This document shows, one piece after another, positions 1-64,000 of a stretch of DNA of 64,000 bases. Each line of letters starts with the position of its first letter. Positions within the stretch are counted from its first letter, which is position 1. This DNA comes from a bacterium. Lineage in GTDB: Bacteria > Patescibacteriota > Patescibacteriia > Patescibacteriales > GWC2-42-12. A program made the position numbers and the translations under genes. The stretch is from NCBI GenBank assembly GCA_030650415.1, contig JAUSEG010000005.1, positions 23,333 through 87,332 on the forward strand. Reading direction: 5' to 3'. A model generated the notes under the pieces. The model was not told where the DNA came from and searched no databases. It was given only the letters and a program-made list of their open reading frames with translations.

Positions 1-96
1 ATCTATTATCACCACCTGATGTTTTTGCTTGATTAATTCATCTGCTAAATTTGAACCGATGAAACCGGCGCCGCCGGTGACTAAACATTTTGACAT
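1..96 (-). CDS. NAD-dependent sugar epimerase/dehydratase, first 32 codons only (gene continues beyond left edge)
   Basis: Hand translation from ATG (complement of 94-96): [40 protein letters not shown] is the Rossmann motif of extended SDRs. Absent from the ORF track because it is truncated. Confidence 0.6.
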
Positions 97-107
97 AAAA
101 TTTATTG

Positions 108-962
108 TTAATGATTTTTTAAAATATCGTCTCCATAAACACTCTTAAACAAATCCAGGTCTTTGTTGCTTTGCGCCAATAAATCAATGTTTTTATCTCT
201 AAGTCCGGTTAAAACTTTCAGGCCAAGCTCATCGCCTACCAGCTCCTTATACATCTCGGAAAAAACCGCAAAATCCTTAATAAAGCAATGGCCGCCGGCG
301 CCACGGCCGGTTTTATGAATAGGGTCAAGATGAGTTGAACCGATTCTGGGATCGGCCGACATGGCCTCTTTAACCACCTGATAATCAATCTCCATCTTAC
401 CGGCCAGATCATAAAGCAAATTGATAAAAACAACTTTAAAATAAAACCAGCAATTGCCGCCGTATTTAATCAATTCCGCCTCTTTGGCGTGGCAAATTAG
501 TTGATAAGCAGCGAAAGGTAAAACTTCCATGACTTCTTTGGCTTTCTGCCTGTATTCGTCGTTGTCCAGCGGAATGCCGACAATGTTTCTTTGCGGATTG
601 GCCGCGTCATGAGCCGATGTAGCTTCGGTTAAAAACTCCGGTGAATGCACCACGTAAATATTGGGATTTTCTTTCTGAATTGACTCGGTCGTACCCGGCG
701 TAATGGTCGATTTAATTACGGCGATCTTCTTTCCGCCGACTAATTTCATAACCTGTCTTAAAATACTGCCATCAAAACCGTTAGGCGTAGTCGGCGTTGG
801 TACGGCGATAAAAACAATATCACATTCGCCTATCTTAACTTGATTGGCCGAATAGGGCTTTTCTTTGGCATATCTGACTACTTGATAGCCCCTAGCTTCA
901 AAATCATCGGCGTAATTTTTTCCGATCCACCCTTGGCCAATAAAACCGATAAGCTTACCCAT
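108..962 (-). CDS. UDP-glucose/GDP-mannose dehydrogenase family protein, short form
   Basis: FIGQGWIG dinucleotide fold, IVFIAVPTP, and GGHCFIKD (catalytic Cys motif of nucleotide-sugar dehydrogenases). At 284 aa the usual C-terminal domain seems to be missing. Confidence 0.65.
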
Positions 963-1070
963 AAAAGATATAAAATTAATAATTAAAAGACTAAGTTTTT
1001 TACTTAGTTGATTTATCTTGTTCTATAAGTTATTATTAAATAAACTGGCGTAAAAGTCAACCATAATTTT

Positions 1071-2321
1071 ATGAAAAAAATCCTCTTTTTTATCACTCAA
1101 TCCGAATTCGGCGGCGCCCAGCGCTATGTCTTTGATTTGGCTAATAATTTAAAAGGTGATTTTGAAGTGGCCGTGGCTTTAGGCGAGCAAGCAAATAATG
1201 GAAAATTAGCTAAAATTTTAAGTGAAAATAATATAAAATATTATATAATCCCCCACCTAAAGCGGAGTATTTCGCCCATCAATGACATTTTGGCTTTTTT
1301 TGAAATCATAAAACTAATCAAAAGTTACCGACCAGACATCGTCCATCTAAACAGTTCTAAAATTTCCATCCTGGGATCAATCGCGGCTTTCGTAATTAAG
1401 TTACGAGTTGCGAGCTACGAGTTACGCGTCATTTACACGGTTCACGGCTGGGTCTTTAACGAGCCGCTGCCGATATGCCAAAAATGGTTTTATAAATTCG
1501 CGGAAAAATTTACCGCCAGATTTAAAGATAAAATTATCTGCGTCTCCGAATTTGACAAACAAATTGCTCTAAAATTTAAAATCGCGCCGGAAAATAAATT
1601 GATTACTATTCATAATGGCCTCGCGCCAATTAACTTCTGTCCTGAAAAAGAAGCCAAAAAGATAATTTATTCCAAAATTCAACCTGTCATTCTGGAGCCG
1701 AAGGCGATAGAATCCCGTGTTTTATCGGCTACCCAGCAAGATTCTATCGGTCGCTCCGCTCCCTCCAGAATGACAAATGACATCATTATCGGTTCAATCG
1801 GCAATCTCTACAAAACCAAGGGCTATGAATATTTTATCCAAGCGGCCGACATCTTAATTAACCAGCATCATCTATCGGCGGCTTTTATTATCATCGGCGA
1901 GGGCGAAGAAAGAAAAACTCTGGAAAATTTAATCGCCAAATTAAATTTAAAAAATAATTTTATTTTAACCGGTCGGCTTGACGATGCCGCCAAACTTTTA
2001 CCGGCCCTTAATCTTTACGTTTGCTCTTCGGTAAAAGAAGGCCTCCCTTATTCGGTCTTAGAAGCTATGAGCGCCGGTTTGCCGATTGCCACGACTGATG
2101 TCGGCGGCATTCCGGAAATGATTGAGGACAAAAAAACCGGCCTATTAGTCGGACCGGCTGATCCGAATGATTTAGCGGAGAATATTAAAACTCTTCTAAA
2201 TAATAAAACCCTGGCCACAGAACTTGGTCGGCGCGCTCAAGAAATAGCCTCAGCAGAATTCGGCCTAGAAAAAATGATCGAGGCAACGAAAAACGTTTTT
2301 ACTTCTTTTCTAAATTCCTAA
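1071..2321 (+). CDS. Glycosyltransferase family 4 (GT-B) with repeat-derived insertion
   Basis: C-terminal EGLPYSVLEAMSAGLPIATTDVGGIPEMIED motif is typical of GT4. An N-terminal GGAQRY-type loop is present. The ORF reads through the palindromic element at 1685-1775. Confidence 0.8.
   Translation: MKKILFFITQSEFGGAQRYVFDLANNLKGDFEVAVALGEQANNGKLAKILSENNIKYYIIPHLKRSISPINDILAFFEIIKLIKSYRPDIVHLNSSKISILGSIAAFVIKLRVASYELRVIYTVHGWVFNEPLPICQKWFYKFAEKFTARFKDKIICVSEFDKQIALKFKIAPENKLITIHNGLAPINFCPEKEAKKIIYSKIQPVILEPKAIESRVLSATQQDSIGRSAPSRMTNDIIIGSIGNLYKTKGYEYFIQAADILINQHHLSAAFIIIGEGEERKTLENLIAKLNLKNNFILTGRLDDAAKLLPALNLYVCSSVKEGLPYSVLEAMSAGLPIATTDVGGIPEMIEDKKTGLLVGPADPNDLAENIKTLLNNKTLATELGRRAQEIASAEFGLEKMIEATKNVFTSFLNS
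1685..1775. repeat. Type-1 mosaic palindromic element (TGTCATTCTGGAG...CTCCAGAATGACA) inside the GT4 ORF
   Basis: Perfect 13-nt inverted termini. Same terminal family as the intergenic copies, e.g. 13709-13792 and 39757-39826. Confidence 0.8.
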
Positions 2322-4524
2322 TAAACTCCTCAACCGCTGACTTCAGGGACGGATCTAAGGCACCGGCCTTTTTGGCCATTTCTATGGCTTTGTCTTTATT
2401 GCCCGTTTGCTCGTAAAGCAACGACAGATTAACCCAGGGTTGAACATTATTCGGTTCCATAATCGACCATCTTTCGCATAGAATCAGCATGCGAGCTAGA
2501 TCTTTCTTCTCGTTGTAATAACCCAAAGCAATCTTTATTAAATCAACCGGGTTTAAATAAGTGCTACCGTTTAAATCAAGACACTTATCCATAGCCGCGT
2601 AACCGGTAGTTTCATCCTTTAAATAAATCGCCACTCTAGCTAAATAACAAGCGGCCTCGGCGTACTTTTCATTCAAGCCGGCGGCATATTTTAAAGTTTC
2701 AATCGCCTTATCCTTATCATTTCTCGCGATTAATATTTGCGCTTTGCTGAAATAAATCGTTACCCGGCCCGGACTGGCTTTAATGGATTCATTAATCGCT
2801 TGCAACGCGCGATCGGAATAAAAAGAAAACTTGCTCGGATCATCGGTGTTAACCGAAGCGGCCGTGTTTAAAGCCTGCGCCAATTGCATCTGCATCATGC
2901 TGTCTAAAGGATTTAATCTGACGTTGGCTTCGGCTAAACTTACGGTATAATCGGCGATTTGCTTGGCCTCTTGCTTATCAATTGACGATAAATTATATTG
3001 CCTGGCGTTAACGGCGTTGACTAAGCTGGCGCGGCTATCCCGATCTAGTCCGGTCTCATAACTTAAGGTCTTTTTATATTCTTCCACTCCAGCCGCGATA
3101 TCGCCTTGAGAGAATTTTATTTGACCTTTAATCGTGCCGTCCAGCATCATCAAGGGTTTAATATTATACTGATAAACGATAGTTAAAGAAATCAAACCGA
3201 CGATAGCTAAAACCGCCAAATCTTTATTGGTCAAACCGCCGCCAGAAGTAAGTTCTTCTGCTTCACTGCCGTTAACCAGCCAATAAATATAACCGAGGGT
3301 CAGCATTAACGAAATATAAGTTACCAATGAATCAAAAACCGCCAAATTCTGAATAAAATAAGCGACCAGCAAACAGATTAACAAAATAAATTCATTAACG
3401 GAAATTTTATTTTGCTTTTTGCCTTTAACTAAATAATAGCCCGCAGCCGATAAGATAAGAAAATAAGTTATCAGTCCTAAGAGGCCGGCGGTTGAAGCTA
3501 AATCCACCAAATTATTATGCGCCCGGTCAAAATAAGTTTCAGTCGGGGTGTAGCTATAAAATTTAGGATCAAAATATTTATCGAACGAAATTGCGAAATT
3601 GCCGTAGCCGCTGCCAAGAGTAGGGTGGCTAGGAAAGTCTTGAGCCGCGGCTTTCCAAGAGATTAACCTGGTTTGAAAAGTAACCGCTTTAGCTGAAATT
3701 TGCGTTACCGTGCCTAAAACTGAACTGTTTTTAACTAGATTGCTCTCTGGGAATAAAAGCACCAATCCCACTACCGCCACTACCGCCACCGAACTCAAAA
3801 AGCTATAAATTTTTATTTTTTTATTCTGGCTATACAAAACATGCAGAATAAAAAATAAAAGAAAACTTACGGCCAGCCCGACATAAGCGCCCCTGGTATG
3901 GGTAACCCTCATGACTAATAGCATTATAAAAGCGGCGGCTAAGTAAAGCGCGCTTATAAACCAGTCTGCGCCTTTGCCATTTTCTTCGCCGCGACTCCTA
4001 AAAAATAAAATTAAGGCAAAATAAATATTAAAAATAACATAGCCGGAAACATAAGCCGTATTACCGATAGTGCTATAAGGAATTTTAAATAAACTTATGA
4101 GGGAAACTATAAAAGCGGCGATAATCGAAACTATAAATAAATTACGCCAGTCCTGCCATCGTCTAAAGACCGTGATAATAATCAAATAATATAAAAAGAA
4201 GTGAAATACATGAAACCAACCCAGCATTCTTTCGATGTCGCCCCAAAAACTTAAATTAAAATCAACGCCAAAAATCGAGGAGGCTAAGAGAGCGGCGAAA
4301 AAAGCCAGGAGGCCATAAGTAATCCAAGATTTTTTCGGCCTGACTTCCGGATATTTTATAACTAAAGCCAGCCAGCCAATCATTAAAACTTCCACTAAAA
4401 TATTAAAAGCTATTTGCTTGGAAGTTATGTAGGGAAACAACAAATTTTTAAACACTAAAAAAACCGAGATAAAAGATAAATAGACTCCGGTTTTTAAAAT
4501 AATTAAATATGTTTTTAGAGGCAT
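2299..4524 (-). CDS. O-antigen ligase/polymerase-like membrane protein fused to C-terminal TPR repeats
   Basis: About 12 hydrophobic segments, a Wzy_C-like HTRGAYVGLAVSF loop, and a C-terminal third made of TPR-like A/Y/L-rich 34-mers. Confidence 0.65.
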   Translation of the reverse strand: MPLKTYLIILKTGVYLSFISVFLVFKNLLFPYITSKQIAFNILVEVLMIGWLALVIKYPEVRPKKSWITYGLLAFFAALLASSIFGVDFNLSFWGDIERMLGWFHVFHFFLYYLIIITVFRRWQDWRNLFIVSIIAAFIVSLISLFKIPYSTIGNTAYVSGYVIFNIYFALILFFRSRGEENGKGADWFISALYLAAAFIMLLVMRVTHTRGAYVGLAVSFLLFFILHVLYSQNKKIKIYSFLSSVAVVAVVGLVLLFPESNLVKNSSVLGTVTQISAKAVTFQTRLISWKAAAQDFPSHPTLGSGYGNFAISFDKYFDPKFYSYTPTETYFDRAHNNLVDLASTAGLLGLITYFLILSAAGYYLVKGKKQNKISVNEFILLICLLVAYFIQNLAVFDSLVTYISLMLTLGYIYWLVNGSEAEELTSGGGLTNKDLAVLAIVGLISLTIVYQYNIKPLMMLDGTIKGQIKFSQGDIAAGVEEYKKTLSYETGLDRDSRASLVNAVNARQYNLSSIDKQEAKQIADYTVSLAEANVRLNPLDSMMQMQLAQALNTAASVNTDDPSKFSFYSDRALQAINESIKASPGRVTIYFSKAQILIARNDKDKAIETLKYAAGLNEKYAEAACYLARVAIYLKDETTGYAAMDKCLDLNGSTYLNPVDLIKIALGYYNEKKDLARMLILCERWSIMEPNNVQPWVNLSLLYEQTGNKDKAIEMAKKAGALDPSLKSAVEEFIRNLEKK

Positions 4525-4550
4525 AGATAAATTAAATTAAAACTAACATT

Positions 4551-4685
4551 TGTCATTGCGAGGAGCCTGTAATCAGGCGACGAAGCAATCTCTGGTCAGT
4601 TTATTTAAACAACTTTATTACTGCTCAATTTTTTAGCACTTTCTAACCAGAGATTGCTTCGTCGCTACTGCTCCTCGCAATGACA
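4551..4685. repeat. Type-1 mosaic palindromic element
   Basis: TGTCATTGCGAGGAGC...GCTCCTCGCAATGACA outer arms. Inner arms are GCGACGAAGCAATCTCTGGT / ACCAGAGATTGCTTCGTCGC. Confidence 0.85.
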
Positions 4686-4713
4686 GGAAGTTTACTTATA
4701 ACAAACAAAATTA

Positions 4714-5697
4714 TTAATTAATCTTTTCCCACGATATCTTTACCTTGGCGTTTCTGGTGGACTCGTAATATTCAACCTTCACTTCATGGCTACCCGCGGT
4801 TATATTTCTTTCTCGGTTAAATATCATTTCTCTATCATTGTCAGCCCAGGATTGCAAAAAATTTTCATTATCAAGATAGACTCTAATAGCGTCATCAAAA
4901 ACCGTTCTAAACTCATAATTACCGTCTAGAAAATTACAACTGGCAGTATAGCGAATTGAAAATCTATCAAAAAAAGAAAGTTGTTCCGGTCCGCCGGTTC
5001 CCCAATCAAAGTTTATCGCCTTAACACTGCTAGTGGCGATAGGCGATCCAAAAAGATTCTTATTATCAAAATATTCGGCCAACCAGACGCAAGTTGTTGT
5101 AGCGATATTCTCGGTTGTATCGACTATAATTATCGGACTAGTCGTGGCCGTTTCTCCTGTTGCGCTGTCGGGCGTGCTGGTCGCCACCGGCGTGTCAGTT
5201 TCCGGCGTCACGACTTCAACGGGCGCTTGAACCTCTGAATTATCTACGGTAATCACCGGACTGGATTTCGCGTCCACGGTAATCAACGCTAAGTTGCTAT
5301 CGGTTATGCCGAGCCCCAGGTTTCTCATCACGCTAAAGGCGTCGACTGGACGACCCAAGTAATGCATAGTTAAATTAAGCGGATTAACATAATAAGCTTC
5401 ACCTAAATCCTCAACTTTAAGTAAAATCTTGCCCGCCAATCTAACCGGAGCCAAACCTTTAAATAAATTAAAATCTTTATTAGACACGCCTAAACCCTGC
5501 TCTCTCATAATCTTAAAAGCGTCGGCCGGCCGGCCAAGATAAAATCTCTTTTGACTGTCCGGATTAACATACCAGGCCTCGCCATTAGCTTCAACTTGCA
5601 ATAAAATTCTGCCTGCTAATTTTTGGGCTAAGCTTTCCGCCTGCGCTAAATTTAATGGCAAGAGTAAAAATAATAACAAAATTAATAATTTTTTCAT
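4714..5697 (-). CDS. Secreted protein: two tandem ~50-aa N-terminal repeats, Thr/Pro linker, C-terminal PA14-like domain
   Basis: Signal peptide MKKLLILLLFLLLPLNLAQA (start moved to the ATG at 5697). Internal duplication LAGRILLQVEANGEAWYVNP... / LAGKILLKVEDLGEAYYVNP.... The C-terminus (YFDN...FDWG...FSIRYT...YEF...DDAIRVYLD) resembles PA14. Confidence 0.6.
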   Translation of the reverse strand: MKKLLILLLFLLLPLNLAQAESLAQKLAGRILLQVEANGEAWYVNPDSQKRFYLGRPADAFKIMREQGLGVSNKDFNLFKGLAPVRLAGKILLKVEDLGEAYYVNPLNLTMHYLGRPVDAFSVMRNLGLGITDSNLALITVDAKSSPVITVDNSEVQAPVEVVTPETDTPVATSTPDSATGETATTSPIIIVDTTENIATTTCVWLAEYFDNKNLFGSPIATSSVKAINFDWGTGGPEQLSFFDRFSIRYTASCNFLDGNYEFRTVFDDAIRVYLDNENFLQSWADNDREMIFNRERNITAGSHEVKVEYYESTRNAKVKISWEKIN

Positions 5698-5788
5698 ATT
5701 TTTTAAATTGATTATAAAATAATTTATACCCATATCATACCATAACTACCCCCTTTATCAAGGGGACTTAAATTTTTCCTAAACAAAA

Positions 5789-5814
5789 GCCCCTCCGGAA
5801 AAACCGGCAGGGGC
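5789..5814 (-). terminator. Rho-independent terminator after the 5856-6372 gene pair
   Basis: Minus strand reads GCCCCTGCCGG-TTTTT-CCGGAGGGGC followed by TTTTGTTT. Confidence 0.6.
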
Positions 5815-5855
5815 GCTTTAAAAACTATTTTAAAAAAATTTAGACCAGGAGCTAA

Positions 5856-6170
5856 TTATCGAGAAAATTGGATATTCAATTTTTTTTCTAAAACCTCGAC
5901 TCTTTTCTGCAGCTCTACCACCTCAAAACGATAGGCGACATTATCCAGCCGCAATCTTATATCCTCATGGCCTTTTTCTAGAGTACCCAACTTCTCGTCC
6001 GTCTGGTCAAAGCGCTTATCAACCTGATCAAAACTAACCTTAACCATAACGGCCAATTCGTCAATTTTTTCATCCAACTTTTTATCTATCTTTTTTAGCA
6101 GAACTTCATTGTTGTCTTTAAATTTTTGATCCAACAGATTGGATACTTGTTGTAGATCCTCTTGTTGCAT
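5856..6170 (-). CDS. Hypothetical coiled-coil protein
   Basis: 104 aa, heptad-rich and K/E/D/L-rich. No recognisable catalytic motif. Its start lies 1 nt after the upstream gene's stop. Confidence 0.5.
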   Translation of the reverse strand: MQQEDLQQVSNLLDQKFKDNNEVLLKKIDKKLDEKIDELAVMVKVSFDQVDKRFDQTDEKLGTLEKGHEDIRLRLDNVAYRFEVVELQKRVEVLEKKLNIQFSR

Positions 6171-6171
6171 A

Positions 6172-6372
6172 TTATTTTTTTATTTTATTATTAGCCAGAT
6201 ATTTTTTAACATAAATCACCACGGGTTTAGCGCATTTTTCGCAAAATTCAAACCTGTTCACCCATTTATCAAAAAATCTCTTGCCCATATCATCAAAAGA
6301 AAAAATTATTTCTTCTCCCTTTATATTTTTACCGCATTTATCGCATTTATCGCATTTATGAAAAGTCGCCAT
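6172..6372 (-). CDS. Small zinc-ribbon protein
   Basis: 66 aa with CDKCDKC...CEKC, a Cys4-type ribbon pattern. Forms an apparent two-gene operon with 5856-6170. Confidence 0.5.
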   Translation of the reverse strand: MATFHKCDKCDKCGKNIKGEEIIFSFDDMGKRFFDKWVNRFEFCEKCAKPVVIYVKKYLANNKIKK

Positions 6373-6383
6373 ATTATTGATAT

Positions 6384-6434
6384 TTACCCCGTTAAATCCG
6401 GCGAAGCCGGAGCAAAGCTATTTAACGGGGTGAA
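6384..6434. repeat. Type-2 hairpin element (TTCACCCCGTTAAAT...ATTTAACGGGGTAAA) in the 5' leader
   Basis: On the minus strand the 3' arm ends 11 nt before the ATG at 6372. Same termini as 10244-10290, 12717-12916 and 55111-55159. Confidence 0.75.
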
Positions 6435-6483
6435 TTTTTATTTCTATATTATATCATAAATAAAAACCGTGTCAAAAACTCAA

Positions 6484-6512
6484 AGCCCCCCGCCACATTG
6501 TGGCGGGGGGCT
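6484..6512 (-). terminator. GC-rich hairpin terminator after the large surface-protein gene
   Basis: AGCCCCCCGCCA-CATTG-TGGCGGGGGGCT, a perfect stem with T/A runs on both sides. Confidence 0.7.
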
Positions 6513-6550
6513 TCTTAATCTATCCTAATTAAACCTTTCTAAAGTTTAAA

Positions 6551-9500
6551 TTAGTAAGATAACTTCGCGCCTATTACTTCAGAAACATTCAATAAGACAT
6601 TTGATACATCCGTACCGGTGCCATTATTGCCATTATAAACGAAACGGTAAGTCAGATCAGCAATCTTCGTCTGGACGAAGTCGCCGGACGCGTCTACGCC
6701 GCTAATATCGCCTTCAATGACGATAGTAACTTCGCCGTCCACATCCTCTGTGGTTCCAGATAATTGCGAGAAGGTAGAAGAGGCTGTTCCTGTACTACCA
6801 TCTTCTTGAACCGCGGTAGTCTTATTGCTGGAATCACCATCAATATAGACCTGGATATTATTCACGAAGACGCCGCTTGAGGTGGCAATGCTTAAGCCCA
6901 AGGTTACTAATCGCGCTTTTAGTTCAGTATTATCGCTGTTTCTGTTACTGCCGTTATTGAAGATGAATTTATACTTACCGATAATCTGATCATTGCCGTT
7001 AGATAGCGTTGTATTGGACATCGGATTAGTAATGGAGGTTAGGACTGAACCGTGAATAGTCGCGGTGGTAGAGGTGGCAACGCCCCACTCGGCGTATTCA
7101 CCGGCAGCCACACTGGCATCAGTATCTTCAACCAAAGTAATGTCATCGCCCAAATCTACGCCCACAGCGGTAACCGCGTCATCGGCCGATAGGCCGAGTT
7201 GAGTCAATTGAGTGCTGGAAGCTAAAGTATAGATTATGGTTTCCGCGTCATCGGCCGTAGCGGAAGGATCGCCTTCCACATTAATACCTCTAGCGGTTAC
7301 GCCAATGAAATATTCATGGACGTTATCCGCCGATAGCACTAAGTTCAAGTCGCTGAAATTGGCATCGCCGAGAGTGCTGACGCCTTTTGAAGCCACTAAG
7401 ACTTCATTCTTGTCATACAACTCAACGGATGCAATATCATCGGCTCTGGCTGTGCCCTGTTGGCCTAAGACTAAAGTCTTAACCTTAATCGGTTCATTAG
7501 CGGTGGTGAAAGTTAACTTGCCGAGATATTTATCTCCGGAAGTAATCTTACTGCCTGCTAAGAGGATCGTATTAGTATTAGACTTTAGATCCGTAACCGT
7601 CAGCTCAACTTTCAATGTACCGGCCGAAGCCAAAGTAAGGGTCCTGGAAAGAGTCGCGGCATTCTTTACGCTTTCCGCCACCGCGTTCGAGTCTTTATCC
7701 TGGGCGACTATGCTAGCCGCTACGCCATCCGCTGTAAGTCCGATAACTCCTGTAGGACTAAAGGTGGACGAGAAATCAGCTTTAACTTCTAAGGTCACGG
7801 TCTTACCGGCGGGAATTACTCTGTTAGTTGTGTCTAAAGAAGTAAAGTTGATATAACCAGCGGTTCCTGAAGCAGGTTCAACGATGCCACCGGCAACTGT
7901 CTTAACCAGCTTGTTGTCAACATAGAGCCGTAACTGGGAAATATTAGTATCGCTAAACGCGCTAGCGACAGTAGAAGTAGAGTGAATCTTAACCGAGGTT
8001 AAAGTAACCGCGGAAGACGCGCCCGCTTCTAAGCTGGCCGCGTAAACGACCACATCCTTAGCGCTCGGCACAATCGTCTTAGCTGTTAAGGCGGTTGTCT
8101 GCCAAGTTAAAGAGGCTGTTTTAACCGTAGCGATAGCGCTTGAAACTGATGTCGGGGTAATGCTGGATTGCAAGCTGGCGTCTGAATCATCGCCGCTAAT
8201 AGTAAAGCCGGTGCTCTTTAGAACAACCTGCAAAGTATCGCTATCAACGGCTGGATTGGTATCGTTCGTACCGGCTACATCTACTTTTATCTGATAAGTC
8301 TTGGTCACGCCCTTAACCAAACTGATTTCATCGGAATTGGTTAATTTGCAATAAGAGGCCGTTGTTGAACTGGCGATAGTTAAATCATAAGATGCGCCAG
8401 TGACCGTGTCTCTTAAGACCGCGTTATCAAGTTTAGTGCAAGATGGGTTTGTACCAGTGATATAAAAGCTATCTGCGCCAGCGCCTAACGCGGTAATGGT
8501 GGCATTTTCACCGGCTGAAAGAACTTTAACGGTAGCTAAAATCACGGCGTTATCGCCCGGCCTAACATCTTTAGACGGAGTAACGGTTTTATCCATATCA
8601 ATTGTAACATCACCGGCCGTTAAAGTAACGACAATGCCCTCGCTAACACCGTCTATATTCGCAAAATAGCTAGAACCAATTTCTATGCCATAACCATAAT
8701 CCTGGCCAGTGAAATATAAATCACCGGCTTCGTAAAAATACAAGTCAATGGTATTAGTGGTATTGCCAATGCCGATATCGCCATAAACTTCAACCGTGAT
8801 GGTGTCATTTTTAGCGATAACTTTATTGAAGCTGAAAGTAACGATCTTATCAACCAATTCGCCGCCCTTGACGACTTCATCGCCATCAATCACCACTCTC
8901 ATGTTGCCAACAATGCCGGCGGTATTGGTGCCGCCATTCTTCATGGCAAAGCCGGAGAAAATAACCGCTTCATTAGCCGCGGTTAAATCAAATTTGGCTA
9001 ATAAGACATTGTCTTCGCCGAAATCATTGGAGGTATCAGAAGTGCCAAGATTTGACATGGTAACCGTACCAATAGTTGAACTGGTAACTGCCTGAACATT
9101 ACCTCTAACCGGGAAAGAGCCGCTTACGGCCGCTCCATTAGTAGTAATGTCGCTAGCCGCGGCAATGCCTAAAGCAAAATTTCCCGATGTTTGGCCCGCA
9201 ACAATCGTGGCTTTGACCACTAAAGATTTAGTGGTTCCGGCCGCGACGACGATCGGTGTAGAAAAATTAAAGGTTGCTTCTTTATCGGAATTTATATTCT
9301 TGGCTGTTCCCACTTTGACGCCGTTATCATAGAAAGTAACGCTGTCAACATAAGTGGCCGTACCCAATTCAAAGGTTTTTAGCTTAATCGCACTAACGCT
9401 TACCGCGCCGTCGTTGGAAGCGGTTAAGTTAATCTTTAAGAACGAAGTCGGTGAACCGGCCGGGATAGTGGAGGCAGCCGCGGTGTCTGAAGCTAAGCTG

Positions 9501-10228
9501 ACGGTTAAGCCAGAGCCCGCGCCGATTGATCCGCCCGCGCCTGACGAAGTATCAGTTAGGGTGGCAACCGCGCCCGAGATGCTAGCGCCAACAACCGGTT
9601 TAGCGATCGTGGCGGTGATAACATCAGCCCATTTAAATCTGTTGGCTAAGAAAGCCGCTTCGGTAGCGATCTTTGAAGCTGTGGTATCAGCATTGATAAG
9701 ATAAACATCAGCTTCAGTGCCAAACTTCACTAAACTGCCCTGAGGATAAGAGGTCGCGCTGACTACGCTGGTAAGGGTAATGTAGTTGGTAAAGAAAGCG
9801 TCAGACACATCAATAATCCTCTTATTCCATTGTGATCCGAATAAAGTCGCGGCCGTCGCTTCATCAGGAACGCCCACTAAAGAGCCTCCGGCGACAACGG
9901 CGTAAACTTTCGGATTAGTAGTAATTTTAACTAATTTAGTACCCGGTCTAACGGTGACATTCTTACCCAGAGGATATGACTCTAACTCGCTTTGAGAAAT
10001 AGTCACAACGCTGGAGAAATCACTGTACCAGGAAAAATAAGTTGACTCATTAGGGAAAACATATCTCTTTCCGTCAGCGGCCAAGTAATAAACGGACGAA
10101 AGTCCGCTCATCTTGATTAAGTCACCGGCTGAAGCGTTGGCACTCACATTAGGAGCTACCACTACGCTCATTGATAAGACGGTAACGAAAATTACGCCTG
10201 CGGCAAAGATTTTCTTGAATCTTTCCAT
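6551..10228 (-). CDS. Very large secreted surface (S-layer-like/adhesin-like) protein
   Basis: Start moved to MERFKKIFAAGVIFVTVLSMSVVVAPNVSANA (signal peptide). About 1225 aa, rich in A/T/S/V/G and free of Cys. At least 5 divergent ~110-130-aa modules recur with the pattern ...V.LYD.....V......F.F.....I.AG.T....V.ADI. Confidence 0.7.
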   Translation of the reverse strand: MERFKKIFAAGVIFVTVLSMSVVVAPNVSANASAGDLIKMSGLSSVYYLAADGKRYVFPNESTYFSWYSDFSSVVTISQSELESYPLGKNVTVRPGTKLVKITTNPKVYAVVAGGSLVGVPDEATAATLFGSQWNKRIIDVSDAFFTNYITLTSVVSATSYPQGSLVKFGTEADVYLINADTTASKIATEAAFLANRFKWADVITATIAKPVVGASISGAVATLTDTSSGAGGSIGAGSGLTVSLASDTAAASTIPAGSPTSFLKINLTASNDGAVSVSAIKLKTFELGTATYVDSVTFYDNGVKVGTAKNINSDKEATFNFSTPIVVAAGTTKSLVVKATIVAGQTSGNFALGIAAASDITTNGAAVSGSFPVRGNVQAVTSSTIGTVTMSNLGTSDTSNDFGEDNVLLAKFDLTAANEAVIFSGFAMKNGGTNTAGIVGNMRVVIDGDEVVKGGELVDKIVTFSFNKVIAKNDTITVEVYGDIGIGNTTNTIDLYFYEAGDLYFTGQDYGYGIEIGSSYFANIDGVSEGIVVTLTAGDVTIDMDKTVTPSKDVRPGDNAVILATVKVLSAGENATITALGAGADSFYITGTNPSCTKLDNAVLRDTVTGASYDLTIASSTTASYCKLTNSDEISLVKGVTKTYQIKVDVAGTNDTNPAVDSDTLQVVLKSTGFTISGDDSDASLQSSITPTSVSSAIATVKTASLTWQTTALTAKTIVPSAKDVVVYAASLEAGASSAVTLTSVKIHSTSTVASAFSDTNISQLRLYVDNKLVKTVAGGIVEPASGTAGYINFTSLDTTNRVIPAGKTVTLEVKADFSSTFSPTGVIGLTADGVAASIVAQDKDSNAVAESVKNAATLSRTLTLASAGTLKVELTVTDLKSNTNTILLAGSKITSGDKYLGKLTFTTANEPIKVKTLVLGQQGTARADDIASVELYDKNEVLVASKGVSTLGDANFSDLNLVLSADNVHEYFIGVTARGINVEGDPSATADDAETIIYTLASSTQLTQLGLSADDAVTAVGVDLGDDITLVEDTDASVAAGEYAEWGVATSTTATIHGSVLTSITNPMSNTTLSNGNDQIIGKYKFIFNNGSNRNSDNTELKARLVTLGLSIATSSGVFVNNIQVYIDGDSSNKTTAVQEDGSTGTASSTFSQLSGTTEDVDGEVTIVIEGDISGVDASGDFVQTKIADLTYRFVYNGNNGTGTDVSNVLLNVSEVIGAKLSY

Positions 10229-10243
10229 AGATAAATTTTGTTT

Positions 10244-10290
10244 ACCCTGTGAAATCCCTACGGGATGCGTAGCATATTTCACAGGGTGAA
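10244..10290. repeat. Type-2 hairpin element in the leader of the surface-protein gene
   Basis: ACCCTGTGAAAT-CCCTACGGGATGCGTAGCAT-ATTTCACAGGGTGAA. It ends 15 nt upstream of the ATG at 10228. Confidence 0.75.
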
Positions 10291-10728
10291 TCCGGTTAAA
10301 TAATAAAATTATTTAACCTGGATGCTTGACTCGTTTTTTAAATTAAGATCTTGGCAAATCAACCGGAATCCCGCTCCCCCGCGAAAAAAATACGATTTTT
10401 CTGGCTTCGCCAGATCTGGCATAGCCAGACAATTTACGATTTTCGAATTTAGAATTTTAATTCGTAATTCGAAATTCATAATTCGTAATTCCTTCTGGGG
10501 GTTAGCTTGCTGATTTACCTCGTGGCTCGCGACGATCAATCGCGGAGCCGTATCCCGGGACTAGCCCGGGACTAGAAATTTAAAAAACAAGTTGATTAAT
10601 TAGATTGGCAAAGTCTCCATCGAAATGGATCGACCATTTATAACTTTACCGTAACCCGCTTAATGCGGATTAGAGAATTTCTCTCAATTAAGAGATAAAC
10701 TATCTAATCAACACTAATTGTTTAGTAT

Positions 10729-10874
10729 TGTCATTGCGGGCTTGACCCGCAATCCAGATTTAATTTTCAAAAACACATACTAAGAGACAAAACGTTTATA
10801 CTTTTAACTCCTGGATTCCGGCTTCGTCTGCCGGTAGGCAGACTCTCCGCCAGCTGGCGGAGGCCGGAATGACA
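10729..10874. repeat. Type-1 mosaic palindromic element
   Basis: TGTCATTGCGGG...GGCCGGAATGACA. Contains the modules ATCCAG/CTGGAT, CTGCCGGTAGGCAG and CCGCCAGCTGGCGG. Confidence 0.85.
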
Positions 10875-10876
10875 GT

Positions 10877-11860
10877 TTACTGTGTACTGCTCGCCGTCTC
10901 GCTCGCGCCTTCAACCTGACCGACTTCAGTCTGATTAATAACTTTGTTTATTTCTCCAAGCTTATCTATGGCACCGTTAAGATTTTTTTCATCCACTAGC
11001 TTTTCCGCTTCGTCAAGCATCTGACCGGCCTGCTGTGAGCCTGCCGAACCAGCCGAATTAGCGTTTTCCGCCGTAGAAGTGGCGGTGGCCTGCTGTGAGC
11101 CTGCCGAATCAGCCGCAATTTGGTTTTCTAAAATTGGCTTAGAGGTGCTAGCCACCGGCTCAACTATTGGCGTTGGTTTAATTTGCCCGTCTGCCTGTCC
11201 GGCCTGCCTGCCGGTAGGCAAGGTAGACCCGCCGACTGGCGTGGCCGATTCGGATATTTCCAGCCTTTGATTATTCTTACCTAAATTAGCGCCAAAAACT
11301 TCTGATTCGGCTTCTTTTGACTTGGCCTGATCGGCGGCAGCCTTAATGACGGACAATCGATTTTTTACTTGGCTGATTTCTTTTTTAAAATTCTGCGATA
11401 GTTTTTCCAGCTTGTCATTATTAACTGTAGCGGTTTGACCCTTATCTTCTAAAACCTGAATCATTTCCTTAGCGCGATTAGTGGCAAACTCAACGCCTAG
11501 TTTGGCCTTATCTTTTTCATCAAAGGTCATAGCGAACTGCGCCCGCTCGCTGATAATTTTCGCGATATATAATGAATCGCCGGGTTTAGTATTTTTTGAG
11601 GCGTAAACGCCGCCGATGCCAACCACTAAAATTAAAACACTGGCTATAGAGGCTAGCCAAACCGGTTTAGCGAAGCTCATTAAAATTTGGCGCGGCATAA
11701 TACTCTCCCAAACTATTCTAATATCCGACTTCGGTTCGAGCTCCGGCTGACCGGCGGAAATTTGGCTAAACAAAATATCCCGATATTCTTTCTGCCAATC
11801 ATTATCGGGTTTAATGCTTTTTAAATTATTTAATTTTTTGAGAAGTTCTTGATCAGTCAT
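10877..11860 (-). CDS. Putative anti-sigma/membrane-anchored partner of the ECF sigma factor (DUF5667-like)
   Basis: Lies directly downstream of the sigma gene. Has a single TM segment (VWLASIASVLILVVGIGGVYA) followed by a helical PGDSLYIAKIISERAQF... region. The C-terminal low-complexity part includes repeat-derived LPTGRQAGQ and a 31-bp internal duplication. Confidence 0.45.
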   Translation of the reverse strand: MTDQELLKKLNNLKSIKPDNDWQKEYRDILFSQISAGQPELEPKSDIRIVWESIMPRQILMSFAKPVWLASIASVLILVVGIGGVYASKNTKPGDSLYIAKIISERAQFAMTFDEKDKAKLGVEFATNRAKEMIQVLEDKGQTATVNNDKLEKLSQNFKKEISQVKNRLSVIKAAADQAKSKEAESEVFGANLGKNNQRLEISESATPVGGSTLPTGRQAGQADGQIKPTPIVEPVASTSKPILENQIAADSAGSQQATATSTAENANSAGSAGSQQAGQMLDEAEKLVDEKNLNGAIDKLGEINKVINQTEVGQVEGASETASSTQ

Positions 11861-11867
11861 ATAGTAT

Positions 11868-12091
11868 TGTCATTGCGAGCCGCCCCTGTAATCTGGGCGG
11901 CGCGGTCATCGCTACGCGAGATCTGGCGTAGCCATGACAATCTCTGGTTCAATAGCACAAAACTTAACTATTTTTTTAATGCTCAACACCAATCTAAATT
12001 TATTTTAAAGTAGCATTTCTTAATTTCTTGTTCTTGCCAACTTACCAGAGATTGCTTCGTCTCCGCCAGCTGGCGGATCCTCGCAATGACA
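11868..12091. repeat. Type-1 mosaic palindromic element (long form)
   Basis: TGTCATTGCGAGCCGCCCCTGTAATC...CTCGCAATGACA. Contains GCTACGCGAGATCTGGCGTAGC, AATCTCTGGT/ACCAGAGATT and CCGCCAGCTGGCGG. Confidence 0.85.
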
Positions 12092-12096
12092 GGAAT

Positions 12097-12678
12097 TCAA
12101 GTATTTAAATTTATTTTTTCATCTTGGCTTAAAAGTCCTTTTAGGGCGTTCAAAGACCGATAAATTAAAATTCTAACATTGCCTCTTGATTTGTCTAAAA
12201 CCTCGGCGATTTCTTTAATGGAAAGTTCGTTGATAAAACGCAAAATTATTATTTCGCGATATTCGTCTTTCAACTCCGGTAATTTAGATTCTAAAACCAA
12301 GAGATCGGCTTTAAATTCCATGTCATAATGCGGACTCTGCTTTTCGTCGGCGACTTTAATTCCGTTTTCATCATCCAGACTAACGGTTTCTCGGCCCTTG
12401 GTTTTTCGGTAATGATCAATAATCAAATTTCTGGAAATTTTATAGAGCAGGGCCTTCAGCGTTTTATAATCCTTCAAATTATCTTTCAAAATATAATGCC
12501 AGGTCTTTAGAAACACGGCTGAACATAAATCCTCCGCCTCCTCGCGATTGCCTACCTTGAAATAAATAAATCGATACAGTTGATCAACATATAAATCATA
12601 AGCTCTAACAAAGGCATTTTTATCATTTTGCTTTATCTTATGCAGCAATAGTTTTTCTTCAATCTTGCCTATCTTCAT
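12097..12678 (-). CDS. RNA polymerase sigma factor, ECF/sigma-70 family
   Basis: Region 2 (YDLYVDQLYRFIYFKV..EAEDL..VFLK.W) and a region 4 HTH (EYREIIILRFINELSIKEIAEVLDKSRGNVRILIYRSLNALK). Confidence 0.85.
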   Translation of the reverse strand: MKIGKIEEKLLLHKIKQNDKNAFVRAYDLYVDQLYRFIYFKVGNREEAEDLCSAVFLKTWHYILKDNLKDYKTLKALLYKISRNLIIDHYRKTKGRETVSLDDENGIKVADEKQSPHYDMEFKADLLVLESKLPELKDEYREIIILRFINELSIKEIAEVLDKSRGNVRILIYRSLNALKGLLSQDEKINLNT

Positions 12679-12716
12679 TTAATTATACGTAAAAATTAGA
12701 GTATTGTTACAGTTTA

Positions 12717-12916
12717 CCCCGTGAAATAGCTTCGCACCCCGTTAAAACGGGGATTTCATGGGGTGAACCCCGTGAAATTGCTTCGCACCCCGTTAAAACG
12801 GGGATTTCATGGGGTGAACCCCGTGAAATTACTTCGCACCCCGTTAAAACGGGGATTTCATGGGGTGAACCCCGTGAAATTACTTCGCACCCCGTTAAAA
12901 CGGGGATTTCACGGGG
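12717..12916. repeat. Tandem array of four 51-bp type-2 hairpin units
   Basis: Units start at 12717, 12768, 12819 and 12870. Each unit is CCCCGTGAAATnnCTTCGCACCCCGTTAAAACGGGGATTTCA(T/C)GGGG(TGAA). There are no spacers. The array lies about 38 nt upstream of the sigma-factor ATG. Confidence 0.9.
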
Positions 12917-13062
12917 CAAATAAAAAAATAATCGTAGTAAACGAAAATAATTTGCTAAAATAAGCTATTTTTTTCTCATGCGGGATTCCGTCCAGCTGGA
13001 GAATAAATATATTGATTATAATAACATATAGATAAGCGAAAAGCAATAAAAACTCTCACAAT

Positions 13063-13186
13063 TGTCATTCTGGCCTACGAGCCGGAATCCAGAGTTCAAT
13101 AGCAAAGACGTTAATCATTCAACGTTCTTTAATAATTCACATTCCTACGGCTCACTCCTGGATTGCGGGTCAAGCCCGCAATGACA
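13063..13186. repeat. Type-1 mosaic palindromic element
   Basis: TGTCATTCTGGCC...CCCGCAATGACA with GGAATCCAG / CTGGATTGC inner arms. Confidence 0.8.
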
Positions 13187-13237
13187 TGTGGGTGTCTTGC
13201 ATTATTAAAAATAATGTGCAAAAATGTAGGTAACTTA

Positions 13238-13389
13238 CTTTAGTCTAGGTTGGCGTGGACTTAAATCATTATTTAAATAATAATACTTTAGTCTACAGTA
13301 GCGTGGACTTAAAGTTAACTACTCATAAACCCTAGCACCTTTTAAAAGGTGTCTGGGTAAACTTAAGTCTACAGTAGCGTAGACTTAAC
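13238..13389 (+). promoter_or_regulatory. Three ~27-bp direct repeats, each an internal palindrome (candidate operators or iterons)
   Basis: 13238-13265 CTTTAGTCTAGGTTGGCGTGGACTTAAA; 13287-13313 (TAGTCTACAGTAGCGTGGACTTA); 13362-13389 CTTAAGTCTACAGTAGCGTAGACTTAAC (perfect 8-bp arms AAGTCTAC/GTAGACTT). The last repeat ends 8 nt before the ATG at 13397. Confidence 0.55.
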
Positions 13390-13396
13390 TCCTAAA

Positions 13397-13705
13397 ATGA
13401 CACAAGATCAACTTAACCTAATAAACGACAATAAAATAAAAGCAGATGATACTGCTGATCAGGTTTTAAATAATGAAATTATTAAACCAATTTGGATTTC
13501 CGTTTCCGAGGGCGCCAAACTTGGCGGAGTGCAAACTAAAACTATTCGCCGCGCTATTCAATATAATTATGTTAAATACAAAATAGTTAGCAATCGTTAT
13601 TTAATTGACTTCCCTACTTTGATCACCTATTTGCACACTAAAACCAAGCTCAAAAATAAATTAAACCAATTCGGCCTAGGCCAATATGTGGATAAGTGGA
13701 AATAA
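13397..13705 (+). CDS. Small helix-turn-helix DNA-binding protein (excisionase/MerR-like HTH)
   Basis: 102 aa. WISVSEGAKLGGVQTKTIRRAIQ has the pattern of excisionase-type HTH domains. Confidence 0.5.
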   Translation: MTQDQLNLINDNKIKADDTADQVLNNEIIKPIWISVSEGAKLGGVQTKTIRRAIQYNYVKYKIVSNRYLIDFPTLITYLHTKTKLKNKLNQFGLGQYVDKWK

Positions 13706-13708
13706 TTA

Positions 13709-13792
13709 TGTCATTCTGGAGGGAGCGTCAGCGACCGATAGAATCTCATGGGATCCTATTGCTTCTCCGCCAGCTGGCGGATCGCAATGACA
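13709..13792. repeat. Type-1 mosaic palindromic element
   Basis: TGTCATTCTGGAGGG...CCGCCAGCTGGCGGATCGCAATGACA, 3 nt after the HTH gene's stop. Confidence 0.8.
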
Positions 13793-14227
13793 TAAATATT
13801 TATCACCCCTTAACCGGGGTTTTTTATTTGACAGCTACTAATAAATATTGCCCTGTGGATAAAAATTTGCTATAATAAAAACATAAACAAAACTTATCCC
13901 CACCTTTCGGAGGATAAACCCCAGGCTTATGTTTTGTTACTGCAGTCATTTTTTTCAACTAAATTTGAATGGGATTTTTATATAAAAATCGGCTGACTTT
14001 TGTTGTCGATTTTTTGTTTTCAAAAATAACTATTTATCAACCAATGCTGTAAAAAGTCGAACGCCCTTAAACCGGCGTACAGCATAAAACATTTGATAAA
14101 TTAAATTAATAATAAAATCTCCATGCCTAGGCATAGGCGCGTAGATAAATAAAAAAAGTAAAAATTAATATTCTGTTAGGCCTAAATATTAATTTTTATT
14201 AATTAAATTTAAGAAATTAAAAAGACT

Positions 14228-15016
14228 ATGAAAAAATTAATTAAATCAAAACTGTTTCTGCAGGTAATTGTCGCCTCCATGGTTGCCACGTTGGCCACGG
14301 CTGGAATTGTCGGCGCCGTTTCTACAATCGGAGCCAACATTAGTACTGCCGGAACTTTAAATGTAGATTCAGGCACTCTCTATGTCGGCACAACTGATCG
14401 GGTCGGCATCGGCACAACCACGCCATTCGCGAGCTTATCCATTAATAACATCAGCGGCGACAATGCCTTGGTTATCGGTTCGTCCACCGCCACCTGGCTA
14501 AAGGTTGACGCTTCCGGCTTATTGACGGTTGCCAAAGGCGCGACTTTCTCAGATACTCTGGCCGTCACCGGAGCCGCGACTCTTTCCAGCACTTTAGCAT
14601 CCGGCGCGCTTACAGTTACCGGAGCTGCTACTATTTCGACCACTTTAGGCGTAACCGGTGATCTTTCTTTTGTCAACGCTTCATCTACCGGCACAACCAA
14701 ACTTTCAGTAATTACCTCCGACACCGGATCAATTAGCTTTAGCAATGAAAACCTAACCACTACCGGCAATCTGGCTTTCGCCACGGCTTCTTCCACCGGC
14801 CAGGTAAAAGTAGATACTCTGGGCGTAGCTTCCACTACTCCTGCTAATGGATATCAATTAAGCGTTGGCAATGGGGCGTCAGCCAGCTCAACTGTCAGTA
14901 TGGGTAAATTCTGTATGTTTGCCGGACAGGAAGATGGAACAATGGTCTATATCAGATTAAGTTCTACGGCAGCTAATAATTCGCCGTTCGCCACCTCAAC
15001 CATTCCGTGTAATTAG
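14228..15016 (+). CDS. Secreted fibre-like protein (tail-fibre-like G/T/A/S repeats)
   Basis: Signal/TM segment at the N-terminus. VGIGTTTPFASLSI resembles the GIGT..P...L motif of bacterial tail-fibre-like proteins. Periodic LxVTGAATxSSTL repeats. C-terminal Cys pair. Confidence 0.55.
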   Translation: MKKLIKSKLFLQVIVASMVATLATAGIVGAVSTIGANISTAGTLNVDSGTLYVGTTDRVGIGTTTPFASLSINNISGDNALVIGSSTATWLKVDASGLLTVAKGATFSDTLAVTGAATLSSTLASGALTVTGAATISTTLGVTGDLSFVNASSTGTTKLSVITSDTGSISFSNENLTTTGNLAFATASSTGQVKVDTLGVASTTPANGYQLSVGNGASASSTVSMGKFCMFAGQEDGTMVYIRLSSTAANNSPFATSTIPCN

Positions 15017-15050
15017 TAATTTATAAAGCCAAATTAATTAATTAAACTCT

Positions 15051-16523
15051 ATGAAAAAAATTCTAGTGATAACTGTCTTGGCTTTATTCTTGGCTACTCT
15101 GTCGGTTCTGGCGGTGACAGACTCGGATTTCACGGCTGACGATAATGTTGCCGTCACCTTGAATCTTAACGGCGTTGCCGGTGCCACCGAAGCTACTTTA
15201 ATGATTAAAAGCGGCTCTGAAGCGCGCAGTTTGGTAATTAACAGCATCGGCACTCTTGATATAGTTAACGCCAGTAGTACCTCTTTTAAGCTCTATTCAA
15301 CCGATACTAACGCCGGAGCCATTAAAGTCGCGAGTTCCACTACGCTGGTTAGCTGTACCGACTTCGCGGATGCTACTTTAAGCAGTCCGGTTACCATCGC
15401 CTCAAGCACCATGTACATTTCCACTTCCACTATTACTCTGATTGACCTGGATAATGCCCTGACCTATAATGATTCTTGCGGCGCGGCTTCATGCGATGTT
15501 GGTTATAGTCCATCAGGATCAAACGCAGACGCGACTTGCGTTCGCAATACTGGCGGTTCTAACCCGCCCAGCGGAGGAAGTCCTAGTCCAGTTACTTGCA
15601 CATCCGTAGTTTATGATATCTGGCAGACCGCCTGCACCAGCGGCTGGCAATACCGCAACGTTACATCGCAAAGCCCATCCGGCTGTACTTTAACCACCGC
15701 CCAAGAGAATGACAAAAAGAAGTCATGTACTGCTGCTGCTTGCACCTCCGTAGTTTATACTGACTGGCAAACCGCCTGCACCAGCGGCTGGAGATACCGC
15801 ACCGTTACATCGCAAAGTCCGTCCGGCTGTGCCTTAACTACCGCCCAAGAGAATGACAAGAAAAAAGCCTGCGTCTCCCCCGCCACTCCGGCGACTCCGG
15901 CAACGCCTGCTACGCCAGCTCAAGCCGCCGACCAGATAAAGAATATCGTCGCTGAAGCCGCGACGATCGCCGGACGCAGTGTTGAATCGGTCTTAGCTGC
16001 TGTCGGCGCGATGCAAGACGCCAAAGCCGAAGCCGCGGCCGAAAAAAAATATACTAATAGTTTAGTCAGCGGTTTAAAAAACATCACAGCCGAAATTAAA
16101 TCAGCCATCACCAACTTCATAAATTACGGCACCCCGACCACCCTAAAATTAGGCGCGGGCGAAAGAGCCGGCGTAATTAGTTCTTATAGAGCCGCTTTCG
16201 GCAAAGTGCCGGCTACCGAAACTGAATGGTCTGATGCGATTAAAATCGCTAATGGCCGCTGGCCAACCGCCAGAAGCGCCGCCGCCGAAGCTCAAGCTAA
16301 AGTTGAATTTAAGAAAGTTTACAAGCGAACACCGAATATGAATCAAACTAATGACAACGCCGCGGTTACCGTAATTTCTTATGGCTTAAGGCCGGGCAAC
16401 AGAAATCTGAATAGCGAAAAAGCCGCCATTAAAAGCTTTAAAGCGATTTATGGCCACGCGCCAGTGTCAGCAATAGCCTGGGATATCGTACGCGCTATCG
16501 CCTACTCAGGAGCAACCAGATAA
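15051..16523 (+). CDS. Secreted protein with two tandem Cys-rich 44-aa repeats, a PATP linker and a conserved C-terminal domain of unknown function
   Basis: Signal peptide MKKILVITVLALFLATLSVLA. Repeats CTSVVY..WQTACTSGW.YR.VTSQSPSGC.LTTAQENDKKK.C occur twice (about 15598-15870). (PAT)4 linker. Confidence 0.6.
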   Translation: MKKILVITVLALFLATLSVLAVTDSDFTADDNVAVTLNLNGVAGATEATLMIKSGSEARSLVINSIGTLDIVNASSTSFKLYSTDTNAGAIKVASSTTLVSCTDFADATLSSPVTIASSTMYISTSTITLIDLDNALTYNDSCGAASCDVGYSPSGSNADATCVRNTGGSNPPSGGSPSPVTCTSVVYDIWQTACTSGWQYRNVTSQSPSGCTLTTAQENDKKKSCTAAACTSVVYTDWQTACTSGWRYRTVTSQSPSGCALTTAQENDKKKACVSPATPATPATPATPAQAADQIKNIVAEAATIAGRSVESVLAAVGAMQDAKAEAAAEKKYTNSLVSGLKNITAEIKSAITNFINYGTPTTLKLGAGERAGVISSYRAAFGKVPATETEWSDAIKIANGRWPTARSAAAEAQAKVEFKKVYKRTPNMNQTNDNAAVTVISYGLRPGNRNLNSEKAAIKSFKAIYGHAPVSAIAWDIVRAIAYSGATR

Positions 16524-16538
16524 TAGGCCAATACAGAT

Positions 16539-16571
16539 AAACCCCCCACCAAATTTTGGTGGGGGGGTTTT
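16539..16571 (+). terminator. Rho-independent terminator
   Basis: AAACCCCCCACC-AAATTTT-GGTGGGGGGGTTTT, 16 nt after the stop at 16523. Confidence 0.8.
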
Positions 16572-16624
16572 AGTTTACAAGGATCCTTGAAGCGCCTAGC
16601 CAAACTTATCAAATTCCAAAAACT

Positions 16625-16657
16625 AAAAATACCTCGGCTAATGCCGAGGTATTTTTT
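16625..16657 (-). terminator. Rho-independent terminator after the HU gene
   Basis: AAAAATACCTCGGC-nnnn-GCCGAGGTATTTTT palindrome, with U-runs on either strand. Confidence 0.75.
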
Positions 16658-16674
16658 ATGGTTAAAACAGAAAT

Positions 16675-16956
16675 TTATAAAACCGCTTCTTTGGCCGCTT
16701 TAGCCACTCTGAATTTAACTACTGTCTTGGCCTTAATCTGAATGGATTCACCGGTCGCCGGGTTTCTGCCCATTCTGGCCGCGCGGTTGATTTTAACCAA
16801 TTTACCCAATCCCGGGATAACGAATTCGCCATTCTTTTTAACCTCTTTCAAGGCTAAAATGGCTAACTTCTCCATAAAACTTCCGACATCCTTCTTAGTC
16901 ATGCCGGTCTCGCCCGCCATAGCGTCTAACAATTGAGACTTTGTCAATTTTGACAT
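16675..16956 (-). CDS. hup: HU/IHF-family nucleoid DNA-binding protein
   Basis: 93 aa. MSKLTKSQLLDAMA...GFGKL-like GLGKLVKINRAARMGRNPATGESIQI arm motif. Confidence 0.9.
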   Translation of the reverse strand: MSKLTKSQLLDAMAGETGMTKKDVGSFMEKLAILALKEVKKNGEFVIPGLGKLVKINRAARMGRNPATGESIQIKAKTVVKFRVAKAAKEAVL

Positions 16957-17269
16957 AATTTTTATGGGGTTGTTGCCAAATGCTCTTTCGGATATAAATT
17001 TTCACAATTTCGAGGAAATTTTTTATAAAATTTTTGAGGCGATATATTATATCGGCGAGGAAATTTTAGATAAAAATTTACCGAAATTTGGAAATTTAGG
17101 CCGAATACGGCATTCGGCGACGACCCCCGGTTACCCCTGCTTAAGCAGAGGAGTTATTATAAATTGTTAATAAAGACTTATATCTATTAGACATTATACA
17201 CCATCTAATAAAAAAAGCCAATAAATCCGCACATCTATGTATAGGTGTGGGGATAAATACAATGCTTTG

Positions 17270-17340
17270 CACGGGATGTAGGAATCGAACCTACGCTAGA
17301 GGATTTGGAGGCCTCTGTACTACCATTATACTAATCCCGC
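17270..17340 (-). tRNA. tRNA-Trp (CCA)
   Basis: Hand-folded 71-nt cloverleaf: GCGGGAT/ATCCCGT acceptor, anticodon loop CTCCAAA, T arm GTAGG-TTCGATT-CCTAC, discriminator G. There is one C-U mismatch at 31:39. CCA is not encoded. Confidence 0.85.
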
Positions 17341-17350
17341 ATGCGCAACT

Positions 17351-17456
17351 GGCCGTCGGAGGAATGTTGGTTTTGAGCGCATACGAAATTGTAGTATTTT
17401 TTAAAGAAAATGCCCAAATTTCGTCTAAGCGAAAAACCAACATTCCTCCGACGGCC
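17351..17456. repeat. Long hairpin element with conserved core (family also at 24681-24828)
   Basis: Perfect 24-bp arms GGCCGTCGGAGGAATGTTGGTTTT / AAAACCAACATTCCTCCGACGGCC. The inner core, GAGCGCATACGAAATTGT...AATGCCCAAATTTCGTCTAAGCG, is shared with the second copy. Confidence 0.8.
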
Positions 17457-17495
17457 AAACTACCCTAATCAATATTTTTAAGCGCGTAAACACTT

Positions 17496-17651
17496 TTATT
17501 TAGTTTCTTTGTGGCTGGTATGCTCTTTGCAATGTAAGCAAAACTTTTTAAGTTCCAATCTATTTTTCAAAGTTTTCTTGTTCTTTTTCGAAAAATAATT
17601 GACACGCTTGCAAACGGTGCATTCCAACTTGATCAAATTATCCTGTGACAT
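17496..17651 (-). CDS. rpmG: 50S ribosomal protein L33 (zinc-ribbon form)
   Basis: Below the ORF-track cutoff. Hand translation: [51 protein letters not shown] (51 aa, CxxC...CxxC). Confidence 0.85.
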
Positions 17652-17683
17652 AAGGTTATTTTATGATTATAATTAATTTATTA

Positions 17684-18064
17684 TTAGATTTTCCATAATC
17701 CATGCAAATTGCAATAGGCGCGAACCTCTATTACTTCGCCCTCAACCGTAAAATCCGCTCTGGCCTGGCGATCCAATTCCGGCTTTAAATATTTTTTATA
17801 AACACGGCTAGTCGTTAAAATTTCAATCCATTCAATATAGTGAGCGGCTTCCATCGGATGCTCGGCCGAACCGACCTTAACCGTTACTTTATCGCCAACC
17901 GCTTCCATAACCGGCACATGTTTTTCCAGCGAAGCGTCAACGGTATTTTCAACTTGCAAAACCATGGGCTGGCCGCAGCAAACTAAAGTACCCTTGCCTT
18001 CATGAACTACCTCAATTATATTGCCGCAATCAGCGCATTTATAAACTTGGTTTAAAATAGTCAT
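17684..18064 (-). CDS. dfx: Desulfoferrodoxin (2Fe superoxide reductase)
   Basis: Start moved to MTILNQVYKC. N-terminal desulforedoxin CxxC...CC, then C-terminal EKHVP, EHPM..HYIEWIE and CNLHGLW motifs. Confidence 0.85.
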   Translation of the reverse strand: MTILNQVYKCADCGNIIEVVHEGKGTLVCCGQPMVLQVENTVDASLEKHVPVMEAVGDKVTVKVGSAEHPMEAAHYIEWIEILTTSRVYKKYLKPELDRQARADFTVEGEVIEVRAYCNLHGLWKI

Positions 18065-18142
18065 ATTTTTTAAATTTAATTTTAAACGTGAAAACCGCCA
18101 TGGCGACTGAAACAAAATTTTACCAGGTCGTAAACAAACCAG

Positions 18143-18225
18143 TGGATGGGGAAGGATTTGAACCTTCGAAGGCGTGAGCCAACAGATTTACAGTCTGTCC
18201 CATTTGACCGCTTTGGTACCCATCC
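18143..18225 (-). tRNA. tRNA-Tyr (GTA) with long variable arm
   Basis: GGATGGG/CCCATCC acceptor, anticodon loop CTGTAAA, 15-nt variable arm, T arm GAAGG-TTCAAAT-CCTTC, discriminator A. Confidence 0.85.
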
Positions 18226-18277
18226 AATATATAGGTACTGTCGCCGAATAATTTTTCGGATATAGTACCGTCTAATG

Positions 18278-18549
18278 AGCCGTTGCGCGGAATTGAACCG
18301 CGGACCTACTCCTTCATTTACACCTCTTTTTGTTAAACACATATAAGAGGATTAGACTGTATCTTAGGCATGTTCTATTACTAGAATTTAGCCTCCCTTG
18401 TCAGTCGTTCGAGCGCTTTTACGCGCTACGGTCTTAGCCTTGTGTCGGCCTTTAACCGTGATTCGAGATTCAATAGAAAATTTATTCTCTAAGGGGCAGG
18501 AGTCAAATGACCCACCATGGAGTTGCTCTACCAGCTGAGCTACAACGGC
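18278..18549 (-). tRNA. tRNA-Thr (GGT) interrupted between nt 36 and 37 by a 199-nt intron
   Basis: Exon 1 (18549-18514): GCCGTTGTAGCTCAGCTGGTAGAGCAACTCCATGGT. Exon 2 (18314-18278): AAGGAGTAGGTCCGCGGTTCAATTCCGCGCAACGGCT. Joined, they give a perfect 73-nt cloverleaf with 7/7 acceptor, 4/4 D, 5/5 anticodon and 5/5 T stems, G1-C72 and C2-G71. Confidence 0.8.
18315..18513 (-). ncRNA. Putative group I self-splicing intron in the tRNA-Thr anticodon loop
   Basis: The 5' exon ends in U and the intron ends in G (..GUAAAUG). The intron's 5' ACUCCU-GCC can pair with the 3' exon AGGAGU (P10) and the 5' exon GGU (P1 with a G-U wobble). A P9-like hairpin CCUCUU..AAGAGG and CCUAAG / CUAAAUUCUAG strings resemble tRNA group I introns. 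Confidence 0.65.
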
Positions 18550-19136
18550 AATAAACTTATTAATTTATTTTTTAATTTGATATTCCCATAATAAACTGTT
18601 AATACCCCATACTTACTTTTTTTCTTATAGGTTCCTAAACTTCCACTTTTCGTAACAAACGGTTTGTAAAACTGCTTCTTTTCGACTTTCAATTTTTTAG
18701 TCCAATACATTAAAGCTTCATCTATATTAATATCGGAAAAGGTATGTAAATGGAATTTTAAATCTTTTTTATTTATATTAAAAAATTTTATTAAAAATTC
18801 TATAAACTTATTCAATAACGCGGCATCGGAGTTGCCAAGTCTTACCGTATTTTTATTAGCCCTATTGCCTTCACCCCAGTATAATCCAATACCCAAACCA
18901 AACAATTTTGCCTCTTCTAAATTTTTTGGCGAAATAAATTCAAAAGGATCGCCATCCGGATTATGTTTTATATAAACCGCCTCACTTATTGTTCTTTTTG
19001 ATATCTTATATTTTTTCAACCAGTAATTTATTCTATTTGGCGAACAACTAATCAACTTGGAGATTTCTGAGGCAGACTTATGCTGGTCAATATATAAATT
19101 ATTAAGATATTCAAAAGTAATCTCATTGTTCTCCAT
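18540..19136 (-). CDS. Free-standing LAGLIDADG-like homing endonuclease with N-terminal HTH
   Basis: 198 aa. LFGLGIGLYWGEGN fits the LAGLIDADG-type motif (helix followed by GEG). The N-terminal SASEISKLISCSPNRINYWLKK is HTH-like. Its stop codon TAG is formed by tRNA-Thr nt 8-10. Confidence 0.5.
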   Translation of the reverse strand: MENNEITFEYLNNLYIDQHKSASEISKLISCSPNRINYWLKKYKISKRTISEAVYIKHNPDGDPFEFISPKNLEEAKLFGLGIGLYWGEGNRANKNTVRLGNSDAALLNKFIEFLIKFFNINKKDLKFHLHTFSDINIDEALMYWTKKLKVEKKQFYKPFVTKSGSLGTYKKKSKYGVLTVYYGNIKLKNKLISLLPL

Positions 19137-19223
19137 AATAAAATTAATTTTTATATTAACCTTACACAGCTAATTATAAAACTAATTTTGACATTGGTCA
19201 ACCAGCTTCTTAAGAAAGAACCA

Positions 19224-19266
19224 CTCTACCGGCTATATGTCTGCTGGCAGACGGCGGTACAACGGC
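19224..19266 (-). pseudogene. Decayed duplicate of the tRNA-Thr 5' end (nt 1-24)
   Basis: The minus strand reads GCCGTTGTA (identical to tRNA nt 1-9), then a 24-nt insert containing CTGCCAGCAG, then GCCGGTAGAG (9/10 match to tRNA nt 15-24). No 3' half or anticodon arm is present. Confidence 0.45.
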
Positions 19267-19371
19267 ATTATGAATATAAAACCTTATAATACATTAAATC
19301 CCGAATGCTCGGGATTGAAAATTATCTCGCTACACTAGACCTGTCTAGCCGAAAAAAATCAAAAATTTTCT

Positions 19372-20244
19372 CTATAATTCGTCAATCTGCCTCTTAAATT
19401 CAGCGATTTTATTATTCTCCGGATTGGTTTTAAGCAGTTTTTTGTAGGCATCTAAGGCCAGCGCTTTATCTTTTATTATTATACTGATTTCCAGCATCGT
19501 GTCAAGATATTTAGGATTAGCCGGCTCGATTTTTAGAGCCTTTTTTAAGCTGCTTATCGCTTCCGGCCATTTTCCCATAGCCTGATAAACGCTCGCCAAA
19601 TTGAAATGTGTTTGGGCATTTTGTTTATTAACATTAATTAATTTTAAATATTCATCTCGCGCTCCGTCTAAATCCCCTTTTTCTCTGGCAATTTGCGCTA
19701 AATTTTCATAAATATCCTCGTCATCTTCTTTTAATTTTAAAACATGCTCAAAAGTCTGTTTAGCTTCCTCGTATTGTTTCTTTTCGAAATACAGCCGGCC
19801 CAAGGCTTTAAATGCTTCAATATTTTTACTGTCCAAACCGATTATTTCAATGCATTTATTCTCCGCCAAACCTAAATCGCCGCGCTTCTTGCATTCTTCT
19901 ATCTGCCTGAATAACTGCTCGGTTTTTTTATCAAAGTTTAAATTTTCGCCTGCTTCTTTGGTTTGATAATCATTTTTTAATTGATAGAGCTTATGCAGGC
20001 TGAATTTAAAAAATTGGCCAACTCCTCGGGCGGCCGGCGCGGATAATCTGCCTAATTTAGCCGACCATTTTATAATATTTCTCTTTAAACGGTTAGAAAT
20101 AATTCTTTCTTTAAATCTCGCTTCTTTTTCCGCCGGTATGCTGGCGACGTCCAAATTGGCTAAAACAGAAAATTTTCTTACCACAATCACAATAATTATG
20201 CTAAAACTAATTAAAATTAATAACAACGGAACTATATTATACAT
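19372..20244 (-). CDS. Membrane-anchored TPR-repeat protein
   Basis: N-terminal TM segment (IVPLLLILISFSIIIVIVV) followed by at least 4 TPR-like 34-mers (A..AF..LG..Y....Y.EA...F...L.). Confidence 0.65.
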   Translation of the reverse strand: MYNIVPLLLILISFSIIIVIVVRKFSVLANLDVASIPAEKEARFKERIISNRLKRNIIKWSAKLGRLSAPAARGVGQFFKFSLHKLYQLKNDYQTKEAGENLNFDKKTEQLFRQIEECKKRGDLGLAENKCIEIIGLDSKNIEAFKALGRLYFEKKQYEEAKQTFEHVLKLKEDDEDIYENLAQIAREKGDLDGARDEYLKLINVNKQNAQTHFNLASVYQAMGKWPEAISSLKKALKIEPANPKYLDTMLEISIIIKDKALALDAYKKLLKTNPENNKIAEFKRQIDEL

Positions 20245-20291
20245 AGGTAAAAATCAAAATTATTTTATAAAAATTGGCTTTAATTTACAGT

Positions 20292-21167
20292 TTAAGTCTT
20301 GGTCTCGCCGACCATAAAACGTCCGGCGCTGCCAAATAATTTCATTTTACCAAAAACTACTTTTTCTATCGCTTTAATAGTCGGTTTCAATAAATTTCTG
20401 GGATCGGTTTCATTTTTATTTTCCGAGCAGACCTTTATCAAGGTCTCGCAAAAAGCCACTTTTAAATCAGTGCCAATATTAATTATATTGACCCCCTCTT
20501 TAATCGCTTTTTTTATTTTGACATTACCGACTCCGGAACCGCCATGCAAAACGAAAGGAATGCGCACGGCTTTTTTTATGTCTTTTAACAAACTGAAAAT
20601 AATATCCTCATTACTGTAAATACCGTGAGCCGTGCCAATCGCCGCGGATATCGTATCGACTTTAGTTTCACGGACAAATTTTATTATGTCTTCCAGACTG
20701 GCTAAAGGGATATTCTTTAATTTGCCTCTTATATTCCCGTGTCCGCCGACCATAGCGCCGACTTCGCCTTGAACCCAGACATGCTTGGCGTGCGCCATTT
20801 TCACTATTTGCTTGGTTAATTTTATATTTTCATCTAAAGGCAGGCTGGAGGCGTCGATATGAACCGAGGTAAAGCCGGAGCTAATACATTCAAAAACTGA
20901 ATTGAAGCTCGTGCCATGGTCAAGATGCAAAGCAATCGGCACGTTGGCGGCCACATTTTTAGCTACCGTCGAAACTATATGGGTTATCGGTTTAAGACCC
21001 ATGTACCTTATAGTGCTTTCCGAAACCTGAATAATCGCCGGGGAATTAGCTTTAACCGCGGCTTGAGCTACGCCTAAAACCGATTCTAAAGTTATAACAT
21101 TAAAAGCGCCGATAGCGTATTGGCCAGCTTTGGCTTTTTTTACAAGATCTTTAATGTGAACCAGCAT
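20292..21167 (-). CDS. fba: Class II fructose-bisphosphate aldolase
   Basis: YAIGAFNV, IALHLDHG and VLHGGSG motifs. Confidence 0.85.
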   Translation of the reverse strand: MLVHIKDLVKKAKAGQYAIGAFNVITLESVLGVAQAAVKANSPAIIQVSESTIRYMGLKPITHIVSTVAKNVAANVPIALHLDHGTSFNSVFECISSGFTSVHIDASSLPLDENIKLTKQIVKMAHAKHVWVQGEVGAMVGGHGNIRGKLKNIPLASLEDIIKFVRETKVDTISAAIGTAHGIYSNEDIIFSLLKDIKKAVRIPFVLHGGSGVGNVKIKKAIKEGVNIINIGTDLKVAFCETLIKVCSENKNETDPRNLLKPTIKAIEKVVFGKMKLFGSAGRFMVGETKT

Positions 21168-21185
21168 AAGAGTATAATGAATTAT

Positions 21186-21953
21186 CTATTTAGTTATTTC
21201 TTTAACAACTTTAAAAAAATCATCCGCTTTAAGGCCGACTCCGCCGACCAATAAGCCGTTCATATCTTCTAAATCAGCAAATTTCTTAACGTTTTTGGAA
21301 TTAATGCTGCCACCGTAAATAATTCTAAAATTTTTGCTGACAACCTGCATGCCAAACATGTCGTTTAAAGCCAGCTTGATTATTTTATGGGCATACTCGG
21401 CCTCGCTGGGCTCGATAGCCGTTCCCGTGCCGATGGCCCAAACCGGCTCGTAAGCGATGATTATTTGCTGATTGCCAAAAACGTCAATGCCTGACAAAGC
21501 TTGCTGTAATTGCTCCACTAAAACAAAATCCCGCTTATCCGATTCCTTTTCTTCGATGGTTTCGCCGATGCAAACTATCGGCGCAAGTTTTTCCGTCTCT
21601 AAGACGGCTCTGACCTTTTTATGAATCATCTCATAATTTTCAAATAAATATCTTCGCCTTTCGCTGTGCCCGATAATTACATATTCACAGCCGGCCTCAA
21701 CCAGCATATCAGCCGAAATTTCTCCCGTGTAGGCGCCTTTGTCTTCCCAGAAGACATTTTGCGCCCCAAGCTTAAGCTTGCCGGTTTTTATAATCTTAGC
21801 TACGTGGTCTAAAGTTAAGGTTGATGGGCAAATCACTACTTCGCCTTCTTTAAAACCGGCAAACTTTTCTTTAAATTTTTTCGCCAAAGCTAAAGTCTCG
21901 GACAAATTTAAATTCATTTTCCAATTGGCAATAATAATTTTTTTTGCAAGCAT
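21186..21953 (-). CDS. tpiA: Triosephosphate isomerase
   Basis: IIANWKMN, IIGHSERR and AYEPVWAIGTG motifs. Confidence 0.92.
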   Translation of the reverse strand: MLAKKIIIANWKMNLNLSETLALAKKFKEKFAGFKEGEVVICPSTLTLDHVAKIIKTGKLKLGAQNVFWEDKGAYTGEISADMLVEAGCEYVIIGHSERRRYLFENYEMIHKKVRAVLETEKLAPIVCIGETIEEKESDKRDFVLVEQLQQALSGIDVFGNQQIIIAYEPVWAIGTGTAIEPSEAEYAHKIIKLALNDMFGMQVVSKNFRIIYGGSINSKNVKKFADLEDMNGLLVGGVGLKADDFFKVVKEITK

Positions 21954-22036
21954 ATTTCTGTAATTAATAATTATTCCGATTAAGCTATTTTAATCTACAA
22001 ATATTATACCACAGTCAAACGCATTAACCAATTAAT

Positions 22037-23098
22037 TTACGGCCGGCCGTTATAATATAAACCGACTAGTTTTTTAGTTAAATCAAAGCGATCGCTGTCT
22101 TTATCCGCGCCTAAAACCACGGTAATAATCGGCCGGCCTTCATAGTTTTTAAATTGACTGACCAGGCAATAGCCGGAGGAATTAATATGTCCGGTCTTAC
22201 CGCCTAAAATACTAATGCCTTCGTTCGGAAAATTATTTAATAGTTCGTTGGTATTGACGATAGATTTCTCTCGGCCTTGCTCGGTATTGAATTTATAAGC
22301 CTTGGTTAGAGAGGCGCGGCTGATCTCCTGATTGGCCAAGGCGATTTTAGAAAAAATAGCGATTTCTCGGGCGGTCGAAATATTTCCATCATTAAGTCCT
22401 GCCGGATCAACCAGCCTGGTATTCTTTAACCCCAATTCTTTTATTTTATCATTCATTTTTTTAACGAATTCCGTTTCGCTTAAACCGGTAGCCATAACTA
22501 AGGCCTGGGTAGCGGTATTATCCGAACCAACCAGGCTAAAATAAAATAAATCTTTCACTTTAACTTTGTCGCCGGTAAATAAATAAATTTTTCCGCCCTC
22601 GCGCTTATCTTCCGCTTTGATTGTATAAACCGTCTCCCAGCCGGGGTTATAGTCTAAAAACACATAGGCCGTAAATAATTTAGTAATACTGGCTATCGGC
22701 CAGGCCCGATCAGGGCGTTTGGCAAAAAATAAACTATCATCATAATCTAAAATCGCGCCGTTTTGAGCCGAAAAATCATAATCAGTAATAACGGGTTTTG
22801 GTTTTTCTTCCTGTTCTTTCGTAATTTGACGCATTGGCTGATCTAATTGGGGCAGTTGAAAAATTTTCGGCACTGGAAATGACTTTGCGTCTTCGATCGC
22901 TTTAGCAATAGCTTTTTTTAAATTTTCCCTTTGCTCGGCTGAAATTCTTTCCTCACTACTATTTTCGCTAACTCCTAAAACTTTACCGACCTTAGCCGGC
23001 TCGCCATGGTTCGGCATTAAAAAATCCCCCTTAACCAAGAGGCTAAAGTTTAAAAAAACAGCAGAAATTAATAAGCCAATGGCGGCAGGTACCAGCAT
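22037..23098 (-). CDS. D-alanyl-D-alanine carboxypeptidase (serine peptidase S11)
   Basis: SITK (SxxK), GSDN (SxN) and KTGH (KTG) motifs in the canonical order, with an N-terminal TM anchor. Confidence 0.75.
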   Translation of the reverse strand: MLVPAAIGLLISAVFLNFSLLVKGDFLMPNHGEPAKVGKVLGVSENSSEERISAEQRENLKKAIAKAIEDAKSFPVPKIFQLPQLDQPMRQITKEQEEKPKPVITDYDFSAQNGAILDYDDSLFFAKRPDRAWPIASITKLFTAYVFLDYNPGWETVYTIKAEDKREGGKIYLFTGDKVKVKDLFYFSLVGSDNTATQALVMATGLSETEFVKKMNDKIKELGLKNTRLVDPAGLNDGNISTAREIAIFSKIALANQEISRASLTKAYKFNTEQGREKSIVNTNELLNNFPNEGISILGGKTGHINSSGYCLVSQFKNYEGRPIITVVLGADKDSDRFDLTKKLVGLYYNGRP

Positions 23099-23121
23099 AA
23101 ACTTAAAATCTTAAACAAACT

Positions 23122-23673
23122 TTAATTATTTACTTCTGCTTCCTTAAGCATTCTGTCTAAAGTCTCGTCCTGATGAAGCCGGGCGTAATCAGGCAAATCG
23201 TCAATTTTATTCAGGCCTAAGAAACGGATAAAATCAAAACTCGCCGTATAGTATGTTTCATTTCTTTTCTTATCAAGCCTGCCTTCAACCAAGCCTCTTA
23301 GAAGCAAATTTCTTAAAATCAAAGCGCAATTTACTCCCCTAATCCTATCCAAATCTATTTTTGAAACCGGTCCGCGATAAGCGATAATCGTTAAAGCCTC
23401 AAGGCTCGGTTTTGATAACTCGCCGGTAGTTTCGTCCTTGATGAATTCTTGAATAATTTTAGCATTATCCGGCGAACTGACCATCTGGTATTTCGCGCCA
23501 TCATTAATAATTTGAATACCGGACTGGCTATTTTTATAGTCCTCCAAGAGCTCGCCGGCCGATTTTATAATTTCTTTTTTATCAGCCTTTAGCAACTCAG
23601 CCAGTTGGTTTACGGTCATCGGCTTAGCCGAAATAAATAATAAAGACTCGATTTTCGATTTTATGAAACTCAT
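23122..23673 (-). CDS. scpB: Segregation and condensation protein B
   Basis: Start moved to MSFIKSKIESLLFISAKPMTV (ATG at 23673). The longer track ORF begins at an ATG contributed by the repeat terminus. Confidence 0.8.
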   Translation of the reverse strand: MSFIKSKIESLLFISAKPMTVNQLAELLKADKKEIIKSAGELLEDYKNSQSGIQIINDGAKYQMVSSPDNAKIIQEFIKDETTGELSKPSLEALTIIAYRGPVSKIDLDRIRGVNCALILRNLLLRGLVEGRLDKKRNETYYTASFDFIRFLGLNKIDDLPDYARLHQDETLDRMLKEAEVNN

Positions 23674-23693
23674 AATTTTAAATTTAGAAAGTC

Positions 23694-23914
23694 TGTCATT
23701 GCGAGGAGCGAACACAGATCCCTCTCCGCCAACTGGCGGATCGGGACAAGCTTCGCAACCTCTTTGCGTTGTCATTGCGAGGAGCTTCGGCGACGAAGCA
23801 ATCTCACGAATGTCTATGCTCCATTAAATCTCGCCATTATTATATTATTATTTTTCTTCGCCGTTCGTGAGATTGCCGCGCTCTCCGCCAGCTGGCGGAT
23901 CGCTCGCAATGACA
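23694..23914. repeat. Two abutting type-1 mosaic palindromic elements
   Basis: Copies start at 23694 and 23770 (TGTCATTGCGAGGAGC twice). They contain CCGCCA(A/G)CTGGCGG twice and AGCAATCTCACG / CGTGAGATTGC, and end in CGCTCGCAATGACA. Confidence 0.85.
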
Positions 23915-23946
23915 ATAAAAAATTTCTAACTTTATTTCATATTTAA

Positions 23947-24651
23947 TTATATCCTGTTTATCTCTATTTCTCCGAATAAATCGCCTTGCACGACTACGAC
24001 ATTTCTCTGCTTAATCAATTCCAGCAAGGCCAAAAAACTCACAATAATATTAATTTTATTTTTCTCGCCGGCCAGAAGATGATTAAAAGTAAATTTTATC
24101 CGATCGAGCAAAATCTGCTGAATCGCTAAAATTTTATCTTCAATATTAACTGTTTTTTGCAGATTCTTTTCTTCCAATAACTCAACCGGCCGAACATTTT
24201 TAATGATTTCATTAATCAAGTTTAACAAATCTTTCGCCTTAAGGTCTTTCGGCGGTGAAAAAAACTTAGCATTGGCTAAAAACGCGCGGCGATTGAACTC
24301 CCGAGCAAAGCTGAATCTTTTCTTGCCGATAATGGCTTCTAACTTCTTCGCGGCGTCTAAAAATTCCTTATACATCCTTAACTGATCTTCGAACTCTTTA
24401 ATTTCCTCTTCGGCTTCGCTTTTTAAAAACGGCAGAAGCGCTCGAGATTTAATTAAAAGCAGTTTAGCGGCCACGACTAAAAAATCCGCCAGGTTTTCCG
24501 GCTCCAGCTCCTTTAAGCTGCGAATATAATCGATGTATTGATTGGCAATCTTGGCTAAGCTGATTTCCGTAATATCCATTTCCTCCTTTTCAATCAATTG
24601 CAGAAGCAATCCGAGAGGACCCTCAAATTTGTCTATTTTAAAATTTAGCAT
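23947..24651 (-). CDS. scpA: Segregation and condensation protein A
   Basis: FEGPLGLLLQLIEKEEMDITEISLAKIANQY is the typical ScpA N-terminus. Adjacent to scpB. Confidence 0.85.
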   Translation of the reverse strand: MLNFKIDKFEGPLGLLLQLIEKEEMDITEISLAKIANQYIDYIRSLKELEPENLADFLVVAAKLLLIKSRALLPFLKSEAEEEIKEFEDQLRMYKEFLDAAKKLEAIIGKKRFSFAREFNRRAFLANAKFFSPPKDLKAKDLLNLINEIIKNVRPVELLEEKNLQKTVNIEDKILAIQQILLDRIKFTFNHLLAGEKNKINIIVSFLALLELIKQRNVVVVQGDLFGEIEINRI

Positions 24652-24680
24652 AATGCGCCTTAAAAAACTTTATAAATATC

Positions 24681-24828
24681 AGCCTGATGAGGCCTTTTGC
24701 TTTTGAGCGCATACAAAATTGTTGCTATTTTTTAGAAAAATATTACAATTATGTAATAAATAAAAATATTTTTCTAAAAAATGCCCAAATTTTGTCTTAA
24801 GTGAAAAAGTAAAAGGCCTCATCAGGCT
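24681..24828. repeat. Long hairpin element with conserved core (second copy)
   Basis: Arms AGCCTGATGAGGCCTTTTGCTTTT / AAAAGTAAAAGGCCTCATCAGGCT. The core GAGCGCATACAAAATTGT...AATGCCCAAATTTTGTCTTAAGTG is near-identical to that of 17351-17456. Confidence 0.8.
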
Positions 24829-25327
24829 ATTTCTTTTTAACCCCAAAACTGCCTAAAACGGCTTTTTCCAGTTTAACGAAATCCTTAACCGCCATTTCCA
24901 CTGAATGATTAAAACTGCCGGAAGAAAAAATCGCTTTTTTAGTTTCGGATAGTTTTTTCTCCATAATCACGGGCAATTTATGAAAACTGCCAAAAGCGCT
25001 CATGGCGCCGGCCTTAATTTTCAATAATTTTTCCATTACCTCCTCGCCGGGAATTTTTACAACCTTAATCTTTTTTCCAGCGACTTTTCCCATCAGCTGA
25101 GATAATTTTTTAAAATCCAAATTGTGATCGGCCGGCAGTATGGCCAAATAATAATCCTTATCGGCTGCCACCAAAAGTGTTTTGGCAATTTCGTTTAACT
25201 TTTTACCCATGGTGGCCGCCACGTCATAGGCCGTATAAACGGTTTTATGAATTAAGATCTTGTGTTTAGTTTTTGAGTTCTCTAAATATTTGGCTAATTT
25301 TAAGGGAAATTTTTTGATTTTTGACAT
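24827..25327 (-). CDS. YbaK/aminoacyl-tRNA editing (deacylase) domain protein
   Basis: 166 aa. The pattern HKTVYTAYDVA...AKTLLV...YYLAILPADHNLDFKKL matches the YbaK/EbsC family. Confidence 0.55.
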   Translation of the reverse strand: MSKIKKFPLKLAKYLENSKTKHKILIHKTVYTAYDVAATMGKKLNEIAKTLLVAADKDYYLAILPADHNLDFKKLSQLMGKVAGKKIKVVKIPGEEVMEKLLKIKAGAMSAFGSFHKLPVIMEKKLSETKKAIFSSGSFNHSVEMAVKDFVKLEKAVLGSFGVKKK

Positions 25328-25358
25328 ATAATTTTAAGTTAGTAATTAGCCCTAAAAC

Positions 25359-26297
25359 TTATCTGACCGGCACGGACACGGGGAAGGGCTTGCCCGATTC
25401 TAATTGCGCGATCCGCTGAGCTAAGCATTGGTAGCCTGAATCATGCAGCCAGCGCGCGTCAATATAAACAGATTTATCGTCAGACTGCTTTTTATTTTCC
25501 GTTCTGAAAGTCGCGCATAGTTCGTAGGAATCATTGCTCTTAATATTATAATCAAAAATCTTATTAGTTGCCGGGTCGGTTAATTCGCTTTCCATAATAG
25601 TATAAATTGAACCGCCGCTAATTAAAGTATTTAAATTCTCCGGCAATCTTTTATTTTCGCCGTAGTAAGCATCAATGGCATAAGCAATCTGGCTGAATTT
25701 ATTTACTATGGTCTGATCGAATTTCTGCTCCCTGACTACGAACGGCGAATCAATAAAGAAAAAACTAGCGATTAGCGCGATCGCCGCTAACCCCATAGAG
25801 CCGTAAAAGTAAACTCTGATGATATTGTTTATCTTATCAACCTCCGCTCTTCTGATGTCGTATAAATAATAGCTGAAAATTATGGCGGAAATTATGATAG
25901 CGGTTAATGATTTTAGAATAAATTTAACCGTCAATTCTCCGCCTAAGAAACTATTGATCGTGCCGATCAGCCAGCCGATCATCACCACGGCGCTAACCAA
26001 TAAGATAAAATAGGTTAACCATTTTCTAATGCCCGAGTCCTTACTGATTTTTCCGGTTGTCAAATTTTTGTTTATAAGCCACATCATAAAAAAATAAATC
26101 GGCGCGGCAATGATGATGGCGGAAATGGCGAACTTTAAGGCGTCTTGGCTAAAACCGCCCGGCGCGATGGCCAATAAATCCAAAATATTTTTATTAATAA
26201 TCTGAAAAACTATCATGCCGGTTGAAAGAGAAATAAAAACCAGAGTTACGAGAGACAGCATATAAAAAAAAGCAAACTTGGCATTTTGTTTTTCCAT
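25359..26297 (-). CDS. DUF5671-like integral membrane protein
   Basis: Start moved to MEKQNAKFAFFYMLSL. About 6 TM helices and a C-terminal soluble domain with a Cys pair. This architecture is common in CPR genomes. Confidence 0.5.
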   Translation of the reverse strand: MEKQNAKFAFFYMLSLVTLVFISLSTGMIVFQIINKNILDLLAIAPGGFSQDALKFAISAIIIAAPIYFFMMWLINKNLTTGKISKDSGIRKWLTYFILLVSAVVMIGWLIGTINSFLGGELTVKFILKSLTAIIISAIIFSYYLYDIRRAEVDKINNIIRVYFYGSMGLAAIALIASFFFIDSPFVVREQKFDQTIVNKFSQIAYAIDAYYGENKRLPENLNTLISGGSIYTIMESELTDPATNKIFDYNIKSNDSYELCATFRTENKKQSDDKSVYIDARWLHDSGYQCLAQRIAQLESGKPFPVSVPVR

Positions 26298-26411
26298 AAA
26301 CTTGTCCCGAGCGCAAGCGAGGGATCTCTCGTCCGCGCTCAATTAGTGAATTATTTTATTGGCAACTTTCGCTGCCGGTTATTAAATATTTTAATAACTA
26401 ATTTTTTTCTC

Positions 26412-26711
26412 CTACACTTCATACTCCTTACATAAATTTTCCATAATTGTTACGACCGAGTCTTCTCCCTGAAAATCAAAATCCGGGCAAATTTTTCTTT
26501 CAATGCCGCTGCTAGCTGTCATGGTATGAAGTAAATAAACTCTATTTGAATTTTTATGTTTCGCTTCTAACTTTCTGGCTTTTTCAACAATTCTGCTATG
26601 AGCTTCAAACCTTTTTTTATTTCCCACGCCGGTCAAACGCTTTCTCATATCTAAAACCCTTCTCTCTAAAGATTCCTCGGTTGGCCGAATTTCCAGCGTT
26701 CTTTCGCTCAT
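26412..26711 (-). CDS. Hypothetical protein
   Basis: 99-aa ORF with coding-like composition, co-oriented downstream of aspS. No motif recognised. Confidence 0.4.
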   Translation of the reverse strand: MSERTLEIRPTEESLERRVLDMRKRLTGVGNKKRFEAHSRIVEKARKLEAKHKNSNRVYLLHTMTASSGIERKICPDFDFQGEDSVVTIMENLCKEYEV

Positions 26712-26734
26712 ATAATAAATAAAAAGTCTATATA

Positions 26735-28525
26735 TTAATCTTTCTTGATTTTTATATTTAGCTCTTTCAATTGTTTTTCATAAACTTCGGACGGACTATC
26801 AGTCATTAAATCCTTGCCCTTGCCATCCTTCGGAAAAGCGTAAATATCGCGGATTGAATCCATGTCTCTTAAGACCATTAAAATTCGGTCTACGCCCGGG
26901 GCATTGCCGCCATGGGGAGGAGCGCCGAATTCAAAAGCCCTGATCATAGCGCCAAATCTTTTATCAACTTCTTCGTGAGAATAACCGGCGATTTTAAAAG
27001 CTTCATACATAATTTCCGGCTCATGATTTCTGATAGCGCCGGAAGAGGCCTCAAAACCGTTTATAACTAAATCATATTGATAGGCTAAAATTTCCAAAGG
27101 CTTCATGGTTTTTAAAGCTTTTAAGCCGCCCTGAGGCATGGAAAAGGGATTATGGCCAAAGTCTATTCGGCCTTCCTCAATTTCCGAATAATCATACATG
27201 GGAAAATCCACTACCCAGCACCAAGCCGCTTTGGCATTATCCTTTAAACCTAATCTTAGAGCGCATTCGTTTCTAACCGCTCCCAGGCTCAAGCAAACCG
27301 TTTTCCAGGCGTCAGCGCCGAAAAATACTATATCCCCGGCCTTAGCGTCCAGTTGTTTAACAATCTCCTGCGCCAATTTATCGCCCAAAAATTTAACAAT
27401 CGGAGACTGCAATTCGCCTTTTTCTTTAACAATTATATAGGCTAATCCCTTAGCACCCTTAGCTTTAGCGATTTCGGTTATTTCATCGATCTCTTTGCGT
27501 GAAAATTTCGCCCCGCCTTCAACTTTTAAAGCCTGAACCACGCCGGATTTTTCTATAGACTGGGCAAAGACGGAAAATCCGCAGCCTTTCACTAAATCGG
27601 TAACCGGTTCTATAGCCATTTCAAAACGCAAATCCGGCTTATCCGAGCCGTATTTAGCCATGGCTTCGCGCCAAGGAATCTGCTTAAATCGGCCGTCTTT
27701 CTTTAGTCCGACTAATTTTTTAGCGCTAAAATTTTCCGTTAATTCAATCATCAACGGTTCCATAATTTTAAAAATGTCTTCCTGCTCCACAAAGCTCATT
27801 TCCATATCTACTTGATAGAATTCGCCGTAATGCCGATCCATCCTCGGATCTTCGTCGCGGAAGCAGGGAGCAATTTGAAAATATTTATCCAAGCCGCCGA
27901 CCATTAAAAGCTGCTTAAATTGCTGGGGCGCCTGGGGCAGGGCGTAAAATTTACCGGGATAGAGCCGTGACGGCACTAAGAAGTCGCGCGCGCCTTCGGG
28001 CGAAGAGTTGGCTAAAATCGGCGTTTGAACTTCTATAAAATCATGTTCATGAAAATATTTTCTAATATGCTGAAAAAACTTATCCTTAACTTTAAGCATT
28101 TCCTGGAGTTTCGGCCTTCTTAAATCCACAAAGCGATATTTTAATCTTAAGGCTTCGTTAGCTTCTCCAGCCTTAATTTCGCTTAATTCAAACGGCGGGG
28201 TTTTTGATTTTGATAAAATTTCAATTGAATCGCACTCGATTTCAATCTCGCCGGTGGACAATTTTTTATTAATCATTTCATCCGGTCGAGCCGCGACCTG
28301 GCCTTTGATTTTAATCACCCACTCATGGCGCAACTCATCGGCCGCGGACAGAGCTTCTTGGCTGATTTTCGGATCAAAAGTCAGCTGGGTTAAGCCATAG
28401 CGGTCGCGTAAATCAATAAAAATCAAACCGCCATGATCGCGCCGGCTCTGCACCCAGCCGCAAAGCTCAACGGTTTTTTTTATATCTTTTTTATTCAGTT
28501 CTCCGCAGGTATGTGTTCTAAGCAT
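26735..28525 (-). CDS. aspS: Aspartyl-tRNA synthetase
   Basis: N-terminal OB fold (GWVQSRRDHGGLIFIDLRD) and class II motifs (FRDED, GGNAPGVDR). Confidence 0.92.
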   Translation of the reverse strand: MLRTHTCGELNKKDIKKTVELCGWVQSRRDHGGLIFIDLRDRYGLTQLTFDPKISQEALSAADELRHEWVIKIKGQVAARPDEMINKKLSTGEIEIECDSIEILSKSKTPPFELSEIKAGEANEALRLKYRFVDLRRPKLQEMLKVKDKFFQHIRKYFHEHDFIEVQTPILANSSPEGARDFLVPSRLYPGKFYALPQAPQQFKQLLMVGGLDKYFQIAPCFRDEDPRMDRHYGEFYQVDMEMSFVEQEDIFKIMEPLMIELTENFSAKKLVGLKKDGRFKQIPWREAMAKYGSDKPDLRFEMAIEPVTDLVKGCGFSVFAQSIEKSGVVQALKVEGGAKFSRKEIDEITEIAKAKGAKGLAYIIVKEKGELQSPIVKFLGDKLAQEIVKQLDAKAGDIVFFGADAWKTVCLSLGAVRNECALRLGLKDNAKAAWCWVVDFPMYDYSEIEEGRIDFGHNPFSMPQGGLKALKTMKPLEILAYQYDLVINGFEASSGAIRNHEPEIMYEAFKIAGYSHEEVDKRFGAMIRAFEFGAPPHGGNAPGVDRILMVLRDMDSIRDIYAFPKDGKGKDLMTDSPSEVYEKQLKELNIKIKKD

Positions 28526-28671
28526 AAATGTTGGCTAATATAAGCTAATATCCCTCATATAGCAGATAAATTAAAAATCTAAATATTGGCTAAATCAGCT
28601 TACAATTAGCTCAATATTCGTGTTTATATTTTAACCTATTTTACCGACTTAAGCAATGTTTTTTGCAAGCG

Positions 28672-28971
28672 TTATTTATCACATTCAAATTTACAGGCGA
28701 AACACCCCGCAACACTCATCCCATCCGCACATTCAGTTTTATCCGCCGAACTCTTTGATAACAACAGGTTGCAATTATTCATATTATTATCGGTTTGTAC
28801 TATTTTACAGACAGATTCAGGATCTCTGTTATCAGCTACATAATCTCCCTTAGCCTGTGATTTCCAAATTATTTTAAGTTTAGGCTGATTATCGTTTGTC
28901 GTGGGCTGTTGGCATCCAGCCAGGAAGACTAACCCGAATAACAGTGAGCTTAATGCTAATGCTTTTTTCAT
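28672..28971 (-). CDS. Small Cys-rich lipoprotein
   Basis: Lipobox LFGLVFLAGC, with 7 further Cys in the 80-aa mature part. Confidence 0.55.
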   Translation of the reverse strand: MKKALALSSLLFGLVFLAGCQQPTTNDNQPKLKIIWKSQAKGDYVADNRDPESVCKIVQTDNNMNNCNLLLSKSSADKTECADGMSVAGCFACKFECDK

Positions 28972-29024
28972 AATATTATTTTTTTAAATTTAGTGATTTT
29001 ACAACCACAAGAATTTAACCCATC

Positions 29025-29795
29025 TTAATTAAAACTATACTTAAAAAACTTATCAATAATTTCCCCCGCCTCCTGGCCTAATTTTTTACTTATTTTAATT
29101 TTTTGTAACTGTTGAAAATTACATTTAACGGCTAGTCTCAGTAATTTGATGCTATCATCGGTTATAACTAATTGATTAGCATCTTTAGGATTAAAGCACT
29201 TCGAGCAGACCAGGCCGCCTCTCGCCAAATCAAACCGATTTCTTCCCGGCAAAATTTTATTAACGCAACTAACGCAAACTGACAACTCCGGCTGATGACC
29301 TAATAGGGCTAAAAGCTTAAAGATAAATAATTGAGTCAGCATCGTCAAGCGGTAATCGCTATATAATTCTTTCTGGATTCCCCCCGCATTTTGCGGGGCG
29401 GGAATGACAGACTCCGGCCGCTCCAGCGTTTCTAAATAATTTTTCAATAATTCAAATATTTTTTCATCGGCCAGTCCGGGTTTAATAAGCTGATCTATGA
29501 TTTTTACCGCTCGTCCGGCTGGCGCTAATTTAGTCAAATCATTTTTTATATTGCTAAAACAATTTTCGTTTAAAGCCGCGCCCACATAATCATGCCGCCG
29601 GCCGCGCACCGCCATAATATTAGTTAAGCTCAAAGGCTCTAAATGGCCGGCCAGCTTTGATTTTATCTTCTTCGCTCCCCTGGCGGTTAATTCGAGTTTA
29701 CCAAACTCGCGCGAATAAACTACGACCCGGCTATCACATTCGGAAAAACTTTTACGGTTTAAAATTATGGTTTTAATATTATAAGTATCTTCCAT
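29025..29795 (-). CDS. recO: DNA repair protein RecO (with repeat-derived insertion)
   Basis: N-terminal OB-fold pattern and zinc motif CVSC...CSKC. A half palindromic element at 29373-29409 is translated as SVIPAPQNAGGIQ. Confidence 0.75.
   Translation of the reverse strand: MEDTYNIKTIILNRKSFSECDSRVVVYSREFGKLELTARGAKKIKSKLAGHLEPLSLTNIMAVRGRRHDYVGAALNENCFSNIKNDLTKLAPAGRAVKIIDQLIKPGLADEKIFELLKNYLETLERPESVIPAPQNAGGIQKELYSDYRLTMLTQLFIFKLLALLGHQPELSVCVSCVNKILPGRNRFDLARGGLVCSKCFNPKDANQLVITDDSIKLLRLAVKCNFQQLQKIKISKKLGQEAGEIIDKFFKYSFN
29373..29409. repeat. Half type-1 element inside recO
   Basis: CTGGATTCCCCCCGCATTTTGCGGGGCGGGAATGACA, which is the right-hand terminus module of the family. Confidence 0.7.
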
Positions 29796-29805
29796 AAAAT
29801 CCTTT

Positions 29806-29893
29806 TGTCATTCCCGAAGCCGTAGGCTGTCGGGAATCCAGGGGCGCGCGGCATAAACATATTTTCTGGATTCCCGCCTGCGCGGGAATGACA
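29806..29893. repeat. Type-1 mosaic palindromic element
   Basis: TGTCATTCCCGAAGCC...GGGAATCCAGG...CTGGATTCCCGCCTGCGCGGGAATGACA. Confidence 0.85.
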
Positions 29894-29951
29894 AGAAAAA
29901 ATATTGCATCGCTCCCGAAAACTCTCAAAATTACCCGTAATGACAATGCAG

Positions 29952-30329
29952 TTAAATTTTATCTAAATAACTCTGCAAAATTATCATCGCCGCTATTTCA
30001 TCGCGGCTAGCTTTAGTTTTCTTTGTTCCTGCCAAAGCATCGGCCGCCTTGCTGGATAAACGCTCATCAATCAGTTCAAGGGGAATTTTTATTTTACTTT
30101 TCAGCTCATCAATAAATTTATTATATTTTTCATTTAAAGTCAGCGGCTCATAATTCATCATAGAAACCGGCTTTCCTAAAACTACCGTATCTATTGCTTC
30201 GCTTTCCACAATTTGCGCCACCTCCAGAACATCCTTCACAGTTTTAAACGGCGTGGCCATTTTAGTTTCGCCGTCAGCCAACGCCAAACCGATGCGAACC
30301 TCGCCCCAGTCTATGCCTAAATAATTCAT
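29952..30329 (-). CDS. ruvX: Holliday-junction resolvase-like nuclease RuvX/YqgF
   Basis: Start moved to MNYLGIDWGEVRIGLALAD (YqgF signature). 125 aa. Confidence 0.8.
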   Translation of the reverse strand: MNYLGIDWGEVRIGLALADGETKMATPFKTVKDVLEVAQIVESEAIDTVVLGKPVSMMNYEPLTLNEKYNKFIDELKSKIKIPLELIDERLSSKAADALAGTKKTKASRDEIAAMIILQSYLDKI

Positions 30330-30335
30330 AAAATT

Positions 30336-30447
30336 AATGTCAAATTTCCAATGACTAATGACAAACAAATTTCCAATGACAAATTTCAAATAAAATTATT
30401 TGGACATTTAGATTTTGGCATTGATTTGTCATTAGACATTTGTCATT
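30336..30447. repeat. AT-rich imperfect long hairpin built from AATGACA/TGTCATT words
   Basis: Left arm ..CTAATGACAAA..AATGACAAAT, right arm ATTTGTCATTAG..ATTTGTCATT. It fills the ruvX-map spacer. Confidence 0.6.
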
Positions 30448-30483
30448 TATTATTAACTTTGAGATTCGCATTTTACATTAAAT

Positions 30484-31278
30484 TTACTCATACTTCGTTA
30501 ATATCTCATACCCTTCCTCCGTCACCACCACCGTATGTTCAAATTGAGCGCTTAATGAGCCGTCGGCGGTTAATATCGTTAAGCCATCGGCGCCGGTTTT
30601 TATATTATAATCGCCGACATTAACCATGGGTTCAATCGCTAGTACCATGCCTGGCTTTAAAATTATTTTTTTATTATACGGCAATTCATAATTAGGAATC
30701 TGCGGATCTTCATGCAATTCGTAACCGACGCCATGGCCGACTAAATCCCGCACTACGGAAAAACCGCTAGCCTTTTTAACATATTGTTCCACCGCCTTGC
30801 CTAGGCTATTTAGGCTATTACCCGGCCGAACCTGCTCTATGCCATGAGCTAGAGCTAGTTTAGTCACTTTAATCAATTTTTGCGCCTCGCGGCTAACTTT
30901 ACCGACAGCTATGGTAGCCGCCATATCGGTGTAATAGCCTTTTCGGCCGGAAGAAAACGGATACTCCATGCCCACGTCAATAGTGATTATATCGCCTGAT
31001 TTTAATTCGCGAGACGGCAAAGCCGGAGCGTGTACGACTTCATTATTTATGGAGGCGCACAAGGCCGTAGGAAAAGGCCGATCGCCGGCGCTCTGTTTAA
31101 AACCTTTAAAAGACGGCCGGCCGCCGGCTTCGATAATTAAAAAATCAGCCAGCTTTTCCAAATGTCCGGTAGTAACGCCGGGCTTAACCTCGCTAATCAA
31201 TTTTTTCATTATCTGCCCTAAAATTTTTCCGCCCTGGCGAATTAATTCTATTTCATCGACTTTTTTTATGGTTATCAT
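30484..31278 (-). CDS. map: Methionine aminopeptidase type I
   Basis: HGVGYELHEDP, metal ligands D..D..H..E..E and FEHTVVVT. Confidence 0.9.
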   Translation of the reverse strand: MITIKKVDEIELIRQGGKILGQIMKKLISEVKPGVTTGHLEKLADFLIIEAGGRPSFKGFKQSAGDRPFPTALCASINNEVVHAPALPSRELKSGDIITIDVGMEYPFSSGRKGYYTDMAATIAVGKVSREAQKLIKVTKLALAHGIEQVRPGNSLNSLGKAVEQYVKKASGFSVVRDLVGHGVGYELHEDPQIPNYELPYNKKIILKPGMVLAIEPMVNVGDYNIKTGADGLTILTADGSLSAQFEHTVVVTEEGYEILTKYE

Positions 31279-31282
31279 AAAT

Positions 31283-31371
31283 ATAATGAATCATGAATCA
31301 GGAATAATGAATTATGGACTATAAATTTAAATTAGGCATTTTTCCATTATTCATAATTCATGATTCATTAT
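31283..31371. repeat. AT-rich long hairpin built from AATGAAT/ATTCAT words
   Basis: ATAATGAATCATGAATCAGGAATAATGAATTATGGA vs TCCATTATTCATAATTCATGATTCATTAT. It lies in the adk-map spacer. Confidence 0.6.
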
Positions 31372-31402
31372 TCAATTTCTAAATTTTGTGATGAAAGTAA
31401 AA

Positions 31403-32065
31403 CTAAATTACTTTTAATTCTCTCAATTTTTCCATTATATCGTTATGAATTTTAGCAATTGGCTGTTCGCCGTTTATTTTTATTAGCTTGCCCAGCACTC
31501 GCCAATAATCAAGCACGGCCTGGCCGTCATGATGATAGACTTTCAGGCGATGAGAAATAACCTTTGGCTTATCGTCGTTTCTCGTAAACAGCTTGCCGCC
31601 GCAAATATCGCAAATTCCTTCATTAATCGGTGAATTATAAAGCAAGTGATAAACTTTTCCGCAAGCGCACATTCGCCTCTGCCCTAAGCGCTGCTTTACT
31701 TCTTTATCGCTAACCGCTATTTCAATCGCATAAATCGGAGCGCTTTTTTTAATTCTTTTTTTAAACATCAAAAGCAAATCCTTCAGTTGTTTTAAATTTC
31801 TCGGATAGCCGTCAAAAATAAAACCCGAGGATTTTTTCTTTAAGCTATTATCCACCATTTCAACAATAAATCTATCCGGCACTAATTTCCCGGTCTTTAA
31901 ATATTTATCCGCCAATTTACCCAGCTTAGTTTTAGCCGCGACTTCCGAACGCAATAAATCGCCGGTAGAAATTTTCTGCCAGTCGGTTTTTTTAGCCAGC
32001 AGCTCGGCTTGCGTCCCCTTGCCTGATCCCGGGGGGCCGAAAAAAATAATAATGGTTTTTTGCAT
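31403..32065 (-). CDS. adk: Adenylate kinase (zinc-lid form)
   Basis: Start moved to MQKTIIIFFGPPGSGKGTQ (P-loop). The lid carries CACG...CDICGG. Confidence 0.9.
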   Translation of the reverse strand: MQKTIIIFFGPPGSGKGTQAELLAKKTDWQKISTGDLLRSEVAAKTKLGKLADKYLKTGKLVPDRFIVEMVDNSLKKKSSGFIFDGYPRNLKQLKDLLLMFKKRIKKSAPIYAIEIAVSDKEVKQRLGQRRMCACGKVYHLLYNSPINEGICDICGGKLFTRNDDKPKVISHRLKVYHHDGQAVLDYWRVLGKLIKINGEQPIAKIHNDIMEKLRELKVI

Positions 32066-32108
32066 AATTATATTAATTTTTATTTGATACAAAAAGTTTT
32101 TAAGCGCT

Positions 32109-32807
32109 TTATAGGCCAATCGGCCTGACACCGCCCAGCGGCGCTCTAGGCGCTGGGTTATTTGGCAATTTGCTGTTTTTATTATAATCTCCGGCAAAGC
32201 CTGTCTTATTTTTATTTATTATACCTATATCTTCCTTGGTGCCGTGGCGAAGACCATAAGATTTTACTTTAACGCCGCCCGCGTACGTTTCAGTATAAAC
32301 ACTGTTACCATCAGTAGCCTCGTGCTCACCAAGCCTATCCCATCTGGTGCGATTTAAATTTCTCTTAATCTGTCCTTCAGTTAAAAAACTTTTTCCATCG
32401 CTCGACTTAATGAGCTTTACGTCCTTTTCAACTACCTGATTTTTCCCATCACTTGTTTTTACTTCCTTAAACCCTTCGGGTACTTTTTCTTCTTTACTCG
32501 CCGCGCCTCGGCCAAGATGATTGAGTATTTGTTTTATTTCTCTTTTATCATTCTTTGTCACTTCCGTGTCACCGGCTTTAATTTTTAACCAAGCATCCCT
32601 TTTCTGCAACCTATTAAGACCACCCTTAATTTTAATAACTCTTTCATATTGTTTTGCGACATCAACAATCTCTTCTCGATTATCCCTTAAATTTCTTAAA
32701 TCGCCACGTTTAGTCAAACGATTAAATACTCTCTGAAAATTTCTTACCCCTGTTTTGGCCCTAAATTTAATGCCATCGCCAGGCCCTGGCAAATCATTAA
32801 TACCCAT
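32109..32807 (-). CDS. Hypothetical basic protein
   Basis: 232-aa K/R-rich ORF with no recognised motif, inserted between secY and adk. Confidence 0.4.
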   Translation of the reverse strand: MGINDLPGPGDGIKFRAKTGVRNFQRVFNRLTKRGDLRNLRDNREEIVDVAKQYERVIKIKGGLNRLQKRDAWLKIKAGDTEVTKNDKREIKQILNHLGRGAASKEEKVPEGFKEVKTSDGKNQVVEKDVKLIKSSDGKSFLTEGQIKRNLNRTRWDRLGEHEATDGNSVYTETYAGGVKVKSYGLRHGTKEDIGIINKNKTGFAGDYNKNSKLPNNPAPRAPLGGVRPIGL

Positions 32808-32811
32808 ATGA

Positions 32812-33729
32812 TTATATTTTATTTGCGTTAACCATTTTAGACTTATAGAAAAAATAGCCGACTACGCCGAAAGTTGCAATCGGCGACAGCCAGCTGGGAA
32901 TATGCACGCCGAAACTGTCTAATAACATAATAGAACCGAGGAAAAATATCGAATACATAGCGCCATTCTTTAAATACATATATTTCTTAATATTATCAAT
33001 ATTGCCGATAGTAAGCTGGCGTACTACATAAGCGCCTACGCCGTTACCGATTAAAATTAAAGGTACGGATAAAGTAAAGGCGAAAGCCCCTAAAACTCCA
33101 TCTACGGAAAAAGTCGCGTCAAGTATTTCAAGATAAAATATTTTACTCATGTCGGATAAGCCTTTCTTAGTTAAATCCTTTTCCCTCTGCTCGGCGTTCT
33201 GCTTAAAGCCATGGGTGATGAAAAAGGCTGTGGAGCCGACGACCGCGCCGAAAGCTAAGAGCGAATTTTCGCCTAAGGCCAGCCAAACAATTACAGTTAA
33301 AAGCACGGATGCTATAGAAAAAAACCAAACGCCATTTTTATAGCAAAATTTTTCCCCGATCAGGCAAAAATTCTTTGATTCCAAAAACAGCCAATGCAAA
33401 AATAAAAAAATTAAAAATACGCCGCCGCCGATTAAGAGCATGGGCGCGGATTTTTCCACGGCGTCAAGCACTTTAGGGTCGCTAGAAAAAGTGGCGGTTA
33501 GAGCCTGTATTGGGCCTAATCCTGGGGTAGCAATCCAAACGATGAGCCAGGGCAATAGGCCTCTGACTAAAAAAACCGCGATTAAGAGCCCCCACAGCAA
33601 AAACCAGCGCCTGGCTTTAGCTTGCATGGTGGAGAGAACTTCGGCGTTAATAATCGCGTTATCGATGCCCGAAACAATTTCAAACAAGCATAAGCCGGCG
33701 ATAATAATGATAATAGAAAATAAGTCCAT
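32812..33729 (-). CDS. TerC/DUF475-family integral membrane protein
   Basis: N-terminal FEIVSGIDNAIINA motif (DNA-I signature of TerC-like proteins) and about 8 TM helices. Confidence 0.6.
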   Translation of the reverse strand: MDLFSIIIIIAGLCLFEIVSGIDNAIINAEVLSTMQAKARRWFLLWGLLIAVFLVRGLLPWLIVWIATPGLGPIQALTATFSSDPKVLDAVEKSAPMLLIGGGVFLIFLFLHWLFLESKNFCLIGEKFCYKNGVWFFSIASVLLTVIVWLALGENSLLAFGAVVGSTAFFITHGFKQNAEQREKDLTKKGLSDMSKIFYLEILDATFSVDGVLGAFAFTLSVPLILIGNGVGAYVVRQLTIGNIDNIKKYMYLKNGAMYSIFFLGSIMLLDSFGVHIPSWLSPIATFGVVGYFFYKSKMVNANKI

Positions 33730-33803
33730 AATAAATTGATTATAGCCCTATTATATCATAAATCAAGCAAATAAAAAACCCCATTCAACATGGGTTTGCT
33801 TTT

Positions 33804-33988
33804 GTTTGGGCTAAACTTTATGAAATTTTCGTGCGAGGACTGTTTGAGCCCTACACCACTTTTTGCACCATGTCACACTTTTATAAATTATCCTCTTTCG
33901 GTTTTATCGTGAAAAGCTCTAAAGACTAGAATAAAAGTGGTGAGGGGCGAGTTCCGCAGTAGAAAATTTTATAAAGTTTAGCCCAAAC
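33804..33988. repeat. 185-bp imperfect long hairpin downstream of secY
   Basis: Outer 27-bp arms GTTTGGGCTAAACTTTATGAAATTTTC / GAAAATTTTATAAAGTTTAGCCCAAAC. Inner arms CCCTACACCACTTTT / AAAAGTGGTGAGGGG. Confidence 0.7.
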
Positions 33989-34016
33989 CACAAGCCACTT
34001 CAATAACAATATTTTC

Positions 34017-35288
34017 CTACATGCCCTCATACTCCCGCATGGTCAGCTGGGATTCAACTTGCTTAACGGTTTCTATCACCACTGAAACTACGATGAGCAA
34101 TGAGGTGCCGCCGATTGTCAGTGATTGGATGTCGGTAAAATACCTTAAAATTAAAGGCAGAATGGCGATTGTGCCTAAAAATAAAGCGCCGACAAAGATT
34201 ATTTTATGAGTGGTGTTGGCTAAATACTCGCTAGTGTGCCGGCCCGGCCTGATGCCGGGAATAAAGCCACCCTGTTTCTGTAAATTTTCCGCGATTTGCG
34301 TAGGATGAAAAATAACCTCGGTATAAAAATAAGTAAAGGCAAAAACCAGCAAAAAATATAAAATCGCGTAAACCAATTGATTTTGAAAAAAACTGATCGT
34401 CCAAGCCGCGGCGCGAGCTAAAAATTCAGTGCGCGCGTTAATAAAAAATTGAGCGATCATGGGCGGAAAAATCACCACCGAAATAGCAAAAATAATCGGA
34501 ATAACTCCGGCCATATTTACGCGCAAAGGCAAATGAGTCGAAGTGCCGCCGAACATTCGATTGCCTCTGATTTGCCTGGCATACTGAACCGGCACATTGC
34601 GCTGTCCTTCGTTAATAATTACTACGCCGACGATGGTTATTATGGCAATCGCCAAAAACCCGAGAATCACATAGAGTTTTGACGGGTCAAAAGTTACGAT
34701 AACCTGCTGCGCGGTCTGGAGCAGGCCGGAAACGATACCGGCAAAAATCAATAAAGATATGCCGTTGCCGACCTTTTTTTCCGTCATCAGCTCGCCGAGC
34801 CACATTAAAAATACCGTACCGGCCGTTATGGTGGTAATCATGGTAATTAAACTCATGGCATCAATATCTCCTAAAATTAAATGAGACGACCGGCGCAGTA
34901 AAGTAATCATGCCGTAAGATTCCAGAGCGGCTAAAGGAACGGTTAACCAGCGAGTCCACATACTGACTTTATGGCGGCCGGCTTCTTCTTTATTCATTTC
35001 TTCCAGTTTAGGAATAATCATAGCTAGGAGCTGGAAGATAATTGAAGAAGTGATATAGGGTCCGACGCCCATCATGACTATGGAAAAATTCTGCATGCCG
35101 CCGCCGGCGAAAATGTTCATTAAGCCTAAAATTTGGTTTGAAGAAAAAAAATCTTTTAGCGCCTGCGCGTCTACTCCGGGAACCGGAATATGGGCGGCTA
35201 CGCGAAAAATCGCGAGCATAGCTAAAACAAAGAGGATGCTATTTCTTAAATCGCGCGCTTTCCAAATTTGGATTAATTTATCAAACAT
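34017..35288 (-). CDS. secY: Preprotein translocase subunit SecY
   Basis: 10-TM pattern, with IPVPGVD, GIRPG and GGTSLLI motifs. Canonical position after rplO. Confidence 0.93.
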   Translation of the reverse strand: MFDKLIQIWKARDLRNSILFVLAMLAIFRVAAHIPVPGVDAQALKDFFSSNQILGLMNIFAGGGMQNFSIVMMGVGPYITSSIIFQLLAMIIPKLEEMNKEEAGRHKVSMWTRWLTVPLAALESYGMITLLRRSSHLILGDIDAMSLITMITTITAGTVFLMWLGELMTEKKVGNGISLLIFAGIVSGLLQTAQQVIVTFDPSKLYVILGFLAIAIITIVGVVIINEGQRNVPVQYARQIRGNRMFGGTSTHLPLRVNMAGVIPIIFAISVVIFPPMIAQFFINARTEFLARAAAWTISFFQNQLVYAILYFLLVFAFTYFYTEVIFHPTQIAENLQKQGGFIPGIRPGRHTSEYLANTTHKIIFVGALFLGTIAILPLILRYFTDIQSLTIGGTSLLIVVSVVIETVKQVESQLTMREYEGM

Positions 35289-35304
35289 ATATATGCTTTA
35301 TGTC

Positions 35305-35447
35305 TGTCATTGCGAGGAATGGAGCGAAGCGTAATGACGAAGCAATCTCACGCATATCTATTTATTACCAGCTGTGCAAATTACATTAATTTTCTTGCTT
35401 AGATGTTCGTGAGATTGCTTCGCTCCTTTCAGTCGCTCGCAATGACA
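35305..35447. repeat. Type-1 mosaic palindromic element
   Basis: TGTCATTGCGAGG...GACGAAGCAATCTCACG...CGTGAGATTGCTTCG...CGCTCGCAATGACA, between rplO and secY. Confidence 0.85.
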
Positions 35448-35465
35448 TTGTTTATGACAAATTAC

Positions 35466-35921
35466 TTATTCTTTATTCCAGCTAGTTTTTCCGCCCAGCT
35501 TCTCAACTTGCGCCTTGGCGCTATCGCTTAACTTGATATTTTCAAATTCTAAATTTTTAAACTTTAGTTCTCCTTGACCCAAAACTTTTATCGCTCCTTC
35601 AATTGAGCTAATCAAACCGGCCTTAAAGAGGCTCTGGGCGTTAATCTTAGCGCCATCGGAAAAAGCTTCATTTAGATCTTTTATGTTAACCACCTGATTC
35701 TTCGGTTTATCCGACTTAAAGCCTCTCATTTTCGGCGTTTGCGCCAAAATCTTTTTAAAACCCAATCTCTTTAATTTATTTCTACCGCCGGTTCTTGATC
35801 TTTGACCCTTAATGCCGCGCGTACTATAAGAACCATGGCCGGAAGCGTTGCCCCTGCCGACTCGCTTCTTACTTCTAGAAGCGCCATGGGCTGGCTTAAT
35901 TGTATGCAATGATAAAGACAT
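35466..35921 (-). CDS. rplO: 50S ribosomal protein L15
   Basis: KRVGRGNASGHGSYSTRGIKGQ motif and synteny. Confidence 0.92.
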   Translation of the reverse strand: MSLSLHTIKPAHGASRSKKRVGRGNASGHGSYSTRGIKGQRSRTGGRNKLKRLGFKKILAQTPKMRGFKSDKPKNQVVNIKDLNEAFSDGAKINAQSLFKAGLISSIEGAIKVLGQGELKFKNLEFENIKLSDSAKAQVEKLGGKTSWNKE

Positions 35922-35948
35922 AATCTTAATAAAATTATTACTCTTATA

Positions 35949-36716
35949 TTATAATATATTATTTACTTCTTGTCTTGGGGCGGTAAGATCGCTTATAGTT
36001 GAGAGCACCGGTTTTTCTTTTTCCGCTTTAACGCGCTTCGGCTCCGGTCTTTTTAAATTCTTTAAAGCTTCAATTACGCATTTAGCGTTATTAACTTTAT
36101 TGCCGGTGCCTAAAATTTTACTGGTGACATTTTTCACGCCAGCCAGTTCTAAAATAATTCTGACCACGCCGCCGGCGATAATACCGCGGCCCTTTTTAGC
36201 CGGTTTAAATAAAATTTTAGCCGCGCCGAATTTCTGGTAAATTTCATGAGGAATCGTTTCGTTAACTATCGGTATATCAATAAATTCTTTTTTAGCTTTA
36301 TTTACGGCTTTAGTTACCGCGCCGGTTACATCAGCACCCTTAGCTAAACCAATCGCCACTCTGCCCTTTTTATTGCCAATCGCGACGCAAGCTCTAAAAC
36401 GCATTCTTTTGCCTCCGGCCATAACTCTGGTAACTCTGGCAATATCGATCATTTTCTGCTCAAATTCTTCAGGCATACCATCGCTTTTGCCTCTAGAAGC
36501 GCCTCTTCTGCCTTTAAAATTCTTATTTCTGTCTCCACCGGCGCCGCCTCTAAAATTATTTCTATTTTCAGTCGCAGGAGCATTTACGGCCCGCCCACCA
36601 TCGCTTCGCCTCTCAGCCGTTGCGGGCGTGGCGCCATTAACCTTAGACTCCGTTACCGGCGCTATTTCAGCTTGCTTATTTTCTTGTGGTTTCTTTTCTT
36701 CTGCCATATTGTTCAC
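35949..36716 (-). CDS. rpsE: 30S ribosomal protein S5 with ~85-aa N-terminal extension
   Basis: VTRVMAGGKRMRFRACVAIGNKKGRVAIGLAKG core. The 27-nt gap to rplO leaves no room for rpmD (L30). Confidence 0.9.
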   Translation of the reverse strand: MNNMAEEKKPQENKQAEIAPVTESKVNGATPATAERRSDGGRAVNAPATENRNNFRGGAGGDRNKNFKGRRGASRGKSDGMPEEFEQKMIDIARVTRVMAGGKRMRFRACVAIGNKKGRVAIGLAKGADVTGAVTKAVNKAKKEFIDIPIVNETIPHEIYQKFGAAKILFKPAKKGRGIIAGGVVRIILELAGVKNVTSKILGTGNKVNNAKCVIEALKNLKRPEPKRVKAEKEKPVLSTISDLTAPRQEVNNIL

Positions 36717-36756
36717 TCCGCCAACTGGCGGACATTCGCTTAAATTAATTTAAAAT

Positions 36757-37188
36757 TTAAAACTTCAAACCGCCAAGCCTGGCGCCTTCAGCCAAAGCCT
36801 TAACTCGGCCATGATATTTATAACCGTTGCGGTCAAACACCACTCGGCTAATACCCTTAGCTACGGCTTTCTCGGCAATCAATTTACCTAATTCCAAGCT
36901 AATAGCGGTTTTCTTACCTATCTGTCCGGTAGGCAGGCCTTTAGCTTTTACCCCGTTAAATTCCCGATTACTATCGGGACCGGCGGAGCCGGATTTAACG
37001 GGGTGAGCTTCGCCGGCGCCCACGCTAACTAAGGTCCTGCCAATTTCATCATTTATAATTTGGGCATAAATGCCGCGATTGGATCTGAAAACGGTTAGTC
37101 TTGGGCAAACGGCTGTGCCGCTGACCTTGGCTCTGACTCTGCCCTTGCGCCTAAATCTTTTAGCTTGTTTAATTTTATTTATATCCAT
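36757..37188 (-). CDS. rplR: 50S ribosomal protein L18 with repeat-derived internal insertion
   Basis: [17 protein letters not shown] and [26 protein letters not shown]. About 22 extra residues (..[28 protein letters not shown]..) are encoded by the repeat modules. Confidence 0.9.
36922..37006. repeat. CTGTCCGGTAGGCAGG module plus a type-2 hairpin element inside rplR
   Basis: TACCCCGTTAAAT-TCCCGATTACTATCGGGACCGGCGGAGCCGG-ATTTAACGGGGTGA, with the same termini as the leader elements at 6384 and 12717. Confidence 0.8.
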
Positions 37189-37216
37189 ATACCAATAATT
37201 TAAAATCTCAAATTAT

Positions 37217-37765
37217 TTATTTCTCAGTTTTACCGGCAGTTTTACCGGCTTTTCTTCTTAACGTTTCATCAGCATATTTAATGCCCTTGCCTTTATAAGG
37301 TTCGGGTTTTCTAATCCTTCTAATTTGCGCCGCGGCTTCGCCAACCATATATTTATCAATGCCGCTGATAGTAACGATATTGGCTTGAACTTCAACTTTT
37401 AAACCGGCGGGTAATTCATAAACTACCGGATGAGAATAACCAACGTTCAGGGTCAGCTTATTGCCGCTCGTGGCCGCCTTATAACCGACGCCGTTAATCT
37501 CTAATTTTTTAACATAAAGCTCATTAACTCCAACCACCATGTTTTTTATTAAGCTTCTGAATAATCCCCAAAGAGATTTGTCTTTGACGTTAGTCGGATC
37601 GGCCACGGTGACCGTTATTTCTTTATCGGTTATTGCTACTTTAACTGATTCATGAATCTTGGTTTTAAGTTCGCCCTTAGGGCCTTTAACGATTATAAAA
37701 CCATCCTCCAGTTTAGCCTGGGTACCGGCGGGTATTTCAATTGGTAGTTTTCCTAATCTAGACAT
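37217..37765 (-). CDS. rplF: 50S ribosomal protein L6
   Basis: MSRLGKLPIEIPAGT N-terminus and synteny. Confidence 0.92.
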   Translation of the reverse strand: MSRLGKLPIEIPAGTQAKLEDGFIIVKGPKGELKTKIHESVKVAITDKEITVTVADPTNVKDKSLWGLFRSLIKNMVVGVNELYVKKLEINGVGYKAATSGNKLTLNVGYSHPVVYELPAGLKVEVQANIVTISGIDKYMVGEAAAQIRRIRKPEPYKGKGIKYADETLRRKAGKTAGKTEK

Positions 37766-37802
37766 AATATTGTATTATCAAGTAAAAATTTAATAAAAGT
37801 CT

Positions 37803-38213
37803 TTAATATATTTCACAAATTAGTTCTCCGCCCACGCCCTTTTTCTTAGCTTCTTTATTAGTCATTAAACCGCTGGAGGTGGAAATTATCGCGATACCCA
37901 AATTATTTAAAACTCTTGGCAATTCATTTCTATTTACATAAACCCTTCTGCCCGGGGTGCTGATTTTCTTTAAAGAAGTAATCGCCGGTTCGCCATTTCG
38001 GTATTTTAAATCAATTTTTATTTCATTAAAAACCGAATCAGAGTTCTTTTTGGCTGCAACTTTTATTATCTCCGCTTTTTCAATCCAACCACCCTGCACT
38101 AAAATTTTAGCGATGCTGTATTTTATCTTGCTCATAGGCAAGACAACCGTTTTTTTATTTACGGCTTGAGCGTTTCTTATTCTTGTAAGCATGTCTGCGA
38201 TTGGGTCTGTCAT
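37803..38213 (-). CDS. rpsH: 30S ribosomal protein S8
   Basis: MTDPIADMLTRIRNA N-terminus and synteny. Confidence 0.92.
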   Translation of the reverse strand: MTDPIADMLTRIRNAQAVNKKTVVLPMSKIKYSIAKILVQGGWIEKAEIIKVAAKKNSDSVFNEIKIDLKYRNGEPAITSLKKISTPGRRVYVNRNELPRVLNNLGIAIISTSSGLMTNKEAKKKGVGGELICEIY

Positions 38214-38526
38214 ATATAATTTAAAGTTTAAAAATCAAAATGTAAAATTAAGGATTCTTGCGCACTTTTTTGGGAAGGCAACTCTGGCTTCCCGGCTTTA
38301 ACGGACTTGCGAGAATGACCCCCGCATCTTAGTTCCAGCACCTATCGTGCTTATTGATGGGGGGGGTACTCTTGCCAGAGTTGCCAAAAAATTGAAAGAG
38401 CCTTTCCAAAAAAAATGTGTAAGAATTATTTACTGACTTACCTATATGTACTCTCTATAATATAAATTTAATTTTAAATTTTACACTGCCATTTTCCATT
38501 TTGAGATTTACATTTTACATTTTCTA
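38214..38526 (-). other. 313-nt structured spacer between rpsN and rpsH (candidate leader or ncRNA)
   Basis: Nested complementarity: GGCAACTCTGGC/GCCAGAGTTGCC (12/12), TTTTTTGGGAAGG/CCTTTCCAAAAAA, ACCCCC.../GGGGGGGT and AGCAC-CTATC-GTGCT. No ORF. Confidence 0.5.
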
Positions 38527-38712
38527 TTACCAACTCGATTTCGTTACTCCCGGTATATCGGTATTAGACGCTAATTCCCTAAAACAAATACGGCAGATGC
38601 CAAAATCTCTCATAAAGCCGTGATTGCGGCCGCAACGCCAGCAACGCCTGACAATCCTCGTGGAAAATTTCGGTTTTCTTTTTGATTTTGCGATTAAAGC
38701 TGTTCTTGCCAT
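38527..38712 (-). CDS. rpsN: 30S ribosomal protein S14 type Z (zinc form)
   Basis: 61 aa, with CWRCGR...CRIC. Confidence 0.92.
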   Translation of the reverse strand: MARTALIAKSKRKPKFSTRIVRRCWRCGRNHGFMRDFGICRICFRELASNTDIPGVTKSSW

Positions 38713-38721
38713 AGATGCAAA

Positions 38722-39360
38722 TTAATTAATTTTTTTCTTATTCTTTTTAATTTTTTTAAATTCGCTTTCATCCGCGTTAAACGGGAAACCGATCAATCTG
38801 AATAGCTCCAAACCTTCTTCATGGGTTTTAGCGGTTGTGCTAAGGCAAATCCCCAAACCGTGAACATTCTCGGTTTCATCAGCTTTAATCTCCGGGAAAG
38901 CCACGTGTTCTTTAAAACCGACTGATAGATTACCGGTATTATCAACCTGCTTAGAGCTAATGCCTCTAAAATCCCTAATTCTCGGAAAGGTTATATTTAC
39001 CAGCTTTTCCACAAAATCAAACATTCTTTTATTGCGCATGGTTACGGCTACGCCGATCACCATGCCTTTTCTGGTCTTAAAAGCCGAAACTGATTGCTTG
39101 GCTTTAGTTAAAATTGTTTTCTGTCCACTGATTCTTTCTAAACTCGAAACTACGCCATCAATAAAAGCTTTGTCTTTAGCGTTTTTCCCCACGCCTGAAT
39201 TAAGCACCACTTTGGTTAAGCGCGGCACAGCCAGCTGGTTTTTATAACCAAATTTTTCTGCCATTTTCGGGATTATTTCTTTTTTATATCTTTCTTTTAA
39301 ATTTACCCCGTTAAATAAATTATTATCTTTATTTGATTTTTTTTCTATTTGATCTGGCAT
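38722..39360 (-). CDS. rplE: 50S ribosomal protein L5 (with terminal extensions)
   Basis: VPRLTKVVLNSGVG, FDFVEKLVNITFPRIRDFRG and synteny. Confidence 0.9.
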   Translation of the reverse strand: MPDQIEKKSNKDNNLFNGVNLKERYKKEIIPKMAEKFGYKNQLAVPRLTKVVLNSGVGKNAKDKAFIDGVVSSLERISGQKTILTKAKQSVSAFKTRKGMVIGVAVTMRNKRMFDFVEKLVNITFPRIRDFRGISSKQVDNTGNLSVGFKEHVAFPEIKADETENVHGLGICLSTTAKTHEEGLELFRLIGFPFNADESEFKKIKKNKKKIN

Positions 39361-39415
39361 ATTTACTCATAAAACCCGGCTAAATATTAAAAATCTAACG
39401 GGGTGAATATAATAA

Positions 39416-39748
39416 TTAATCAATTACCTGCTGGCATTTTTTACAAACTCTAACCTTTTTCTTAGATTTAACTTCGTTTTTTACAACTTCTATATATTTA
39501 TAACCTACTCTGGTCGGTTTATCGCAGCCTCCACAAACTAAAATAACATTTGATAAATTCATTGGCGCCGGGAATTCAATTCTCTGGCCTTTCTCGCCTT
39601 TCTTTCTGGGGCGCATATGCTTAATTAAAAGATTCAAACCTTCAATACTGGCTCGATTGCTCGACTCGAAAATCTGTAAAACTTTACCGATTTTACCTTT
39701 ATCTTTTCCCGCTAAAATTTTAACTTTATCGCCTTTTTTTATCTTCAT
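39416..39748 (-). CDS. rplX: 50S ribosomal protein L24, variant with CxxC...CxxC
   Basis: KOW motif MKIKKGDKVKILAGKDKGKIGKV. The C-terminal part carries VCGGC...VCKKC. Confidence 0.9.
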   Translation of the reverse strand: MKIKKGDKVKILAGKDKGKIGKVLQIFESSNRASIEGLNLLIKHMRPRKKGEKGQRIEFPAPMNLSNVILVCGGCDKPTRVGYKYIEVVKNEVKSKKKVRVCKKCQQVID

Positions 39749-39756
39749 ATTTTTTC

Positions 39757-39826
39757 TGTCATCCTGGAGCGAAGCGATAGGATCTAGATTCTATCGATCG
39801 GCCTCTGGCCTCCCTCCAGAATGACA
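39757..39826. repeat. Type-1 mosaic palindromic element (short form)
   Basis: TGTCATCCTGGAGCG...CCCTCCAGAATGACA, between rplN and rplX. Confidence 0.8.
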
Positions 39827-39831
39827 ATTTA

Positions 39832-40203
39832 TTAAAGCACTTCCGGCGCGAGCGACGCAATCTTCGTAAAGCCCAGCTGTTTTAATTCTCTGGCAACCGG
39901 ACCAAAAATTCTTGTGCCCTTAGGCTCTTTCTTTTCTTTATCAATAATTACGCAAGCATTTTCATCAAAACGCGCGTAAACGCCGTCCGATCTTCTGATT
40001 TCTTTTCTGGTTCTAACGATTACGGCATGCGCGATATCGCCATTTTTAATGGCGGCATGAGGTTCGGCATCTTTAACCACCACGGTAATAATCTCGCCAA
40101 CGGTGGCATAACGTTTTTTATAGCCGCCAAGCACCCTGATGCACATGACGATTTTTGCGCCTGTATTATCCGCAACCTTTAACATTGTTTGGACTTGTAT
40201 CAT
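39832..40203 (-). CDS. rplN: 50S ribosomal protein L14
   Basis: [17 protein letters not shown]. Confidence 0.93.
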
Positions 40204-40220
40204 AAGCGTAATTTAATATA

Positions 40221-40493
40221 TTAATATACCATGCGCCATCTCTTATCCTTGCTTAACGGACGGCATTCAACGAATTGCACCTTATCGCCGACTTTATACT
40301 GATTTTTTTCATCATGCACTTTATACTTTCTGTTGGTCTTATAGCGCTTCTCGTATTTCGGATATATCTTAACCGACTCAACGGTAACTACTCTGGTTTT
40401 ATTCATTTTATCGCCGACCACCACGCCGCTAAACTTACGTTTAATAACTTCTCGCTTAACCGCTTGATTTTTTGGCTGTTTTTGATTTTCCAT
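40221..40493 (-). CDS. rpsQ: 30S ribosomal protein S17
   Basis: GVVVGDKMNKTRVVTVE...KYKVHDE pattern and synteny. Confidence 0.9.
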   Translation of the reverse strand: MENQKQPKNQAVKREVIKRKFSGVVVGDKMNKTRVVTVESVKIYPKYEKRYKTNRKYKVHDEKNQYKVGDKVQFVECRPLSKDKRWRMVY

Positions 40494-40495
40494 AT

Positions 40496-40687
40496 TTATT
40501 TAGCTTTTTTGCTGCTTAATAAAGTTAATACTTTTGCAATGGTCTTTTTTATCTCTCTGATTTCTCTAATATCCTTTAGCTGTTTGTTGGCATCCTTAAA
40601 ACGCAAATCTCTTAATTTATCGCGAAATTCGTTTAAAAATTGCTTCAATTCTTTTTCGGTTTTAAGTTTTAATTCCTTAAATTCCAT
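40496..40687 (-). CDS. rpmC: 50S ribosomal protein L29
   Basis: 63 aa, with LKTEKELKQFLNEFRDKLRDLRF. Confidence 0.88.
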   Translation of the reverse strand: MEFKELKLKTEKELKQFLNEFRDKLRDLRFKDANKQLKDIREIREIKKTIAKVLTLLSSKKAK

Positions 40688-40706
40688 ATTTATAATATTT
40701 AAACTT

Positions 40707-41111
40707 TTATTTCTTAATATACTTGCATTTAACCGGTAATTTATATTCAGCCATCTTCATAGCTTCCTTGGCTTCGGTTTCGGTTATACCGGCGATTTCA
40801 AACATAATCATTCCCGGTTTAACTATGGCTACATAATGATCAACCGTACCTTTACCCTTGCCCATGGGAATTTCTCCGCCTTTTACCGTAACCGATTTAT
40901 CCGGGAAAATTCTAATCCAAACTTTTCCGCCCTTGCTGATATATCTGGTTAAAACTTTTCTGACCGATTCAATCTGTCTTGAAGAAACCCAGCAGGCTTC
41001 CAAACTCTTTAAACCGTAATCGCCAAAACTCAATTCAAGCATTTGGGAAGCTTTTCCGCCCCTTTTGCGTTTATGCATTTTTCTCCATTTGGTTTTTTTT
41101 GGCATCAACAT
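40707..41111 (-). CDS. rplP: 50S ribosomal protein L16
   Basis: MLMPKKTKWRKMHKRKRGG. Confidence 0.93.
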   Translation of the reverse strand: MLMPKKTKWRKMHKRKRGGKASQMLELSFGDYGLKSLEACWVSSRQIESVRKVLTRYISKGGKVWIRIFPDKSVTVKGGEIPMGKGKGTVDHYVAIVKPGMIMFEIAGITETEAKEAMKMAEYKLPVKCKYIKK

Positions 41112-41143
41112 AGCTGCTTGCTTTAAAGTTTAAACTTATTAAA

Positions 41144-41833
41144 CTACTTTCTTTCTCCAATAACTTCCCCTTGGGCGGCCTCATTTTTTTTCTTAAAGAC
41201 ATCGCCTTTATATATCCAAAATTTTATGCCAATCGCGCCATAAGCGGTTCTAGCCGTAGCTTTAGCAAAATCTATATCAGCTCTTAAGGTGTGCAAAGGA
41301 ACTTTGCCGGAAGTTAGCATCTCCGTTCTGGCGATTTCTGATCCGTTAAGACGGCCGCTAACCACCACTTTTACTCCCAAAGCGCCGGCTCTTTCAACTC
41401 GGCTGATTGCCTGCTTCATTACTCTTCTAAAAGGCATTCTCTTCTCAATATCAATCGCCATTGATCCGGCGACAATCATACTGCTTAAATTCGGCCGATC
41501 GAATTCAGTAATATTCAAATTTATATCATTTAACTTAAAATTCTTTAAAAATTTATCATGCAGCTTCTTTTTTAAATCGCCGGCTCCGCTGCCGCCGCGG
41601 CCGATTATAATACCCGGTTTGGCCGTAAAAATACCGATCGTAAACTTATGGCCGCTTCTCTCTATTTCGAAACGATCTACTCCGGCCTCGCGCAATTCAG
41701 CGAATAAATATTTTTTTATTCTAACATCCTGTTCTAAATTCTTAATTAAAACTTTTCCAGTAGCAAACCACCTGGACGGCCAGGTCCTGGTAATATTCAA
41801 TCTAAAAACTTTTGGATTTACCTTATGTCCCAT
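41144..41833 (-). CDS. rpsC: 30S ribosomal protein S3
   Basis: MGHKVNPKVFRL and the KH domain IIGRGGSG. Confidence 0.93.
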   Translation of the reverse strand: MGHKVNPKVFRLNITRTWPSRWFATGKVLIKNLEQDVRIKKYLFAELREAGVDRFEIERSGHKFTIGIFTAKPGIIIGRGGSGAGDLKKKLHDKFLKNFKLNDINLNITEFDRPNLSSMIVAGSMAIDIEKRMPFRRVMKQAISRVERAGALGVKVVVSGRLNGSEIARTEMLTSGKVPLHTLRADIDFAKATARTAYGAIGIKFWIYKGDVFKKKNEAAQGEVIGERK

Positions 41834-41874
41834 ATGATATTTCTTGTCCTCCGCGGGGAGGAAAAATTAATTGC

Positions 41875-42456
41875 TTAGCCGCTCTTTCTTCTAAACATTT
41901 TTCCGACAAAGCCCTTGCTGCCGCCTTCGATTTTAGCATGTCCGCCCCGGCCTTCCATTCTCGGGTCAACTATAACCTTGCCTTCTTCCTGCATGGCCAG
42001 ATTTTTTTCTTTTTCCGGCTTTTCAGAATCCTTTATCTTAACGGCCGCGTCTTTTTTCGGCTGGGTTTCAAGTTTAATCGGCGCTTCCAGATTCTGTTTC
42101 TTCGAGGTTTTAACTCCCGAAGCCTTGATTTCTCCCAAGACTAAATTTATATGGCTGGTTCGTTTCTTAATCGGCGTGGCCCGGCCATGGGCTCTCGGCA
42201 TCCAGCGTTTTAAAGTTGGGCCTTCGCCGACGGTTATCTCTTTTATGAATAAATTGTCTTTGGCTAATTCAAAATTATGCTCGGCATTAGCTATAGCGGA
42301 CAAAACCAGCTTAGCTACCGGCCTGGCGGCTAATTTATTTATAAAATGCAATTGATCCAAAGCCTTGTCTACCGGCAACTTCTTAATAAGATTAGTTACT
42401 AAGCGCATTTTAATCGGTGACATTCTGATAAATTTTGCTTTAGCTTTAACTTCCAT
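41875..42456 (-). CDS. rplV: 50S ribosomal protein L22 with ~80-aa C-terminal extension
   Basis: AKFIRMSPIKMRLVTNLI and RWMPRAHGRATPIKKRTSHI. Confidence 0.9.
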   Translation of the reverse strand: MEVKAKAKFIRMSPIKMRLVTNLIKKLPVDKALDQLHFINKLAARPVAKLVLSAIANAEHNFELAKDNLFIKEITVGEGPTLKRWMPRAHGRATPIKKRTSHINLVLGEIKASGVKTSKKQNLEAPIKLETQPKKDAAVKIKDSEKPEKEKNLAMQEEGKVIVDPRMEGRGGHAKIEGGSKGFVGKMFRRKSG

Positions 42457-42603
42457 ACTTACTTTATTCTATCAAGTTAAAATTTAATGGCCGTAGAGTT
42501 CTACTCGCTATTAAATTTTAACTTGATACATTATATTTTTTGTTTATCCCCTTGAGGGGGAAAATATTAAAAACTTTTTCTAAAAAAGTTTTTAAAGTTT
42601 TAT
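42457..42603. repeat. Structured spacer element, copy 1 (rpsS-rplV); copy 2 at 54478-54638
   Basis: The two copies share an identical 41-nt core AAAATTTAATGGCCGTAGAGTTCTACTCGCTATTAAATTTT, plus ATCCCC..GGGGGAA and the palindrome AAAACTTTTTCTAAAAAAGTTTT. Confidence 0.85.
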
Positions 42604-42930
42604 TTATTTTCCAACTTTAGAAACCGAAGCTGGAGCGGCCGGAGCCACAGCTCCTTTAGCTTGGTCTTTAGCCATTTTGCCGCCGTGGCTGACAAACTTT
42701 CTGGTCGGTGAGAACTCGCCTAATTTATGGCCAACCATATTTTCAACAATAAATACCGGTGTATGTTGCTTGCCATTATGCACGCCGATGGTAAAACCTA
42801 CCATTTCCGGAGCAATTGTACAAGCTCTATCCCAAACTTTAATGATAGTCTTATCGCCGGGGCGCAAAGCTCTAAGCTTTTTCATCAATCTTTCGTTAAG
42901 GTATGGGCCTTTTTTTAAACTTCTTGTCAT
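42604..42930 (-). CDS. rpsS: 30S ribosomal protein S19
   Basis: [18 protein letters not shown] and [11 protein letters not shown]. Confidence 0.93.
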
Positions 42931-42952
42931 ATATTAATAATTATTACGTGGA

Positions 42953-43786
42953 TTATTTTTTCCTTCTGGAAACAATCAATCTGTTTGATCGCTTCTTATG
43001 TTTTCTGGTCTTAACGCCTAAGGCCGGCTTGCCCCATTTCGTCTTCGGATGCTTCAAGCCGATTGGCTGCTTGCCTTCGCCGCCGCCATGCGGATGATCA
43101 ACCGGATTCATGGCCGTACCTCTGACCGTCGGCCTGACGCCTAAGAGTCTTTGCCGACCGGCTCTACCGATTACGATATGGCTTCTGTCTAAATTGCTAA
43201 CCTGGCCAACTGTGCAAAGACATTCTTTATTGACTAATCTGATTTCGCTTGAAGGCATTTTAATTTGCGCGTTATCGCCTAAAATACCCATAACAAAAAC
43301 TAGATTTCCCGCTGATCTGGCAATTTTAGCGCCTCGACCCGGTTCCAACTCTATATTATAAACCTCAACTCCCGGCGGAATAAATTTAATCGGCATGGCA
43401 TTACCGGCCTTTATTTCAATCTGCTTTTTAGAACTCATTATCTCGTCACCGACTTTTAAGCCGACGGGCATGATAATATATCTCTTAGCTCCATCTCTAT
43501 AGTATACCAAGCTGATTCTCGCTCCGCGATTCGGATCATATTCAATCGACATGATTTTTCCCGGTATATCGAATTTATCTCTAAAAAAATCAATCTGGCG
43601 GATATATCTTTTAACGCCGCCGCCCTGATGTCTAACGGTAATTTTACCGGTATTATTTCTGCCGGCTTGGCCCTTTTTTATATAAATCAAACTCTTCTCC
43701 GGTTCAGTTTTAGTGATATCGGAAAAATCGTCGAATGTCGCCGACCTTCTGCCCGGTGATGTAGGTTTTACTATTTTAATCCCCAT
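42953..43786 (-). CDS. rplB: 50S ribosomal protein L2
   Basis: Start moved to MGIKIVKPTSPGRR. MNPVDHPHGGGEGK motif. Confidence 0.93.
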   Translation of the reverse strand: MGIKIVKPTSPGRRSATFDDFSDITKTEPEKSLIYIKKGQAGRNNTGKITVRHQGGGVKRYIRQIDFFRDKFDIPGKIMSIEYDPNRGARISLVYYRDGAKRYIIMPVGLKVGDEIMSSKKQIEIKAGNAMPIKFIPPGVEVYNIELEPGRGAKIARSAGNLVFVMGILGDNAQIKMPSSEIRLVNKECLCTVGQVSNLDRSHIVIGRAGRQRLLGVRPTVRGTAMNPVDHPHGGGEGKQPIGLKHPKTKWGKPALGVKTRKHKKRSNRLIVSRRKK

Positions 43787-43800
43787 AGATTCAATTAGCA

Positions 43801-43858
43801 ATTACGAATTACGAATTAATTATTTCAGATTTTTAATTCGTAATTTTTAATTTTTAAT
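43801..43858. repeat. AT-rich hairpin built from AATTACG/CGTAATT words
   Basis: ATTACGAATTACGAATTAA vs TTAATTCGTAAT, in the rplW-rplB spacer. Related words occur at 10440-10490. Confidence 0.55.
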
Positions 43859-43862
43859 TGGT

Positions 43863-44396
43863 TTACACGCCTTCGTAAATTTTAATAGCTTGATCTTTTG
43901 GTAAAGTTACTATGGCCTTTTTCCAGTCTTTTCTTTTGCCGCTGATTTTTCCGTAACGAGCGTTCTTGCCCATCATTTTAATAACATTCACACTAGTTGG
44001 CTTAATGCCATAAACCTCTTTAATGGCTTTAGCGATTTCTATTTTATTGGCATCGCCGGCCACGGCAAAAACATATTTATTTAAAGCGCCTAGATTGCTG
44101 ACTTTTTCCGTAACTAACGGTTTAACCAAGACTTTATAGGCATTGCCATAAGTCGTTCGCGCCTGACCCTTCTTAACCTCCTTGCCCTTACCTGCTCCGA
44201 GCCTGGTCGAGGAGGCGGTCGAAGCAGTACCATATAAATCCTTCATGCTCTTAGTTTCCGGCTCTGCCTTAACAGGAGTTTTTCCAGCGCTAACCGGCGT
44301 CGGCTTGGCCACGGCTTTTTTCTGATCACCTGCCCCGAGCTTAATCGAGGGGTCAGTTTTTTTTCCAAATATTGACATACAATAATTAATTTTCAA
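43863..44396 (-). CDS. rplW: 50S ribosomal protein L23 with ~80-aa N-terminal extension
   Basis: C-terminal YKVLVKPLVTEKVSNL...KIEIAKAIKEVYGIKP. Start uncertain (the ATG at 44378 is also possible). Confidence 0.85.
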   Translation of the reverse strand: MKINYCMSIFGKKTDPSIKLGAGDQKKAVAKPTPVSAGKTPVKAEPETKSMKDLYGTASTASSTRLGAGKGKEVKKGQARTTYGNAYKVLVKPLVTEKVSNLGALNKYVFAVAGDANKIEIAKAIKEVYGIKPTSVNVIKMMGKNARYGKISGKRKDWKKAIVTLPKDQAIKIYEGV

Positions 44397-44525
44397 TTTT
44401 CAATTTACAAATTTTCAATCAATTACCAATGAATTAATGAATTAATTTTCAAATAAAAATATAATTAATTGAAAATTCAATCATTGAAAATTCATTGAAA
44501 ATTGATAATTGTAAATTAAAAATTA
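44384..44525. repeat. AT-rich long hairpin built from TTTCAAT/ATTGAAA words
   Basis: AATTTTCAATTTTCAATTTACAA... vs ...TTGAAAATTGATAATTGTAAATTAAAAATT, in the rplD-rplW spacer. Confidence 0.55.
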
Positions 44526-45275
44526 TTATTTATACCTTTCTTCTAGCTTCTCAACAACGGTTCTTGCAATAATTAAATTCTTATATTTCAACAGGTCTAC
44601 TATATTTATATTATTCATGTTAATCAGCAAAACGCCAGGTAAGTTTTTTGCCGAATTGGTTAATTTCTCATCAGTCTTTTCGACGATAATCAAGATACTG
44701 CGTTTTTTCGCTGATTTACCGGTTTTAGTTTTCTTTGGCTTGGCTTCAACTTGTCCGGTTAAATTCATGGCCTGCTTAACTTCAGCTGAACCGGAATTCA
44801 ATGGAGTAAAAATTTTATTTTCTAAATTAGCTAAAATCTGATTAAAAAATTTGGTTTTAAATTCCGTTATGGAAAATTTATCTAAAACGACTAAATGATC
44901 GCTGGCCAGTTTATCGGATAAAACCATAAGCATGGCGCCCTGCTTCATCTTTTTATTTATCCGCATTTTAAAATTCCGGTCGTTTCTCGGACCGAAGGTT
45001 ACGCCGCCACCCTTCCAAATCGGTGATCGGCTTGAACCGTGGCGCGCTCGGCCCGTGCCTTTTTGCGCCCAAGGTTTTTTACCGCCGCCCCTGACTTCGC
45101 TTCTGGTCTTAGTATGAGCGATAACTTTTCTCTCGTTGGCCATTTGCGTAACAACCGCCTGGTGCACTAGAGCTTCATTAACTTTCACGCCAAAAACCTT
45201 TGAAGAAAGTTCCATCTCTCCGGCAGCTTCCGCGTCTTGGTTGTAGATTTTTATTTTAAGGCTCATATTTTGCAT
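44526..45275 (-). CDS. rplD: 50S ribosomal protein L4
   Basis: GGGKKPWAQKGTGRARHGSSRSPIWKGGGVTFGP. The first track ATG (45281) lies in the repeat terminus, so the start is set to the next ATG. The exact start is uncertain. Confidence 0.88.
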   Translation of the reverse strand: MQNMSLKIKIYNQDAEAAGEMELSSKVFGVKVNEALVHQAVVTQMANERKVIAHTKTRSEVRGGGKKPWAQKGTGRARHGSSRSPIWKGGGVTFGPRNDRNFKMRINKKMKQGAMLMVLSDKLASDHLVVLDKFSITEFKTKFFNQILANLENKIFTPLNSGSAEVKQAMNLTGQVEAKPKKTKTGKSAKKRSILIIVEKTDEKLTNSAKNLPGVLLINMNNINIVDLLKYKNLIIARTVVEKLEERYK

Positions 45276-45392
45276 TGTCATTCCCGCGAAAGCGGGAATC
45301 CAGGAGGAAGCAGTATAAACATTGTTAATAATTTACCGTGTTTGTGCCTCTGCCTCCTGGATTCCCGACAGCCTGCGGCTTCGGGAATGACA
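45276..45392. repeat. Type-1 mosaic palindromic element (downstream flank of the inserted ORF)
   Basis: TGTCATTCCCGCGAAAGCGGGAATCCAGGAGGAAGCAGTATAAAC...TTTGTGCCTCTGCCTCCTGGATTCCCG...CGGGAATGACA. Confidence 0.85.
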
Positions 45393-45435
45393 AGATAAAA
45401 AATTGTTCGTTTTAATATTACTAATCACTAATCTT

Positions 45436-45471
45436 TAAAAAATGGGGGTATTAGTAAATTGCGCTACCCCC
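45436..45471 (-). terminator. Candidate intrinsic terminator after the inserted 104-aa ORF
   Basis: Minus strand reads GGGGGTA-14 nt-TACCCCC followed by ATTTTTT, 9 nt after the stop. Confidence 0.5.
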
Positions 45472-45479
45472 GATCGGCC

Positions 45480-45794
45480 TTAGCCGATGGTCACGCAAGG
45501 AACGCCGCTACTTTCTGACTTAACCTTACCCTCCTTCTTCGACAATCTCTTGATGAAATTGGCAACCGCCTTGGCTATGCGTATTTGTTCCGCCTTGGCG
45601 CGGTATTCATCAGACTTACGCGCCCTTATTCTCGGATCACCGTAGGTCACCATCTCTGAATCTTCTTCATAGGCCACGGCCGCGGCTTCCAATTCTCTCA
45701 ACTCTTGCTTCAGCCTCCTGCAACGACCGGATAACCTAATGGCCGTTTGCTGCAACCACGCCTTGTCAATAACTACCATCGTTTGTGTTTTCAT
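45480..45794 (-). CDS. Hypothetical 104-aa protein inserted between rplC and rplD
   Basis: An ATG at 45794 is preceded by ACGGAGATCAAAC (GGAG Shine-Dalgarno). Visibly more G+C-rich than its neighbours. Predicted helical and charged (RELEAAAVAYEED..RAKAEQIRIAKAVANFIKRL). No motif recognised. Confidence 0.55.
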   Translation of the reverse strand: MKTQTMVVIDKAWLQQTAIRLSGRCRRLKQELRELEAAAVAYEEDSEMVTYGDPRIRARKSDEYRAKAEQIRIAKAVANFIKRLSKKEGKVKSESSGVPCVTIG

Positions 45795-45838
45795 GTTTGA
45801 TCTCCGTGTTTTTGTTTCTGTTGTTTTATTGTTTGATT

Positions 45839-46026
45839 TGTCATTCCCGCGAAAGCACTCTGTTTTCTTTCTCTGCGCCGAGGTCGGCACCGAGGAGCAA
45901 TCCAGGAGGAAGCAGTACAAACGATCCTTATCGTTTACTATATTTGTGCCTCTGCCTCCTGGATTCTCATGGCTACGCCAGATCTCGCGTAGCGATGACC
46001 GACAGGCTTCGCCTTCGGGAATGACA
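45839..46026. repeat. Type-1 mosaic palindromic element (upstream flank of the inserted ORF)
   Basis: Same orientation and same inner core (ATCCAGGAGGAAGCAGTACAAAC...TTTGTGCCTCTGCCTCCTGGATT) as 45276-45392, plus a GCTACGCCAGATCTCGCGTAGC module. Confidence 0.85.
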
Positions 46027-46034
46027 AAATAATA

Positions 46035-46850
46035 TTATTTCACTTTTTCTTCTTTCTTTTCCACTTTAACCGCTTCAACTTTTTTCTCCTCTTTAACTGA
46101 CTCGGTAACTTTAACTGCTTCAATCGGTTTTTCGGTCTTTACTTCTGCCACCGTCTCCGCTTTCGGCTGGGCTTGTCCTGAGCTTGCCGAAGGGGCAATT
46201 TTTAAATTTCCGTCTCCGTAAACTAAAACCACGCTATTTCTCGCGCCCGGAACCGCGCCGCTAATATATAAAATATTATTTTCTTTATCAACTTGCGCGA
46301 TTTTTAAATTGGCTGTCGTCACGCGCTCATCACCCATTCGGCCGGGCATCCTTTTATTCTTAAAAACGTGCTGAGGGCCGCCGGCGCCAATCGCTCCCGA
46401 AGTTCTAACCTGATCTTTTGTGCCGTGAGTGGTATTATGGCCATGAAAGCCATGTCTTTTCACGCTGCCTTGAAAACCCTTGCCTTTTGAAGTGCCGGTA
46501 ACTTTTATAACATCGCCGACTTCAAAGGTGCCGGCATCAACTATATCGCCTATTTTTAAATCTTTAACTTCTTCTCTAAACTCGCGATAATATCTTAAAT
46601 TTTTTCCAAAGCCCGGTTTTCCGCCCCTAGCCGAAATCTTAGCTTTCTTTAAATGGCCGAGCTGGGGTTTATTGATATTTTTTTCTTTTCTTTCCGAAAA
46701 CCCAAGCTGAACCGCCGCGTAGCCGTCCGAATTGATGCTTTTTAACTGGACAACCGGACATGGTCCGGCCTGAACTTTCGTTACGGCTACCAGTTTTTCG
46801 CCTTGCCAAATCTGGGTCATTTCAATTTTTTTTCCTATAATAAATTTCAT
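46035..46850 (-). CDS. rplC: 50S ribosomal protein L3 with C-terminal extension
   Basis: GKGFQGSVKRHGFHGHNTTHGT, GRMGDERVT and synteny. Confidence 0.92.
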   Translation of the reverse strand: MKFIIGKKIEMTQIWQGEKLVAVTKVQAGPCPVVQLKSINSDGYAAVQLGFSERKEKNINKPQLGHLKKAKISARGGKPGFGKNLRYYREFREEVKDLKIGDIVDAGTFEVGDVIKVTGTSKGKGFQGSVKRHGFHGHNTTHGTKDQVRTSGAIGAGGPQHVFKNKRMPGRMGDERVTTANLKIAQVDKENNILYISGAVPGARNSVVLVYGDGNLKIAPSASSGQAQPKAETVAEVKTEKPIEAVKVTESVKEEKKVEAVKVEKKEEKVK

Positions 46851-46875
46851 ATCTAATAAATTATTCTCTTTTTAC

Positions 46876-46955
46876 TGTCATTCCCGCGCAGGCGGGAATC
46901 CAAAAACGGATTTTTTACTTCTCACTCCTGGATTCCCGCCTTCGCGGGAATGACA
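46876..46955. repeat. Type-1 mosaic palindromic element
   Basis: TGTCATTCCCGCGCAGGCGGGAATCCA...CTGGATTCCCGCCTTCGCGGGAATGACA, in the 356-nt rpsJ-rplC spacer. Confidence 0.85.
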
Positions 46956-47206
46956 AGAGAAAAATATTTAATGGTTATTCAAAGCTCTAAATATAAAAAA
47001 ACCGGTCTTCAACAAACCAGTCCAAAACCGCTTTAACACGGTGGCTATTACAAATTATTTTCCAAAAAAGGAATTTAATTTTGACTCTTGGTTTGATTGA
47101 ATTTTACCTCGCTCTAAATATTAACTTTTATTCAAACACTTTCCCTAAAGGAGTTGTCTAAACAATCATTAATATAATATATAAAAATACTAACTAATAT
47201 ATTCTA

Positions 47207-47578
47207 TTACATTTTTATCTCGATGTCAACCCCGGCCGGTAGGCCAAGATTAGTCAAAGATTCTATAGTCTTAGCTGTCGGTTCAATGATATCCACCAAT
47301 CTTTTATGAATTCTGATCTCGTATTGATCCCTTGAATCCTTATGCACAAAGGTTGAACTGTTTACCGTATACTTTTTCTTTTCAATCGGCAACGGTATCG
47401 GTCCGTAAATCTGGGCGCCGGTCCTTTCGGCCGTGTCGATAATCGTCTTAGTGGATTGATCAATAATTTTATGATCAAAAGCTTTAATTTTAATGCGGAT
47501 TCTCTGTTTAGAATCTTCATTGACTCTTACTTCTGATTTGTCGTCTTTAACGGATTTTTTGTCTTTAACTTCAGTCAT
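47207..47578 (-). CDS. rpsJ: 30S ribosomal protein S10 with ~22-aa N-terminal extension
   Basis: [18 protein letters not shown]...HKRLVDII. Confidence 0.92.
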
Positions 47579-47670
47579 GTTGCTTAAATTTTAAAATTAA
47601 AATTGTAAATATCTAAATATATTCTACCCTTTTATTAAATAAAAACTGTATTAAAAACTGTTACCCTTGG

Positions 47671-47946
47671 TTAAGCGTGGTCCAGCTCCGAAAAAGCTTC
47701 CGCTCCGTTATGTAGTGGAAGAGAATAAAGCTCCGCTACTTTTTTTGCAAGCGAAATTGTCTCACCCGTCTGATTGGAGTAATCTTCTCTTTCGTTGCTA
47801 AATTGAGACTTTTTACTTAGCTGGTTACGGTCAAGCGCATAAGTTTTCAAAGCCCGGATAATAATATCCGCTTCCTCCATAGTGAGTTTTAATTCTCCTT
47901 TTTCTCTCTCAATCGGTGCTTTTTCTCCAAATTTTTGTTCTGGCAT
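47671..47946 (-). CDS. Hypothetical protein between tuf and rpsJ
   Basis: The track ORF starts at a TTG. The first ATG (47946) gives MPEQKFGEK.... No motif recognised. Confidence 0.35.
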   Translation of the reverse strand: MPEQKFGEKAPIEREKGELKLTMEEADIIIRALKTYALDRNQLSKKSQFSNEREDYSNQTGETISLAKKVAELYSLPLHNGAEAFSELDHA

Positions 47947-48038
47947 AAATTTATTTAACCGCAAATCTGCAAATTCACTACGAATAAAACAAACAGTATT
48001 CGTAATATTCGTAGCTGATTTGTAGATTTGTGGAATGT

Positions 48039-49226
48039 TTACTTAATAATTTTTGTTACCACGCCCGCGCCGACGGTCTTACCGCCTTCGCGAATGGCGA
48101 ATCTCTGTTTTTCTTCCAGAGCAACCGGAGAAATCAATTTAATTTTCAAGTTGACAGTATCACCGGGCATAACCATTTCCGAACCTTCCGGCAATTCTAC
48201 TTCACCGGTAACGTCAGTTGTGCGGATATAGAATTGAGGCTTATAGCCCTTGAAAAACGGTTTATGACGGCCGCCTTCTTCTTTCGTTAAAATAAAGACT
48301 TCGGCGTCAAATTCCGAATGAGGAGTAACTGTTCCCGGCTTGGCTAAAACCTGGCCTCTCTCCACTTCGTCTTTCTTAGTACCGCGGAGCAAGAGTCCGG
48401 CGTTATCTCCAGCCATACCACTGTCTAGAGATTTATTAAACATTTCAATGCCGGTAATAACGGTTTTTTGCGTATCGCGCAAACCGATAATTTCCACTTC
48501 TTCGTTTACCTTAATCTGGCCTCTTTCAATTCTGCCGGTCACGACAGTACCGCGGCCTTCAATTGAGAAAATATCTTCAACCGGCATTAAGAATGGCTTG
48601 TCGATTTCGCGTTTCGGTTCAGGAATATATTCGTCCAAAGCTTTAGTTAAATCTAAAATCGCTTGGCCGTATTCACCGGTTGGATTTTCCAGAGCTTTAA
48701 GAGCTGAGCCTCTGATAATCGGCGTGGTATCGCCGGGGAATTCATATTTCTTTAATAAATCGCGAATTTCTTCTTCAACTAAATCAATTAGTTCTTTATC
48801 TTCAACCATGTCGCATTTATTTAAGAAAACTACTATGTAAGGTACGCCGACTTGTCTGGCGAGTAAGATATGCTCTCTGGTTTGAGGCATCGGTCCATCG
48901 GTCGCTGCTACTACGAGTATGGCTCCGTCCATTTGCGCGGCGCCGGTAATCATGTTCTTTACATAATCGGCGTGTCCCGGACAATCGACGTGAGCATAGT
49001 GTCTTTTTTCGGTCTCATATTCAACGTGGCAAGTGGCAATAGTAATGCCGCGAGCCTTTTCTTCTGGAGCCGAGTCAATTTGATCAACGCCTTTATCAGA
49101 GGCCTTAAATCCCTTGCTAAGCGCTACTTTAAGCAACGCCGCGGTTAGAGTAGTCTTGCCATGATCAACGTGTCCGATAGTTCCGACATTAAGATGAGGT
49201 TTTGAGCGATTAAATTTTTCTGCCAT
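48039..49226 (-). CDS. tuf: Elongation factor Tu
   Basis: [15 protein letters not shown] and NKCD motifs. 395 aa. Confidence 0.97.
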
Positions 49227-49244
49227 ATTTATTTTTCTACGGCT

Positions 49245-49268
49245 CCCCCACCAACTTGTAGGTGGGGG
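49245..49268. other. GC-rich hairpin immediately upstream of the tuf start
   Basis: CCCCCACC-AACTTGTA-GGTGGGGG. Same stem family as the terminators at 6484 and 16539, but on the minus strand no U-run follows it. Confidence 0.5.
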
Positions 49269-49367
49269 ATTTTTGCCTGATATTTATTAAAATAGGCTAC
49301 CAGCCGTCTTTATTATTTATTTAAATTAATTATTTTTTTGACAAATTTAGTTTGTGGATTACACTTG

Positions 49368-49949
49368 TTATACCCCCGCAGTAAGACGTTCCTTCATAAT
49401 TATCAAACTAGTCACTAATAGCTCTTCACTATTTACTAAATCAGTATTAAATATAATTTCCACATAATGTGGGGAGAGTTCCTTCCTTGTACAAAACAAT
49501 TCTCCTTCTCTGTAGGTCTGACTTGTTAATAATAAATTGTTGACTTGGGTAGTGTACCTAGAACTATTTATTTGAAAAATTCTACTATTTTTATCAATAT
49601 TAATTTCATAAACTTTCTCACTCAAAATTAACTTATCTTTTAAAAAAACTTCACCATTATTTTTAACAAAACTTCTTTGATACTCACCATTTTCTGCTCC
49701 ATCCAATTGCTTGAAACCAATGTCCTTAATCTTGCCCCAAGCTTCAAAAATACGACTGTCGCTTAATTTAATTTTTGTGCGACCCGCTGAGATTTGACTT
49801 CCATAAAAATACAAAATTTTTGCCCAATGGCGACTTTCTGGCTGATGCTTATTAAATAGAGACTTATCCTTGACGCGCCCAGAAATCTGTACGGTTAAAG
49901 AAATGCCAGCAATAATAACAATAATAATAAATGCAATTAATCCTGCCAT
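49368..49949 (-). CDS. Hypothetical membrane-anchored protein (very AT-rich)
   Basis: N-terminal TM segment MAGLIAFIIIVIIAGISLTV. The rest is N/K/I-rich with no recognised motif. Confidence 0.45.
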   Translation of the reverse strand: MAGLIAFIIIVIIAGISLTVQISGRVKDKSLFNKHQPESRHWAKILYFYGSQISAGRTKIKLSDSRIFEAWGKIKDIGFKQLDGAENGEYQRSFVKNNGEVFLKDKLILSEKVYEINIDKNSRIFQINSSRYTTQVNNLLLTSQTYREGELFCTRKELSPHYVEIIFNTDLVNSEELLVTSLIIMKERLTAGV

Positions 49950-49986
49950 AAAATATACGAATAGAAAACACTCACAATTTGTGTCT

Positions 49987-50403
49987 TTAAAACGCCAAGT
50001 CTTCCAGGTATTGCCGGTCTTCTTCTATTATTTCCTCGGCGTTGATTTTTCTCTTTGAAGGAATCGACCAGCTCTTATTGAATTTCCTGATCATTTTCTC
50101 CCGCGCCTCTTCATGCTCTTCGCGGCCTTCCTTCTTCGGCAGTTCGGCCAAATGATCCAGGTCCGTGTCCAGGTCGTTATCTAAATTCTGCTCGCTTTTC
50201 CAAATTGCAATATCACGATTTATTTTATCAAGTAATTCATCTTCTGTCAATCCGCGGACTTCGCTCTTGCCTAAAACCAGATTTTCATAATCTTTTAGCG
50301 CCAAAACCACAAAAGTATTGTCTGGTTTAGAGCTATCAAAAATAATCAGCCGATCGCCGGTTTTCTTGACTAAATTAATGGCTTTTTGCAATTGATCATG
50401 CAT
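49987..50403 (-). CDS. Hypothetical acidic protein; N-terminus weakly Phd/YefM-antitoxin-like
   Basis: VKKTGDRLIIFDSSKPDNTFVVLALKDYENLV resembles the beta-beta-alpha core of YefM-type antitoxins. The C-terminus is acidic and charged. The resemblance is by eye only. Confidence 0.4.
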   Translation of the reverse strand: MHDQLQKAINLVKKTGDRLIIFDSSKPDNTFVVLALKDYENLVLGKSEVRGLTEDELLDKINRDIAIWKSEQNLDNDLDTDLDHLAELPKKEGREEHEEAREKMIRKFNKSWSIPSKRKINAEEIIEEDRQYLEDLAF

Positions 50404-50477
50404 AGGACTTTATCTTAAATTTAATTAAGAACACCTATATTATATATTTTATCTTAACAAATTGTCAAACAAAGCAT

Positions 50478-50664
50478 TGTCATTGCGAGGAATCCTATTT
50501 CATTTTGTCATCCCCGCGCAGGCGGGGATCCAGGTTAAAAACGAAAAAATTTCGGTTTACTGAAATAATGGCAAAACAAAATGTCCGTGTCGCTGAACTC
50601 TGGATTCCGGCTCGCCTTCGGCTTAAAGGCCGGAATGACAAAAAGACGGTCGCTCGCAATGACA
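50478..50664. repeat. Nested type-1 elements (one copy inside another)
   Basis: Outer TGTCATTGCGAGG...GTCGCTCGCAATGACA. Inner TGTCATCCCCGCGCAGGCGGGGATCCAGG...CTGGATTCCGGC...GGCCGGAATGACA. Confidence 0.85.
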
Positions 50665-50699
50665 GAAGCTTTGTATTTTCAATTGAAAATTAAAAATTT

Positions 50700-52787
50700 T
50701 TACTTCTTCCCCTCGTTTTTTTCCCCAATAATCTCTTCGGCGACATTTCTCGGTACTTCGGAATAATAAGCGAATTCCATGCTATAGCTGGCTCGGCCCT
50801 GGGTCATTGATCTTAGCTGAGTGGCGTAACCGAACATTTCTGATAGCGGAACTTTAGCTTTTATAAATTTAACCATGGCCCGGTCGCCCATTTCTTCAAT
50901 CTGCGCCCGCTTAGAATTCAAATCTCCGATAACCTCGCCCATAAAATCCTCCGGGGTTACGGCTTCAACTTTCATAATCGGCTCGAGAATTATCGGCGCG
51001 GCATGACGGCAAGCTTCCTGGAAAGCTATGGAACCGGCAATTTTAAAGGCCGCTTCGGACGAATCGACATCATGATAAGATCCGTCTAAAACCGCCACTT
51101 TAATATCGACAATCGGATAACCGGCTAAAACGCCTCTGTCCAGAGCTTCTTTAACGCCCTTTTCCACAGCCGGAATAAATTCGCGGGGGATTGATCCGCC
51201 CTTAACTTCATCAAGGAATTCAAAACCCTTGCCCTGCTCATTCGGTTCAACTCTAAGCCAGCAATGGCCGTATTGTCCATGGCCGCCCGATTGCTTAATA
51301 TATTTTCCTTCGGCTTCGGCGGATTTTTTAATGGTTTCGCGATAAGCGACTTGCGGTTTACCGACGTTAGCTTCAACTTTAAATTCCCGTTTCATGCGGT
51401 CAACGATAATGTCCAAATGAAGCTCGCCCATGCCCTTAATAATCGTCTGCATGGTTTCTTCATCACTGACCACTCTAAAAGTTGGATCTTCTTCTGATAA
51501 TTTTGATAAGGCCATGCCCATTCTTTCTTGATCGCCCTTGGTTTTCGGTTCAATGGCGATAGAAATAACCGGCTCAGGGAAAGTAATTGATTCTAGAACT
51601 AACGGCCGGCTTTCATCGCATAAAGTATTACCCGTAGTAGTGGCTTTTAAGCCGATTACGGCCGCAATTTCACCGGCATAAACTTCCTGAACTTCTTCTC
51701 TGTGATTCGCATGTAATCTAACAATGCGGCCGATTCTTTCCCGGTTGCCGGTAGAAGTATTTAAAAGATAAGAGCCGGATTTTAAAACTCCGCTATAGAC
51801 TCTGATAAAACAAAGCTTGCCGACGTAGGGATCGGTCGCAATCTTAAAAGCCAGAGCCGCGAACGGCTCGGTATCGGACGGCTTAACCACAATGAGCCTT
51901 TCTTTATCGTCCGGATCAAAACCGGTAATGGCCGGCACTTCGAGGGGCGAAGGCAAGTATTCAATAACCGCGTCTAAGAGCAGCTGCACGCCTTTATTTT
52001 TTAAAGCGCTGCCGCAAAGCACCGGCACAATTTTATTATTTACCACCGCTTGACGCAGGACTCTTTTTAAATCGGCGACGGCGATTTCTTCGCCGGCCAA
52101 ATATTTATTCATTAAAACTTCGTCATTTTCGGCAATCGCCTCAACTAGCTTAGAGCGATACTCTTCAACTTTAGCTTTCATGTCCGCCGGCACTTCCCTA
52201 TCCTCCCACTTAGTACCCAGCTCGTCTAAAAAAAAGCGCGCTTTTCTTTCAAATAAATCTATCATGCCTTGGAACTTATCTTCGGCGCCGATCGGCAGCT
52301 GAACCGGGTGGGCATGCTTAGTCAATCTTTTATGGATTGAGGCTAAATCTTTATAAAAATCCGCGCCGGTGCGATCCATTTTATTAATGAAAGCAATGCG
52401 CGGCACTTTATATTTATCAGCCTGATGCCAAACGGTTTCCGATTGCGGCTCGACTCCGGCCACGCCGTCGAATAACACTACGCCGCCGTCTAAAACACGC
52501 AAAGATCTTTCCACTTCAGCGGTAAAATCCACGTGCCCGGGGGTATCGATTAAATTGATGCGGCAATCTTTCCAAAAACAAGTGGTAGCCGCGCTCGTTA
52601 TAGTTATACCGCGTTCCTGCTCCTGCTCCATCCAATCCATTTCCGCCGTGCCTTCATGCACTTCGCCGATCTTATGCTTTTTTCCGGTATAAAAAAGAAT
52701 CCGCTCGCTGACCGTGGTTTTACCCGCGTCAATATGAGCGATAATGCCGATGTTGCGTGTTTTTTCTAAACTATATTCTCTAGGCAT
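50700..52787 (-). CDS. fusA: Elongation factor G
   Basis: [17 protein letters not shown] and NKMDR motifs. 695 aa. Confidence 0.97.
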
Positions 52788-52798
52788 AATTTAATATT

Positions 52799-52862
52799 TG
52801 TCATTCCCGCGCAGGCGGGAATCCATTTCCTCTGTCATTGCGGCCTCCGAGCCGCAATCCAG
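52799..52862. repeat. Two left-hand type-1 termini in tandem
   Basis: TGTCATTCCCGCGCAGGCGGGAATCCA followed by TGTCATTGCGGCCTCCGAGCCGCAATCCAG. Confidence 0.75.
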
Positions 52863-52908
52863 AATTTTTAATTTTGTAATTTTAAATTTTTAAACAATTC
52901 TCAATGAT

Positions 52909-53958
52909 TCAATTTGTAAATTTGAATGTTGCTAAGATTTGCTTTTGTAAATCATTATCTTCATCAATATAATATAAATCAGCTGGGCATGAACCAAAAC
53001 TAATTACAAGGGTTTTATCGCTAACTGCAGTCTTAACTATTGTCGCCAAGCAACCAGCATCGCCCATCTTATACTTATAGCCAGCATTATTACCGACTTT
53101 TATTGTTTCAAATTTTTCAATTTTTCCATACATATCTTCAATATTATTTGGATCTAATTTTTTATCTGTTAAAGTTAAAGATAATGTGCCACGTTTACTA
53201 TTAAAATAAACATAATTTTCTTCTTTTCCAGCAATACTAAAAACTGTACCGGGGTATTTAAATGAAACCCCGCTCAATTTACTATACTGCAACCATTGGC
53301 TATCTACGACTTTTGGTTTTACCCAATCTTCGTTGATTTTAAAAGTTTTCAGTATCTCCTGTGATATTTTATCATCCTTGAGAAAATTAATTAAAAATAC
53401 TGTTCCTAGTTTATTGGCAGTAAAAATAAAAGTTCTTTCTTTTTCTATTTGCCATCCCCCAGTCTGCCATTGGAAACTTCCTATTATATTAAAAGTAAAA
53501 GCATCTCTACCATCAACTTTTGTAGTAAGGAGGTTTGAAATAAATTTATTTTTAATATTTGGATTATTGTCATCTTTGTTAATCTGCCAAATTTCCTGTG
53601 CATATTCATCTATAGGTTGCTTTACTGCTTCCACGGTTAATACTTCAAAAGAGGAACGATTAACAGGAGTTTTATATTGATAGCCATATTTTTCATTATA
53701 ATAAATTTGCCAATCGTTTGTATCAACGACTTCGGGCTCTTCGGTCAGGTTTTTAGTAATAGCTTGATTATTTTTCTCAAAATTATCGTTAATTTTCTGC
53801 AAATTTTTTACTGCCTGATTTTCAATCTGCTTGCTTTGCTGAATTTGCCCTTGCCATTTTATTGTGCCAAAAGCAATCACGCCAATTACTAAAACAGCTA
53901 CTAGAATAGCTATTAATGCAAAACCTCTTTGTTTAAAAATTTCTTTGTTCGTTTTCAT
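52909..53958 (-). CDS. Hypothetical exported protein with pilin-like N-terminus
   Basis: KQRGFALIAILVAVLVIGVIAF resembles a prepilin leader (G/F cleavage site plus hydrophobic helix) but lacks Glu at +5. The remainder is N/K-rich with 2 Cys near the C-terminus. Confidence 0.45.
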   Translation of the reverse strand: MKTNKEIFKQRGFALIAILVAVLVIGVIAFGTIKWQGQIQQSKQIENQAVKNLQKINDNFEKNNQAITKNLTEEPEVVDTNDWQIYYNEKYGYQYKTPVNRSSFEVLTVEAVKQPIDEYAQEIWQINKDDNNPNIKNKFISNLLTTKVDGRDAFTFNIIGSFQWQTGGWQIEKERTFIFTANKLGTVFLINFLKDDKISQEILKTFKINEDWVKPKVVDSQWLQYSKLSGVSFKYPGTVFSIAGKEENYVYFNSKRGTLSLTLTDKKLDPNNIEDMYGKIEKFETIKVGNNAGYKYKMGDAGCLATIVKTAVSDKTLVISFGSCPADLYYIDEDNDLQKQILATFKFTN

Positions 53959-53972
53959 ACCTACTTCTCCCC

Positions 53973-54000
53973 CTGGATTCCCGCCTGCGCGGGAATGACA
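53973..54000. repeat. Right-hand half of a type-1 element
   Basis: CTGGATTCCCGCCTGCGCGGGAATGACA. Confidence 0.75.
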
Positions 54001-54009
54001 AAAGGTGTA

Positions 54010-54477
54010 TTATCTCGCGAAATGCGCGAAGGCTTTATTGGCTTCGGCCATGCGGTGAACTTCGGCGCGTTTTTTAACGGCCGCGCCCTCGCCTTTCGAA
54101 GCATCAATTATTTCATCAGCCAATTTCTCCGCCATGGGTTTTCCCCGCTTTGCTCTGACCGCGGTAATCAGCCAGCGACAGCCTAAAGTAAAACGGCGTT
54201 CACCTCTGACCTGAAAAGGAATCTGATAGTTAGCGCCGCCGACGCGTCGGCCGCGAATTTCCAATAAGGGACTCACCTGCTTTAAAGCTTTGTTAAAAAC
54301 ATGCCTCGGATCCTGCTTAGTTCTTTCTTTAATAATTTCAAAGCAAGTGTAGACGATTTTCTGCGCTACGGTTTTTTTGCCTCGCTCCATGATGTAATTA
54401 ATAAACTTAGCGATATCCGGATCGTTAAATTTTACATCAAACTGAATTTTTCTCTTGGTGACTGGTTTGCCTCTCAT
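54010..54477 (-). CDS. rpsG: 30S ribosomal protein S7
   Basis: RRVGGANYQIPFQVRGERR, AHFAR C-terminus and synteny. Confidence 0.93.
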   Translation of the reverse strand: MRGKPVTKRKIQFDVKFNDPDIAKFINYIMERGKKTVAQKIVYTCFEIIKERTKQDPRHVFNKALKQVSPLLEIRGRRVGGANYQIPFQVRGERRFTLGCRWLITAVRAKRGKPMAEKLADEIIDASKGEGAAVKKRAEVHRMAEANKAFAHFAR

Positions 54478-54638
54478 ACTTTATTATTATATTAAGTAAA
54501 AATTTAATGGCCGTAGAGTTCTACTCGCTATTAAATTTTTACTTGATTCATTATATTTTTTGAATATCCCGCTTGGCGGGAAAAATATTATTTATCCCCG
54601 GAGGGGGAAAACTTTTTCTAAAAAAGTTTTTAAGGTTG
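54478..54638. repeat. Structured spacer element, copy 2 (rpsL-rpsG)
   Basis: Carries the same 41-nt core and the AAAACTTTTTCTAAAAAAGTTTT palindrome as 42457-42603, plus an extra ATCCCGCTTGGCGGGAAAA hairpin. Confidence 0.85.
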
Positions 54639-55058
54639 TTATTTCTTAGGTCTTTTAGCGCCATAGCGGCTGCGGCTCTGCTTTCTGCCTTCTACGCCCT
54701 GGGTATCGTAAACGCCTCTGATGATTTTATATCTGACGCCCGGCAAATCCTTAGTCCTGCCGCCCTTTAATAAAACGATGGAGTGCTCTTGCAGGTTATG
54801 GCCTTCACCCGGAATATAGGCGGTAACTTCCATGCCGTTTGATAATCTGACGCGGGCGATTTTTCGTAAAGCCGAGTTCGGTTTTTTCGGCGTAGTAGTA
54901 GTAACTTTAACGCAAACTCCGCGTTTAAAAGGCGAACCCTTAGGCAATTCGGTTCTCTTCCGATGCAGAGTGTCCAGCGTTGATTGCAGCGCCGGTGATT
55001 TGGTTTTTGTCTTATTGGAATGTCTGCCCTTGCGGACCAGTTGATTAATAGTAGGCAT
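54639..55058 (-). CDS. rpsL: 30S ribosomal protein S12
   Basis: Start moved to [22 protein letters not shown] motif. Confidence 0.95.
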
Positions 55059-55110
55059 AGTAAATAAAAAGTAAAAAAACAAACCCGTATAGGCGGGATA
55101 TTGTAGAATT

Positions 55111-55159
55111 TACCCTGTGAAATCCGGCTCTGCCGGTGCATAGCAATTTCACGGGGTGA
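55111..55159. repeat. Type-2 hairpin element in the rpsL leader
   Basis: ACCCTGTGAAAT-CCGGCTCTGCCGGTGCATAGCA-ATTTCACGGGGTGAA. It ends 52 nt upstream of the rpsL ATG. Confidence 0.75.
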
Positions 55160-55251
55160 ATAACTTATTTTAATTTAACACAAGAAATAAAAACGGTCAA
55201 GGGGTATTTTCTTCCCCCTTGATAAAGGGGGTTAGGGGGATTATATTCTTA

Positions 55252-55848
55252 TTACATCCCAACAATTAATCTGAATAAAAAATTAATTATCGGGATGATT
55301 ATCGGAAAGCCGAAAAAAACAAAGAGCAAGACTAAAACAAAACCATAATGCTCGAGTTGCAATAATTTCATCTGCAAATTATAGGGTAAAAACGGCATGA
55401 GCACTTTTGAACCGTCCAGCGGCGGTATGGGCAGAAGGTTAAAAATCATCAGCACAATATTCGTCTGGACGATGACGGCCAAAAAAGAAACTAGCACAAT
55501 ATTCAATCCAGGCACAAATCTTAAAAATAAACCGAAGAACAAAGCGGTAATTAAATTAGCTAACGGTCCGGCGATCGCCACTTTAGCCGAACCATATTTC
55601 TGATCGCGCAAGTTATAAGGATTAAACGGCACCGGCTTAGCATAACCAAAAGCCAGACCCGTACCGAGGAAAATCAAAGCCGGCATGATAATCGAGCCCC
55701 AAATATCAATATGAGCGACCGGATTAAGGGTTAGCCGGCCGGCATCTCGCGCCGTCGAGTCGCCCAGCCTATCCGCCATCCAGCCATGCATGTATTCATG
55801 GATAACCACGGAAAACAAAATGATAATTAAAGAAAAAATTATGTCCAT
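55252..55848 (-). CDS. Site-2 protease family (M50-like) zinc metalloprotease
   Basis: HEYMHG (HExxH) in TM1 and NLLPIPPLDG (NxxPxxxLDG) motifs. Confidence 0.8.
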   Translation of the reverse strand: MDIIFSLIIILFSVVIHEYMHGWMADRLGDSTARDAGRLTLNPVAHIDIWGSIIMPALIFLGTGLAFGYAKPVPFNPYNLRDQKYGSAKVAIAGPLANLITALFFGLFLRFVPGLNIVLVSFLAVIVQTNIVLMIFNLLPIPPLDGSKVLMPFLPYNLQMKLLQLEHYGFVLVLLFVFFGFPIIIPIINFLFRLIVGM

Positions 55849-55856
55849 ATTTTATT

Positions 55857-55997
55857 TGTCATTGCGAGCGACTGTCTTTTTTTGTCATTCCGGCATCCGC
55901 CAGCTGGCGGAGAGCCTGCCTGCTGGCAGGCGAAGCCGGAATCCATGATTGTGTACTCTGGCCAAATTTCTGGATCCCCGCCTTCGCGGGGATGACA
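55857..55997. repeat. Nested type-1 elements
   Basis: TGTCATTGCGAGCG, then TGTCATTCCGGCATCCGCCAGCTGGCGG...CTGCCTGCTGGCAGG...GCCGGAATCCA...CTGGATCCCCGCCTTCGCGGGGATGACA. Confidence 0.85.
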
Positions 55998-56077
55998 ATC
56001 AAATAAATTCTACCACGCCTTGCCTTTTATTTCAAAAGCTGATAATATAAATCGCATAATAATAAAATAAAATATAT

Positions 56078-56254
56078 ATGGCCAAGAAATGCGAAGTTTG
56101 CGGACGGGGTTCAACTAAGGACGCCTCCAGGTCCCATTCCAATATAAAAACCTTGAAAAGGCAATATTTAAATCTTCAGGTAAAAAAAGTTAACGGTCAG
56201 CGGCAATCGGTTTGCGCCAAGTGTATTAAGACTATGGCCAAGAAAAAAAAATAA
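56078..56254 (+). CDS. rpmB: 50S ribosomal protein L28 (zinc-ribbon form)
   Basis: Below the track cutoff. Hand translation: MAKKCEVCGRGSTKDASRSHSNIKTLKRQYLNLQVKKVNGQRQSVCAKCIKTMAKKKK. Confidence 0.85.
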   Translation: MAKKCEVCGRGSTKDASRSHSNIKTLKRQYLNLQVKKVNGQRQSVCAKCIKTMAKKKK

Positions 56255-56264
56255 CCATTTTTTG

Positions 56265-56307
56265 AAACATCCCGCGTCTAAAGCGAGATGTTTTTTTATG
56301 GCAATTT
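56265..56307 (+). terminator. Rho-independent terminator after rpmB
   Basis: AAACATCCCGC-GTCTAAA-GCGAGATGTTT followed by TTTTTT. Confidence 0.7.
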
Positions 56308-56400
56308 TTACCTATGGCGCAAGCTGCCGATTTTCCTGCCCTGTTTTTTACGGCGTTTTTTAAACGCGACTTTTTTCTTTTTGTTCATAAAATTTTTATA

Positions 56401-57234
56401 TTAAATCGCTAATAATATTATGCCGCCAACCAATAAAATTAAACAAAGTATTTTAATTGAAAAATGCTTTTCATGAAAATAAAATTTTCCGGAAACTACC
56501 GACCAAAAAACGGCCGAAGACCGATAAGCCGACAGAATTACTGAAGCCGGCGCGAAAATATAGGCATAACTGTTTAAAAAAGACGGGATAACATTAACCA
56601 GGGACTGGAAACAAAAAATTTTCTGCTTAAAAAAACTAAAGGGATTCTCTTTGGCTTTAAAAACCGCCATGGGCAAGAGAAAGGCCAACAAAGCCAAATG
56701 TATTATGGTTTGCTCGGCCGCGACCGAATTATAATAAGTAATATCATATTTATATAAGGTGATTGTCGCCACGGCCAGTACGGCCGTGGCTAAAGACAGC
56801 CAGGCGCCCTGTTTTTTTATGCCCTGATAAGAAAAAAGCAGAAACAAAGAAAAAATAATTATGCCCATGCCGGCTAGCTGGTAGCCGTTTATTTGATAAC
56901 CGAACATAAAATCAACCAATAACAAAAGGGGTATGGTCAAAATTCTAATAAACCCATGCGTGCTGCGATCGGCTTTGGCGATAGCGGTCAAAGCGATGTA
57001 AGTCAAAACGATTTCTAAAATAATCCTAATACTTATAATCGGTAACGACGCCGGGGAAAAATTAAATTCACCCTGAAAAATGTTGACGGCGATAAAAATC
57101 AAAGTTACCACAAAACTGTTGACGACCGCCAAACTGTAGAGGCCGATTTGTTTTTTCTTCAACTCAAACTTAGCGATCGAGTCGGAAACTTCGACGAAGA
57201 ACGAGCTTAAAAAAACTATTATAACTCCGAACAT
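56401..57234 (-). CDS. Multi-pass membrane protein, DMT/EamA-like transporter
   Basis: About 10 TM helices in two 5-TM halves. No diagnostic motif, so the family call is tentative. Confidence 0.4.
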   Translation of the reverse strand: MFGVIIVFLSSFFVEVSDSIAKFELKKKQIGLYSLAVVNSFVVTLIFIAVNIFQGEFNFSPASLPIISIRIILEIVLTYIALTAIAKADRSTHGFIRILTIPLLLLVDFMFGYQINGYQLAGMGIIIFSLFLLFSYQGIKKQGAWLSLATAVLAVATITLYKYDITYYNSVAAEQTIIHLALLAFLLPMAVFKAKENPFSFFKQKIFCFQSLVNVIPSFLNSYAYIFAPASVILSAYRSSAVFWSVVSGKFYFHEKHFSIKILCLILLVGGIILLAI

Positions 57235-57250
57235 AAATTAAAGTTTCATC

Positions 57251-57477
57251 TGTCATTGCGAGCCGCCCCTGTAATCAGGGCGAACGCGGGTCTCTCGCTA
57301 TCGCTCGGGATAAACTTCGCAATCTCTGGTTAGCAAGAAAAACGGGGGGAAAAAAATGCTTAATTAACAAAATAAATTTTGTTTTAAAAAAATTTACACT
57401 AGGCTGGTAAAGCGCTTTTAACCAGAGATTGCCACGCTCCCCAGCCCCAAGCTGGGGCTGGGTCGCTCGCAATGACA
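57251..57477. repeat. Type-1 mosaic palindromic element (long form)
   Basis: TGTCATTGCGAGCCGCCCCTGTAATC (same left end as 11868)...AATCTCTGGTT...AACCAGAGATT...CCCCAGCCCCAAGCTGGGGCTGGG...CGCTCGCAATGACA. Confidence 0.85.
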
Positions 57478-57487
57478 TTTAAATTTA

Positions 57488-59014
57488 TTAATTCAATACC
57501 CTGGCAGTCAAATATTCAACCGGCGAATAGTTATCGGTTAGCTTTGTATATAAATTAAAATCAATCTTGCTTAAATCAACTAATTTGCTCTCTGCCCCGC
57601 TAATGATTTTATCCTCATTTTCCGTAACAAATTTATCGCTAAAATCTATATTACGGTCATTATTCAAGCCGACAAAAATAATATTTTGTGTCCGTTTCGG
57701 GTCGGGAGAATTAACCGCGAAAAAATAACTCCTGGGAAAAACCGCCCTTAAGGTTTTCATTTCGGAGAAAATCAATGACGGCGGCCGGCTGTCTAAATTA
57801 CCGATTAAATTAGCCATAAATACGCCGTTGCCGCTCAATCGGCTTTTAGCCAATTTAAAAAATTCTTCGGTGGTAAAATGAACCGGCAAAGAATAAAGAG
57901 AATAATAAACATCGCTAAAAATCAAATCATACTCTTTCTCGGTTTGCTTAAGCCAGCGCCGGCCATCAATAATCTGATTTTTAAGCCGGCCGTCTAGAGG
58001 TACGCGAAAATATTTTTTCCCCAGTTCATAAAGCGACGGTTCAATTTCGGCTACGTCCACAATCTCTAGCGACGGTTCACTAAGCAGCGCCTTAGGAATT
58101 GAATAAGCGCCGCCGCCGATCACCAGAGCCTGCTTCATCTCGGGATTGAATATTTTATAAAGACTATAATATTTTGTATAATCAAAAACCAAGTCTTCGG
58201 AGTCTAAATACATGGCGCCGGAATTGCTTCTATCTTGCTGAAAAAATCTAGTCGGCCGGCCTTTATACTGCCGATCAAAAACAAATAATTTTTCATAAAC
58301 GCCGTCGCGAGAATAAATAAAATTATTTGAATCAATCCGCCGGCTGGCGGACAAAACGAAAAACTCGCCCACGACAAAAATTGCTATTAAAAAAACCGAA
58401 AAAAAATACTTAATTTTAATGCCATTTTTCAAAAACGATAATAAACCGGCTAATGTAAGCAGAACACCGGTGCCAATAATAATCTTATCCACACCAAAGC
58501 TTGGAATAAAAATAAAGCCGGTTAAGAGACTGCCGGCGATACTGCCAAAAGTCGACCAAAAAAATATGGTTCCGCTTATCGCGCCAATACCCTCTTCGGG
58601 GAAGGCTTGACTTTGCAACTTAATGGCATAAGGCGAGAGCATGCCGAGCAGAAGCGCTGGCAAAAAAAATAAAATTGAAGTTGCAATTAGCGGTCCGTAA
58701 ATTAACGACAGCAAATCGCCTAAAATCGGCAATAAAAAAATGATAATCGCTTCCAAGCCGATTACGGTTAAGCCGCTAATTAAAATAATGGCGTAAAACC
58801 AAGCCTCTTTCGGACGCTTATCCGCCAGCCGGCCGCCAAAATAATAACCCAGGCTTAGAGCCGCCAATATTACTCCAAGTATACTGGAAACGGTATAAAT
58901 AGTGTTGCCAAAATAAGGGGATAAAACCCGGGTGGCTATAACTTCCAGAACCAAGACGCAGCCGCCGGTAATAAATACCACGCCTGGCAAAATTATTTTT
59001 TTTAATTTTATCAT
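57488..59014 (-). CDS. Membrane-fused spermidine/spermine synthase-like aminopropyltransferase
   Basis: N-terminal ~7 TM helices, then ALVIGGGAYSIPKAL, VDVAEIEP, DGRRWL and YDLIFSDVY (class I MTase-like spermidine synthase fold). Confidence 0.65.
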   Translation of the reverse strand: MIKLKKIILPGVVFITGGCVLVLEVIATRVLSPYFGNTIYTVSSILGVILAALSLGYYFGGRLADKRPKEAWFYAIILISGLTVIGLEAIIIFLLPILGDLLSLIYGPLIATSILFFLPALLLGMLSPYAIKLQSQAFPEEGIGAISGTIFFWSTFGSIAGSLLTGFIFIPSFGVDKIIIGTGVLLTLAGLLSFLKNGIKIKYFFSVFLIAIFVVGEFFVLSASRRIDSNNFIYSRDGVYEKLFVFDRQYKGRPTRFFQQDRSNSGAMYLDSEDLVFDYTKYYSLYKIFNPEMKQALVIGGGAYSIPKALLSEPSLEIVDVAEIEPSLYELGKKYFRVPLDGRLKNQIIDGRRWLKQTEKEYDLIFSDVYYSLYSLPVHFTTEEFFKLAKSRLSGNGVFMANLIGNLDSRPPSLIFSEMKTLRAVFPRSYFFAVNSPDPKRTQNIIFVGLNNDRNIDFSDKFVTENEDKIISGAESKLVDLSKIDFNLYTKLTDNYSPVEYLTARVLN

Positions 59015-59044
59015 AAAAATTAAAGCAATTAGCCTTAAAACTAA

Positions 59045-60103
59045 TTAGCTCGCGTTTTCTTTTTTCGTAAAATAATAATAAATATCCAGTAGAGCGAAAA
59101 GCAGGCTTAAAATAATCGGACCGAGCAACACGCCGATCACGCCGAAAAAGGAAATACCGCCTAAGAGCGAAAGCAGCACGAGCAAAGGATGCAGTTCGGT
59201 GCTCCGGCCGATAAGTTTTGGCGCCAGCAGATTATCAATCAAGCCGACGGCCAGAACATCCCAAATTAATAAACCGGCGGCGGAAAAAGGTTGACCGCCG
59301 ATAAAGAGCAAAATAATCGCCGGCACGAAGATTAGCGACGTGCCAAGGGTGGGAATTAAGGAAGTTATCGCCGCGGCCGTGCCCCAGAGAATATAATTTG
59401 GTACGCCAAAAATCGCAAAGCCGATCGAGGTTAACGTTCCTTGAATTAAAGCGATCACAAAATAACCTTTAACCACCGAACTCATCGCTAGGCCAAGCTT
59501 ATTAATTATCATCTCGTCGTCAGCGTCGTTAAGCGGACTTAAGCAAATAATTTTTTTTCTTAAACTGCCTCCGTCAATCAATAAATAAAAAAGAGAAATT
59601 AAAAACAAAAATGCCGTTAAAACCATGCTGGCGAAGTTGGAAAAAATCGCGCCGAGATGATTAAGCATCCAGCTTAAGCCCTGTTTTAAATACAATTCAA
59701 AATCCAAAGAAAATTCCGGCGAGTTGGGAAAACGCTGATGAATATCGCCGGCCAGCTGGTTTAAGGATCTTAGGATGGTATCTTTAGCGCCGTCGGCCGC
59801 CAAGCTGATATACAAATTTTTGGCTTCTTTTAGTATCTGAACTCCCAAAAACATTAAAGGCGTAAAAATTAAAATAACGATTATAATTATGGTAATAAAA
59901 GAAGCTACCGCTTCAAACTTAAAAGTATATTTTAATATTTTACGGTAGAGGGGCTGAAATAAAACGGCGAAAACCATAGCTAAAGTGAAAGCAAAAAGAA
60001 ACGGCCGAAGAATAAAAAAAGATAAGACAAAAGTTATGGCCAGCAGAATCAACAAAAAATAAAACTGCGGTTTTTGATTGCCGGCGCCATTGGAAATTTT
60101 CAT
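59045..60103 (-). CDS. AI-2E family transporter (PerM/UPF0118)
   Basis: 8-TM pattern, with C-terminal GLIDNLLAPKLIG...HPLLVLLSLLGG..FFGVIGVLLGPI. Confidence 0.7.
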   Translation of the reverse strand: MKISNGAGNQKPQFYFLLILLAITFVLSFFILRPFLFAFTLAMVFAVLFQPLYRKILKYTFKFEAVASFITIIIIVILIFTPLMFLGVQILKEAKNLYISLAADGAKDTILRSLNQLAGDIHQRFPNSPEFSLDFELYLKQGLSWMLNHLGAIFSNFASMVLTAFLFLISLFYLLIDGGSLRKKIICLSPLNDADDEMIINKLGLAMSSVVKGYFVIALIQGTLTSIGFAIFGVPNYILWGTAAAITSLIPTLGTSLIFVPAIILLFIGGQPFSAAGLLIWDVLAVGLIDNLLAPKLIGRSTELHPLLVLLSLLGGISFFGVIGVLLGPIILSLLFALLDIYYYFTKKENAS

Positions 60104-60117
60104 AATTTTATAATTAA

Positions 60118-62796
60118 TTATTTATTATTTAATTTTCTTCTAAATAAAAATTTTCTGATTTCTTCCACAAAAATAATGCTGGAGGCCACTGAAATGATAA
60201 CCAGCCAATCAGTTAAGTTAAGCGGCACGGTATGAAGAAACCTTTGCATAAACGGATTGTAGACGGCTAAGAATTGCAAAGCGATAACGATAAAAGTGGC
60301 GCCGACTAAAAATTTATTAGAAAAAGGGTTCATTTGCAAGAGTGATTTTTTTTCCGAACGGCAGTTCCAGGCGTTAAGCCATTGAAAAACCGCTAAAGTC
60401 GTAAGCGAAATCGTCCAAGCCTTATTTATGTCATCGCCGAGATATTTTTCAAAAAGATACATTGTGCCGATAGCCATGGGCAAGGCCATTAAAATCATTC
60501 TCTTGCCCATCAGCTTATCAACTACAAACTTTTTCGGCGGTTCAAAATTACCGGCTAATAATTTTTTTTCTTTTGGCTCCATGGCTAAAGCCACATCGAG
60601 AAAGCCATCGGTCACAAAATTAAGCCAAATAATCTGCGCCGGCAGAATCGGCAGAGGCAGACCGATAACCAAGGCGCCGGTAATCGTTAAGGCCTCGCCC
60701 ACGCTGGTTGAAAAAAGATAGAGAATCACTCTTTTTATGGTTCTATAAATATGTCTGCCCTCTTCCACGGCGGCCGGCAGTTGGCCAAAATTATCATCAA
60801 GCAAGACTATATCGGCCGCCTCTTTGGCAACTTCGGTGCCGATCTTTCCCATGGCGATGCCAAGATCGGCGGCCACTAAGGATGGCGCGTCATTAACCCC
60901 GTCGCCGGTCATAGCCACAATCTCTCCGCGCGCTTTATAGGCTTTAATAATTCTTAATTTATGTTCCGGCGTAACTCGAGCGAAAACCGACGTCCAATCA
61001 ACTTTATCAGCCAGCATCTCGTCAGACATCAAATCAATTTCCGGGCCGGTAAGCGTCTGATCGCCAGGGCTGTAAATTCCCGCTTGCTCCGCTATAGCCT
61101 CGGCCGTATTCTTATGGTCGCCGGTTATCATTACTACCCTGATATTCGCTTGCCTAATTTTAGCAATCGCCTTAGCGACTTCCGGACGAAGCGAATCTCT
61201 CATGCCGATAAAACCGACAAAAGTTAAATCGCTGACATCTTCGGCTTTTGCAATTTTTTCCGCTTGGCGATTTTCCGCCAGCGCCACGACTCGCAAACCG
61301 TTTCTCGACATTTCCAAAAAAATCAATTCCAATTTTTTCTTTTCTTCAGCCGTTAACGGCTGGCTGCGCCCATTGCGCCAAATTTTCCGGCACAGCCCCA
61401 AAATTACTTCGGGCGCGCCGGCGACCGCCAGAAATTCTCGACCGGCGACTCGATGAATAGTAGCATGATATTTAAGCTTATAATCAAAAGGAATGTCAAT
61501 TAACAGCGGTTCAATCTTCTCTAAGCGATCTTTTTCCAGACCAAATTTTTGCGCCATAACCTGCATGGCCGCTTCAGTCGGATCGCCGGCTACCCGCCAG
61601 CGCTGAGTTTCTTCTAAAAACACTATCCGCGCGTTAGCGCTAAAGGCCGCGATTTTTCCAACCAATAAAAGCTCGGGGTGATTATTTAAATTAACCGGCT
61701 GATCGTTAAGTCGAACCGCGCCCCGGTAATCATAGCCATTGCCCTCAACTTCAAAAAATTTCTCTTCAGCATAAATTTTTTGAATTACCATTTCATTCTT
61801 GGTAATAGTGCCGGTTTTATCCACGGCGATTACGCGCGCCTGTCCCAGAGCTTCTACGGCCTGCAGTTTTTTTACCAAAACATTCTGCCGGCTCATCCGC
61901 CAGACTCCGCCGGCCAAGACCAAGGTTATAACGATCGGCAAACCTTCGGGAATTATGGAAACGGCCAGCGATACTACGGTGGCAAACATCACCGAAACCG
62001 GGTTGCCCAAGGCTATGCCGAGCAAAAATAATAAACCGCTTACGCAACCGACAGCTATAATAATTAAACGAGAAAGATAACGAATATTAGCCTTAAAAGG
62101 CATTTCCGTATCAATCGCTTCAATTTCTTTAGCAATCTGGCCGATCGCCGTTTTAAGGCCGGTCGCTACCGCTACGGCCCGGCCATTACCGGATAGAACA
62201 TAGGCGCCCTTAAATACCAGATTTTTTCTCCCGGACATGGGCAGATTTTCTTCCTTTAAAACTTCGGCAATCTTATGCGCCGGCTCTGATTCGCCGGTCA
62301 GCATAGCTTCGTCAATCTTTAAGCTGTATGATAAAATGATGCGCGCGTCGGCAGGAATTTTTTCCCCTTCTTGCAAAATTATTATATCTCCAGGTACGAT
62401 TTCCGCGTCGGGAATAATCAGCTCCTGCCCCTCGCGCAAAACCGTGGCGCTGGTTTCAACAAATTTCTTAAGAGATAGCAGAGTATTCTGCGCCCGGCCT
62501 TCTTGAATAGTTCCGACTGCGGCGTTAAATAATAGAACCGCCAAAATAATTAAGCTGTCAACGGTTTCTCCGGTAAAAAAAACTATTAAACTGGCAGCGA
62601 TAAGAATATAGATTAAAGGGCTTTGAAATTGGCGTAAAAAAATAATCGCCAGATTGTCTGCTTTGGATTCAAGCAACCGGTTAGGACCGTATTTTTTAAG
62701 CCGCTCGGACGCCTCCTTAGCGCTCAAACCGGCTTCGCCGGCGCGCAAGAGCTTAAGCGTTTCCTCGGCTGATTTTAAATGCCAGTTATTTTCCAT
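60118..62796 (-). CDS. P-type cation-transporting ATPase (type II, Ca2+/Mg2+-like)
   Basis: TGES, DKTGTIT, MITGDHKNTA and GDGVNDAPSL motifs. 892 aa, 10 TM. Confidence 0.9.
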   Translation of the reverse strand: MENNWHLKSAEETLKLLRAGEAGLSAKEASERLKKYGPNRLLESKADNLAIIFLRQFQSPLIYILIAASLIVFFTGETVDSLIILAVLLFNAAVGTIQEGRAQNTLLSLKKFVETSATVLREGQELIIPDAEIVPGDIIILQEGEKIPADARIILSYSLKIDEAMLTGESEPAHKIAEVLKEENLPMSGRKNLVFKGAYVLSGNGRAVAVATGLKTAIGQIAKEIEAIDTEMPFKANIRYLSRLIIIAVGCVSGLLFLLGIALGNPVSVMFATVVSLAVSIIPEGLPIVITLVLAGGVWRMSRQNVLVKKLQAVEALGQARVIAVDKTGTITKNEMVIQKIYAEEKFFEVEGNGYDYRGAVRLNDQPVNLNNHPELLLVGKIAAFSANARIVFLEETQRWRVAGDPTEAAMQVMAQKFGLEKDRLEKIEPLLIDIPFDYKLKYHATIHRVAGREFLAVAGAPEVILGLCRKIWRNGRSQPLTAEEKKKLELIFLEMSRNGLRVVALAENRQAEKIAKAEDVSDLTFVGFIGMRDSLRPEVAKAIAKIRQANIRVVMITGDHKNTAEAIAEQAGIYSPGDQTLTGPEIDLMSDEMLADKVDWTSVFARVTPEHKLRIIKAYKARGEIVAMTGDGVNDAPSLVAADLGIAMGKIGTEVAKEAADIVLLDDNFGQLPAAVEEGRHIYRTIKRVILYLFSTSVGEALTITGALVIGLPLPILPAQIIWLNFVTDGFLDVALAMEPKEKKLLAGNFEPPKKFVVDKLMGKRMILMALPMAIGTMYLFEKYLGDDINKAWTISLTTLAVFQWLNAWNCRSEKKSLLQMNPFSNKFLVGATFIVIALQFLAVYNPFMQRFLHTVPLNLTDWLVIISVASSIIFVEEIRKFLFRRKLNNK

Positions 62797-62914
62797 CGGT
62801 TGATAGTTCTTTTAACATGTAATATAATAAAATAATATAATAACCTCTCCGCGAGCTTGTTTATAAGCTTCGGCCTAGCTGATTATATTTTACCAGAAAG
62901 CCATTAACTCGTAA

Positions 62915-64000
62915 ATGCCAAAAATCTCTAACTCTATGAAAAATCTGATTAATCGGGAACGAACCGCTCTGCTAAAATACGACATCCGCGCCTTAGTCGT
63001 CATCGCGGAAAAATTAAAAGCGCTGGGCATTAATATTTGGGCCTGGGAAAATATCGGCGACCCGATAAAACAGGGGCATATCGCGCCCGCCTGGATGAAG
63101 GAGATAATTAAAAAAACCGCGGAAAAAAATTCCAACTATGGCTACTCGCCGACCGAGGGTCTCTTAGAAGCGCGCGAGTTTATCGCTAGGGAAGAAAATA
63201 TAAAAAGCCTGCCCCTAAAAAAAGAGGACGTGGTTTTCGCGAGCGGCCTGGGCCATGCCATTAACATGCTCTACCAGAGCCTCCTGGGCGGCGGCCGGCG
63301 CGTTATCCATCCCGCGCCAACTTACCCGGCCCATTCCTCGAGCGAAGCTTTCTTCGCCGGCGCGGCGCCGCTTTTTTACTCGTGCCGAGCGGAAAATAAT
63401 TGGCAGCCGGATTTAAACGACTTGGAAGAAAAAATCATTAAGCATCCGGAAATAAGTTTTATTCTAACCATTTTTCCCAATAACCCAACCGGCGTCTGCT
63501 ATAGCGATGAAATTTTACGGGGCATCGCTCGCCTCGCCCGCCGCTACGATCTGGGCATAATTTCCGATGAAACCTACCTGCGCCTGCTCTATAAAAATCA
63601 AACTCAAACCGGCATGGCTAAAATCATGCTGGAAGAAAAACCCTTTCCTTTGATTGTCATGAGGAGCATGTCTAAAGATATTCCCTGGCCGGGCGGACGC
63701 TCCGGCTGGCTGGAATTTTACAATCTCGGCCAAGATAAAAATTTTTCGGAGCTTGAAGAAACAGTAAAGCAGGGCCTGCGAGTGCAAGTTTGTTCAACTA
63801 CTATGATTCAAGACGCTCTGCCTTTAATTTACGGCGACCCGCGCTACCGGGAACACTTACAGAATTTTATTGAAAAACTTGAAGAACAAAGCCAATATAT
63901 TTCCACTTTATTGAACACTATTAAAGGAATATCATGCGTGCCCGGCCAAGGCGCTTTTTATCTGGCCGCGGTTTTTAAAGACGGAGTTTTAAAACCGCGT
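62915..64000 (+). CDS. Class I/II pyridoxal-phosphate aminotransferase (3' end beyond window)
   Basis: Open frame from the ATG at 62915 (alternative 62936) to the window edge. Absent from the track because no stop is reached. Motifs NYGYSPTEG, NNPTG, SDETY and SMSKDIPWPGGRSGW (PLP lysine motif). Confidence 0.75.
   Translation, partial: MPKISNSMKNLINRERTALLKYDIRALVVIAEKLKALGINIWAWENIGDPIKQGHIAPAWMKEIIKKTAEKNSNYGYSPTEGLLEAREFIAREENIKSLPLKKEDVVFASGLGHAINMLYQSLLGGGRRVIHPAPTYPAHSSSEAFFAGAAPLFYSCRAENNWQPDLNDLEEKIIKHPEISFILTIFPNNPTGVCYSDEILRGIARLARRYDLGIISDETYLRLLYKNQTQTGMAKIMLEEKPFPLIVMRSMSKDIPWPGGRSGWLEFYNLGQDKNFSELEETVKQGLRVQVCSTTMIQDALPLIYGDPRYREHLQNFIEKLEEQSQYISTLLNTIKGISCVPGQGAFYLAAVFKDGVLKPR

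Follow-up and report, generated by a model that had tools for sequence, protein, structure and literature searches.

The 64-kb stretch of Patescibacteria DNA analyzed here, hereafter the window, carries small palindromic repeats with TGTCAT…ATGACA termini, and the question is what these repeats are and which enzyme they might depend on. An earlier note, made by reading the sequence alone, had listed 19 sites by hand as one mosaic family. The family proved to be real: TGTCATT occurred 50 times on both strands of the window, compared with 5.48 ± 2.40 in dinucleotide shuffles (maximum 15), and TGTCAT or ATGACA stood at the start and/or end of all 19 listed intervals with their coordinates taken as given. 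A terminus was then defined by structure, as TGTC, a perfect stem (5 bp or more) beginning at AT, and a C, within 95 nt. This rule returned 31 termini in the window, every one of them inside a listed interval, indicating that the hand list was essentially complete. The elements are as follows, with termini sorted into types A, B, and C; lines without a sign carry no strand.

1685–1775: type C (TGTCATTCTGGAG-type) hairpin pair, in frame within the GT4 glycosyltransferase ORF 1071–2321
4551–4685: type B pair with TGTCATTGCGAG…GCAATCTCTGGT arms, the Wzy-TPR gene on one side and the PA14 gene on the other; fold z = −13.8
10729–10874: type A pair, ending 2 nt from the stop of gene 10877–11860; right hairpin loop enlarged by two mini-hairpins, CTGCCGGTAGGCAG and CCGCCAGCTGGCGG
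11868–12091: type B pair containing nested hairpin modules, flanked by the DUF5667 and sigma-factor genes
13063–13186: type A pair with unlike stems in its two terminal hairpins (TCTGGC-like and TGCGGG)
13709–13792: hybrid pair, left end type C and right end type B, with a CCGCCAGCTGGCGG hairpin within
23694–23769 (+): solo type B hairpin, loop expanded, directly next to the element at 23770–23914
23770–23914: complete type B pair, between scpA and scpB
29373–29409 (−): solo type A hairpin, in frame within recO
29806–29893: type A pair, between ruvX and recO
35305–35447: type B pair with GCAATCTCACG arms, in the spacer separating the L15 gene (rplO) from secY
36714–36735: solo mini-hairpin module TCCGCCAACTGGCGGA, outside all TGTCAT elements
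39757–39826: type C pair with almost no core, between the L14 and L24 ribosomal protein genes
45276–45392: type A pair, abutting the L4 gene, whose ORF-finder start is 45281
45839–46026: type A pair with nested modules; core resembles that of 45276–45392
46876–46955: type A pair, upstream of the L3 gene; fold z = −10.6
50478–50664: complete type A pair (50506–50640) nested in a type B shell, downstream of the EF-G gene
52799–52862 (+): two solo type A hairpins, in tandem and equally oriented, separating the EF-G gene from a 349-aa ORF
53973–54000 (−): solo type A hairpin, an exact match to the published NTS/SRM motif
55857–55997: half type B end (55857–55882), then a complete type A pair (55883–55997) whose left loop holds two mini-hairpins
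57251–57477: type B pair, its terminal hairpins long and expanded, its core AT-rich

All 31 termini had GTC before the palindrome and C after it, with at least five stem variants among them, and in nearly all paired termini the TGTCAT ends faced outward. The two ends of a single element often bore different hairpins or subtypes. Complementarity reached past the hairpins into the core in many copies (for example, 4577–4599 with 4643–4665), and nine of ten tested elements folded as single strands far better than shuffles (z −3.4 to −13.8), the exception being the hybrid at 13709–13792 (z −0.76). The self-complementary modules described in the earlier note were mostly confined to the elements. 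All copies of GCTACGCGAGATCTGGCGTAGC, of two GCAATCTC… arms, of CGATAGAATC, and of a CTGCC…GGCAG module fell inside them, as did 12 of 14 strand-hits of CCGCCAGCTGGCGG, which also had one solo copy at about 36718; ATCCAG alone, however, was unspecific, with 18 of 35 matches outside. Two details of the hand list had to be adjusted. Two copies had been described as abutting at 23694–23914, and they do abut, although one is a solo hairpin and the other a complete pair; of two intervals described as nested, 50478–50664 truly is, whereas 55857–55997 consists of half a TGTCATTGCGAG end and, after it, a complete pair. The cores were mostly unrelated to one another, unlike what is expected for copies of one transposing sequence.

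The elements had also been described as lying mostly at gene boundaries, as containing no ORF, as lacking target-site duplications, and as creating false ATG starts. Seventeen of the 19 sites were indeed intergenic, with an intergenic share of about 10.6% of the window (P = 4e-15), but two copies lie in frame inside genes, and such in-frame copies in a glycosyltransferase and in RecO are new. The copy at 1685–1775 encodes ..VILEPKAIESRVLSATQQDSIGRSAPSRMT.. in the linker joining the two Rossmann domains of the glycosyltransferase, and that at 29373–29409 encodes VIPAPQNAGGIQ, part of a RecO insert of about 19 aa. The absence of ORFs was loosely worded, as stop-free reading frames of 52–67 codons cross several elements. 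No target-site duplication was found, with zero matching flank bases at 17 of the 19 sites and matches of 1–2 nt, at chance level, at the other two. False starts were seen twice: the ScpB ORF 23122–23775 extends into an element, its true start MSFIKSK resembling the MSSIKSK of a relative, and the start given to the L4 ORF is the ATG within AATGACA, another ATG following in frame two codons further on, just beyond the element.

The earlier note had proposed a presence/absence comparison of orthologous spacers, and this revealed seven sites lacking the window's element in at least one relative. At 1685–1775, the glycosyltransferase homologues P0010, P0029, P0005, P0009, and P0018 have no insert, and in the DNA alignment L002 shows a 96-nt (32-codon) gap and L001 has another element, of type A, in that position. 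The RecO insert was absent from 11 aligned RecO homologues. The L001 spacer orthologous to 4551–4685 is only 46 nt long with a single small hairpin, and that orthologous to 11868–12091 is 34 nt long and without such an element. The ScpA-ScpB spacer measures 276 nt in the window vs. 3 nt in L248. L248 and L249 lack the element of 29806–29893 in the corresponding spacer; in the rplO-secY spacer, L249 has no element and L248 only half a type A end; and the L14-L24 spacers of L248 and L249 hold other inverted repeats, unrelated to 39757–39826. Between the L3 and L4 genes, the elements at 45276–45392 and 45839–46026 bracket an additional gene of 104 codons. The density of termini was 4.8 per 10 kb in the window vs. 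1.4, 0, 0, and 0 in the syntenic relatives. This density and the empty orthologous sites argue for a lineage-specific gain. The setting, a Falkowbacteria-like Candidate Phyla Radiation genome in which the repeats are unusually dense, is new.

The repeats themselves are not new. The earlier note held that their sequences differ from catalogued families, but the termini are those of an already catalogued element. They are built as 5′-TGTC-hairpin-C, the stem starting with ATT or ATC and ending with AAT or GAT, just like the Neisseria NTS/dRS3 repeat (NTS, Neisseria transformation sequence) and the Ssn-related motifs (SRM), a known family. The commonest window terminus, TGTCATTCCCGCGCAGGCGGGAATCCAG, agrees with the NTS consensus as published, CGTCATTCCCGCGMAVGCGGGAATCYRG, in all but the first base; the published degenerate NTS/SRM motif matched seven times in the window vs. 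0.11 expected, and the exact dRS3 (ATTCCC-N8-GGGAAT) six times vs. 0.01 expected. Judged from sequence, the repeats belong to a pan-bacterial hairpin family that comprises Neisseria dRS3/NTS, SRM, and Rickettsia-type palindromic elements. As in the SRM/NTS repeats of the Ssn nuclease (PMC11893778), to which type A is almost equal in sequence and all types in hairpin layout, the GTC leader and trailing C are conserved, and these were reported to be critical for SsnA cleavage and binding (Chenal et al. 2025, PMC11893778). The SRMs, in inverted arrangement around ssn in other genomes, are likewise mostly intergenic. Window types B and C depart from SRM in their stems and in the much greater length of their loops; the published motif fits just 7 of the 31 termini, with types B and C failing, and these two terminus classes outside it are new. 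The window elements are also mainly ORF-less inverted pairs, and their host phylum, Patescibacteria, is unmentioned in the text of Chenal et al. 2025 (PMC11893778). Neisserial intergenic mosaic elements (NIMEs) are similar units of 70–200 bp, with a variable core between inverted 20-bp ATTCCC-N8-GGGAAT repeats, and are mosaic, intergenic, and clustered around genes like the window elements (PMC9778887). However, an exact dRS3 stands at both ends of 46876–46955 only, the host phylum is far removed, and the comparison covers the dRS3 ends.

A 21-base terminus was searched in one genome per species. It was found in at least 120 stretches from about 18 phyla among the matches listed, and among these L016, L056, L069, L105, and L109 had 352–362-nt units in which two termini bracket a 94–97-aa ORF. 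All three bracketed ORFs that were scanned matched Pfam GIY-YIG (E 1e-13 to 1e-18). In an independent sample of 67 metagenome loci encoding Ssn relatives, termini in inverted orientation flanked the gene on both sides at 36 loci and on one side at 20; flanking of ssn by motifs was reported as 42% and 71% (Chenal et al. 2025, PMC11893778). Type B termini (TGTCATTGCGAG…GGCAATCCAG) enclosed ssn in L268, L313, and L330, and the nearest named homologues of that Ssn were two proteins from one Candidatus Staskawiczbacteria genome and one “Patescibacteria group bacterium” protein. In L330, a Patescibacteria ATP-synthase operon, the ssn unit sits between atpD and atpC, and four further ATP-synthase spacers are filled by type B pairs lacking ORFs, some of whose termini are nearly identical to those of the window. 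For type C, only a TGTCATTCTGG… look-alike flanked ssn (L269, L272, L274, and L302). No Ssn gene was present in 123 viral-contig loci bearing type B or C termini, and, unlike in the SRM-ssn loci (PMC11893778), none was detected by tblastn or HMM in the window (64 kb) or in its syntenic relatives (77 kb). Since the same termini flank a GIY-YIG ssn gene elsewhere, in genomes of many phyla, this comparative evidence identifies the partner as an Ssn-type single-domain GIY-YIG single-strand nuclease, not a Y1 IS200/IS605-type enzyme, as the earlier note had suggested, or a DDE transposase. The earlier interpretation was partly supported. We consider it likely that the elements are Ssn-related hairpin repeats (SRM, including Neisseria NTS/dRS3), in most cases as two inverted termini that enclose a short, variable core.

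The elements could instead be intercistronic hairpins selected at the RNA level as stabilizers, processing sites, or terminators, like enterobacterial REP, with an incidental link to the nuclease. They lie between co-oriented genes of ribosomal-protein and elongation-factor clusters and should be transcribed, they fold very stably, and they typically end 0–35 nt from coding sequences. This explanation is nonetheless unlikely: none of the elements coincides with an intrinsic-terminator-like site or has a T tract, close relatives have the same spacers without elements, two copies lie inside coding regions, and sequences of 25–28 nt, unpaired positions included, are conserved over about 18 phyla among the matches listed. 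The motif as RNA is not bound by SsnA (PMC11893778), and a local RNA function leaves unexplained why conserved termini flank a nuclease gene. A secondary effect on mRNA may occur. Alternatively, the pairs might not be units at all, solo hairpins inserting or arising independently and gathering at both spacer ends as the only tolerated positions. Solo copies at 23694, 29373, 52799, 52833, and 53973 and in the L001 Wzy-PA14 spacer agree with this, as do the unrelated cores and the differing ends; but independent insertion would yield all four arrangements instead of the almost constant outward TGTCAT, complementarity extends into the core in many copies, some pairs are nearly coreless (39757–39826), and pairs built in this way also occur in Rickettsia and across many further phyla, which makes such an origin quite improbable.

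Two transposase-based explanations fare worse. REP/BIME-type or IS200/IS605-derived elements moved by a Y1 (RAYT or TnpA) transposase share with the window elements mosaic palindromic units and clusters, terminal hairpins, intergenic positions, hairpin recognition on single-stranded DNA, a lack of target-site duplication, and a domesticated-nuclease logic, and the comparison with intergenic mosaic repeats made earlier was apt. The ends of IS200/IS605 elements are not mutual inverted repeats, whereas those of the window elements are. The termini match NTS/dRS3 and not REP, the sequences are unrelated, and the gene recurring between identical termini encodes a hydrolytic GIY-YIG nuclease and not a Y1 transposase, so that this origin is very unlikely even though the authors of the Ssn paper drew the same analogy (PMC11893778). 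Classical miniature inverted-repeat elements (MITEs), descended from a DDE insertion sequence and moving by cut-and-paste, would also be small and non-coding, with terminal inverted repeats and nested or abutting copies. The lack of target-site duplication, the often different hairpins at the ends of one element, and the absence of any noted transposase among about 30 window proteins scanned make them an extremely unlikely source.

If the elements are Ssn-related hairpin repeats, the pairs, which have the architecture of the SRM-ssn-SRM unit with its GIY-YIG gene of about 95 codons swapped for a short core, would be non-autonomous relatives of that unit. An Ssn-family nuclease whose gene lies at another place in the genome, or in the lineage, would have to act on them in trans. 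With the TGTCAT ends facing outward, the 5′ end of each strand bears a single motif in the correct orientation. The Neisseria and Wolbachia Ssn homologues bind the motif solely as single-stranded DNA, in one orientation, and cut a few nucleotides 5′ of it (PMC11893778). In this genome, the hairpins may be sites where an Ssn-like nuclease nicks single-stranded DNA just outside the element ends, candidate substrates being imported strands and replication or repair intermediates. Imported strands are relevant because natural competence was shown in Saccharibacteria, another Patescibacteria lineage (PMC10633639); in N. meningitidis, Ssn activity lowers transformation by motif-bearing DNA (PMC11893778). 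One nuclease may not serve all copies, since a stem-sequence change abolishes SsnA activity even when the hairpin is kept (Chenal et al. 2025, PMC11893778) and the window has several stem variants. Nicking and recombination between copies could spread and reshuffle the repeats, and copies would persist only where harmless, which would account for spacers ending at start or stop codons and for the two in-frame copies in surface linkers. As a nuclease, Ssn acts by hydrolysis and has, to our knowledge, no strand-transfer or insertion activity, and its role in mobilization is thus offered as a hypothesis. The authors of the Ssn paper regard it likewise (PMC11893778).

As by-products, the repeats would yield very stable hairpins in operon transcripts, spurious start codons, and peptide insertions like those described for the Rickettsia palindromic elements (RPE). 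The RPEs, especially RPE-4, -6, and -7, and the Wolbachia palindromic elements are palindromes of 70–230 nt found in frame at exposed places of unrelated proteins, as are the window copies, although intragenic sites make up just 2 of 19 in the window and the curated RPE families were likened by description only. ATGAC was reported as a signature of RPE-4/-6/-7 and the Wolbachia elements, and different RPE groups were reported at the same site in orthologues; the window shows both this signature and a different element at the same site in an orthologue. At a Rickettsia endosymbiont locus (L082), three pairs had termini identical to the type A termini of the window, around cores unrelated to those found here.

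The heptamer TGTCATT occurred 50 times in the window, counting both strands, against 5.5 ± 2.4 expected from dinucleotide-preserving shuffles. The mosaic family of palindromic repeats claimed in the earlier note is therefore real and was well described there, with the TGTCAT…ATGACA ends present in 19/19 of its intervals. Hairpin termini were collected by a structural rule (TGTC, a perfect stem of at least 5 bp starting from the AT of TGTCAT, then C, with a total of 95 nt or less), and all of the 31 termini found in the window fell within those intervals, indicating that the hand catalogue was essentially complete. The GTC leader and the trailing C were present in 31/31 termini, both features being also demanded by the detection rule, and the leader was preceded by T in every one, giving TGTCAT. 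The terminus classes and the hairpins that stood singly were as follows.

Hairpin termini in the window
Type A terminus: TGTCAT-TCCCGC-loop-GCGGGA-ATCCAG, with stem variants TGCGGG, TCCGGC, TCTGGC and CCCCGC
Type B terminus: TGTCATTGCGAG…GCAATCTC
Type C terminus: TGTCATTCTGGAG…GATAGAATC
Solo hairpins: at 23694, 29373, 52799, 52833 and 53973

A complete element consisted of two inverted hairpins, with the TGTCAT ends outward and a core of 0–110 nt between them, and each strand thus carried one correctly oriented motif at its own 5' end. The cores were mostly AT-rich and unrelated from copy to copy, and the two ends of a single element could differ in class or stem (13063, 13709 and 45276). The loops were often extended by small self-complementary modules, such as TCCGCCAGCTGGCGGA, of which an additional lone copy lies at about 36718; the modules, the bare hexamer ATCCAG excepted, were restricted or nearly restricted to the elements. 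As single strands, 9/10 elements folded far better than shuffled sequences (z −3.4 to −13.8), and the hybrid element 13709-13792 folded no better than its shuffles.

Most of the window is a long run of minus-strand genes, including ribosomal-protein and elongation-factor clusters, and the elements occupy its spacers. The placement at gene boundaries proposed earlier held for 17/19 sites, which were intergenic in a window that is ~89% coding (P = 4e-15) and mostly lay 0–35 nt from the coding sequences; it failed for two copies whose position within genes had been overlooked. Copy 1685-1775 is in frame in the linker joining both domains of a GT4 glycosyltransferase. Many homologues had no insert at this position, and others carried different palindrome-encoded peptides with a common end point, …AMT|NN[LI]IGSIGN; palindrome-type inserts were found at the same site and elsewhere in the protein. 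At the DNA level, one syntenic relative (L002) had a clean 96-nt gap in the linker, and another (L001) carried type A in place of the window's type C element. Within recO, copy 29373-29409 forms an in-frame single hairpin that encodes VIPAPQNAGGIQ; the insert of ~19 residues around this peptide was missing from 11 homologues. The window's glycosyltransferase and RecO each had an identical counterpart in an NCBI metagenome-assembled genome (91-kb contig), and Candidatus Falkowbacteria and other Patescibacteria were the closest named relatives. In Candidate Phyla Radiation genomes, such repeats yield false start codons, spurious small ORFs and odd peptide inserts (CHCEE…, …RGND and …AFAGMT-like). 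They also appear to break assemblies, as a 1,970-nt Logan contig with recO starts within element 29806-29893. At 45253-45281 and 52775-52804, the outward ATGACA end resembles a −35 hexamer, with a −10-like box 17–18 nt beyond, and the elements may supply putative outward promoters.

The earlier observation that target-site duplications are lacking was confirmed, with no duplicated base at 17/19 sites and 1 and 2 nt, a chance level, at the remaining two. The flanks held no target sequence apart from AT-richness and the absence of G at −1. Since target-site duplication is lacking, these elements are not classical DDE-derived MITEs.

The window repeats are a member of an already characterised kind of repeat. 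In Neisseria, dRS3 is the 20-bp inverted repeat ATTCCC-N8-GGGAAT, and half of its copies lie within a longer oriented motif, NTS, CGTCATTCCCGCGMAVGCGGGAATCYRG; the generalised NTS, the Ssn-related motif (SRM), flanks the gene encoding SsnA, a single-domain GIY-YIG nuclease of 94 aa (PMC11893778). Only the single-stranded DNA form of the motif is bound by SsnA, which cuts a few nucleotides upstream; cutting depends most on the GTC ahead of the palindrome, and binding on the C behind it (PMC11893778). The window's GTC leader and trailing C correspond to these critical positions. The commonest window terminus differed from the NTS consensus at one base, and there were 6 exact copies of dRS3 (ATTCCC-N8-GGGAAT), where 0.01 would be expected. 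With the published SRM search motif, HGTCWYN(0-2)YYVSBRHN(0-5)WNVSBRGN(0-2)RNCYNB, 7 termini were matched, each a short type A terminus; the expectation from shuffles was 0.11. The other 24/31 window termini, namely types B, C and long-loop type A, fall outside this motif, and any survey that relies on it will therefore count too few members of the family. Hairpins of 20–50 nt are typical of SRM, and a few window termini exceed 50 nt owing to loop insertions. What is new here is the host phylum and the copy density, the terminus classes outside the published motif, one of which could be tied to an Ssn gene in Patescibacteria, and the two in-frame insertions. No literature match was found to the element DNA strings, the encoded peptides or Patescibacteria palindromes.

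A scan with the type A terminus (21 specified bases, one genome per species) returned at least 120 stretches, from ~18 phyla among the matches listed. These listed matches included 19 Patescibacteria loci, a Rickettsia endosymbiont with three complete pairs in 8 kb, and Candidatus Tisiphia; Rickettsia and Wolbachia are among the genomes richest in the motif (PMC11893778). At five loci among the matches listed, the termini bracketed a 352-362-nt unit with a 94-97-aa ORF, and the three such ORFs scanned matched Pfam GIY-YIG (E 1e-13 to 1e-18). The earlier suggestion of a Y1 transposase partner is thus not borne out, the gene bracketed by identical termini elsewhere being a GIY-YIG gene; no Y1 (HUH) transposase gene was noted among the window proteins scanned. 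A structure-database search with an Ssn-like ORF returned only WD40 repeat proteins, with no stretch passing alone, and these hits were treated as spurious.

Metagenomes were scanned with six aligned Ssn-like proteins, which yielded 577 relatives, from which 80 loci were kept, 67 with adequate flank. GTCAT-hairpin-C termini were present on both sides and inverted at 36 of these 67, on one side at 20 and on neither at 11. In two loci (L268 and L313), the small nuclease gene, ssn, lay between type-B-like termini, TGTCATTGCGAGC…GGCAATCCAG; one Candidatus Staskawiczbacteria genome supplied two of the closest named homologues of this type of Ssn (83% and 82% identity), and the third was a "Patescibacteria group bacterium" protein. 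On the corresponding 82-kb contig (L330), four spacers of an ATP-synthase operon held ORF-less type B pairs, and the ssn unit began right after the atpD stop codon, ahead of atpC; some termini of this contig, e.g. TGTCATTGCGAGGAGCAAAGCGACGAAGCAATCCAG, were near-identical to window termini. A cognate Ssn for type B therefore exists in Patescibacteria, although these termini are not matched by the published SRM motif. Type C was represented beside ssn only by a look-alike, TGTCATTCTGG…CCAGAATC. In the SRM system, the ssn gene (single-domain GIY-YIG, cd10448) typically has the motif on either side; no ssn gene was present in the 64-kb window or in its syntenic relatives.

On another Patescibacteria contig (L331, 2070-2720), ssn was bracketed by hairpin termini with three tandem TGTCATC… half-sites ahead; with TraC-like and PrgI-like genes as its neighbours, it may be carried by a conjugative element. 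Type B termini also occurred in at least 120 stretches of IMG/VR viral contigs (L124-L243), and one type A terminus in a bin labelled Nanoarchaeota (L033); either the repeats extend to phages and archaea or these contigs are misassigned. Across 123 viral-contig loci (1.06 Mb) carrying type B or C termini, neither ssn nor an ORF-bearing full-length unit was found. Four type B pairs 630-642 nt apart, considered as candidates for such a unit, were ordinary genes between separate small elements.

Orthologous spacers were compared for presence/absence, as envisaged in the earlier note. Terminus density was 4.8 per 10 kb in the window and 1.4, 0, 0 and 0 in four syntenic loci from relatives (L001 and L248 from GCA_964560005.1, L002 and L249 from JGI metagenomes). 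At seven orthologous sites, one or more of the relatives lacked the window element.

Orthologous sites without the window element in at least one relative
Glycosyltransferase linker
Wzy-PA14
DUF5667-sigma
L14-L24
L15-SecY
RuvX-RecO
ScpA-ScpB

The ScpA-ScpB spacer, for example, is 276 nt in the window and 3 nt in L248. The elements are thus lineage-specific gains. The relatives' spacers, often holding other inverted repeats unrelated to the window elements, were too diverged (~70% protein identity) to define exact empty sites. The source of L001 and L248 (and of L080), the 289-kb contig CAZLKB010000002.1, is titled "uncultured Gammaproteobacteria"; this label is probably wrong, given its Patescibacteria gene content and its synteny with the window (DUF5667, DUF5671, equal gene order).

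Several known families were weighed against the elements. They resemble the neisserial intergenic mosaic element (NIME) in having a core between inverted dRS3. Taken strictly as a 70-200 bp unit with two dRS3 (PMC9778887), however, a NIME is represented in the window by copy 46876-46955 alone, the other pairs having variant hairpins and 11868-12091 and 57251-57477 exceeding 200 bp. Like Rickettsia palindromic elements (RPEs), the window elements can sit in frame in proteins and add a peptide, as in the glycosyltransferase and RecO. According to published analysis, ATGAC is the signature of RPE-4/-6/-7 and of Wolbachia elements, and different RPE groups occupy the same site in orthologues; both features were observed in the window family. 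The ATGAC signature and the termini of the Rickettsia endosymbiont, which are identical to window termini, are indirect evidence for a possible homology to the curated RPE families. The idea that Rfam might hold the family came to nothing, with two tRNAs the only window features to reach the gathering score. Coxiella QMITE1 (~400 bp, short direct repeats, no orthologues elsewhere) and the REP-like QMITE2 were set aside. A reading as intrinsic terminators was rejected, canonical intrinsic termination being unlikely; the elements may have other effects on transcripts.

The window elements and the ssn-bearing units have architecture and termini in common. Ssn nucleases cut single-stranded DNA just 5' of the motif, on one strand only, and the authors of that work, Chenal et al., noted that NTS-ssnA-NTS resembles an insertion sequence (PMC11893778). 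In the mechanism that we propose, an Ssn-type nuclease encoded elsewhere would recognise the element ends, and its nicks in single-stranded DNA would drive both the spread and the reshuffling of the repeats. Imported strands would be a plausible substrate, because competence has been demonstrated in Saccharibacteria (PMC10633639), and purifying selection would leave copies only in spacers and surface linkers. DNA insertion by a hydrolytic nuclease is the least supported step. The stem variety within one window, together with the specificity of SsnA for sequence as well as structure (PMC11893778), argues against a single cognate enzyme. A broader proposal is that SRM pairs, NIMEs, ATGAC-type Rickettsia and Wolbachia elements and SRM-ssn-SRM units all belong to a single pan-bacterial superfamily of selfish elements, whose sole protein would be a ~95-aa GIY-YIG single-strand nuclease. 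Such a superfamily would represent a new class of mobile element, one without transposase or recombinase. ORF-less pairs would be its MITE-like derivatives, types B and C would be further specificity classes missed by SRM searches, and the operon spacers and protein linkers of reduced genomes would have been colonised. We put this forward tentatively, giving it somewhat less than an even chance. The results connect three literatures, on dRS3/NIME in Neisseria, RPE in Rickettsia, and Ssn/SRM. In N. meningitidis, the Ssn system reduces transformation by motif-bearing DNA (PMC11893778). Patescibacteria, where competence is known and the nuclease gene and ORF-less relatives can occur in one operon, offer a natural test bed that could tell whether Ssn nucleases spread their own repeats or merely police incoming DNA.

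Genes bracketed by the motif were observed at two places in the window. An extra 104-codon gene lies between the L3 and L4 genes (45393-45838; ORF ~45480-45794, minus strand). It has a Shine-Dalgarno sequence of its own as well as a terminator-like hairpin, matched nothing in Pfam, and is bracketed by two SRM pairs whose cores are similar. Solo hairpins likewise bracket an unassigned 349-aa ORF (52909-53958) that lies between the EF-G and S7 genes. Such motif-gene-motif arrangements are reminiscent of the NTS-gene-NTS clusters in Neisseria.

Other repeats were also noted. A second palindromic spacer family, common to the window (33804-33988) and its relative L249 (975-1055, 4900-5075 and 9875-9990), fills L249 spacers that hold SRM pairs in the window. 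Its inner part, TTTTCTACTGCGGAACTCG… …CTCAAACAGTCCTCGCACGAAAA, is conserved, and its ~25-nt outer arms vary by copy and remain complementary, the reverse of a normal MITE. Inverted-repeat units at 17350-17457, directly adjoining tRNA-Trp, and at 24681-24828 have a common inner sequence, TTTTGAGCGCATACRAAATTGT … AAAATGCCCAAATTTYGTCT, and outer arms that are fully complementary and unrelated between the units. At 12716-12916, upstream of the sigma-factor gene, a self-complementary unit of 51 nt, ACCCCGTGAAATTACTTCGCACCCCGTTAAAACGGGGATTTCATGGGGTGA, is repeated in tandem (3.9 copies, 98% matches). The array gives a spurious 70-aa ORF and may have a connection with the peptide insert HPVKSGKAGAEQFNGV of one glycosyltransferase homologue (P0004). 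Just upstream of ruvX, AATGACAAATTTCC-like repeats and inverted copies are clustered at 30336-30447, having the AATGACA heptamer in common with the SRM ends and no hairpin termini. Further, AT-rich heptamer repeats (TAATTCG, ATGAATC, AATTTTC, AATTGAA and others) form inverted arrays in many window spacers.

AT-rich heptamer arrays in the window
10458-10491
31283-31374
43792-43860
44367-44531
47959-48033

Similar heptamer arrays, of CGAAT type (CAAATACTAC), were present in the syntenic relative L248.

Follow-up and report, generated by a model that had tools for sequence, protein, structure and literature searches.

A palindromic repeat family that occurs in at least ten phyla and is probably made up of small mobile insertion elements

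In the 64-kb window (the whole stretch of DNA that was analysed), we found six loci with nine units of a repeat of the form TTCACCCYGTKAAAT...ATTTMACRGGGTAAA. The repeats are probably non-autonomous palindromic insertion elements, small and mobile, and not a conserved regulatory signal; we read the family as a REP-, MITE- or RPE-like mobile element of a new type. A search with the 15-nt arm, allowing up to two mismatches, gave 19 matches in the window, compared with 0.68 expected from shuffled sequences (shuffle maximum 3). All window copies shared one polarity and lay on the gene strand, here the minus strand, which reads TTCACCC...GGGTAAA. The termini that a preliminary description had placed at four leader sites were located there to within 1–3 nt, and the constant orientation it had noted relative to the downstream gene held for six of six loci (Table 1). 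The copy it had reported inside rplR was present, whereas its partial copy before rplE was really the 5' arm of a complete element.

Table 1. Element copies and neighbouring features in the window.
Feature	Position	Strand	Context
Element copy, 52 bp	6383..6434	-	Leader of 66-aa CxxC ORF (6172-6372)
Sigma-70-type promoter-like site, TTGACA-16-TGnTATAAT, 12/12 consensus	6448..6475	-	Just upstream of the 6383 copy
Terminator-like hairpin, 15 bp	6482-6514		Precedes promoter-like site 6448..6475
Element copy, 50 bp	10241..10290	-	12 nt before ATG 10228 of 1225-aa protein
Tandem array, four units, 51-bp period	12713..12920	-	Upstream of ECF sigma gene
Array units	12713-12767, 12764-12818, 12815-12869, 12866-12920	-	Adjacent units have one 4-mer in common
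Element copy inside rplR (36757-37188)	36947..37007	-	57-bp in-frame insertion, read as 19 residues
Long element copy, 106 bp	39302..39407	-	rplX-rplE junction
Element copy, 52 bp	55109..55160	-	rpsL leader
rpsL promoter-like site, TTGACC-17-TAAATT, TG-extended	55172..55200	-	Conserved in relatives

Each unit consisted of TTCA, an 11-nt arm, an interior and a second 11-nt arm, with the arms CCCYGTKAAAT and ATTTMACRGGG flanking the interior. The extra 4-mer, TTCA on the gene strand, reads TGAA on the other strand. Typical lengths were about 45–70 bp, and now and then about 105–130 bp. Arm positions 4–15 were paired in nearly all copies (n = 141), so that terminal inverted repeats were present, and 56 of 72 cleanly ended copies had asymmetric ends. 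The preliminary description had the central loop differing in every copy, which is incomplete: the interior is normally two adjacent small hairpins. Two adjacent variable hairpins were detected in 61 of 140 copies, compared with 0.1 in shuffles, and 13 of 25 pairs had compensatory changes. As modelled, either DNA strand, or RNA, can fold as a T-shaped three-way junction; the DNA fold of the 6383 copy was calculated at -17.5 kcal/mol (z -5.4).

Stem covariation specific to the transcribed strand was not borne out. The number of G.U pairs in the interior hardly differed between the two strands (42 vs 40), and thus nothing points to selection on RNA. G.U wobble was rejected as a strand indicator, since the hint from the window copies that the plus strand folds disagreed with the 141 copies. 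The order of the two inner hairpins relative to polarity was random (9:7, our own tally). At stem position 8, T.G and C.A were equal in the 141 copies, with no link to polarity. The conserved T.G/C.A asymmetry at position 3 results from the extra 4-mer together with a pre-existing T(A/T/G)AA, that is, from the target 4-mer and not from the folding strand.

Five of the six window sites, all five that relatives' loci cover, were empty in close relatives. Nine empty/filled comparisons were made, at rplR, rplE, rpsL, the leader of the 1225-aa protein, the sigma gene, L040, L060/L063 and L061/L083; for two in-ORF copies of L040, the corresponding empty sites lie in this window. Seven of the nine directly fit a rule, suggested by these alignments, in which a T(A/T/G)AA is already there before insertion and the element comes to lie directly on its 5' side. 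The other two were the sigma site, which fits only with an extra flip, and L061/L083, whose alignment was not interpretable. In the relative L126, for example, the site orthologous to the 10241 copy was empty and read CTGAA^TAAACAA. At the sigma site, five relatives had no element and a sixth had a single copy. Element borders were sharp. The sole locus related to the 6383 site, L040, stops exactly at the junction.

The rpsL copy was missing in L123–L125 and reverse-complemented in L120–L122. After reverse-complementing, the flipped copy matched at 47 of 52 positions, compared with 31 of 52 directly, and its upstream flank of 40 nt was 100% identical. Copies were not only gained or lost between close relatives and multiplied in tandem arrays, but also reverse-complemented in place. 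Density was patchy, with 6 loci in 64 kb of the window versus 2 loci in 473 kb of the relatives' contigs. Since neither a transposase nor an HUH enzyme or recombinase turned up in the window, between paired copies or as a long autonomous element, we infer the mobility of the family from presence and absence alone. At some sites, loss by deletion instead of gain by insertion is possible.

About 16 copies lay in frame inside ORFs, and most of these read HPVKS...FN(G/R)V, a conserved encoded peptide as in Rickettsia palindromic elements (RPE). Length was 1 mod 3 in 75 of 143 copies; the favoured lengths add a multiple of 3 bp, and thus copies persist within genes without shifting the reading frame (L18, L5 and others). 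The closest L18 proteins (117 aa) were without the rplR insertion, and the L18 alignment contained 0, 1 or 2–3 copies or remnants, all at one site. At rplE, the ancestral ATG was destroyed and a new ATG (39358-39360) lies within the element, giving a 19-aa N-terminal extension. Copies were also located after stop codons.

The preliminary description had staked its reading on a bias in polarity and in proximity to start codons, and this bias extended to 116 loci from other genomes. With crude ORF calls, 9 of 63 copies lay -1 to 13 nt before an ATG-ORF on the TTCA...TAAA strand, and 16 of 63 within 50 nt; on the opposite strand the counts were 0 and 3. Random intergenic RTAAA sites gave 4.5% (p about 0.002) and 11% (p about 0.001), respectively. 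The biases are genuine but of modest size, at roughly three times the level of random target sites. Just before ATGs, RTAAA occurred at twice the frequency of TTTAY, and most of the 9:0 asymmetry can be accounted for by the availability of the target motif combined with a general 2:1 bias in polarity. A displaced Shine–Dalgarno sequence was rejected, with GGA just upstream in only 2 of 15 start-proximal copies.

Some window copies also stood close to promoter-like sites. The 6383 copy lies 10 nt before ATG 6372 and starts 13 nt beyond the -10 box of its promoter-like site, and the rpsL copy lies 50 nt before ATG 55058 and 11 nt after the -10 box; both sites are strong, and these two copies would therefore form a stem-loop near the mRNA 5' end. 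Among six detectable promoter-like sites, four had the -10 box 11–13 nt before the copy start. Relatives that lack the element keep the rpsL promoter-like site just as those that carry it do, so the site is not part of the element. A promoter carried by the element itself was rejected on inspection, as the variable interior would have to supply its -35 box. The array lies 34 nt before the ECF sigma ATG 12678, immediately next to the -35 element of a conserved promoter-like site of ECF type; it is upstream of that site and hence outside the sigma leader. The 1225-aa protein had no match in Pfam.

Such placement could come from a cis-acting RNA of 5' leaders under selection, as a 5' stem-loop stabiliser, an RNase III site or a translational operator. 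Uniform polarity relative to genes, the threefold enrichment upstream of ATGs and the spacing from the -10 box all speak for this, as does the very stable fold, and GGGG/AGGG followed by TAAA, 4–13 nt and ATG could mimic a ribosome-binding site. We nevertheless consider it unlikely. The conservation at orthologous sites and the transcribed-strand covariation expected of a cis-regulatory RNA were not found: the same sites were empty in close relatives and G.U usage was symmetric. The inverted rpsL copy occurred in a relative whose S12 is 98% identical, the array is not in a leader, other copies sit in coding regions or after stop codons, and the inner hairpins come in random order. Sequence-specific conservation of a fully paired stem would also be unusual in RNA recognition, and no Rfam family matched the element; at the gathering threshold only two tRNAs were returned, and scans by E-value around two copies produced no hit above noise. 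Of the preliminary claim that the copies have a function and are not random MITE insertions, the non-random placement thus stands and recurs in other phyla. Regulatory function in preference to insertion is not supported, given the empty orthologous sites, the rpsL flip, the in-frame copies, the random hairpin order and the symmetric G.U pairs. Individual genes may still be affected, by stabilisation or through translation, as a side effect.

Beyond the window, the family was represented by more than 116 loci; these spanned at least ten phyla, and the interiors were phylum-specific. The hosts included Patescibacteria, Bacteroidota, Cloacimonadota, Omnitrophota, WOR-3, Desulfobacterota, Gammaproteobacteria and others. 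A literature search with the exact arm sequences and keywords gave nothing relevant, and the family is apparently undescribed. The near-invariance of the 11-nt arms across phyla, next to variable interiors, would also suit a dispersed DNA binding or recombination site for a conserved host protein, kept for chromosome organisation and not for mobility. REP/BIME sites, which bind gyrase and IHF, or a half-site of the Xer/dif type would be models for this. The arm length of 11 nt and the tandem junctions, which are arm–4 nt–arm palindromes, fit such a site, and TGTTAAAT may resemble the XerD arm of dif. This explanation seems to us slightly less probable still than a leader RNA, as density differed strongly between relatives and copies disrupted start codons as well as coding sequence. 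No gene associated with the element turned up, and frame-keeping lengths would be needless for a host function.

Least probable, and very improbable in our view, is that the family is a conventional MITE, descended from an insertion sequence that encodes a DDE transposase and has the same inverted repeats at its ends. The repeated termini, small size, high copy number and patchy distribution agree with it, but no consistent direct repeat was found at any offset in 93 copies, the direct empty/filled comparisons contained a single pre-existing 4-mer and no target-site duplication, no longer element with the same ends was found in about 1.3 Mb of fetched DNA (unpaired or long-spaced arms), and collections of sequenced plasmids and phages gave no real hits. 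At one L040 site, a TTAA duplication would fit too.

Mobile palindromic repeats of several known types resemble the family in part. RPE occur in frame in unrelated protein-coding genes, where they are translated as extra surface loops, and also in intergenic regions, with presence or absence varying between relatives (partly after PMC10969869). The family here shares in-frame and intergenic insertion and variable presence. RPE are about 100–150 bp, known only from Rickettsia and probably unrelated in sequence, whereas the present elements are 45–70 bp, occur in at least ten phyla, and are T-shaped with a defined 4-mer target and no duplication. Correia elements (CREE) of Neisseria are located immediately upstream of genes, are co-transcribed, form hairpins cleaved by RNase III and are reported to be inverted in place (PMC10969869). 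Position upstream of genes, hairpin formation and in-place inversion are shared. Correia elements measure 100–155 bp and possess TIRs of 26 bp, a duplicated TA, a site for IHF and promoters of their own, and we saw none of these features in our family.

IS200/IS605 elements insert beside a 4–5-nt target via single-stranded DNA and are strand-biased. With these and with REP/REPIN sequences, which RAYT (HUH Y1) transposases mobilise, the family shares short hairpin repeats, an adjacent tetranucleotide and the lack of target-site duplication, with T(A/T/G)AA pre-existing at seven of nine sites. Unlike REP/REPIN sequences, which are palindromes of 20–40 bp, it has no GTAG/CGTC tag at the 5' foot (its ends are TTYA/TGAA), and its arrays are direct and not inverted doublets. 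Unlike IS200/IS605, the two ends pair with each other, with no separate subterminal hairpin per end, and the polarity runs counter to that expected from IS608. Pfam scans of the window ORFs gave no transposase, HUH enzyme, recombinase, integrase or RAYT gene. ORFs between paired copies contained no mobilising enzyme and neither RAYT nor TnpA, and a single viral contig yielded no candidate mobilising enzyme. That contig carried a terminase-like ORF, judged by its sequence. The ITRs of parvoviruses and AAV have one long stem and two small internal palindromes, T-shaped, in 'flip' and 'flop' orientations. They form the ends of linear viral genomes, are about 125–145 nt long and are processed by the viral Rep protein. 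The present family is a dispersed chromosomal repeat, and the likeness is limited to the T shape and the inversion. Integron attC sites have outer boxes in the order RYYYAAC...GTTRRRY beside an integron integrase. An attC identity was rejected, as GTTAAAT...ATTTAAC is innermost here, a reversed box order; no integrase was found in the window. The element may also have some resemblance to parS.

If the elements are mobile, mobilisation would act on DNA and in trans, by an enzyme reading the perfectly paired, sequence-conserved arms. By analogy with IS200/IS605, REP-RAYT and parvoviral ITR systems, a single-stranded, HUH-like hairpin intermediate is plausible, in which the TGAA tail of the element would base-pair to a TTYA target sequence. 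Target preference and tolerance of insertions, and not conserved regulation, would explain why copies lie just downstream of transcription starts and ahead of start codons. Inserted elements would be co-transcribed as stable stem-loops in leaders and may change mRNA stability or translation gene by gene. Further observations stand against the mobile-element reading: the sigma site breaks the simple insertion rule unless a flip followed insertion, the polarity is opposite to the IS608 lagging-strand model should the 4-mer be on the 5' side of the cut, and start-codon proximity and promoter spacing could reflect selection for function. More tentatively, and with considerable doubt, we propose an undescribed cross-phylum transposition system. 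In it, a conserved HUH- or Xer-like enzyme that reads the 11-bp arms would cut and join T-shaped hairpins of single-stranded DNA, with TGAA–TTYA target pairing, an ITR-like flip and insertion favoured where transcription starts open the DNA.

Target choice can generate a bias in polarity and in distance to start codons, and such a bias is therefore, alone, no evidence of regulation. Essential genes are rewritten by the element: L18 gains 19–40 residues and the start of L5 is replaced. Gene callers are misled, as ORFs are extended through it. The element could mark recent divergence in uncultivated lineages. Its near-invariant ends across phyla imply either an undescribed conserved mobilising activity or repeated horizontal spread.

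The repeated hairpin of the preliminary description was confirmed and extended. On the + strand, the type-2 element reads TTTACCCYGTKAAAT, a variable interior and ATTTMACRGGGTGAA; on the minus strand, where nearly all genes of the window lie, the copies bear the described termini TTCACCC...GGGTAAA. At up to two mismatches, the 15-nt arm (an 11-nt arm, CCCYGTKAAAT or ATTTMACRGGG, plus its flanking 4-mer) matched 19 times, versus 0.68 expected, and these matches defined six loci (table below). The density was patchy, with six loci in the 64 kb of the window versus two in 473 kb of contigs of sigma-gene relatives. The gene labels assigned previously were correct: the genes concerned are a 66-aa CxxC ORF, one for a 1225-aa protein without a match in a Pfam search, and those for L18, L5, S12 and an ECF sigma factor. 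The S12 and L18 proteins place the organism in Patescibacteria, as a Falkowbacteria-like member.

Positions of the element and of other features in the window
Feature	Position	Basis or strand
Element copy	6383-6434	arm matches
Element copy	10241-10290	arm matches
Element array, four units, 51-bp period	12713-12920	arm matches
Element copy	36947-37007	arm matches
Element copy	39302-39407	arm matches
Element copy	55109-55160	arm matches
Empty site orthologous to in-frame L040 copy	glycosyltransferase gene 1071-2321	
Empty site orthologous to in-frame L040 copy	Wzy_C/TPR gene 2299-4524	
ECF-type promoter-like site	12682-12710	minus strand
Similar promoter regions	6435-6475, 55161-55200	
Hairpin and T-run	55071-55097	minus strand
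21-bp indel in rplR	~36916-36936	
Second hairpin family	29866-29901, 45268-45303, 46869-46963, 50499-50533, 52792-52825, 53973-54008, 55970-56005	
Second hairpin family, further sites	4650-4685, 10729-10757, 13158-13186, 23770-23805	
Duplicated segment	42464-42599, 54484-54637	
Inverted repeat	17350-17457	
tRNA-Trp	17269-17340	
ORFs without Pfam match	45480-45920, 49368-50403, 52909-53958	

The closest L18 proteins (117 aa) lack the insert, which maps to a loop between residues 58 and 66 of solved L18 structures and is a 57-bp insertion in DNA (GAAG^TAAAG to GAAG[CTCACCCC...GGGG]TAAAAG). At the identical codon, other L18 proteins contained one copy, copies that differed in their interiors, tandem runs of two or three, or remnants. 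A second, independent in-frame indel of 21 bp in rplR (LPTGQ(I/A)G; CTGCCTACCGGACAGATAGGT), present in some close relatives and missing from others, may be another small insertion element. At the rplX-rplE junction, a relative (locus L117) reads ...TATA^TGAATTTAAAGG, where A^TG is the rplE start; in the window a 106-bp element is in place, the old ATG is lost, and a new rplE ATG within the element adds MPDQIEKKSNKDNNLFNGV. The rpsL leader was empty (AAT^TAAATTT) in three relatives with 91-92% identical S12, as was the leader of the 1225-aa protein in L126, a locus of another genome (CTGAA^TAAACAA). The sigma upstream region was empty in five relatives and carried a single copy in one other (locus L129), itself interrupted by a second repeat family. 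Conversely, the sites orthologous to two in-frame copies of locus L040 were empty in the window. A Saccharibacteria MAG (L115, ~5818-5875) has an independent copy directly adjoining rpsL, with the element's final A doubling as the first base of the ATG; elements may land repeatedly in rpsL leaders.

Element borders were sharp: beyond the 15-nt arms, the flanks were unconserved except for a pyrimidine after ...GGGTGAA, and no target-site duplication was found there. In seven of the nine pairs of empty and filled sites from which the insertion rule was drawn, the empty site already contained one of the two flanking 4-mers, reading T(A/T/G)AA on the gene strand, and the insert contributed the other (TTCA) with arm, interior and arm. 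Because one 4-mer pre-exists and the insert brings the other, ends are asymmetric (TTTA...TGAA or TTCA...TAAA) in 56 of the 72 cleanly ended copies among the matches listed, and neighbouring array units have a single 4-mer in common. Exceptions were the sigma site, whose fit requires a flip after insertion, one L040 site equally compatible with a TTAA duplication, and the pair of loci L061/L083, from whose complex alignment no direct fit was read. In loci L120-L122, with 98% identical S12 and a 40-nt upstream flank 100% identical to the window, the 52-bp rpsL-leader element was the reverse complement of the window copy (47/52 identical reverse-complemented, 31/52 direct). The order of short and long inner hairpins was random relative to target-defined polarity (9 against 7, our own tally). 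Together with the reversed rpsL copy, this indicates a symmetric element with its polarity set by the target side.

Each window copy formed a long outer stem around two small hairpins, with DNA folding energies of -14 to -25 kcal/mol (z -4.6 to -8.2), about equal for both strands. In 61/140 distinct interiors among the matches listed, versus 0.1 in shuffles, the fold consisted of precisely two neighbouring hairpins separated by no more than one unpaired base at the junction. Among 20 copies pre-selected for folding, 13/25 pairs showed compensatory changes; as many as four pair types occurred and broken pairs were nearly absent. Owing to the pre-selection, this count leans towards structure. 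G.U pairs were alike on both strands (42/1272 vs 40/1279), T.G and C.A at position 8 were equal (12 vs 10), arm sequence was conserved despite full pairing, and loops were mainly 3-nt C-NNN-G. These properties point to a DNA-level palindrome, and none bore a sign of strand-specific selection on RNA.

Total length was 1 mod 3, adding a multiple of 3 bp, in 75/143 copies among the matches listed (other classes, 35 and 33); in length and polarity counts, copies are not fully independent owing to subfamily expansions. One frame across both arms never contained a stop codon. Approximately 16 of the matches listed lay within long ORFs, most reading HPVKS...FN(G/R)V and nearly all with TTCA...T(A/T)AA polarity on the coding strand. 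Since neither polarity introduces a stop into the arm-spanning frame, this bias looks mechanistic rather than selected.

The polarity and start-codon proximity claimed initially extended beyond the window. Using crude ORF calls, 9/63 oriented copies among the matches listed ended -1 to 13 nt before an ATG-ORF and 16/63 within 50 nt, versus 0 and 3 on the opposite strand; random intergenic RTAAA sites gave null values of 4.5% and 11%. By the same calls, the TTTA...TGAA strand was antisense to overlapping ORFs (18:3) and to both flanking ORFs (14:6). In the 13 nt directly preceding ATGs, RTAAA is twice as frequent as TTTAY; coupled with the overall 2:1 polarity bias, this ratio can account for most of the 9:0 asymmetry. 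GC skew of the + strand was negative across the whole window, which therefore confounds replication and transcription polarity.

The start of the 6383 copy lies 13 nt, and that of the 55109 copy 11 nt, after the -10 of a strong promoter-like site, and the 11-nt spacing recurred in two copies from other phyla. The rpsL promoter-like site was kept in relatives without the element. The promoter regions upstream of the 6383 and 55109 copies are alike (TTGACnCGGTTTTTATTT...; 77% over 109 nt, element included), probably a shared promoter style given this conservation. Downstream of the rpsL promoter-like site and ahead of the ATG is a hairpin and T-run (CCCGnnnnnnCGGGTTTGTTTTTTT), kept in 6/6 relatives examined whether or not they carry the element; it has the look of a terminator or attenuator in the leader. 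The sigma array, taken earlier for a leader element, instead precedes an ECF-type promoter-like site (TGTAACA-N16-CGTATAAT) that is conserved in relatives. Only 3 nt separate the end of its -10 from the presumed sigma ATG, so either the mRNA would be leaderless or translation would start at a codon further downstream.

The second hairpin family (TGTCATTCCCGCGnnnGCGGGAATCCAGG and TGTCATTGCGAGGAGC...), which we take to resemble the Neisseria dRS3-type repeat, is more abundant than type 2 and lies between many genes of the ribosomal-protein cluster. A segment of ~135 nt occurs twice between genes of this cluster (88-97% identity), and ORFs without a Pfam match lie amid ribosomal-protein and elongation-factor genes. 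A 51-nt inverted repeat (82% complementary, 6-nt loop) adjoins tRNA-Trp.

When one genome per GTDB species was scanned for the exact pattern, at least 116 loci were returned. Hosts among the matches listed, all MAGs or SAGs, included many Patescibacteria lineages, Bacteroidota, Cloacimonadota, Omnitrophota, WOR-3, Desulfobacterota, Thermodesulfobacteriota, Gammaproteobacteria, Calditrichaceae, Ignavibacteriaceae, Stahlbacteria and Gracilibacteria. Interiors of these matches formed subfamilies differing from phylum to phylum, which argues against contamination by mis-binning. Of 2.9 million viral contigs, only one contained a copy; sequenced plasmids and phages had none, no Rfam family matched, and a full-text literature search with the arm sequences returned nothing relevant.

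A conserved regulatory role for the hairpin, as first suggested, was not supported, as orthologous sites are empty, the rpsL copy is flipped and G.U pairs are symmetric. Effects on individual genes are possible, for example through processing by RNase III, through a stem-loop at the 5' end or through an SD-like GGGG with TAAA after it. No mobilising enzyme was found among window ORFs or between paired copies; the anatomy of the element suggests that it may be mobilised via a single-strand hairpin. The element is most readily interpreted as a mobile palindromic insertion element, probably selfish, and as a new type within the REP/MITE/RPE class, characterised by a 4-mer target without duplication, a T-shaped fold, flip-flop inversion and frame-keeping lengths.

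Follow-up and report, generated by a model that had tools for sequence, protein, structure and literature searches.

Directly upstream of an ECF sigma factor gene stand four nearly identical 51-bp units, each able to fold into a hairpin, and their position raises the question of whether they form a regulatory device of that gene or merely came to rest beside it. The first-pass annotation of this stretch of DNA (64,000 nucleotides, here called the window) had suggested either an expression rheostat set by the number of copies or a pile-up of a dispersed repeat, its type-2 element. Our analysis points to the second: the array is probably a small hairpin element of the REP/RPE kind that piled up beside the sigma promoter in one lineage, selfish or neutral DNA and not a conserved regulatory device.

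The array and its fold

Tandem Repeats Finder reported a period of 51 with 3.9 copies, 98% matches and no indels at 12716–12916, and a pattern of the 47-nt unit matched at 12717, 12768, 12819 and 12870 with 2, 1, 0 and 1 mismatches, respectively, where shuffled sequences are expected to give no match. Both searches reproduced the four tandem units noticed in the first pass. The units are arranged head to tail, each with a 47-nt core and a 4-nt tail that together make 51 nt, and the plus strand reads TTTA-core-TGAA-core-TGAA-core-TGAA-core-CAAA (Table 1). With the tail counted, adjacent units differ at one, one and three positions. Most of the variation falls, as had been reported, into a 3-nt box that reads AGC, TGC, TAC and TAC in units 1–4, to which we add a T→C substitution in the 3′ arm of the last unit. 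An array inside the L18 gene of another locus (L181) has the same layout, its final unit likewise followed by CAAA.

Table 1. Coordinates of the array, the sigma factor locus and the other repeats of the window
Feature	Position	Strand	Remarks
TTTA flank beside unit 1	12713–12716	+	Commonest tetranucleotide preceding family members; putative insertion target, from flank statistics and filled/empty pairs
Unit 1	12717–12767	+	47-nt core and TGAA tail, box AGC
Unit 2	12768–12818	+	Core and TGAA, box TGC; sole unit with a fully paired mini-hairpin, TGC-TTC-GCA
Unit 3	12819–12869	+	Core and TGAA, box TAC
Unit 4	12870–12920	+	Perfect outer stem (3′ arm CAC, not CAT); tail CAAA, not TGAA
ECF sigma factor gene	12097–12678	-	Pfam Sigma70_r2, r4_2 and ECF matches; orthologues 83–88% identical
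DUF5667 protein gene	10877–11860	-	3′ of sigma; likely anti-sigma partner; marks conserved synteny
Promoter-like conserved block	12682–12711	-	Between array and ATG; TGTAAC-N16-CGTA (ECF-type) or GTAACA-17-TATAAT (sigma-70 type)
Single family member	6387–6430	.	44-nt core, flanks TTTA...TGAA, intergenic
Single family member	10245–10286	.	14 nt upstream of the ATG of a large surface-protein gene
Degenerate relative	10291–10321		Past a 4-nt TGAA linker from the copy at 10245–10286
Family member in ribosomal protein L18 gene	36951–37003	-	53-nt core, in frame in the gene (36757–37188); 19-aa insert
Single family member	55113–55156	.	44-nt core, TTTA...TGAA, intergenic
Second palindromic family	29794–29904, 45265–45400, 46854–46977, 50496–50534, 52786–52825, 53968–54013, 55970–56005, others

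A single unit was predicted to fold into an 11-bp outer stem (CCCCGUGAAAU/AUUUCAUGGGG; 14 bp with the flanks) around the hairpin CCCCGU-UAAA-ACGGGG, with a folding energy of −27.9 kcal/mol (z = −5.4), in agreement with the stem and inner hairpin first drawn from the letters. The opposite strand of the unit folds more weakly because a G–U pair turns into a C–A mismatch. The 9-nt "bulge" left over in this structure, (A/T)GCTTCGCA, represents a third mini-hairpin, paired in other members of the family described below but decayed in three of the four array units. Open reading frames cross the array on both strands (12707–12919, minus; 12763–12963, plus) because 51 nt equal 17 codons, and they had rightly been set aside as artefacts of the repeat. 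We found no intrinsic terminator at the array, a T-run being absent, and the exact array unit had no match in the JGI metagenomes; its subtype also occurs nowhere else in the window.

Three further assignments of the units were considered and rejected. A CRISPR array, which the first pass had discounted for want of spacers, does not fit units that are 4 nt apart, as compared with unique spacers of ~25–40 nt. An integron attC site needs RYYYAAC ... GTTRRRY at the base of the stem, and the GTTAAAT/ATTTAAC of the arms stand in the inverse order on either strand; the arm variant GTGAAAT, not fitting GTTRRRY, also contradicts it. An ECF-type promoter within each unit (TGAAAT-N18-CGAA) has poor spacing, and its motif is the family arm itself.

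The sigma factor locus and its relatives

The sigma factor gene is on the minus strand, so that upstream means higher coordinates, and the gap between its ATG and the first array unit is 38 nt, the distance originally estimated. This gap holds a promoter-like block that can be written as TGTAAC-N16-CGTATAATTAAATG or TGTAAC-N16-CGTATAATTAA, or in short as the CGTATAAT block. Its ECF-type motif, which resembles the known ECF promoter consensus, has a single occurrence in the window and is found elsewhere in the fetched DNA at sigma loci alone; a sigma-70 scan gave the block a score of 10/12. The block is identical at 16 of 16 orthologous sigma loci and directly adjoins the sigma ATG; a Shine–Dalgarno-like sequence is lacking. 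We infer the identity of the promoter from conservation and consensus alone: the conserved block suggests an autoregulated ECF-type promoter before sigma, and its meeting the ATG suggests a leaderless or near-leaderless mRNA. An obvious Shine–Dalgarno sequence is also absent from nearby genes (at 10231, 13397 and 14228).

The 16 loci, from three related species, have a common synteny consisting of a divergent 101-aa gene, sigma, DUF5667 and a ~1200-aa protein, and none of them carries a family element upstream of sigma. Both flanks of the array site could be aligned with these relatives (upstream block ...CGATTATTTTTTT; downstream block TGTAACAA-N-CGTATAATTAAATG), in which an A/T-rich spacer of ~25–45 nt takes the place of the array. 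As the relatives lack the element even though the flanks and the promoter block align, the array is a lineage-specific insertion. As the promoter block is downstream of the array, the array adjoins the −35 from the upstream side and is probably not in the leader, the second of the two places that the first pass had named.

This arrangement bears directly on the rheostat, under which the number of hairpins in the promoter or leader would tune sigma transcription or translation. The array does adjoin the −35 of the likely promoter, strains can have different numbers of units in arrays of this family, and gene-adjacent REP arrays have been proposed to modulate expression (PMC3733652). Against this, the array is missing from all 16 orthologous loci, at which the promoter block is kept, as are the divergent gene's operators; it lies upstream of the conserved −35/−10 and is probably not transcribed with sigma; the same element occurs at unrelated intergenic sites and inside coding genes; and most units are losing their mini-hairpin. 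We consider the rheostat unlikely. The array may nevertheless alter the strength of the sigma promoter, as a possible and incidental side effect.

In the window the divergent gene (13397–13705), which encodes 102 aa and has no Pfam matches, is preceded by three palindromic sites TTWAGTCYAC-N6-GTRGACTWAA (13236–13265, 13284–13313 and 13360–13389), whose number and position are kept in the three related species and which probably are operators of the small DNA-binding-like protein that the gene encodes. These sites matter for another reading, in which the array would be made up of operators or iterons bound by a protein, either a regulator of sigma or the helix-turn-helix protein nearby. The junctions between array units, ATTTCAYGGGG-TGAA-CCCCGTGAAAT, are 11-4-11 inverted repeats, and the conservation of the arm sequence across phyla suggests recognition by a protein; however, the divergent gene has palindromes of its own that orthologues retain while the array is not retained, and single copies of the element are scattered at unrelated loci and within genes. 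We thus regard such binding sites as very unlikely.

We favor instead an insertion followed by accumulation. In the window lineage only, the element would have inserted at the conserved ECF sigma promoter, close to the upstream side of its −35, and local multiplication would then have given the four head-to-tail copies. The sole effect on sigma would be incidental: A/T-rich DNA abutting the −35 would have been replaced by G+C-rich, cruciform-prone DNA, and the conserved upstream block would have been pushed ~170–190 bp further from the promoter. For the sigma gene itself the consequence is little, the array most likely being a selfish-DNA accident by its promoter. A second site in this gene neighbourhood gives a similar picture, as the large surface-protein gene has an element 14 nt upstream in the window, a similar one 200 nt upstream in one relative and none in two others, a difference in presence that indicates element turnover.

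A dispersed palindromic family

The arms and architecture of the array units are those of single copies dispersed in the window, which bears out the pile-up reading. The members of this family are palindromes with the arms CCCCGTKAAAT/ATTTMACGGGG around one or two covarying hairpins, forming a three-helix junction with a core of about 30–63 nt. Besides the array, the window has four clear copies and one degenerate copy, and there are five family sites in the 64 kb. In the single copies, the position of the array's "bulge" is paired, as AGC-TTT-GCT, as TGC-TAT-GCA or as a 7-bp stem, and the second hairpin differs in sequence yet is self-complementary.

Among 14 members of the same length, 97.7% of the cells were paired in comparison with ~35–47% in slid controls, and 8 of 19 pairs changed on both sides. 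The covariation score was 0.40 versus 0.09 in shuffles, none of the 500 shuffles reaching 0.40. G–U intermediates were almost absent, a pattern more readily expected of a DNA palindrome that can pair on either strand than of a structure formed by RNA alone. The strong fold, with z about −5 per unit, and the covarying helices could also be expected of a tandem cis-regulatory RNA in the sigma 5′ UTR, such as riboswitch-like aptamers or an attenuator. The scarcity of G–U intermediates speaks against such an RNA, as do the occurrence of members in both orientations and within ORFs and the lack of conservation of the element at the orthologous locus. Searches with Rfam 15 of the window and 18 element-bearing loci gave only tRNAs at the gathering threshold, and at E ≤ 10 the array region had chance-level matches, the best with 21 bits in comparison with a gathering score of 100. 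Taken with these results, a cis-regulatory RNA is extremely improbable.

Repeat-encoded peptides gave only spurious low-complexity matches to Pfam and NCBIfam. A full-text literature search with the arm sequences returned only unrelated primers, and a search of the literature on CPR together with MITE, REP or palindromic elements found nothing specific to the family.

We scanned species-representative genomes with the pattern CCCCGTKAAATN{8,38}ATTTMAYGGGG and found the family arms at at least 118 genome loci. Among the matches listed, the MAGs are labelled Parcubacteria, Moranbacteria, Falkowbacteria, Saccharibacteria, Gracilibacteria, Bacteroidales, Rikenellaceae and Cloacimonadota, with further labels including Verrucomicrobiota, Omnitrophota, Desulfobacterota, Bipolaricaulota, Chlorobium and others. 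Several genomes each contain many near-identical copies of an element, and members are found in both orientations. The family had no matches in the IMG/VR, phage and plasmid collections and nothing thus points to a viral or plasmid vector. Some of the taxonomic labels of matching genomes are probably wrong. A MAG labelled "uncultured Gammaproteobacteria" carries a sigma/DUF5667 locus of the Falkowbacteria type together with family elements (L137 and other binchicken MAGs; L033, L129, CAZLKB01).

Family members also lie in frame within genes confirmed by Pfam: rpL18 in the window and, elsewhere, genes for EF-G, AspRS, PolA, YchF, glycosyltransferases and a Wzy/TPR protein, the YchF insertion being at the same site in two Moranbacteria. 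Their predicted translation reads xPVKS...FNGV for elements with GTTAAAT arms and PREI/PHEI...ISRG for those with GTGAAAT arms, the latter being the frame used by the minus-strand ORF through the sigma array. In comparison with solved L18 structures, the L18 protein of the window carries ~25 additional residues between positions 58 and 66. At one site, its orthologues contain no unit, one unit, two units or a nested one, with lengths of 117 aa when empty, 136 aa with one unit and 153–157 aa with two tandem units. Within long open frames, core length was 2 mod 3 in 23 of 25 elements, a count that is partly circular as frame-preserving insertions alone were scored; the count tells us only that core + 4 is the added length.

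Two coding sequences of the window contain smaller palindromes of another kind. The L18 gene has a separate 7-aa insert, LPTGQIG, from a small palindrome (CTGCCTACCGGACAG) unrelated to the family, and the DUF5667 coding sequence has a palindromic repeat of the same kind, CTGCCTGCCGGC (11191–11214), encoding ...LPTGRQAGQ....

Insertion, stacking and known elements

Two pairs of filled and empty alleles record the insertion. In the first, the empty L177 reads GAA/GTAAAG and the filled L178 GAA-ATTCA-core53-TAAAG, a gain of 57 nt or core + 4, and the TAAA/TTTA beside the insertion is already present in the empty allele. In the second, L183 reads GAAA-TTCA-core2 and L180 GAAA-TTTA-core1(56)-TGAA-core2, a gain of 60 nt or again core + 4; here the insertion is 3′ of TTCA/TTTA, and this TTYA is the complement of the resident element's own tail. 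On the appropriate strand, both pairs show core + TGAA inserted directly 3′ of TTYA and no duplication of the target, a rule that is based on two events, both at one L18 site, and on the statistics of the flanks.

For these statistics we used 138 nonredundant single elements. The commonest flank pair was the asymmetric TTTA...TGAA with its reverse complement (33 elements), the two symmetric pairs accounting for 6, and the left flank equalled the right one in 16 of 138. As the flanks are not direct repeats, we rejected a 4-bp target duplication. The outer tetranucleotides seen were TTTA, TTCA, CTTG, CTCG and CCTG, and G+C-rich lineages have other flanks, CTCG...CGAG. The orientation of the flanks was uncoupled from that of the inner hairpin (16 versus 17).

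A resident copy keeps TTYA beside its hairpin on both strands, so that new copies come to lie exactly 4 nt away and arrays stack. Fresh copies landing 3′ of this TTYA would explain the growth of the sigma array. Elsewhere, genomes and metagenomes repeatedly show clusters of two to four units with linkers of exactly 4 nt, in line with the pile-up that the first pass had thought possible. Four of the clusters (L007, L102, L158 and L162) join clearly unrelated units, for which slippage alone is insufficient. In the sigma array, the one-step differences between adjacent units and the absence of the subtype elsewhere in the window and in the JGI metagenomes indicate local serial copying. This copying could be re-insertion from a neighbor or unequal exchange, and slippage or unequal crossing-over could equally be the source of the four near-identical units.

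The number of units differs at another array of the family. At a Verrucomicrobiia locus with near-identical flanks, the orthologous array has four units in a MAG and two in a metagenome contig, with assembly collapse possible, and across assemblies it has two, at least three and four. One may ask whether the four copies before sigma come from short-read metagenome assembly, the true locus having one unit or some other number. The source is a contig of the MAG type, and the variable counts of the Verrucomicrobiia array, perhaps partly due to repeat collapse, show how this could happen; the ordered, unit-specific substitutions, however, anchor reads and are unexpected from a collapsed or inflated repeat. 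An artefact of this kind seems to us highly improbable, and we take the four-unit pile-up as real.

Among known systems, the family is like REP, REPIN and BIME sequences in consisting of short G+C-rich palindromes, present in many copies per genome, mostly intergenic, often in tandem and occasionally intragenic, and thought to be nonautonomous mobile DNA handled as hairpins. The REP superfamilies of enterobacteria and Pseudomonas have a GTAG/CGTC tetranucleotide tag, and intragenic and tandem REPs, as well as RPEs, are documented (PMC3733652). Unlike REPs, the family has no GTAG or CGTC tag but the flanks TTTA...TGAA, and it differs further in its longer cores, three-helix junction, the same 11-nt arm across many phyla and neighbors that are always 4 nt apart; no RAYT gene flanked by a family element was found in the window and ~180 loci. 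When E. coli RayT was compared by phmmer with every ORF in this set, one Y1_Tnp gene was identified, whose flanks have no family element. This gene, in a Bipolaricaulota MAG (L081, 6154–7029), encodes a 292-aa IS200-like Y1_Tnp of the RAYT/TIRYT type and is flanked by inverted GGGGTCAGACCTTCA/GGGGTCAG repeats, unrelated to the family of the sigma array, that match the GGGGWSAS TIR motif of PMC3733652.

The Rickettsia palindromic elements (RPEs) resemble the family as selfish palindromes inserted in frame into protein-coding genes, housekeeping genes among them, where they encode extra peptide loops and vary in presence between relatives. RPE-1 is about 100–150 bp long and confined to Rickettsia. 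By description, the family is set apart from RPEs in being shorter (42–63 nt), in a presumably unrelated sequence, in occurring in Patescibacteria and many other phyla and in forming tandems even inside genes. IS200/IS605 elements and the REP/RAYT system have in common insertion 3′ of a tetranucleotide without duplication, ends marked by hairpins and exact empty alleles. The family shares these features with IS200/IS605 and with PATEs, insertion being immediately 3′ of the tetranucleotide. IS200/IS605 elements, however, encode TnpA and have one hairpin at the left end and a separate one at the right, whereas the family element is one compound palindrome, to which our search linked no TnpA; the likeness is in mechanism, and we claim no membership. 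Classical MITEs such as Correia and Nezha are similarly small, noncoding sequences with terminal inverted repeats, that occur close to promoters and can change how neighboring genes are expressed, but the family is much shorter, lacks a target-site duplication in two filled/empty pairs and has flanks that are not direct repeats.

Set beside these systems, the family looks like a variant of REP/RPE-type elements that is widely spread, apparently undescribed and marked by an unusually clear insertion signature. Its mobilization may involve single-stranded DNA and an HUH enzyme of the IS200/IS605 or RAYT type that acts in trans. More tentatively, and with somewhat greater doubt than belief, we suggest a new superfamily of very small hairpin transposable elements, with CCCCGTKAAAT arms, a three-helix junction, a 4-nt tail and insertion 3′ of TTYA without duplication, spread in Patescibacteria, Bacteroidota, Cloacimonadota, Verrucomicrobiota, Omnitrophota, Desulfobacterota and other uncultivated lineages, in frame in essential genes (rpL18, EF-G), stacked at 4 nt and moved in trans by a possibly HUH-type enzyme. 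The interest of the family lies in the near-identical arms of so compact an element across deeply separated, mostly uncultivated phyla and in its being tolerated within ribosomal protein and translation factor genes of the tiny Patescibacteria genomes. The insertion signature could lead to the mobilizing enzyme, the family would account for many odd short "hypothetical" ORFs and peptide inserts in MAG annotations, and its presence or absence and copy number could serve as a strain-level marker.

The window contains repeats of other kinds as well. A second and more abundant palindromic family, TTGTCATTCCCGCG-N-CGCGGGAATCCAG with variants such as TGTCATTGCGAGG...CCTCGCAATGACA, is scattered over the window and often occurs as inverted pairs. 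A coding tandem repeat of 144 nt (1.9 copies, 87% matches) lies at 15595–15867 in ORF 15051–16523, the product of which has 490 aa, looks secreted and has no Pfam matches. Finally, a tRNA gene (17270–17340) is adjoined by an inverted repeat of 51 nt (17350–17457), 82% complementary across a spacer of 6 nt.
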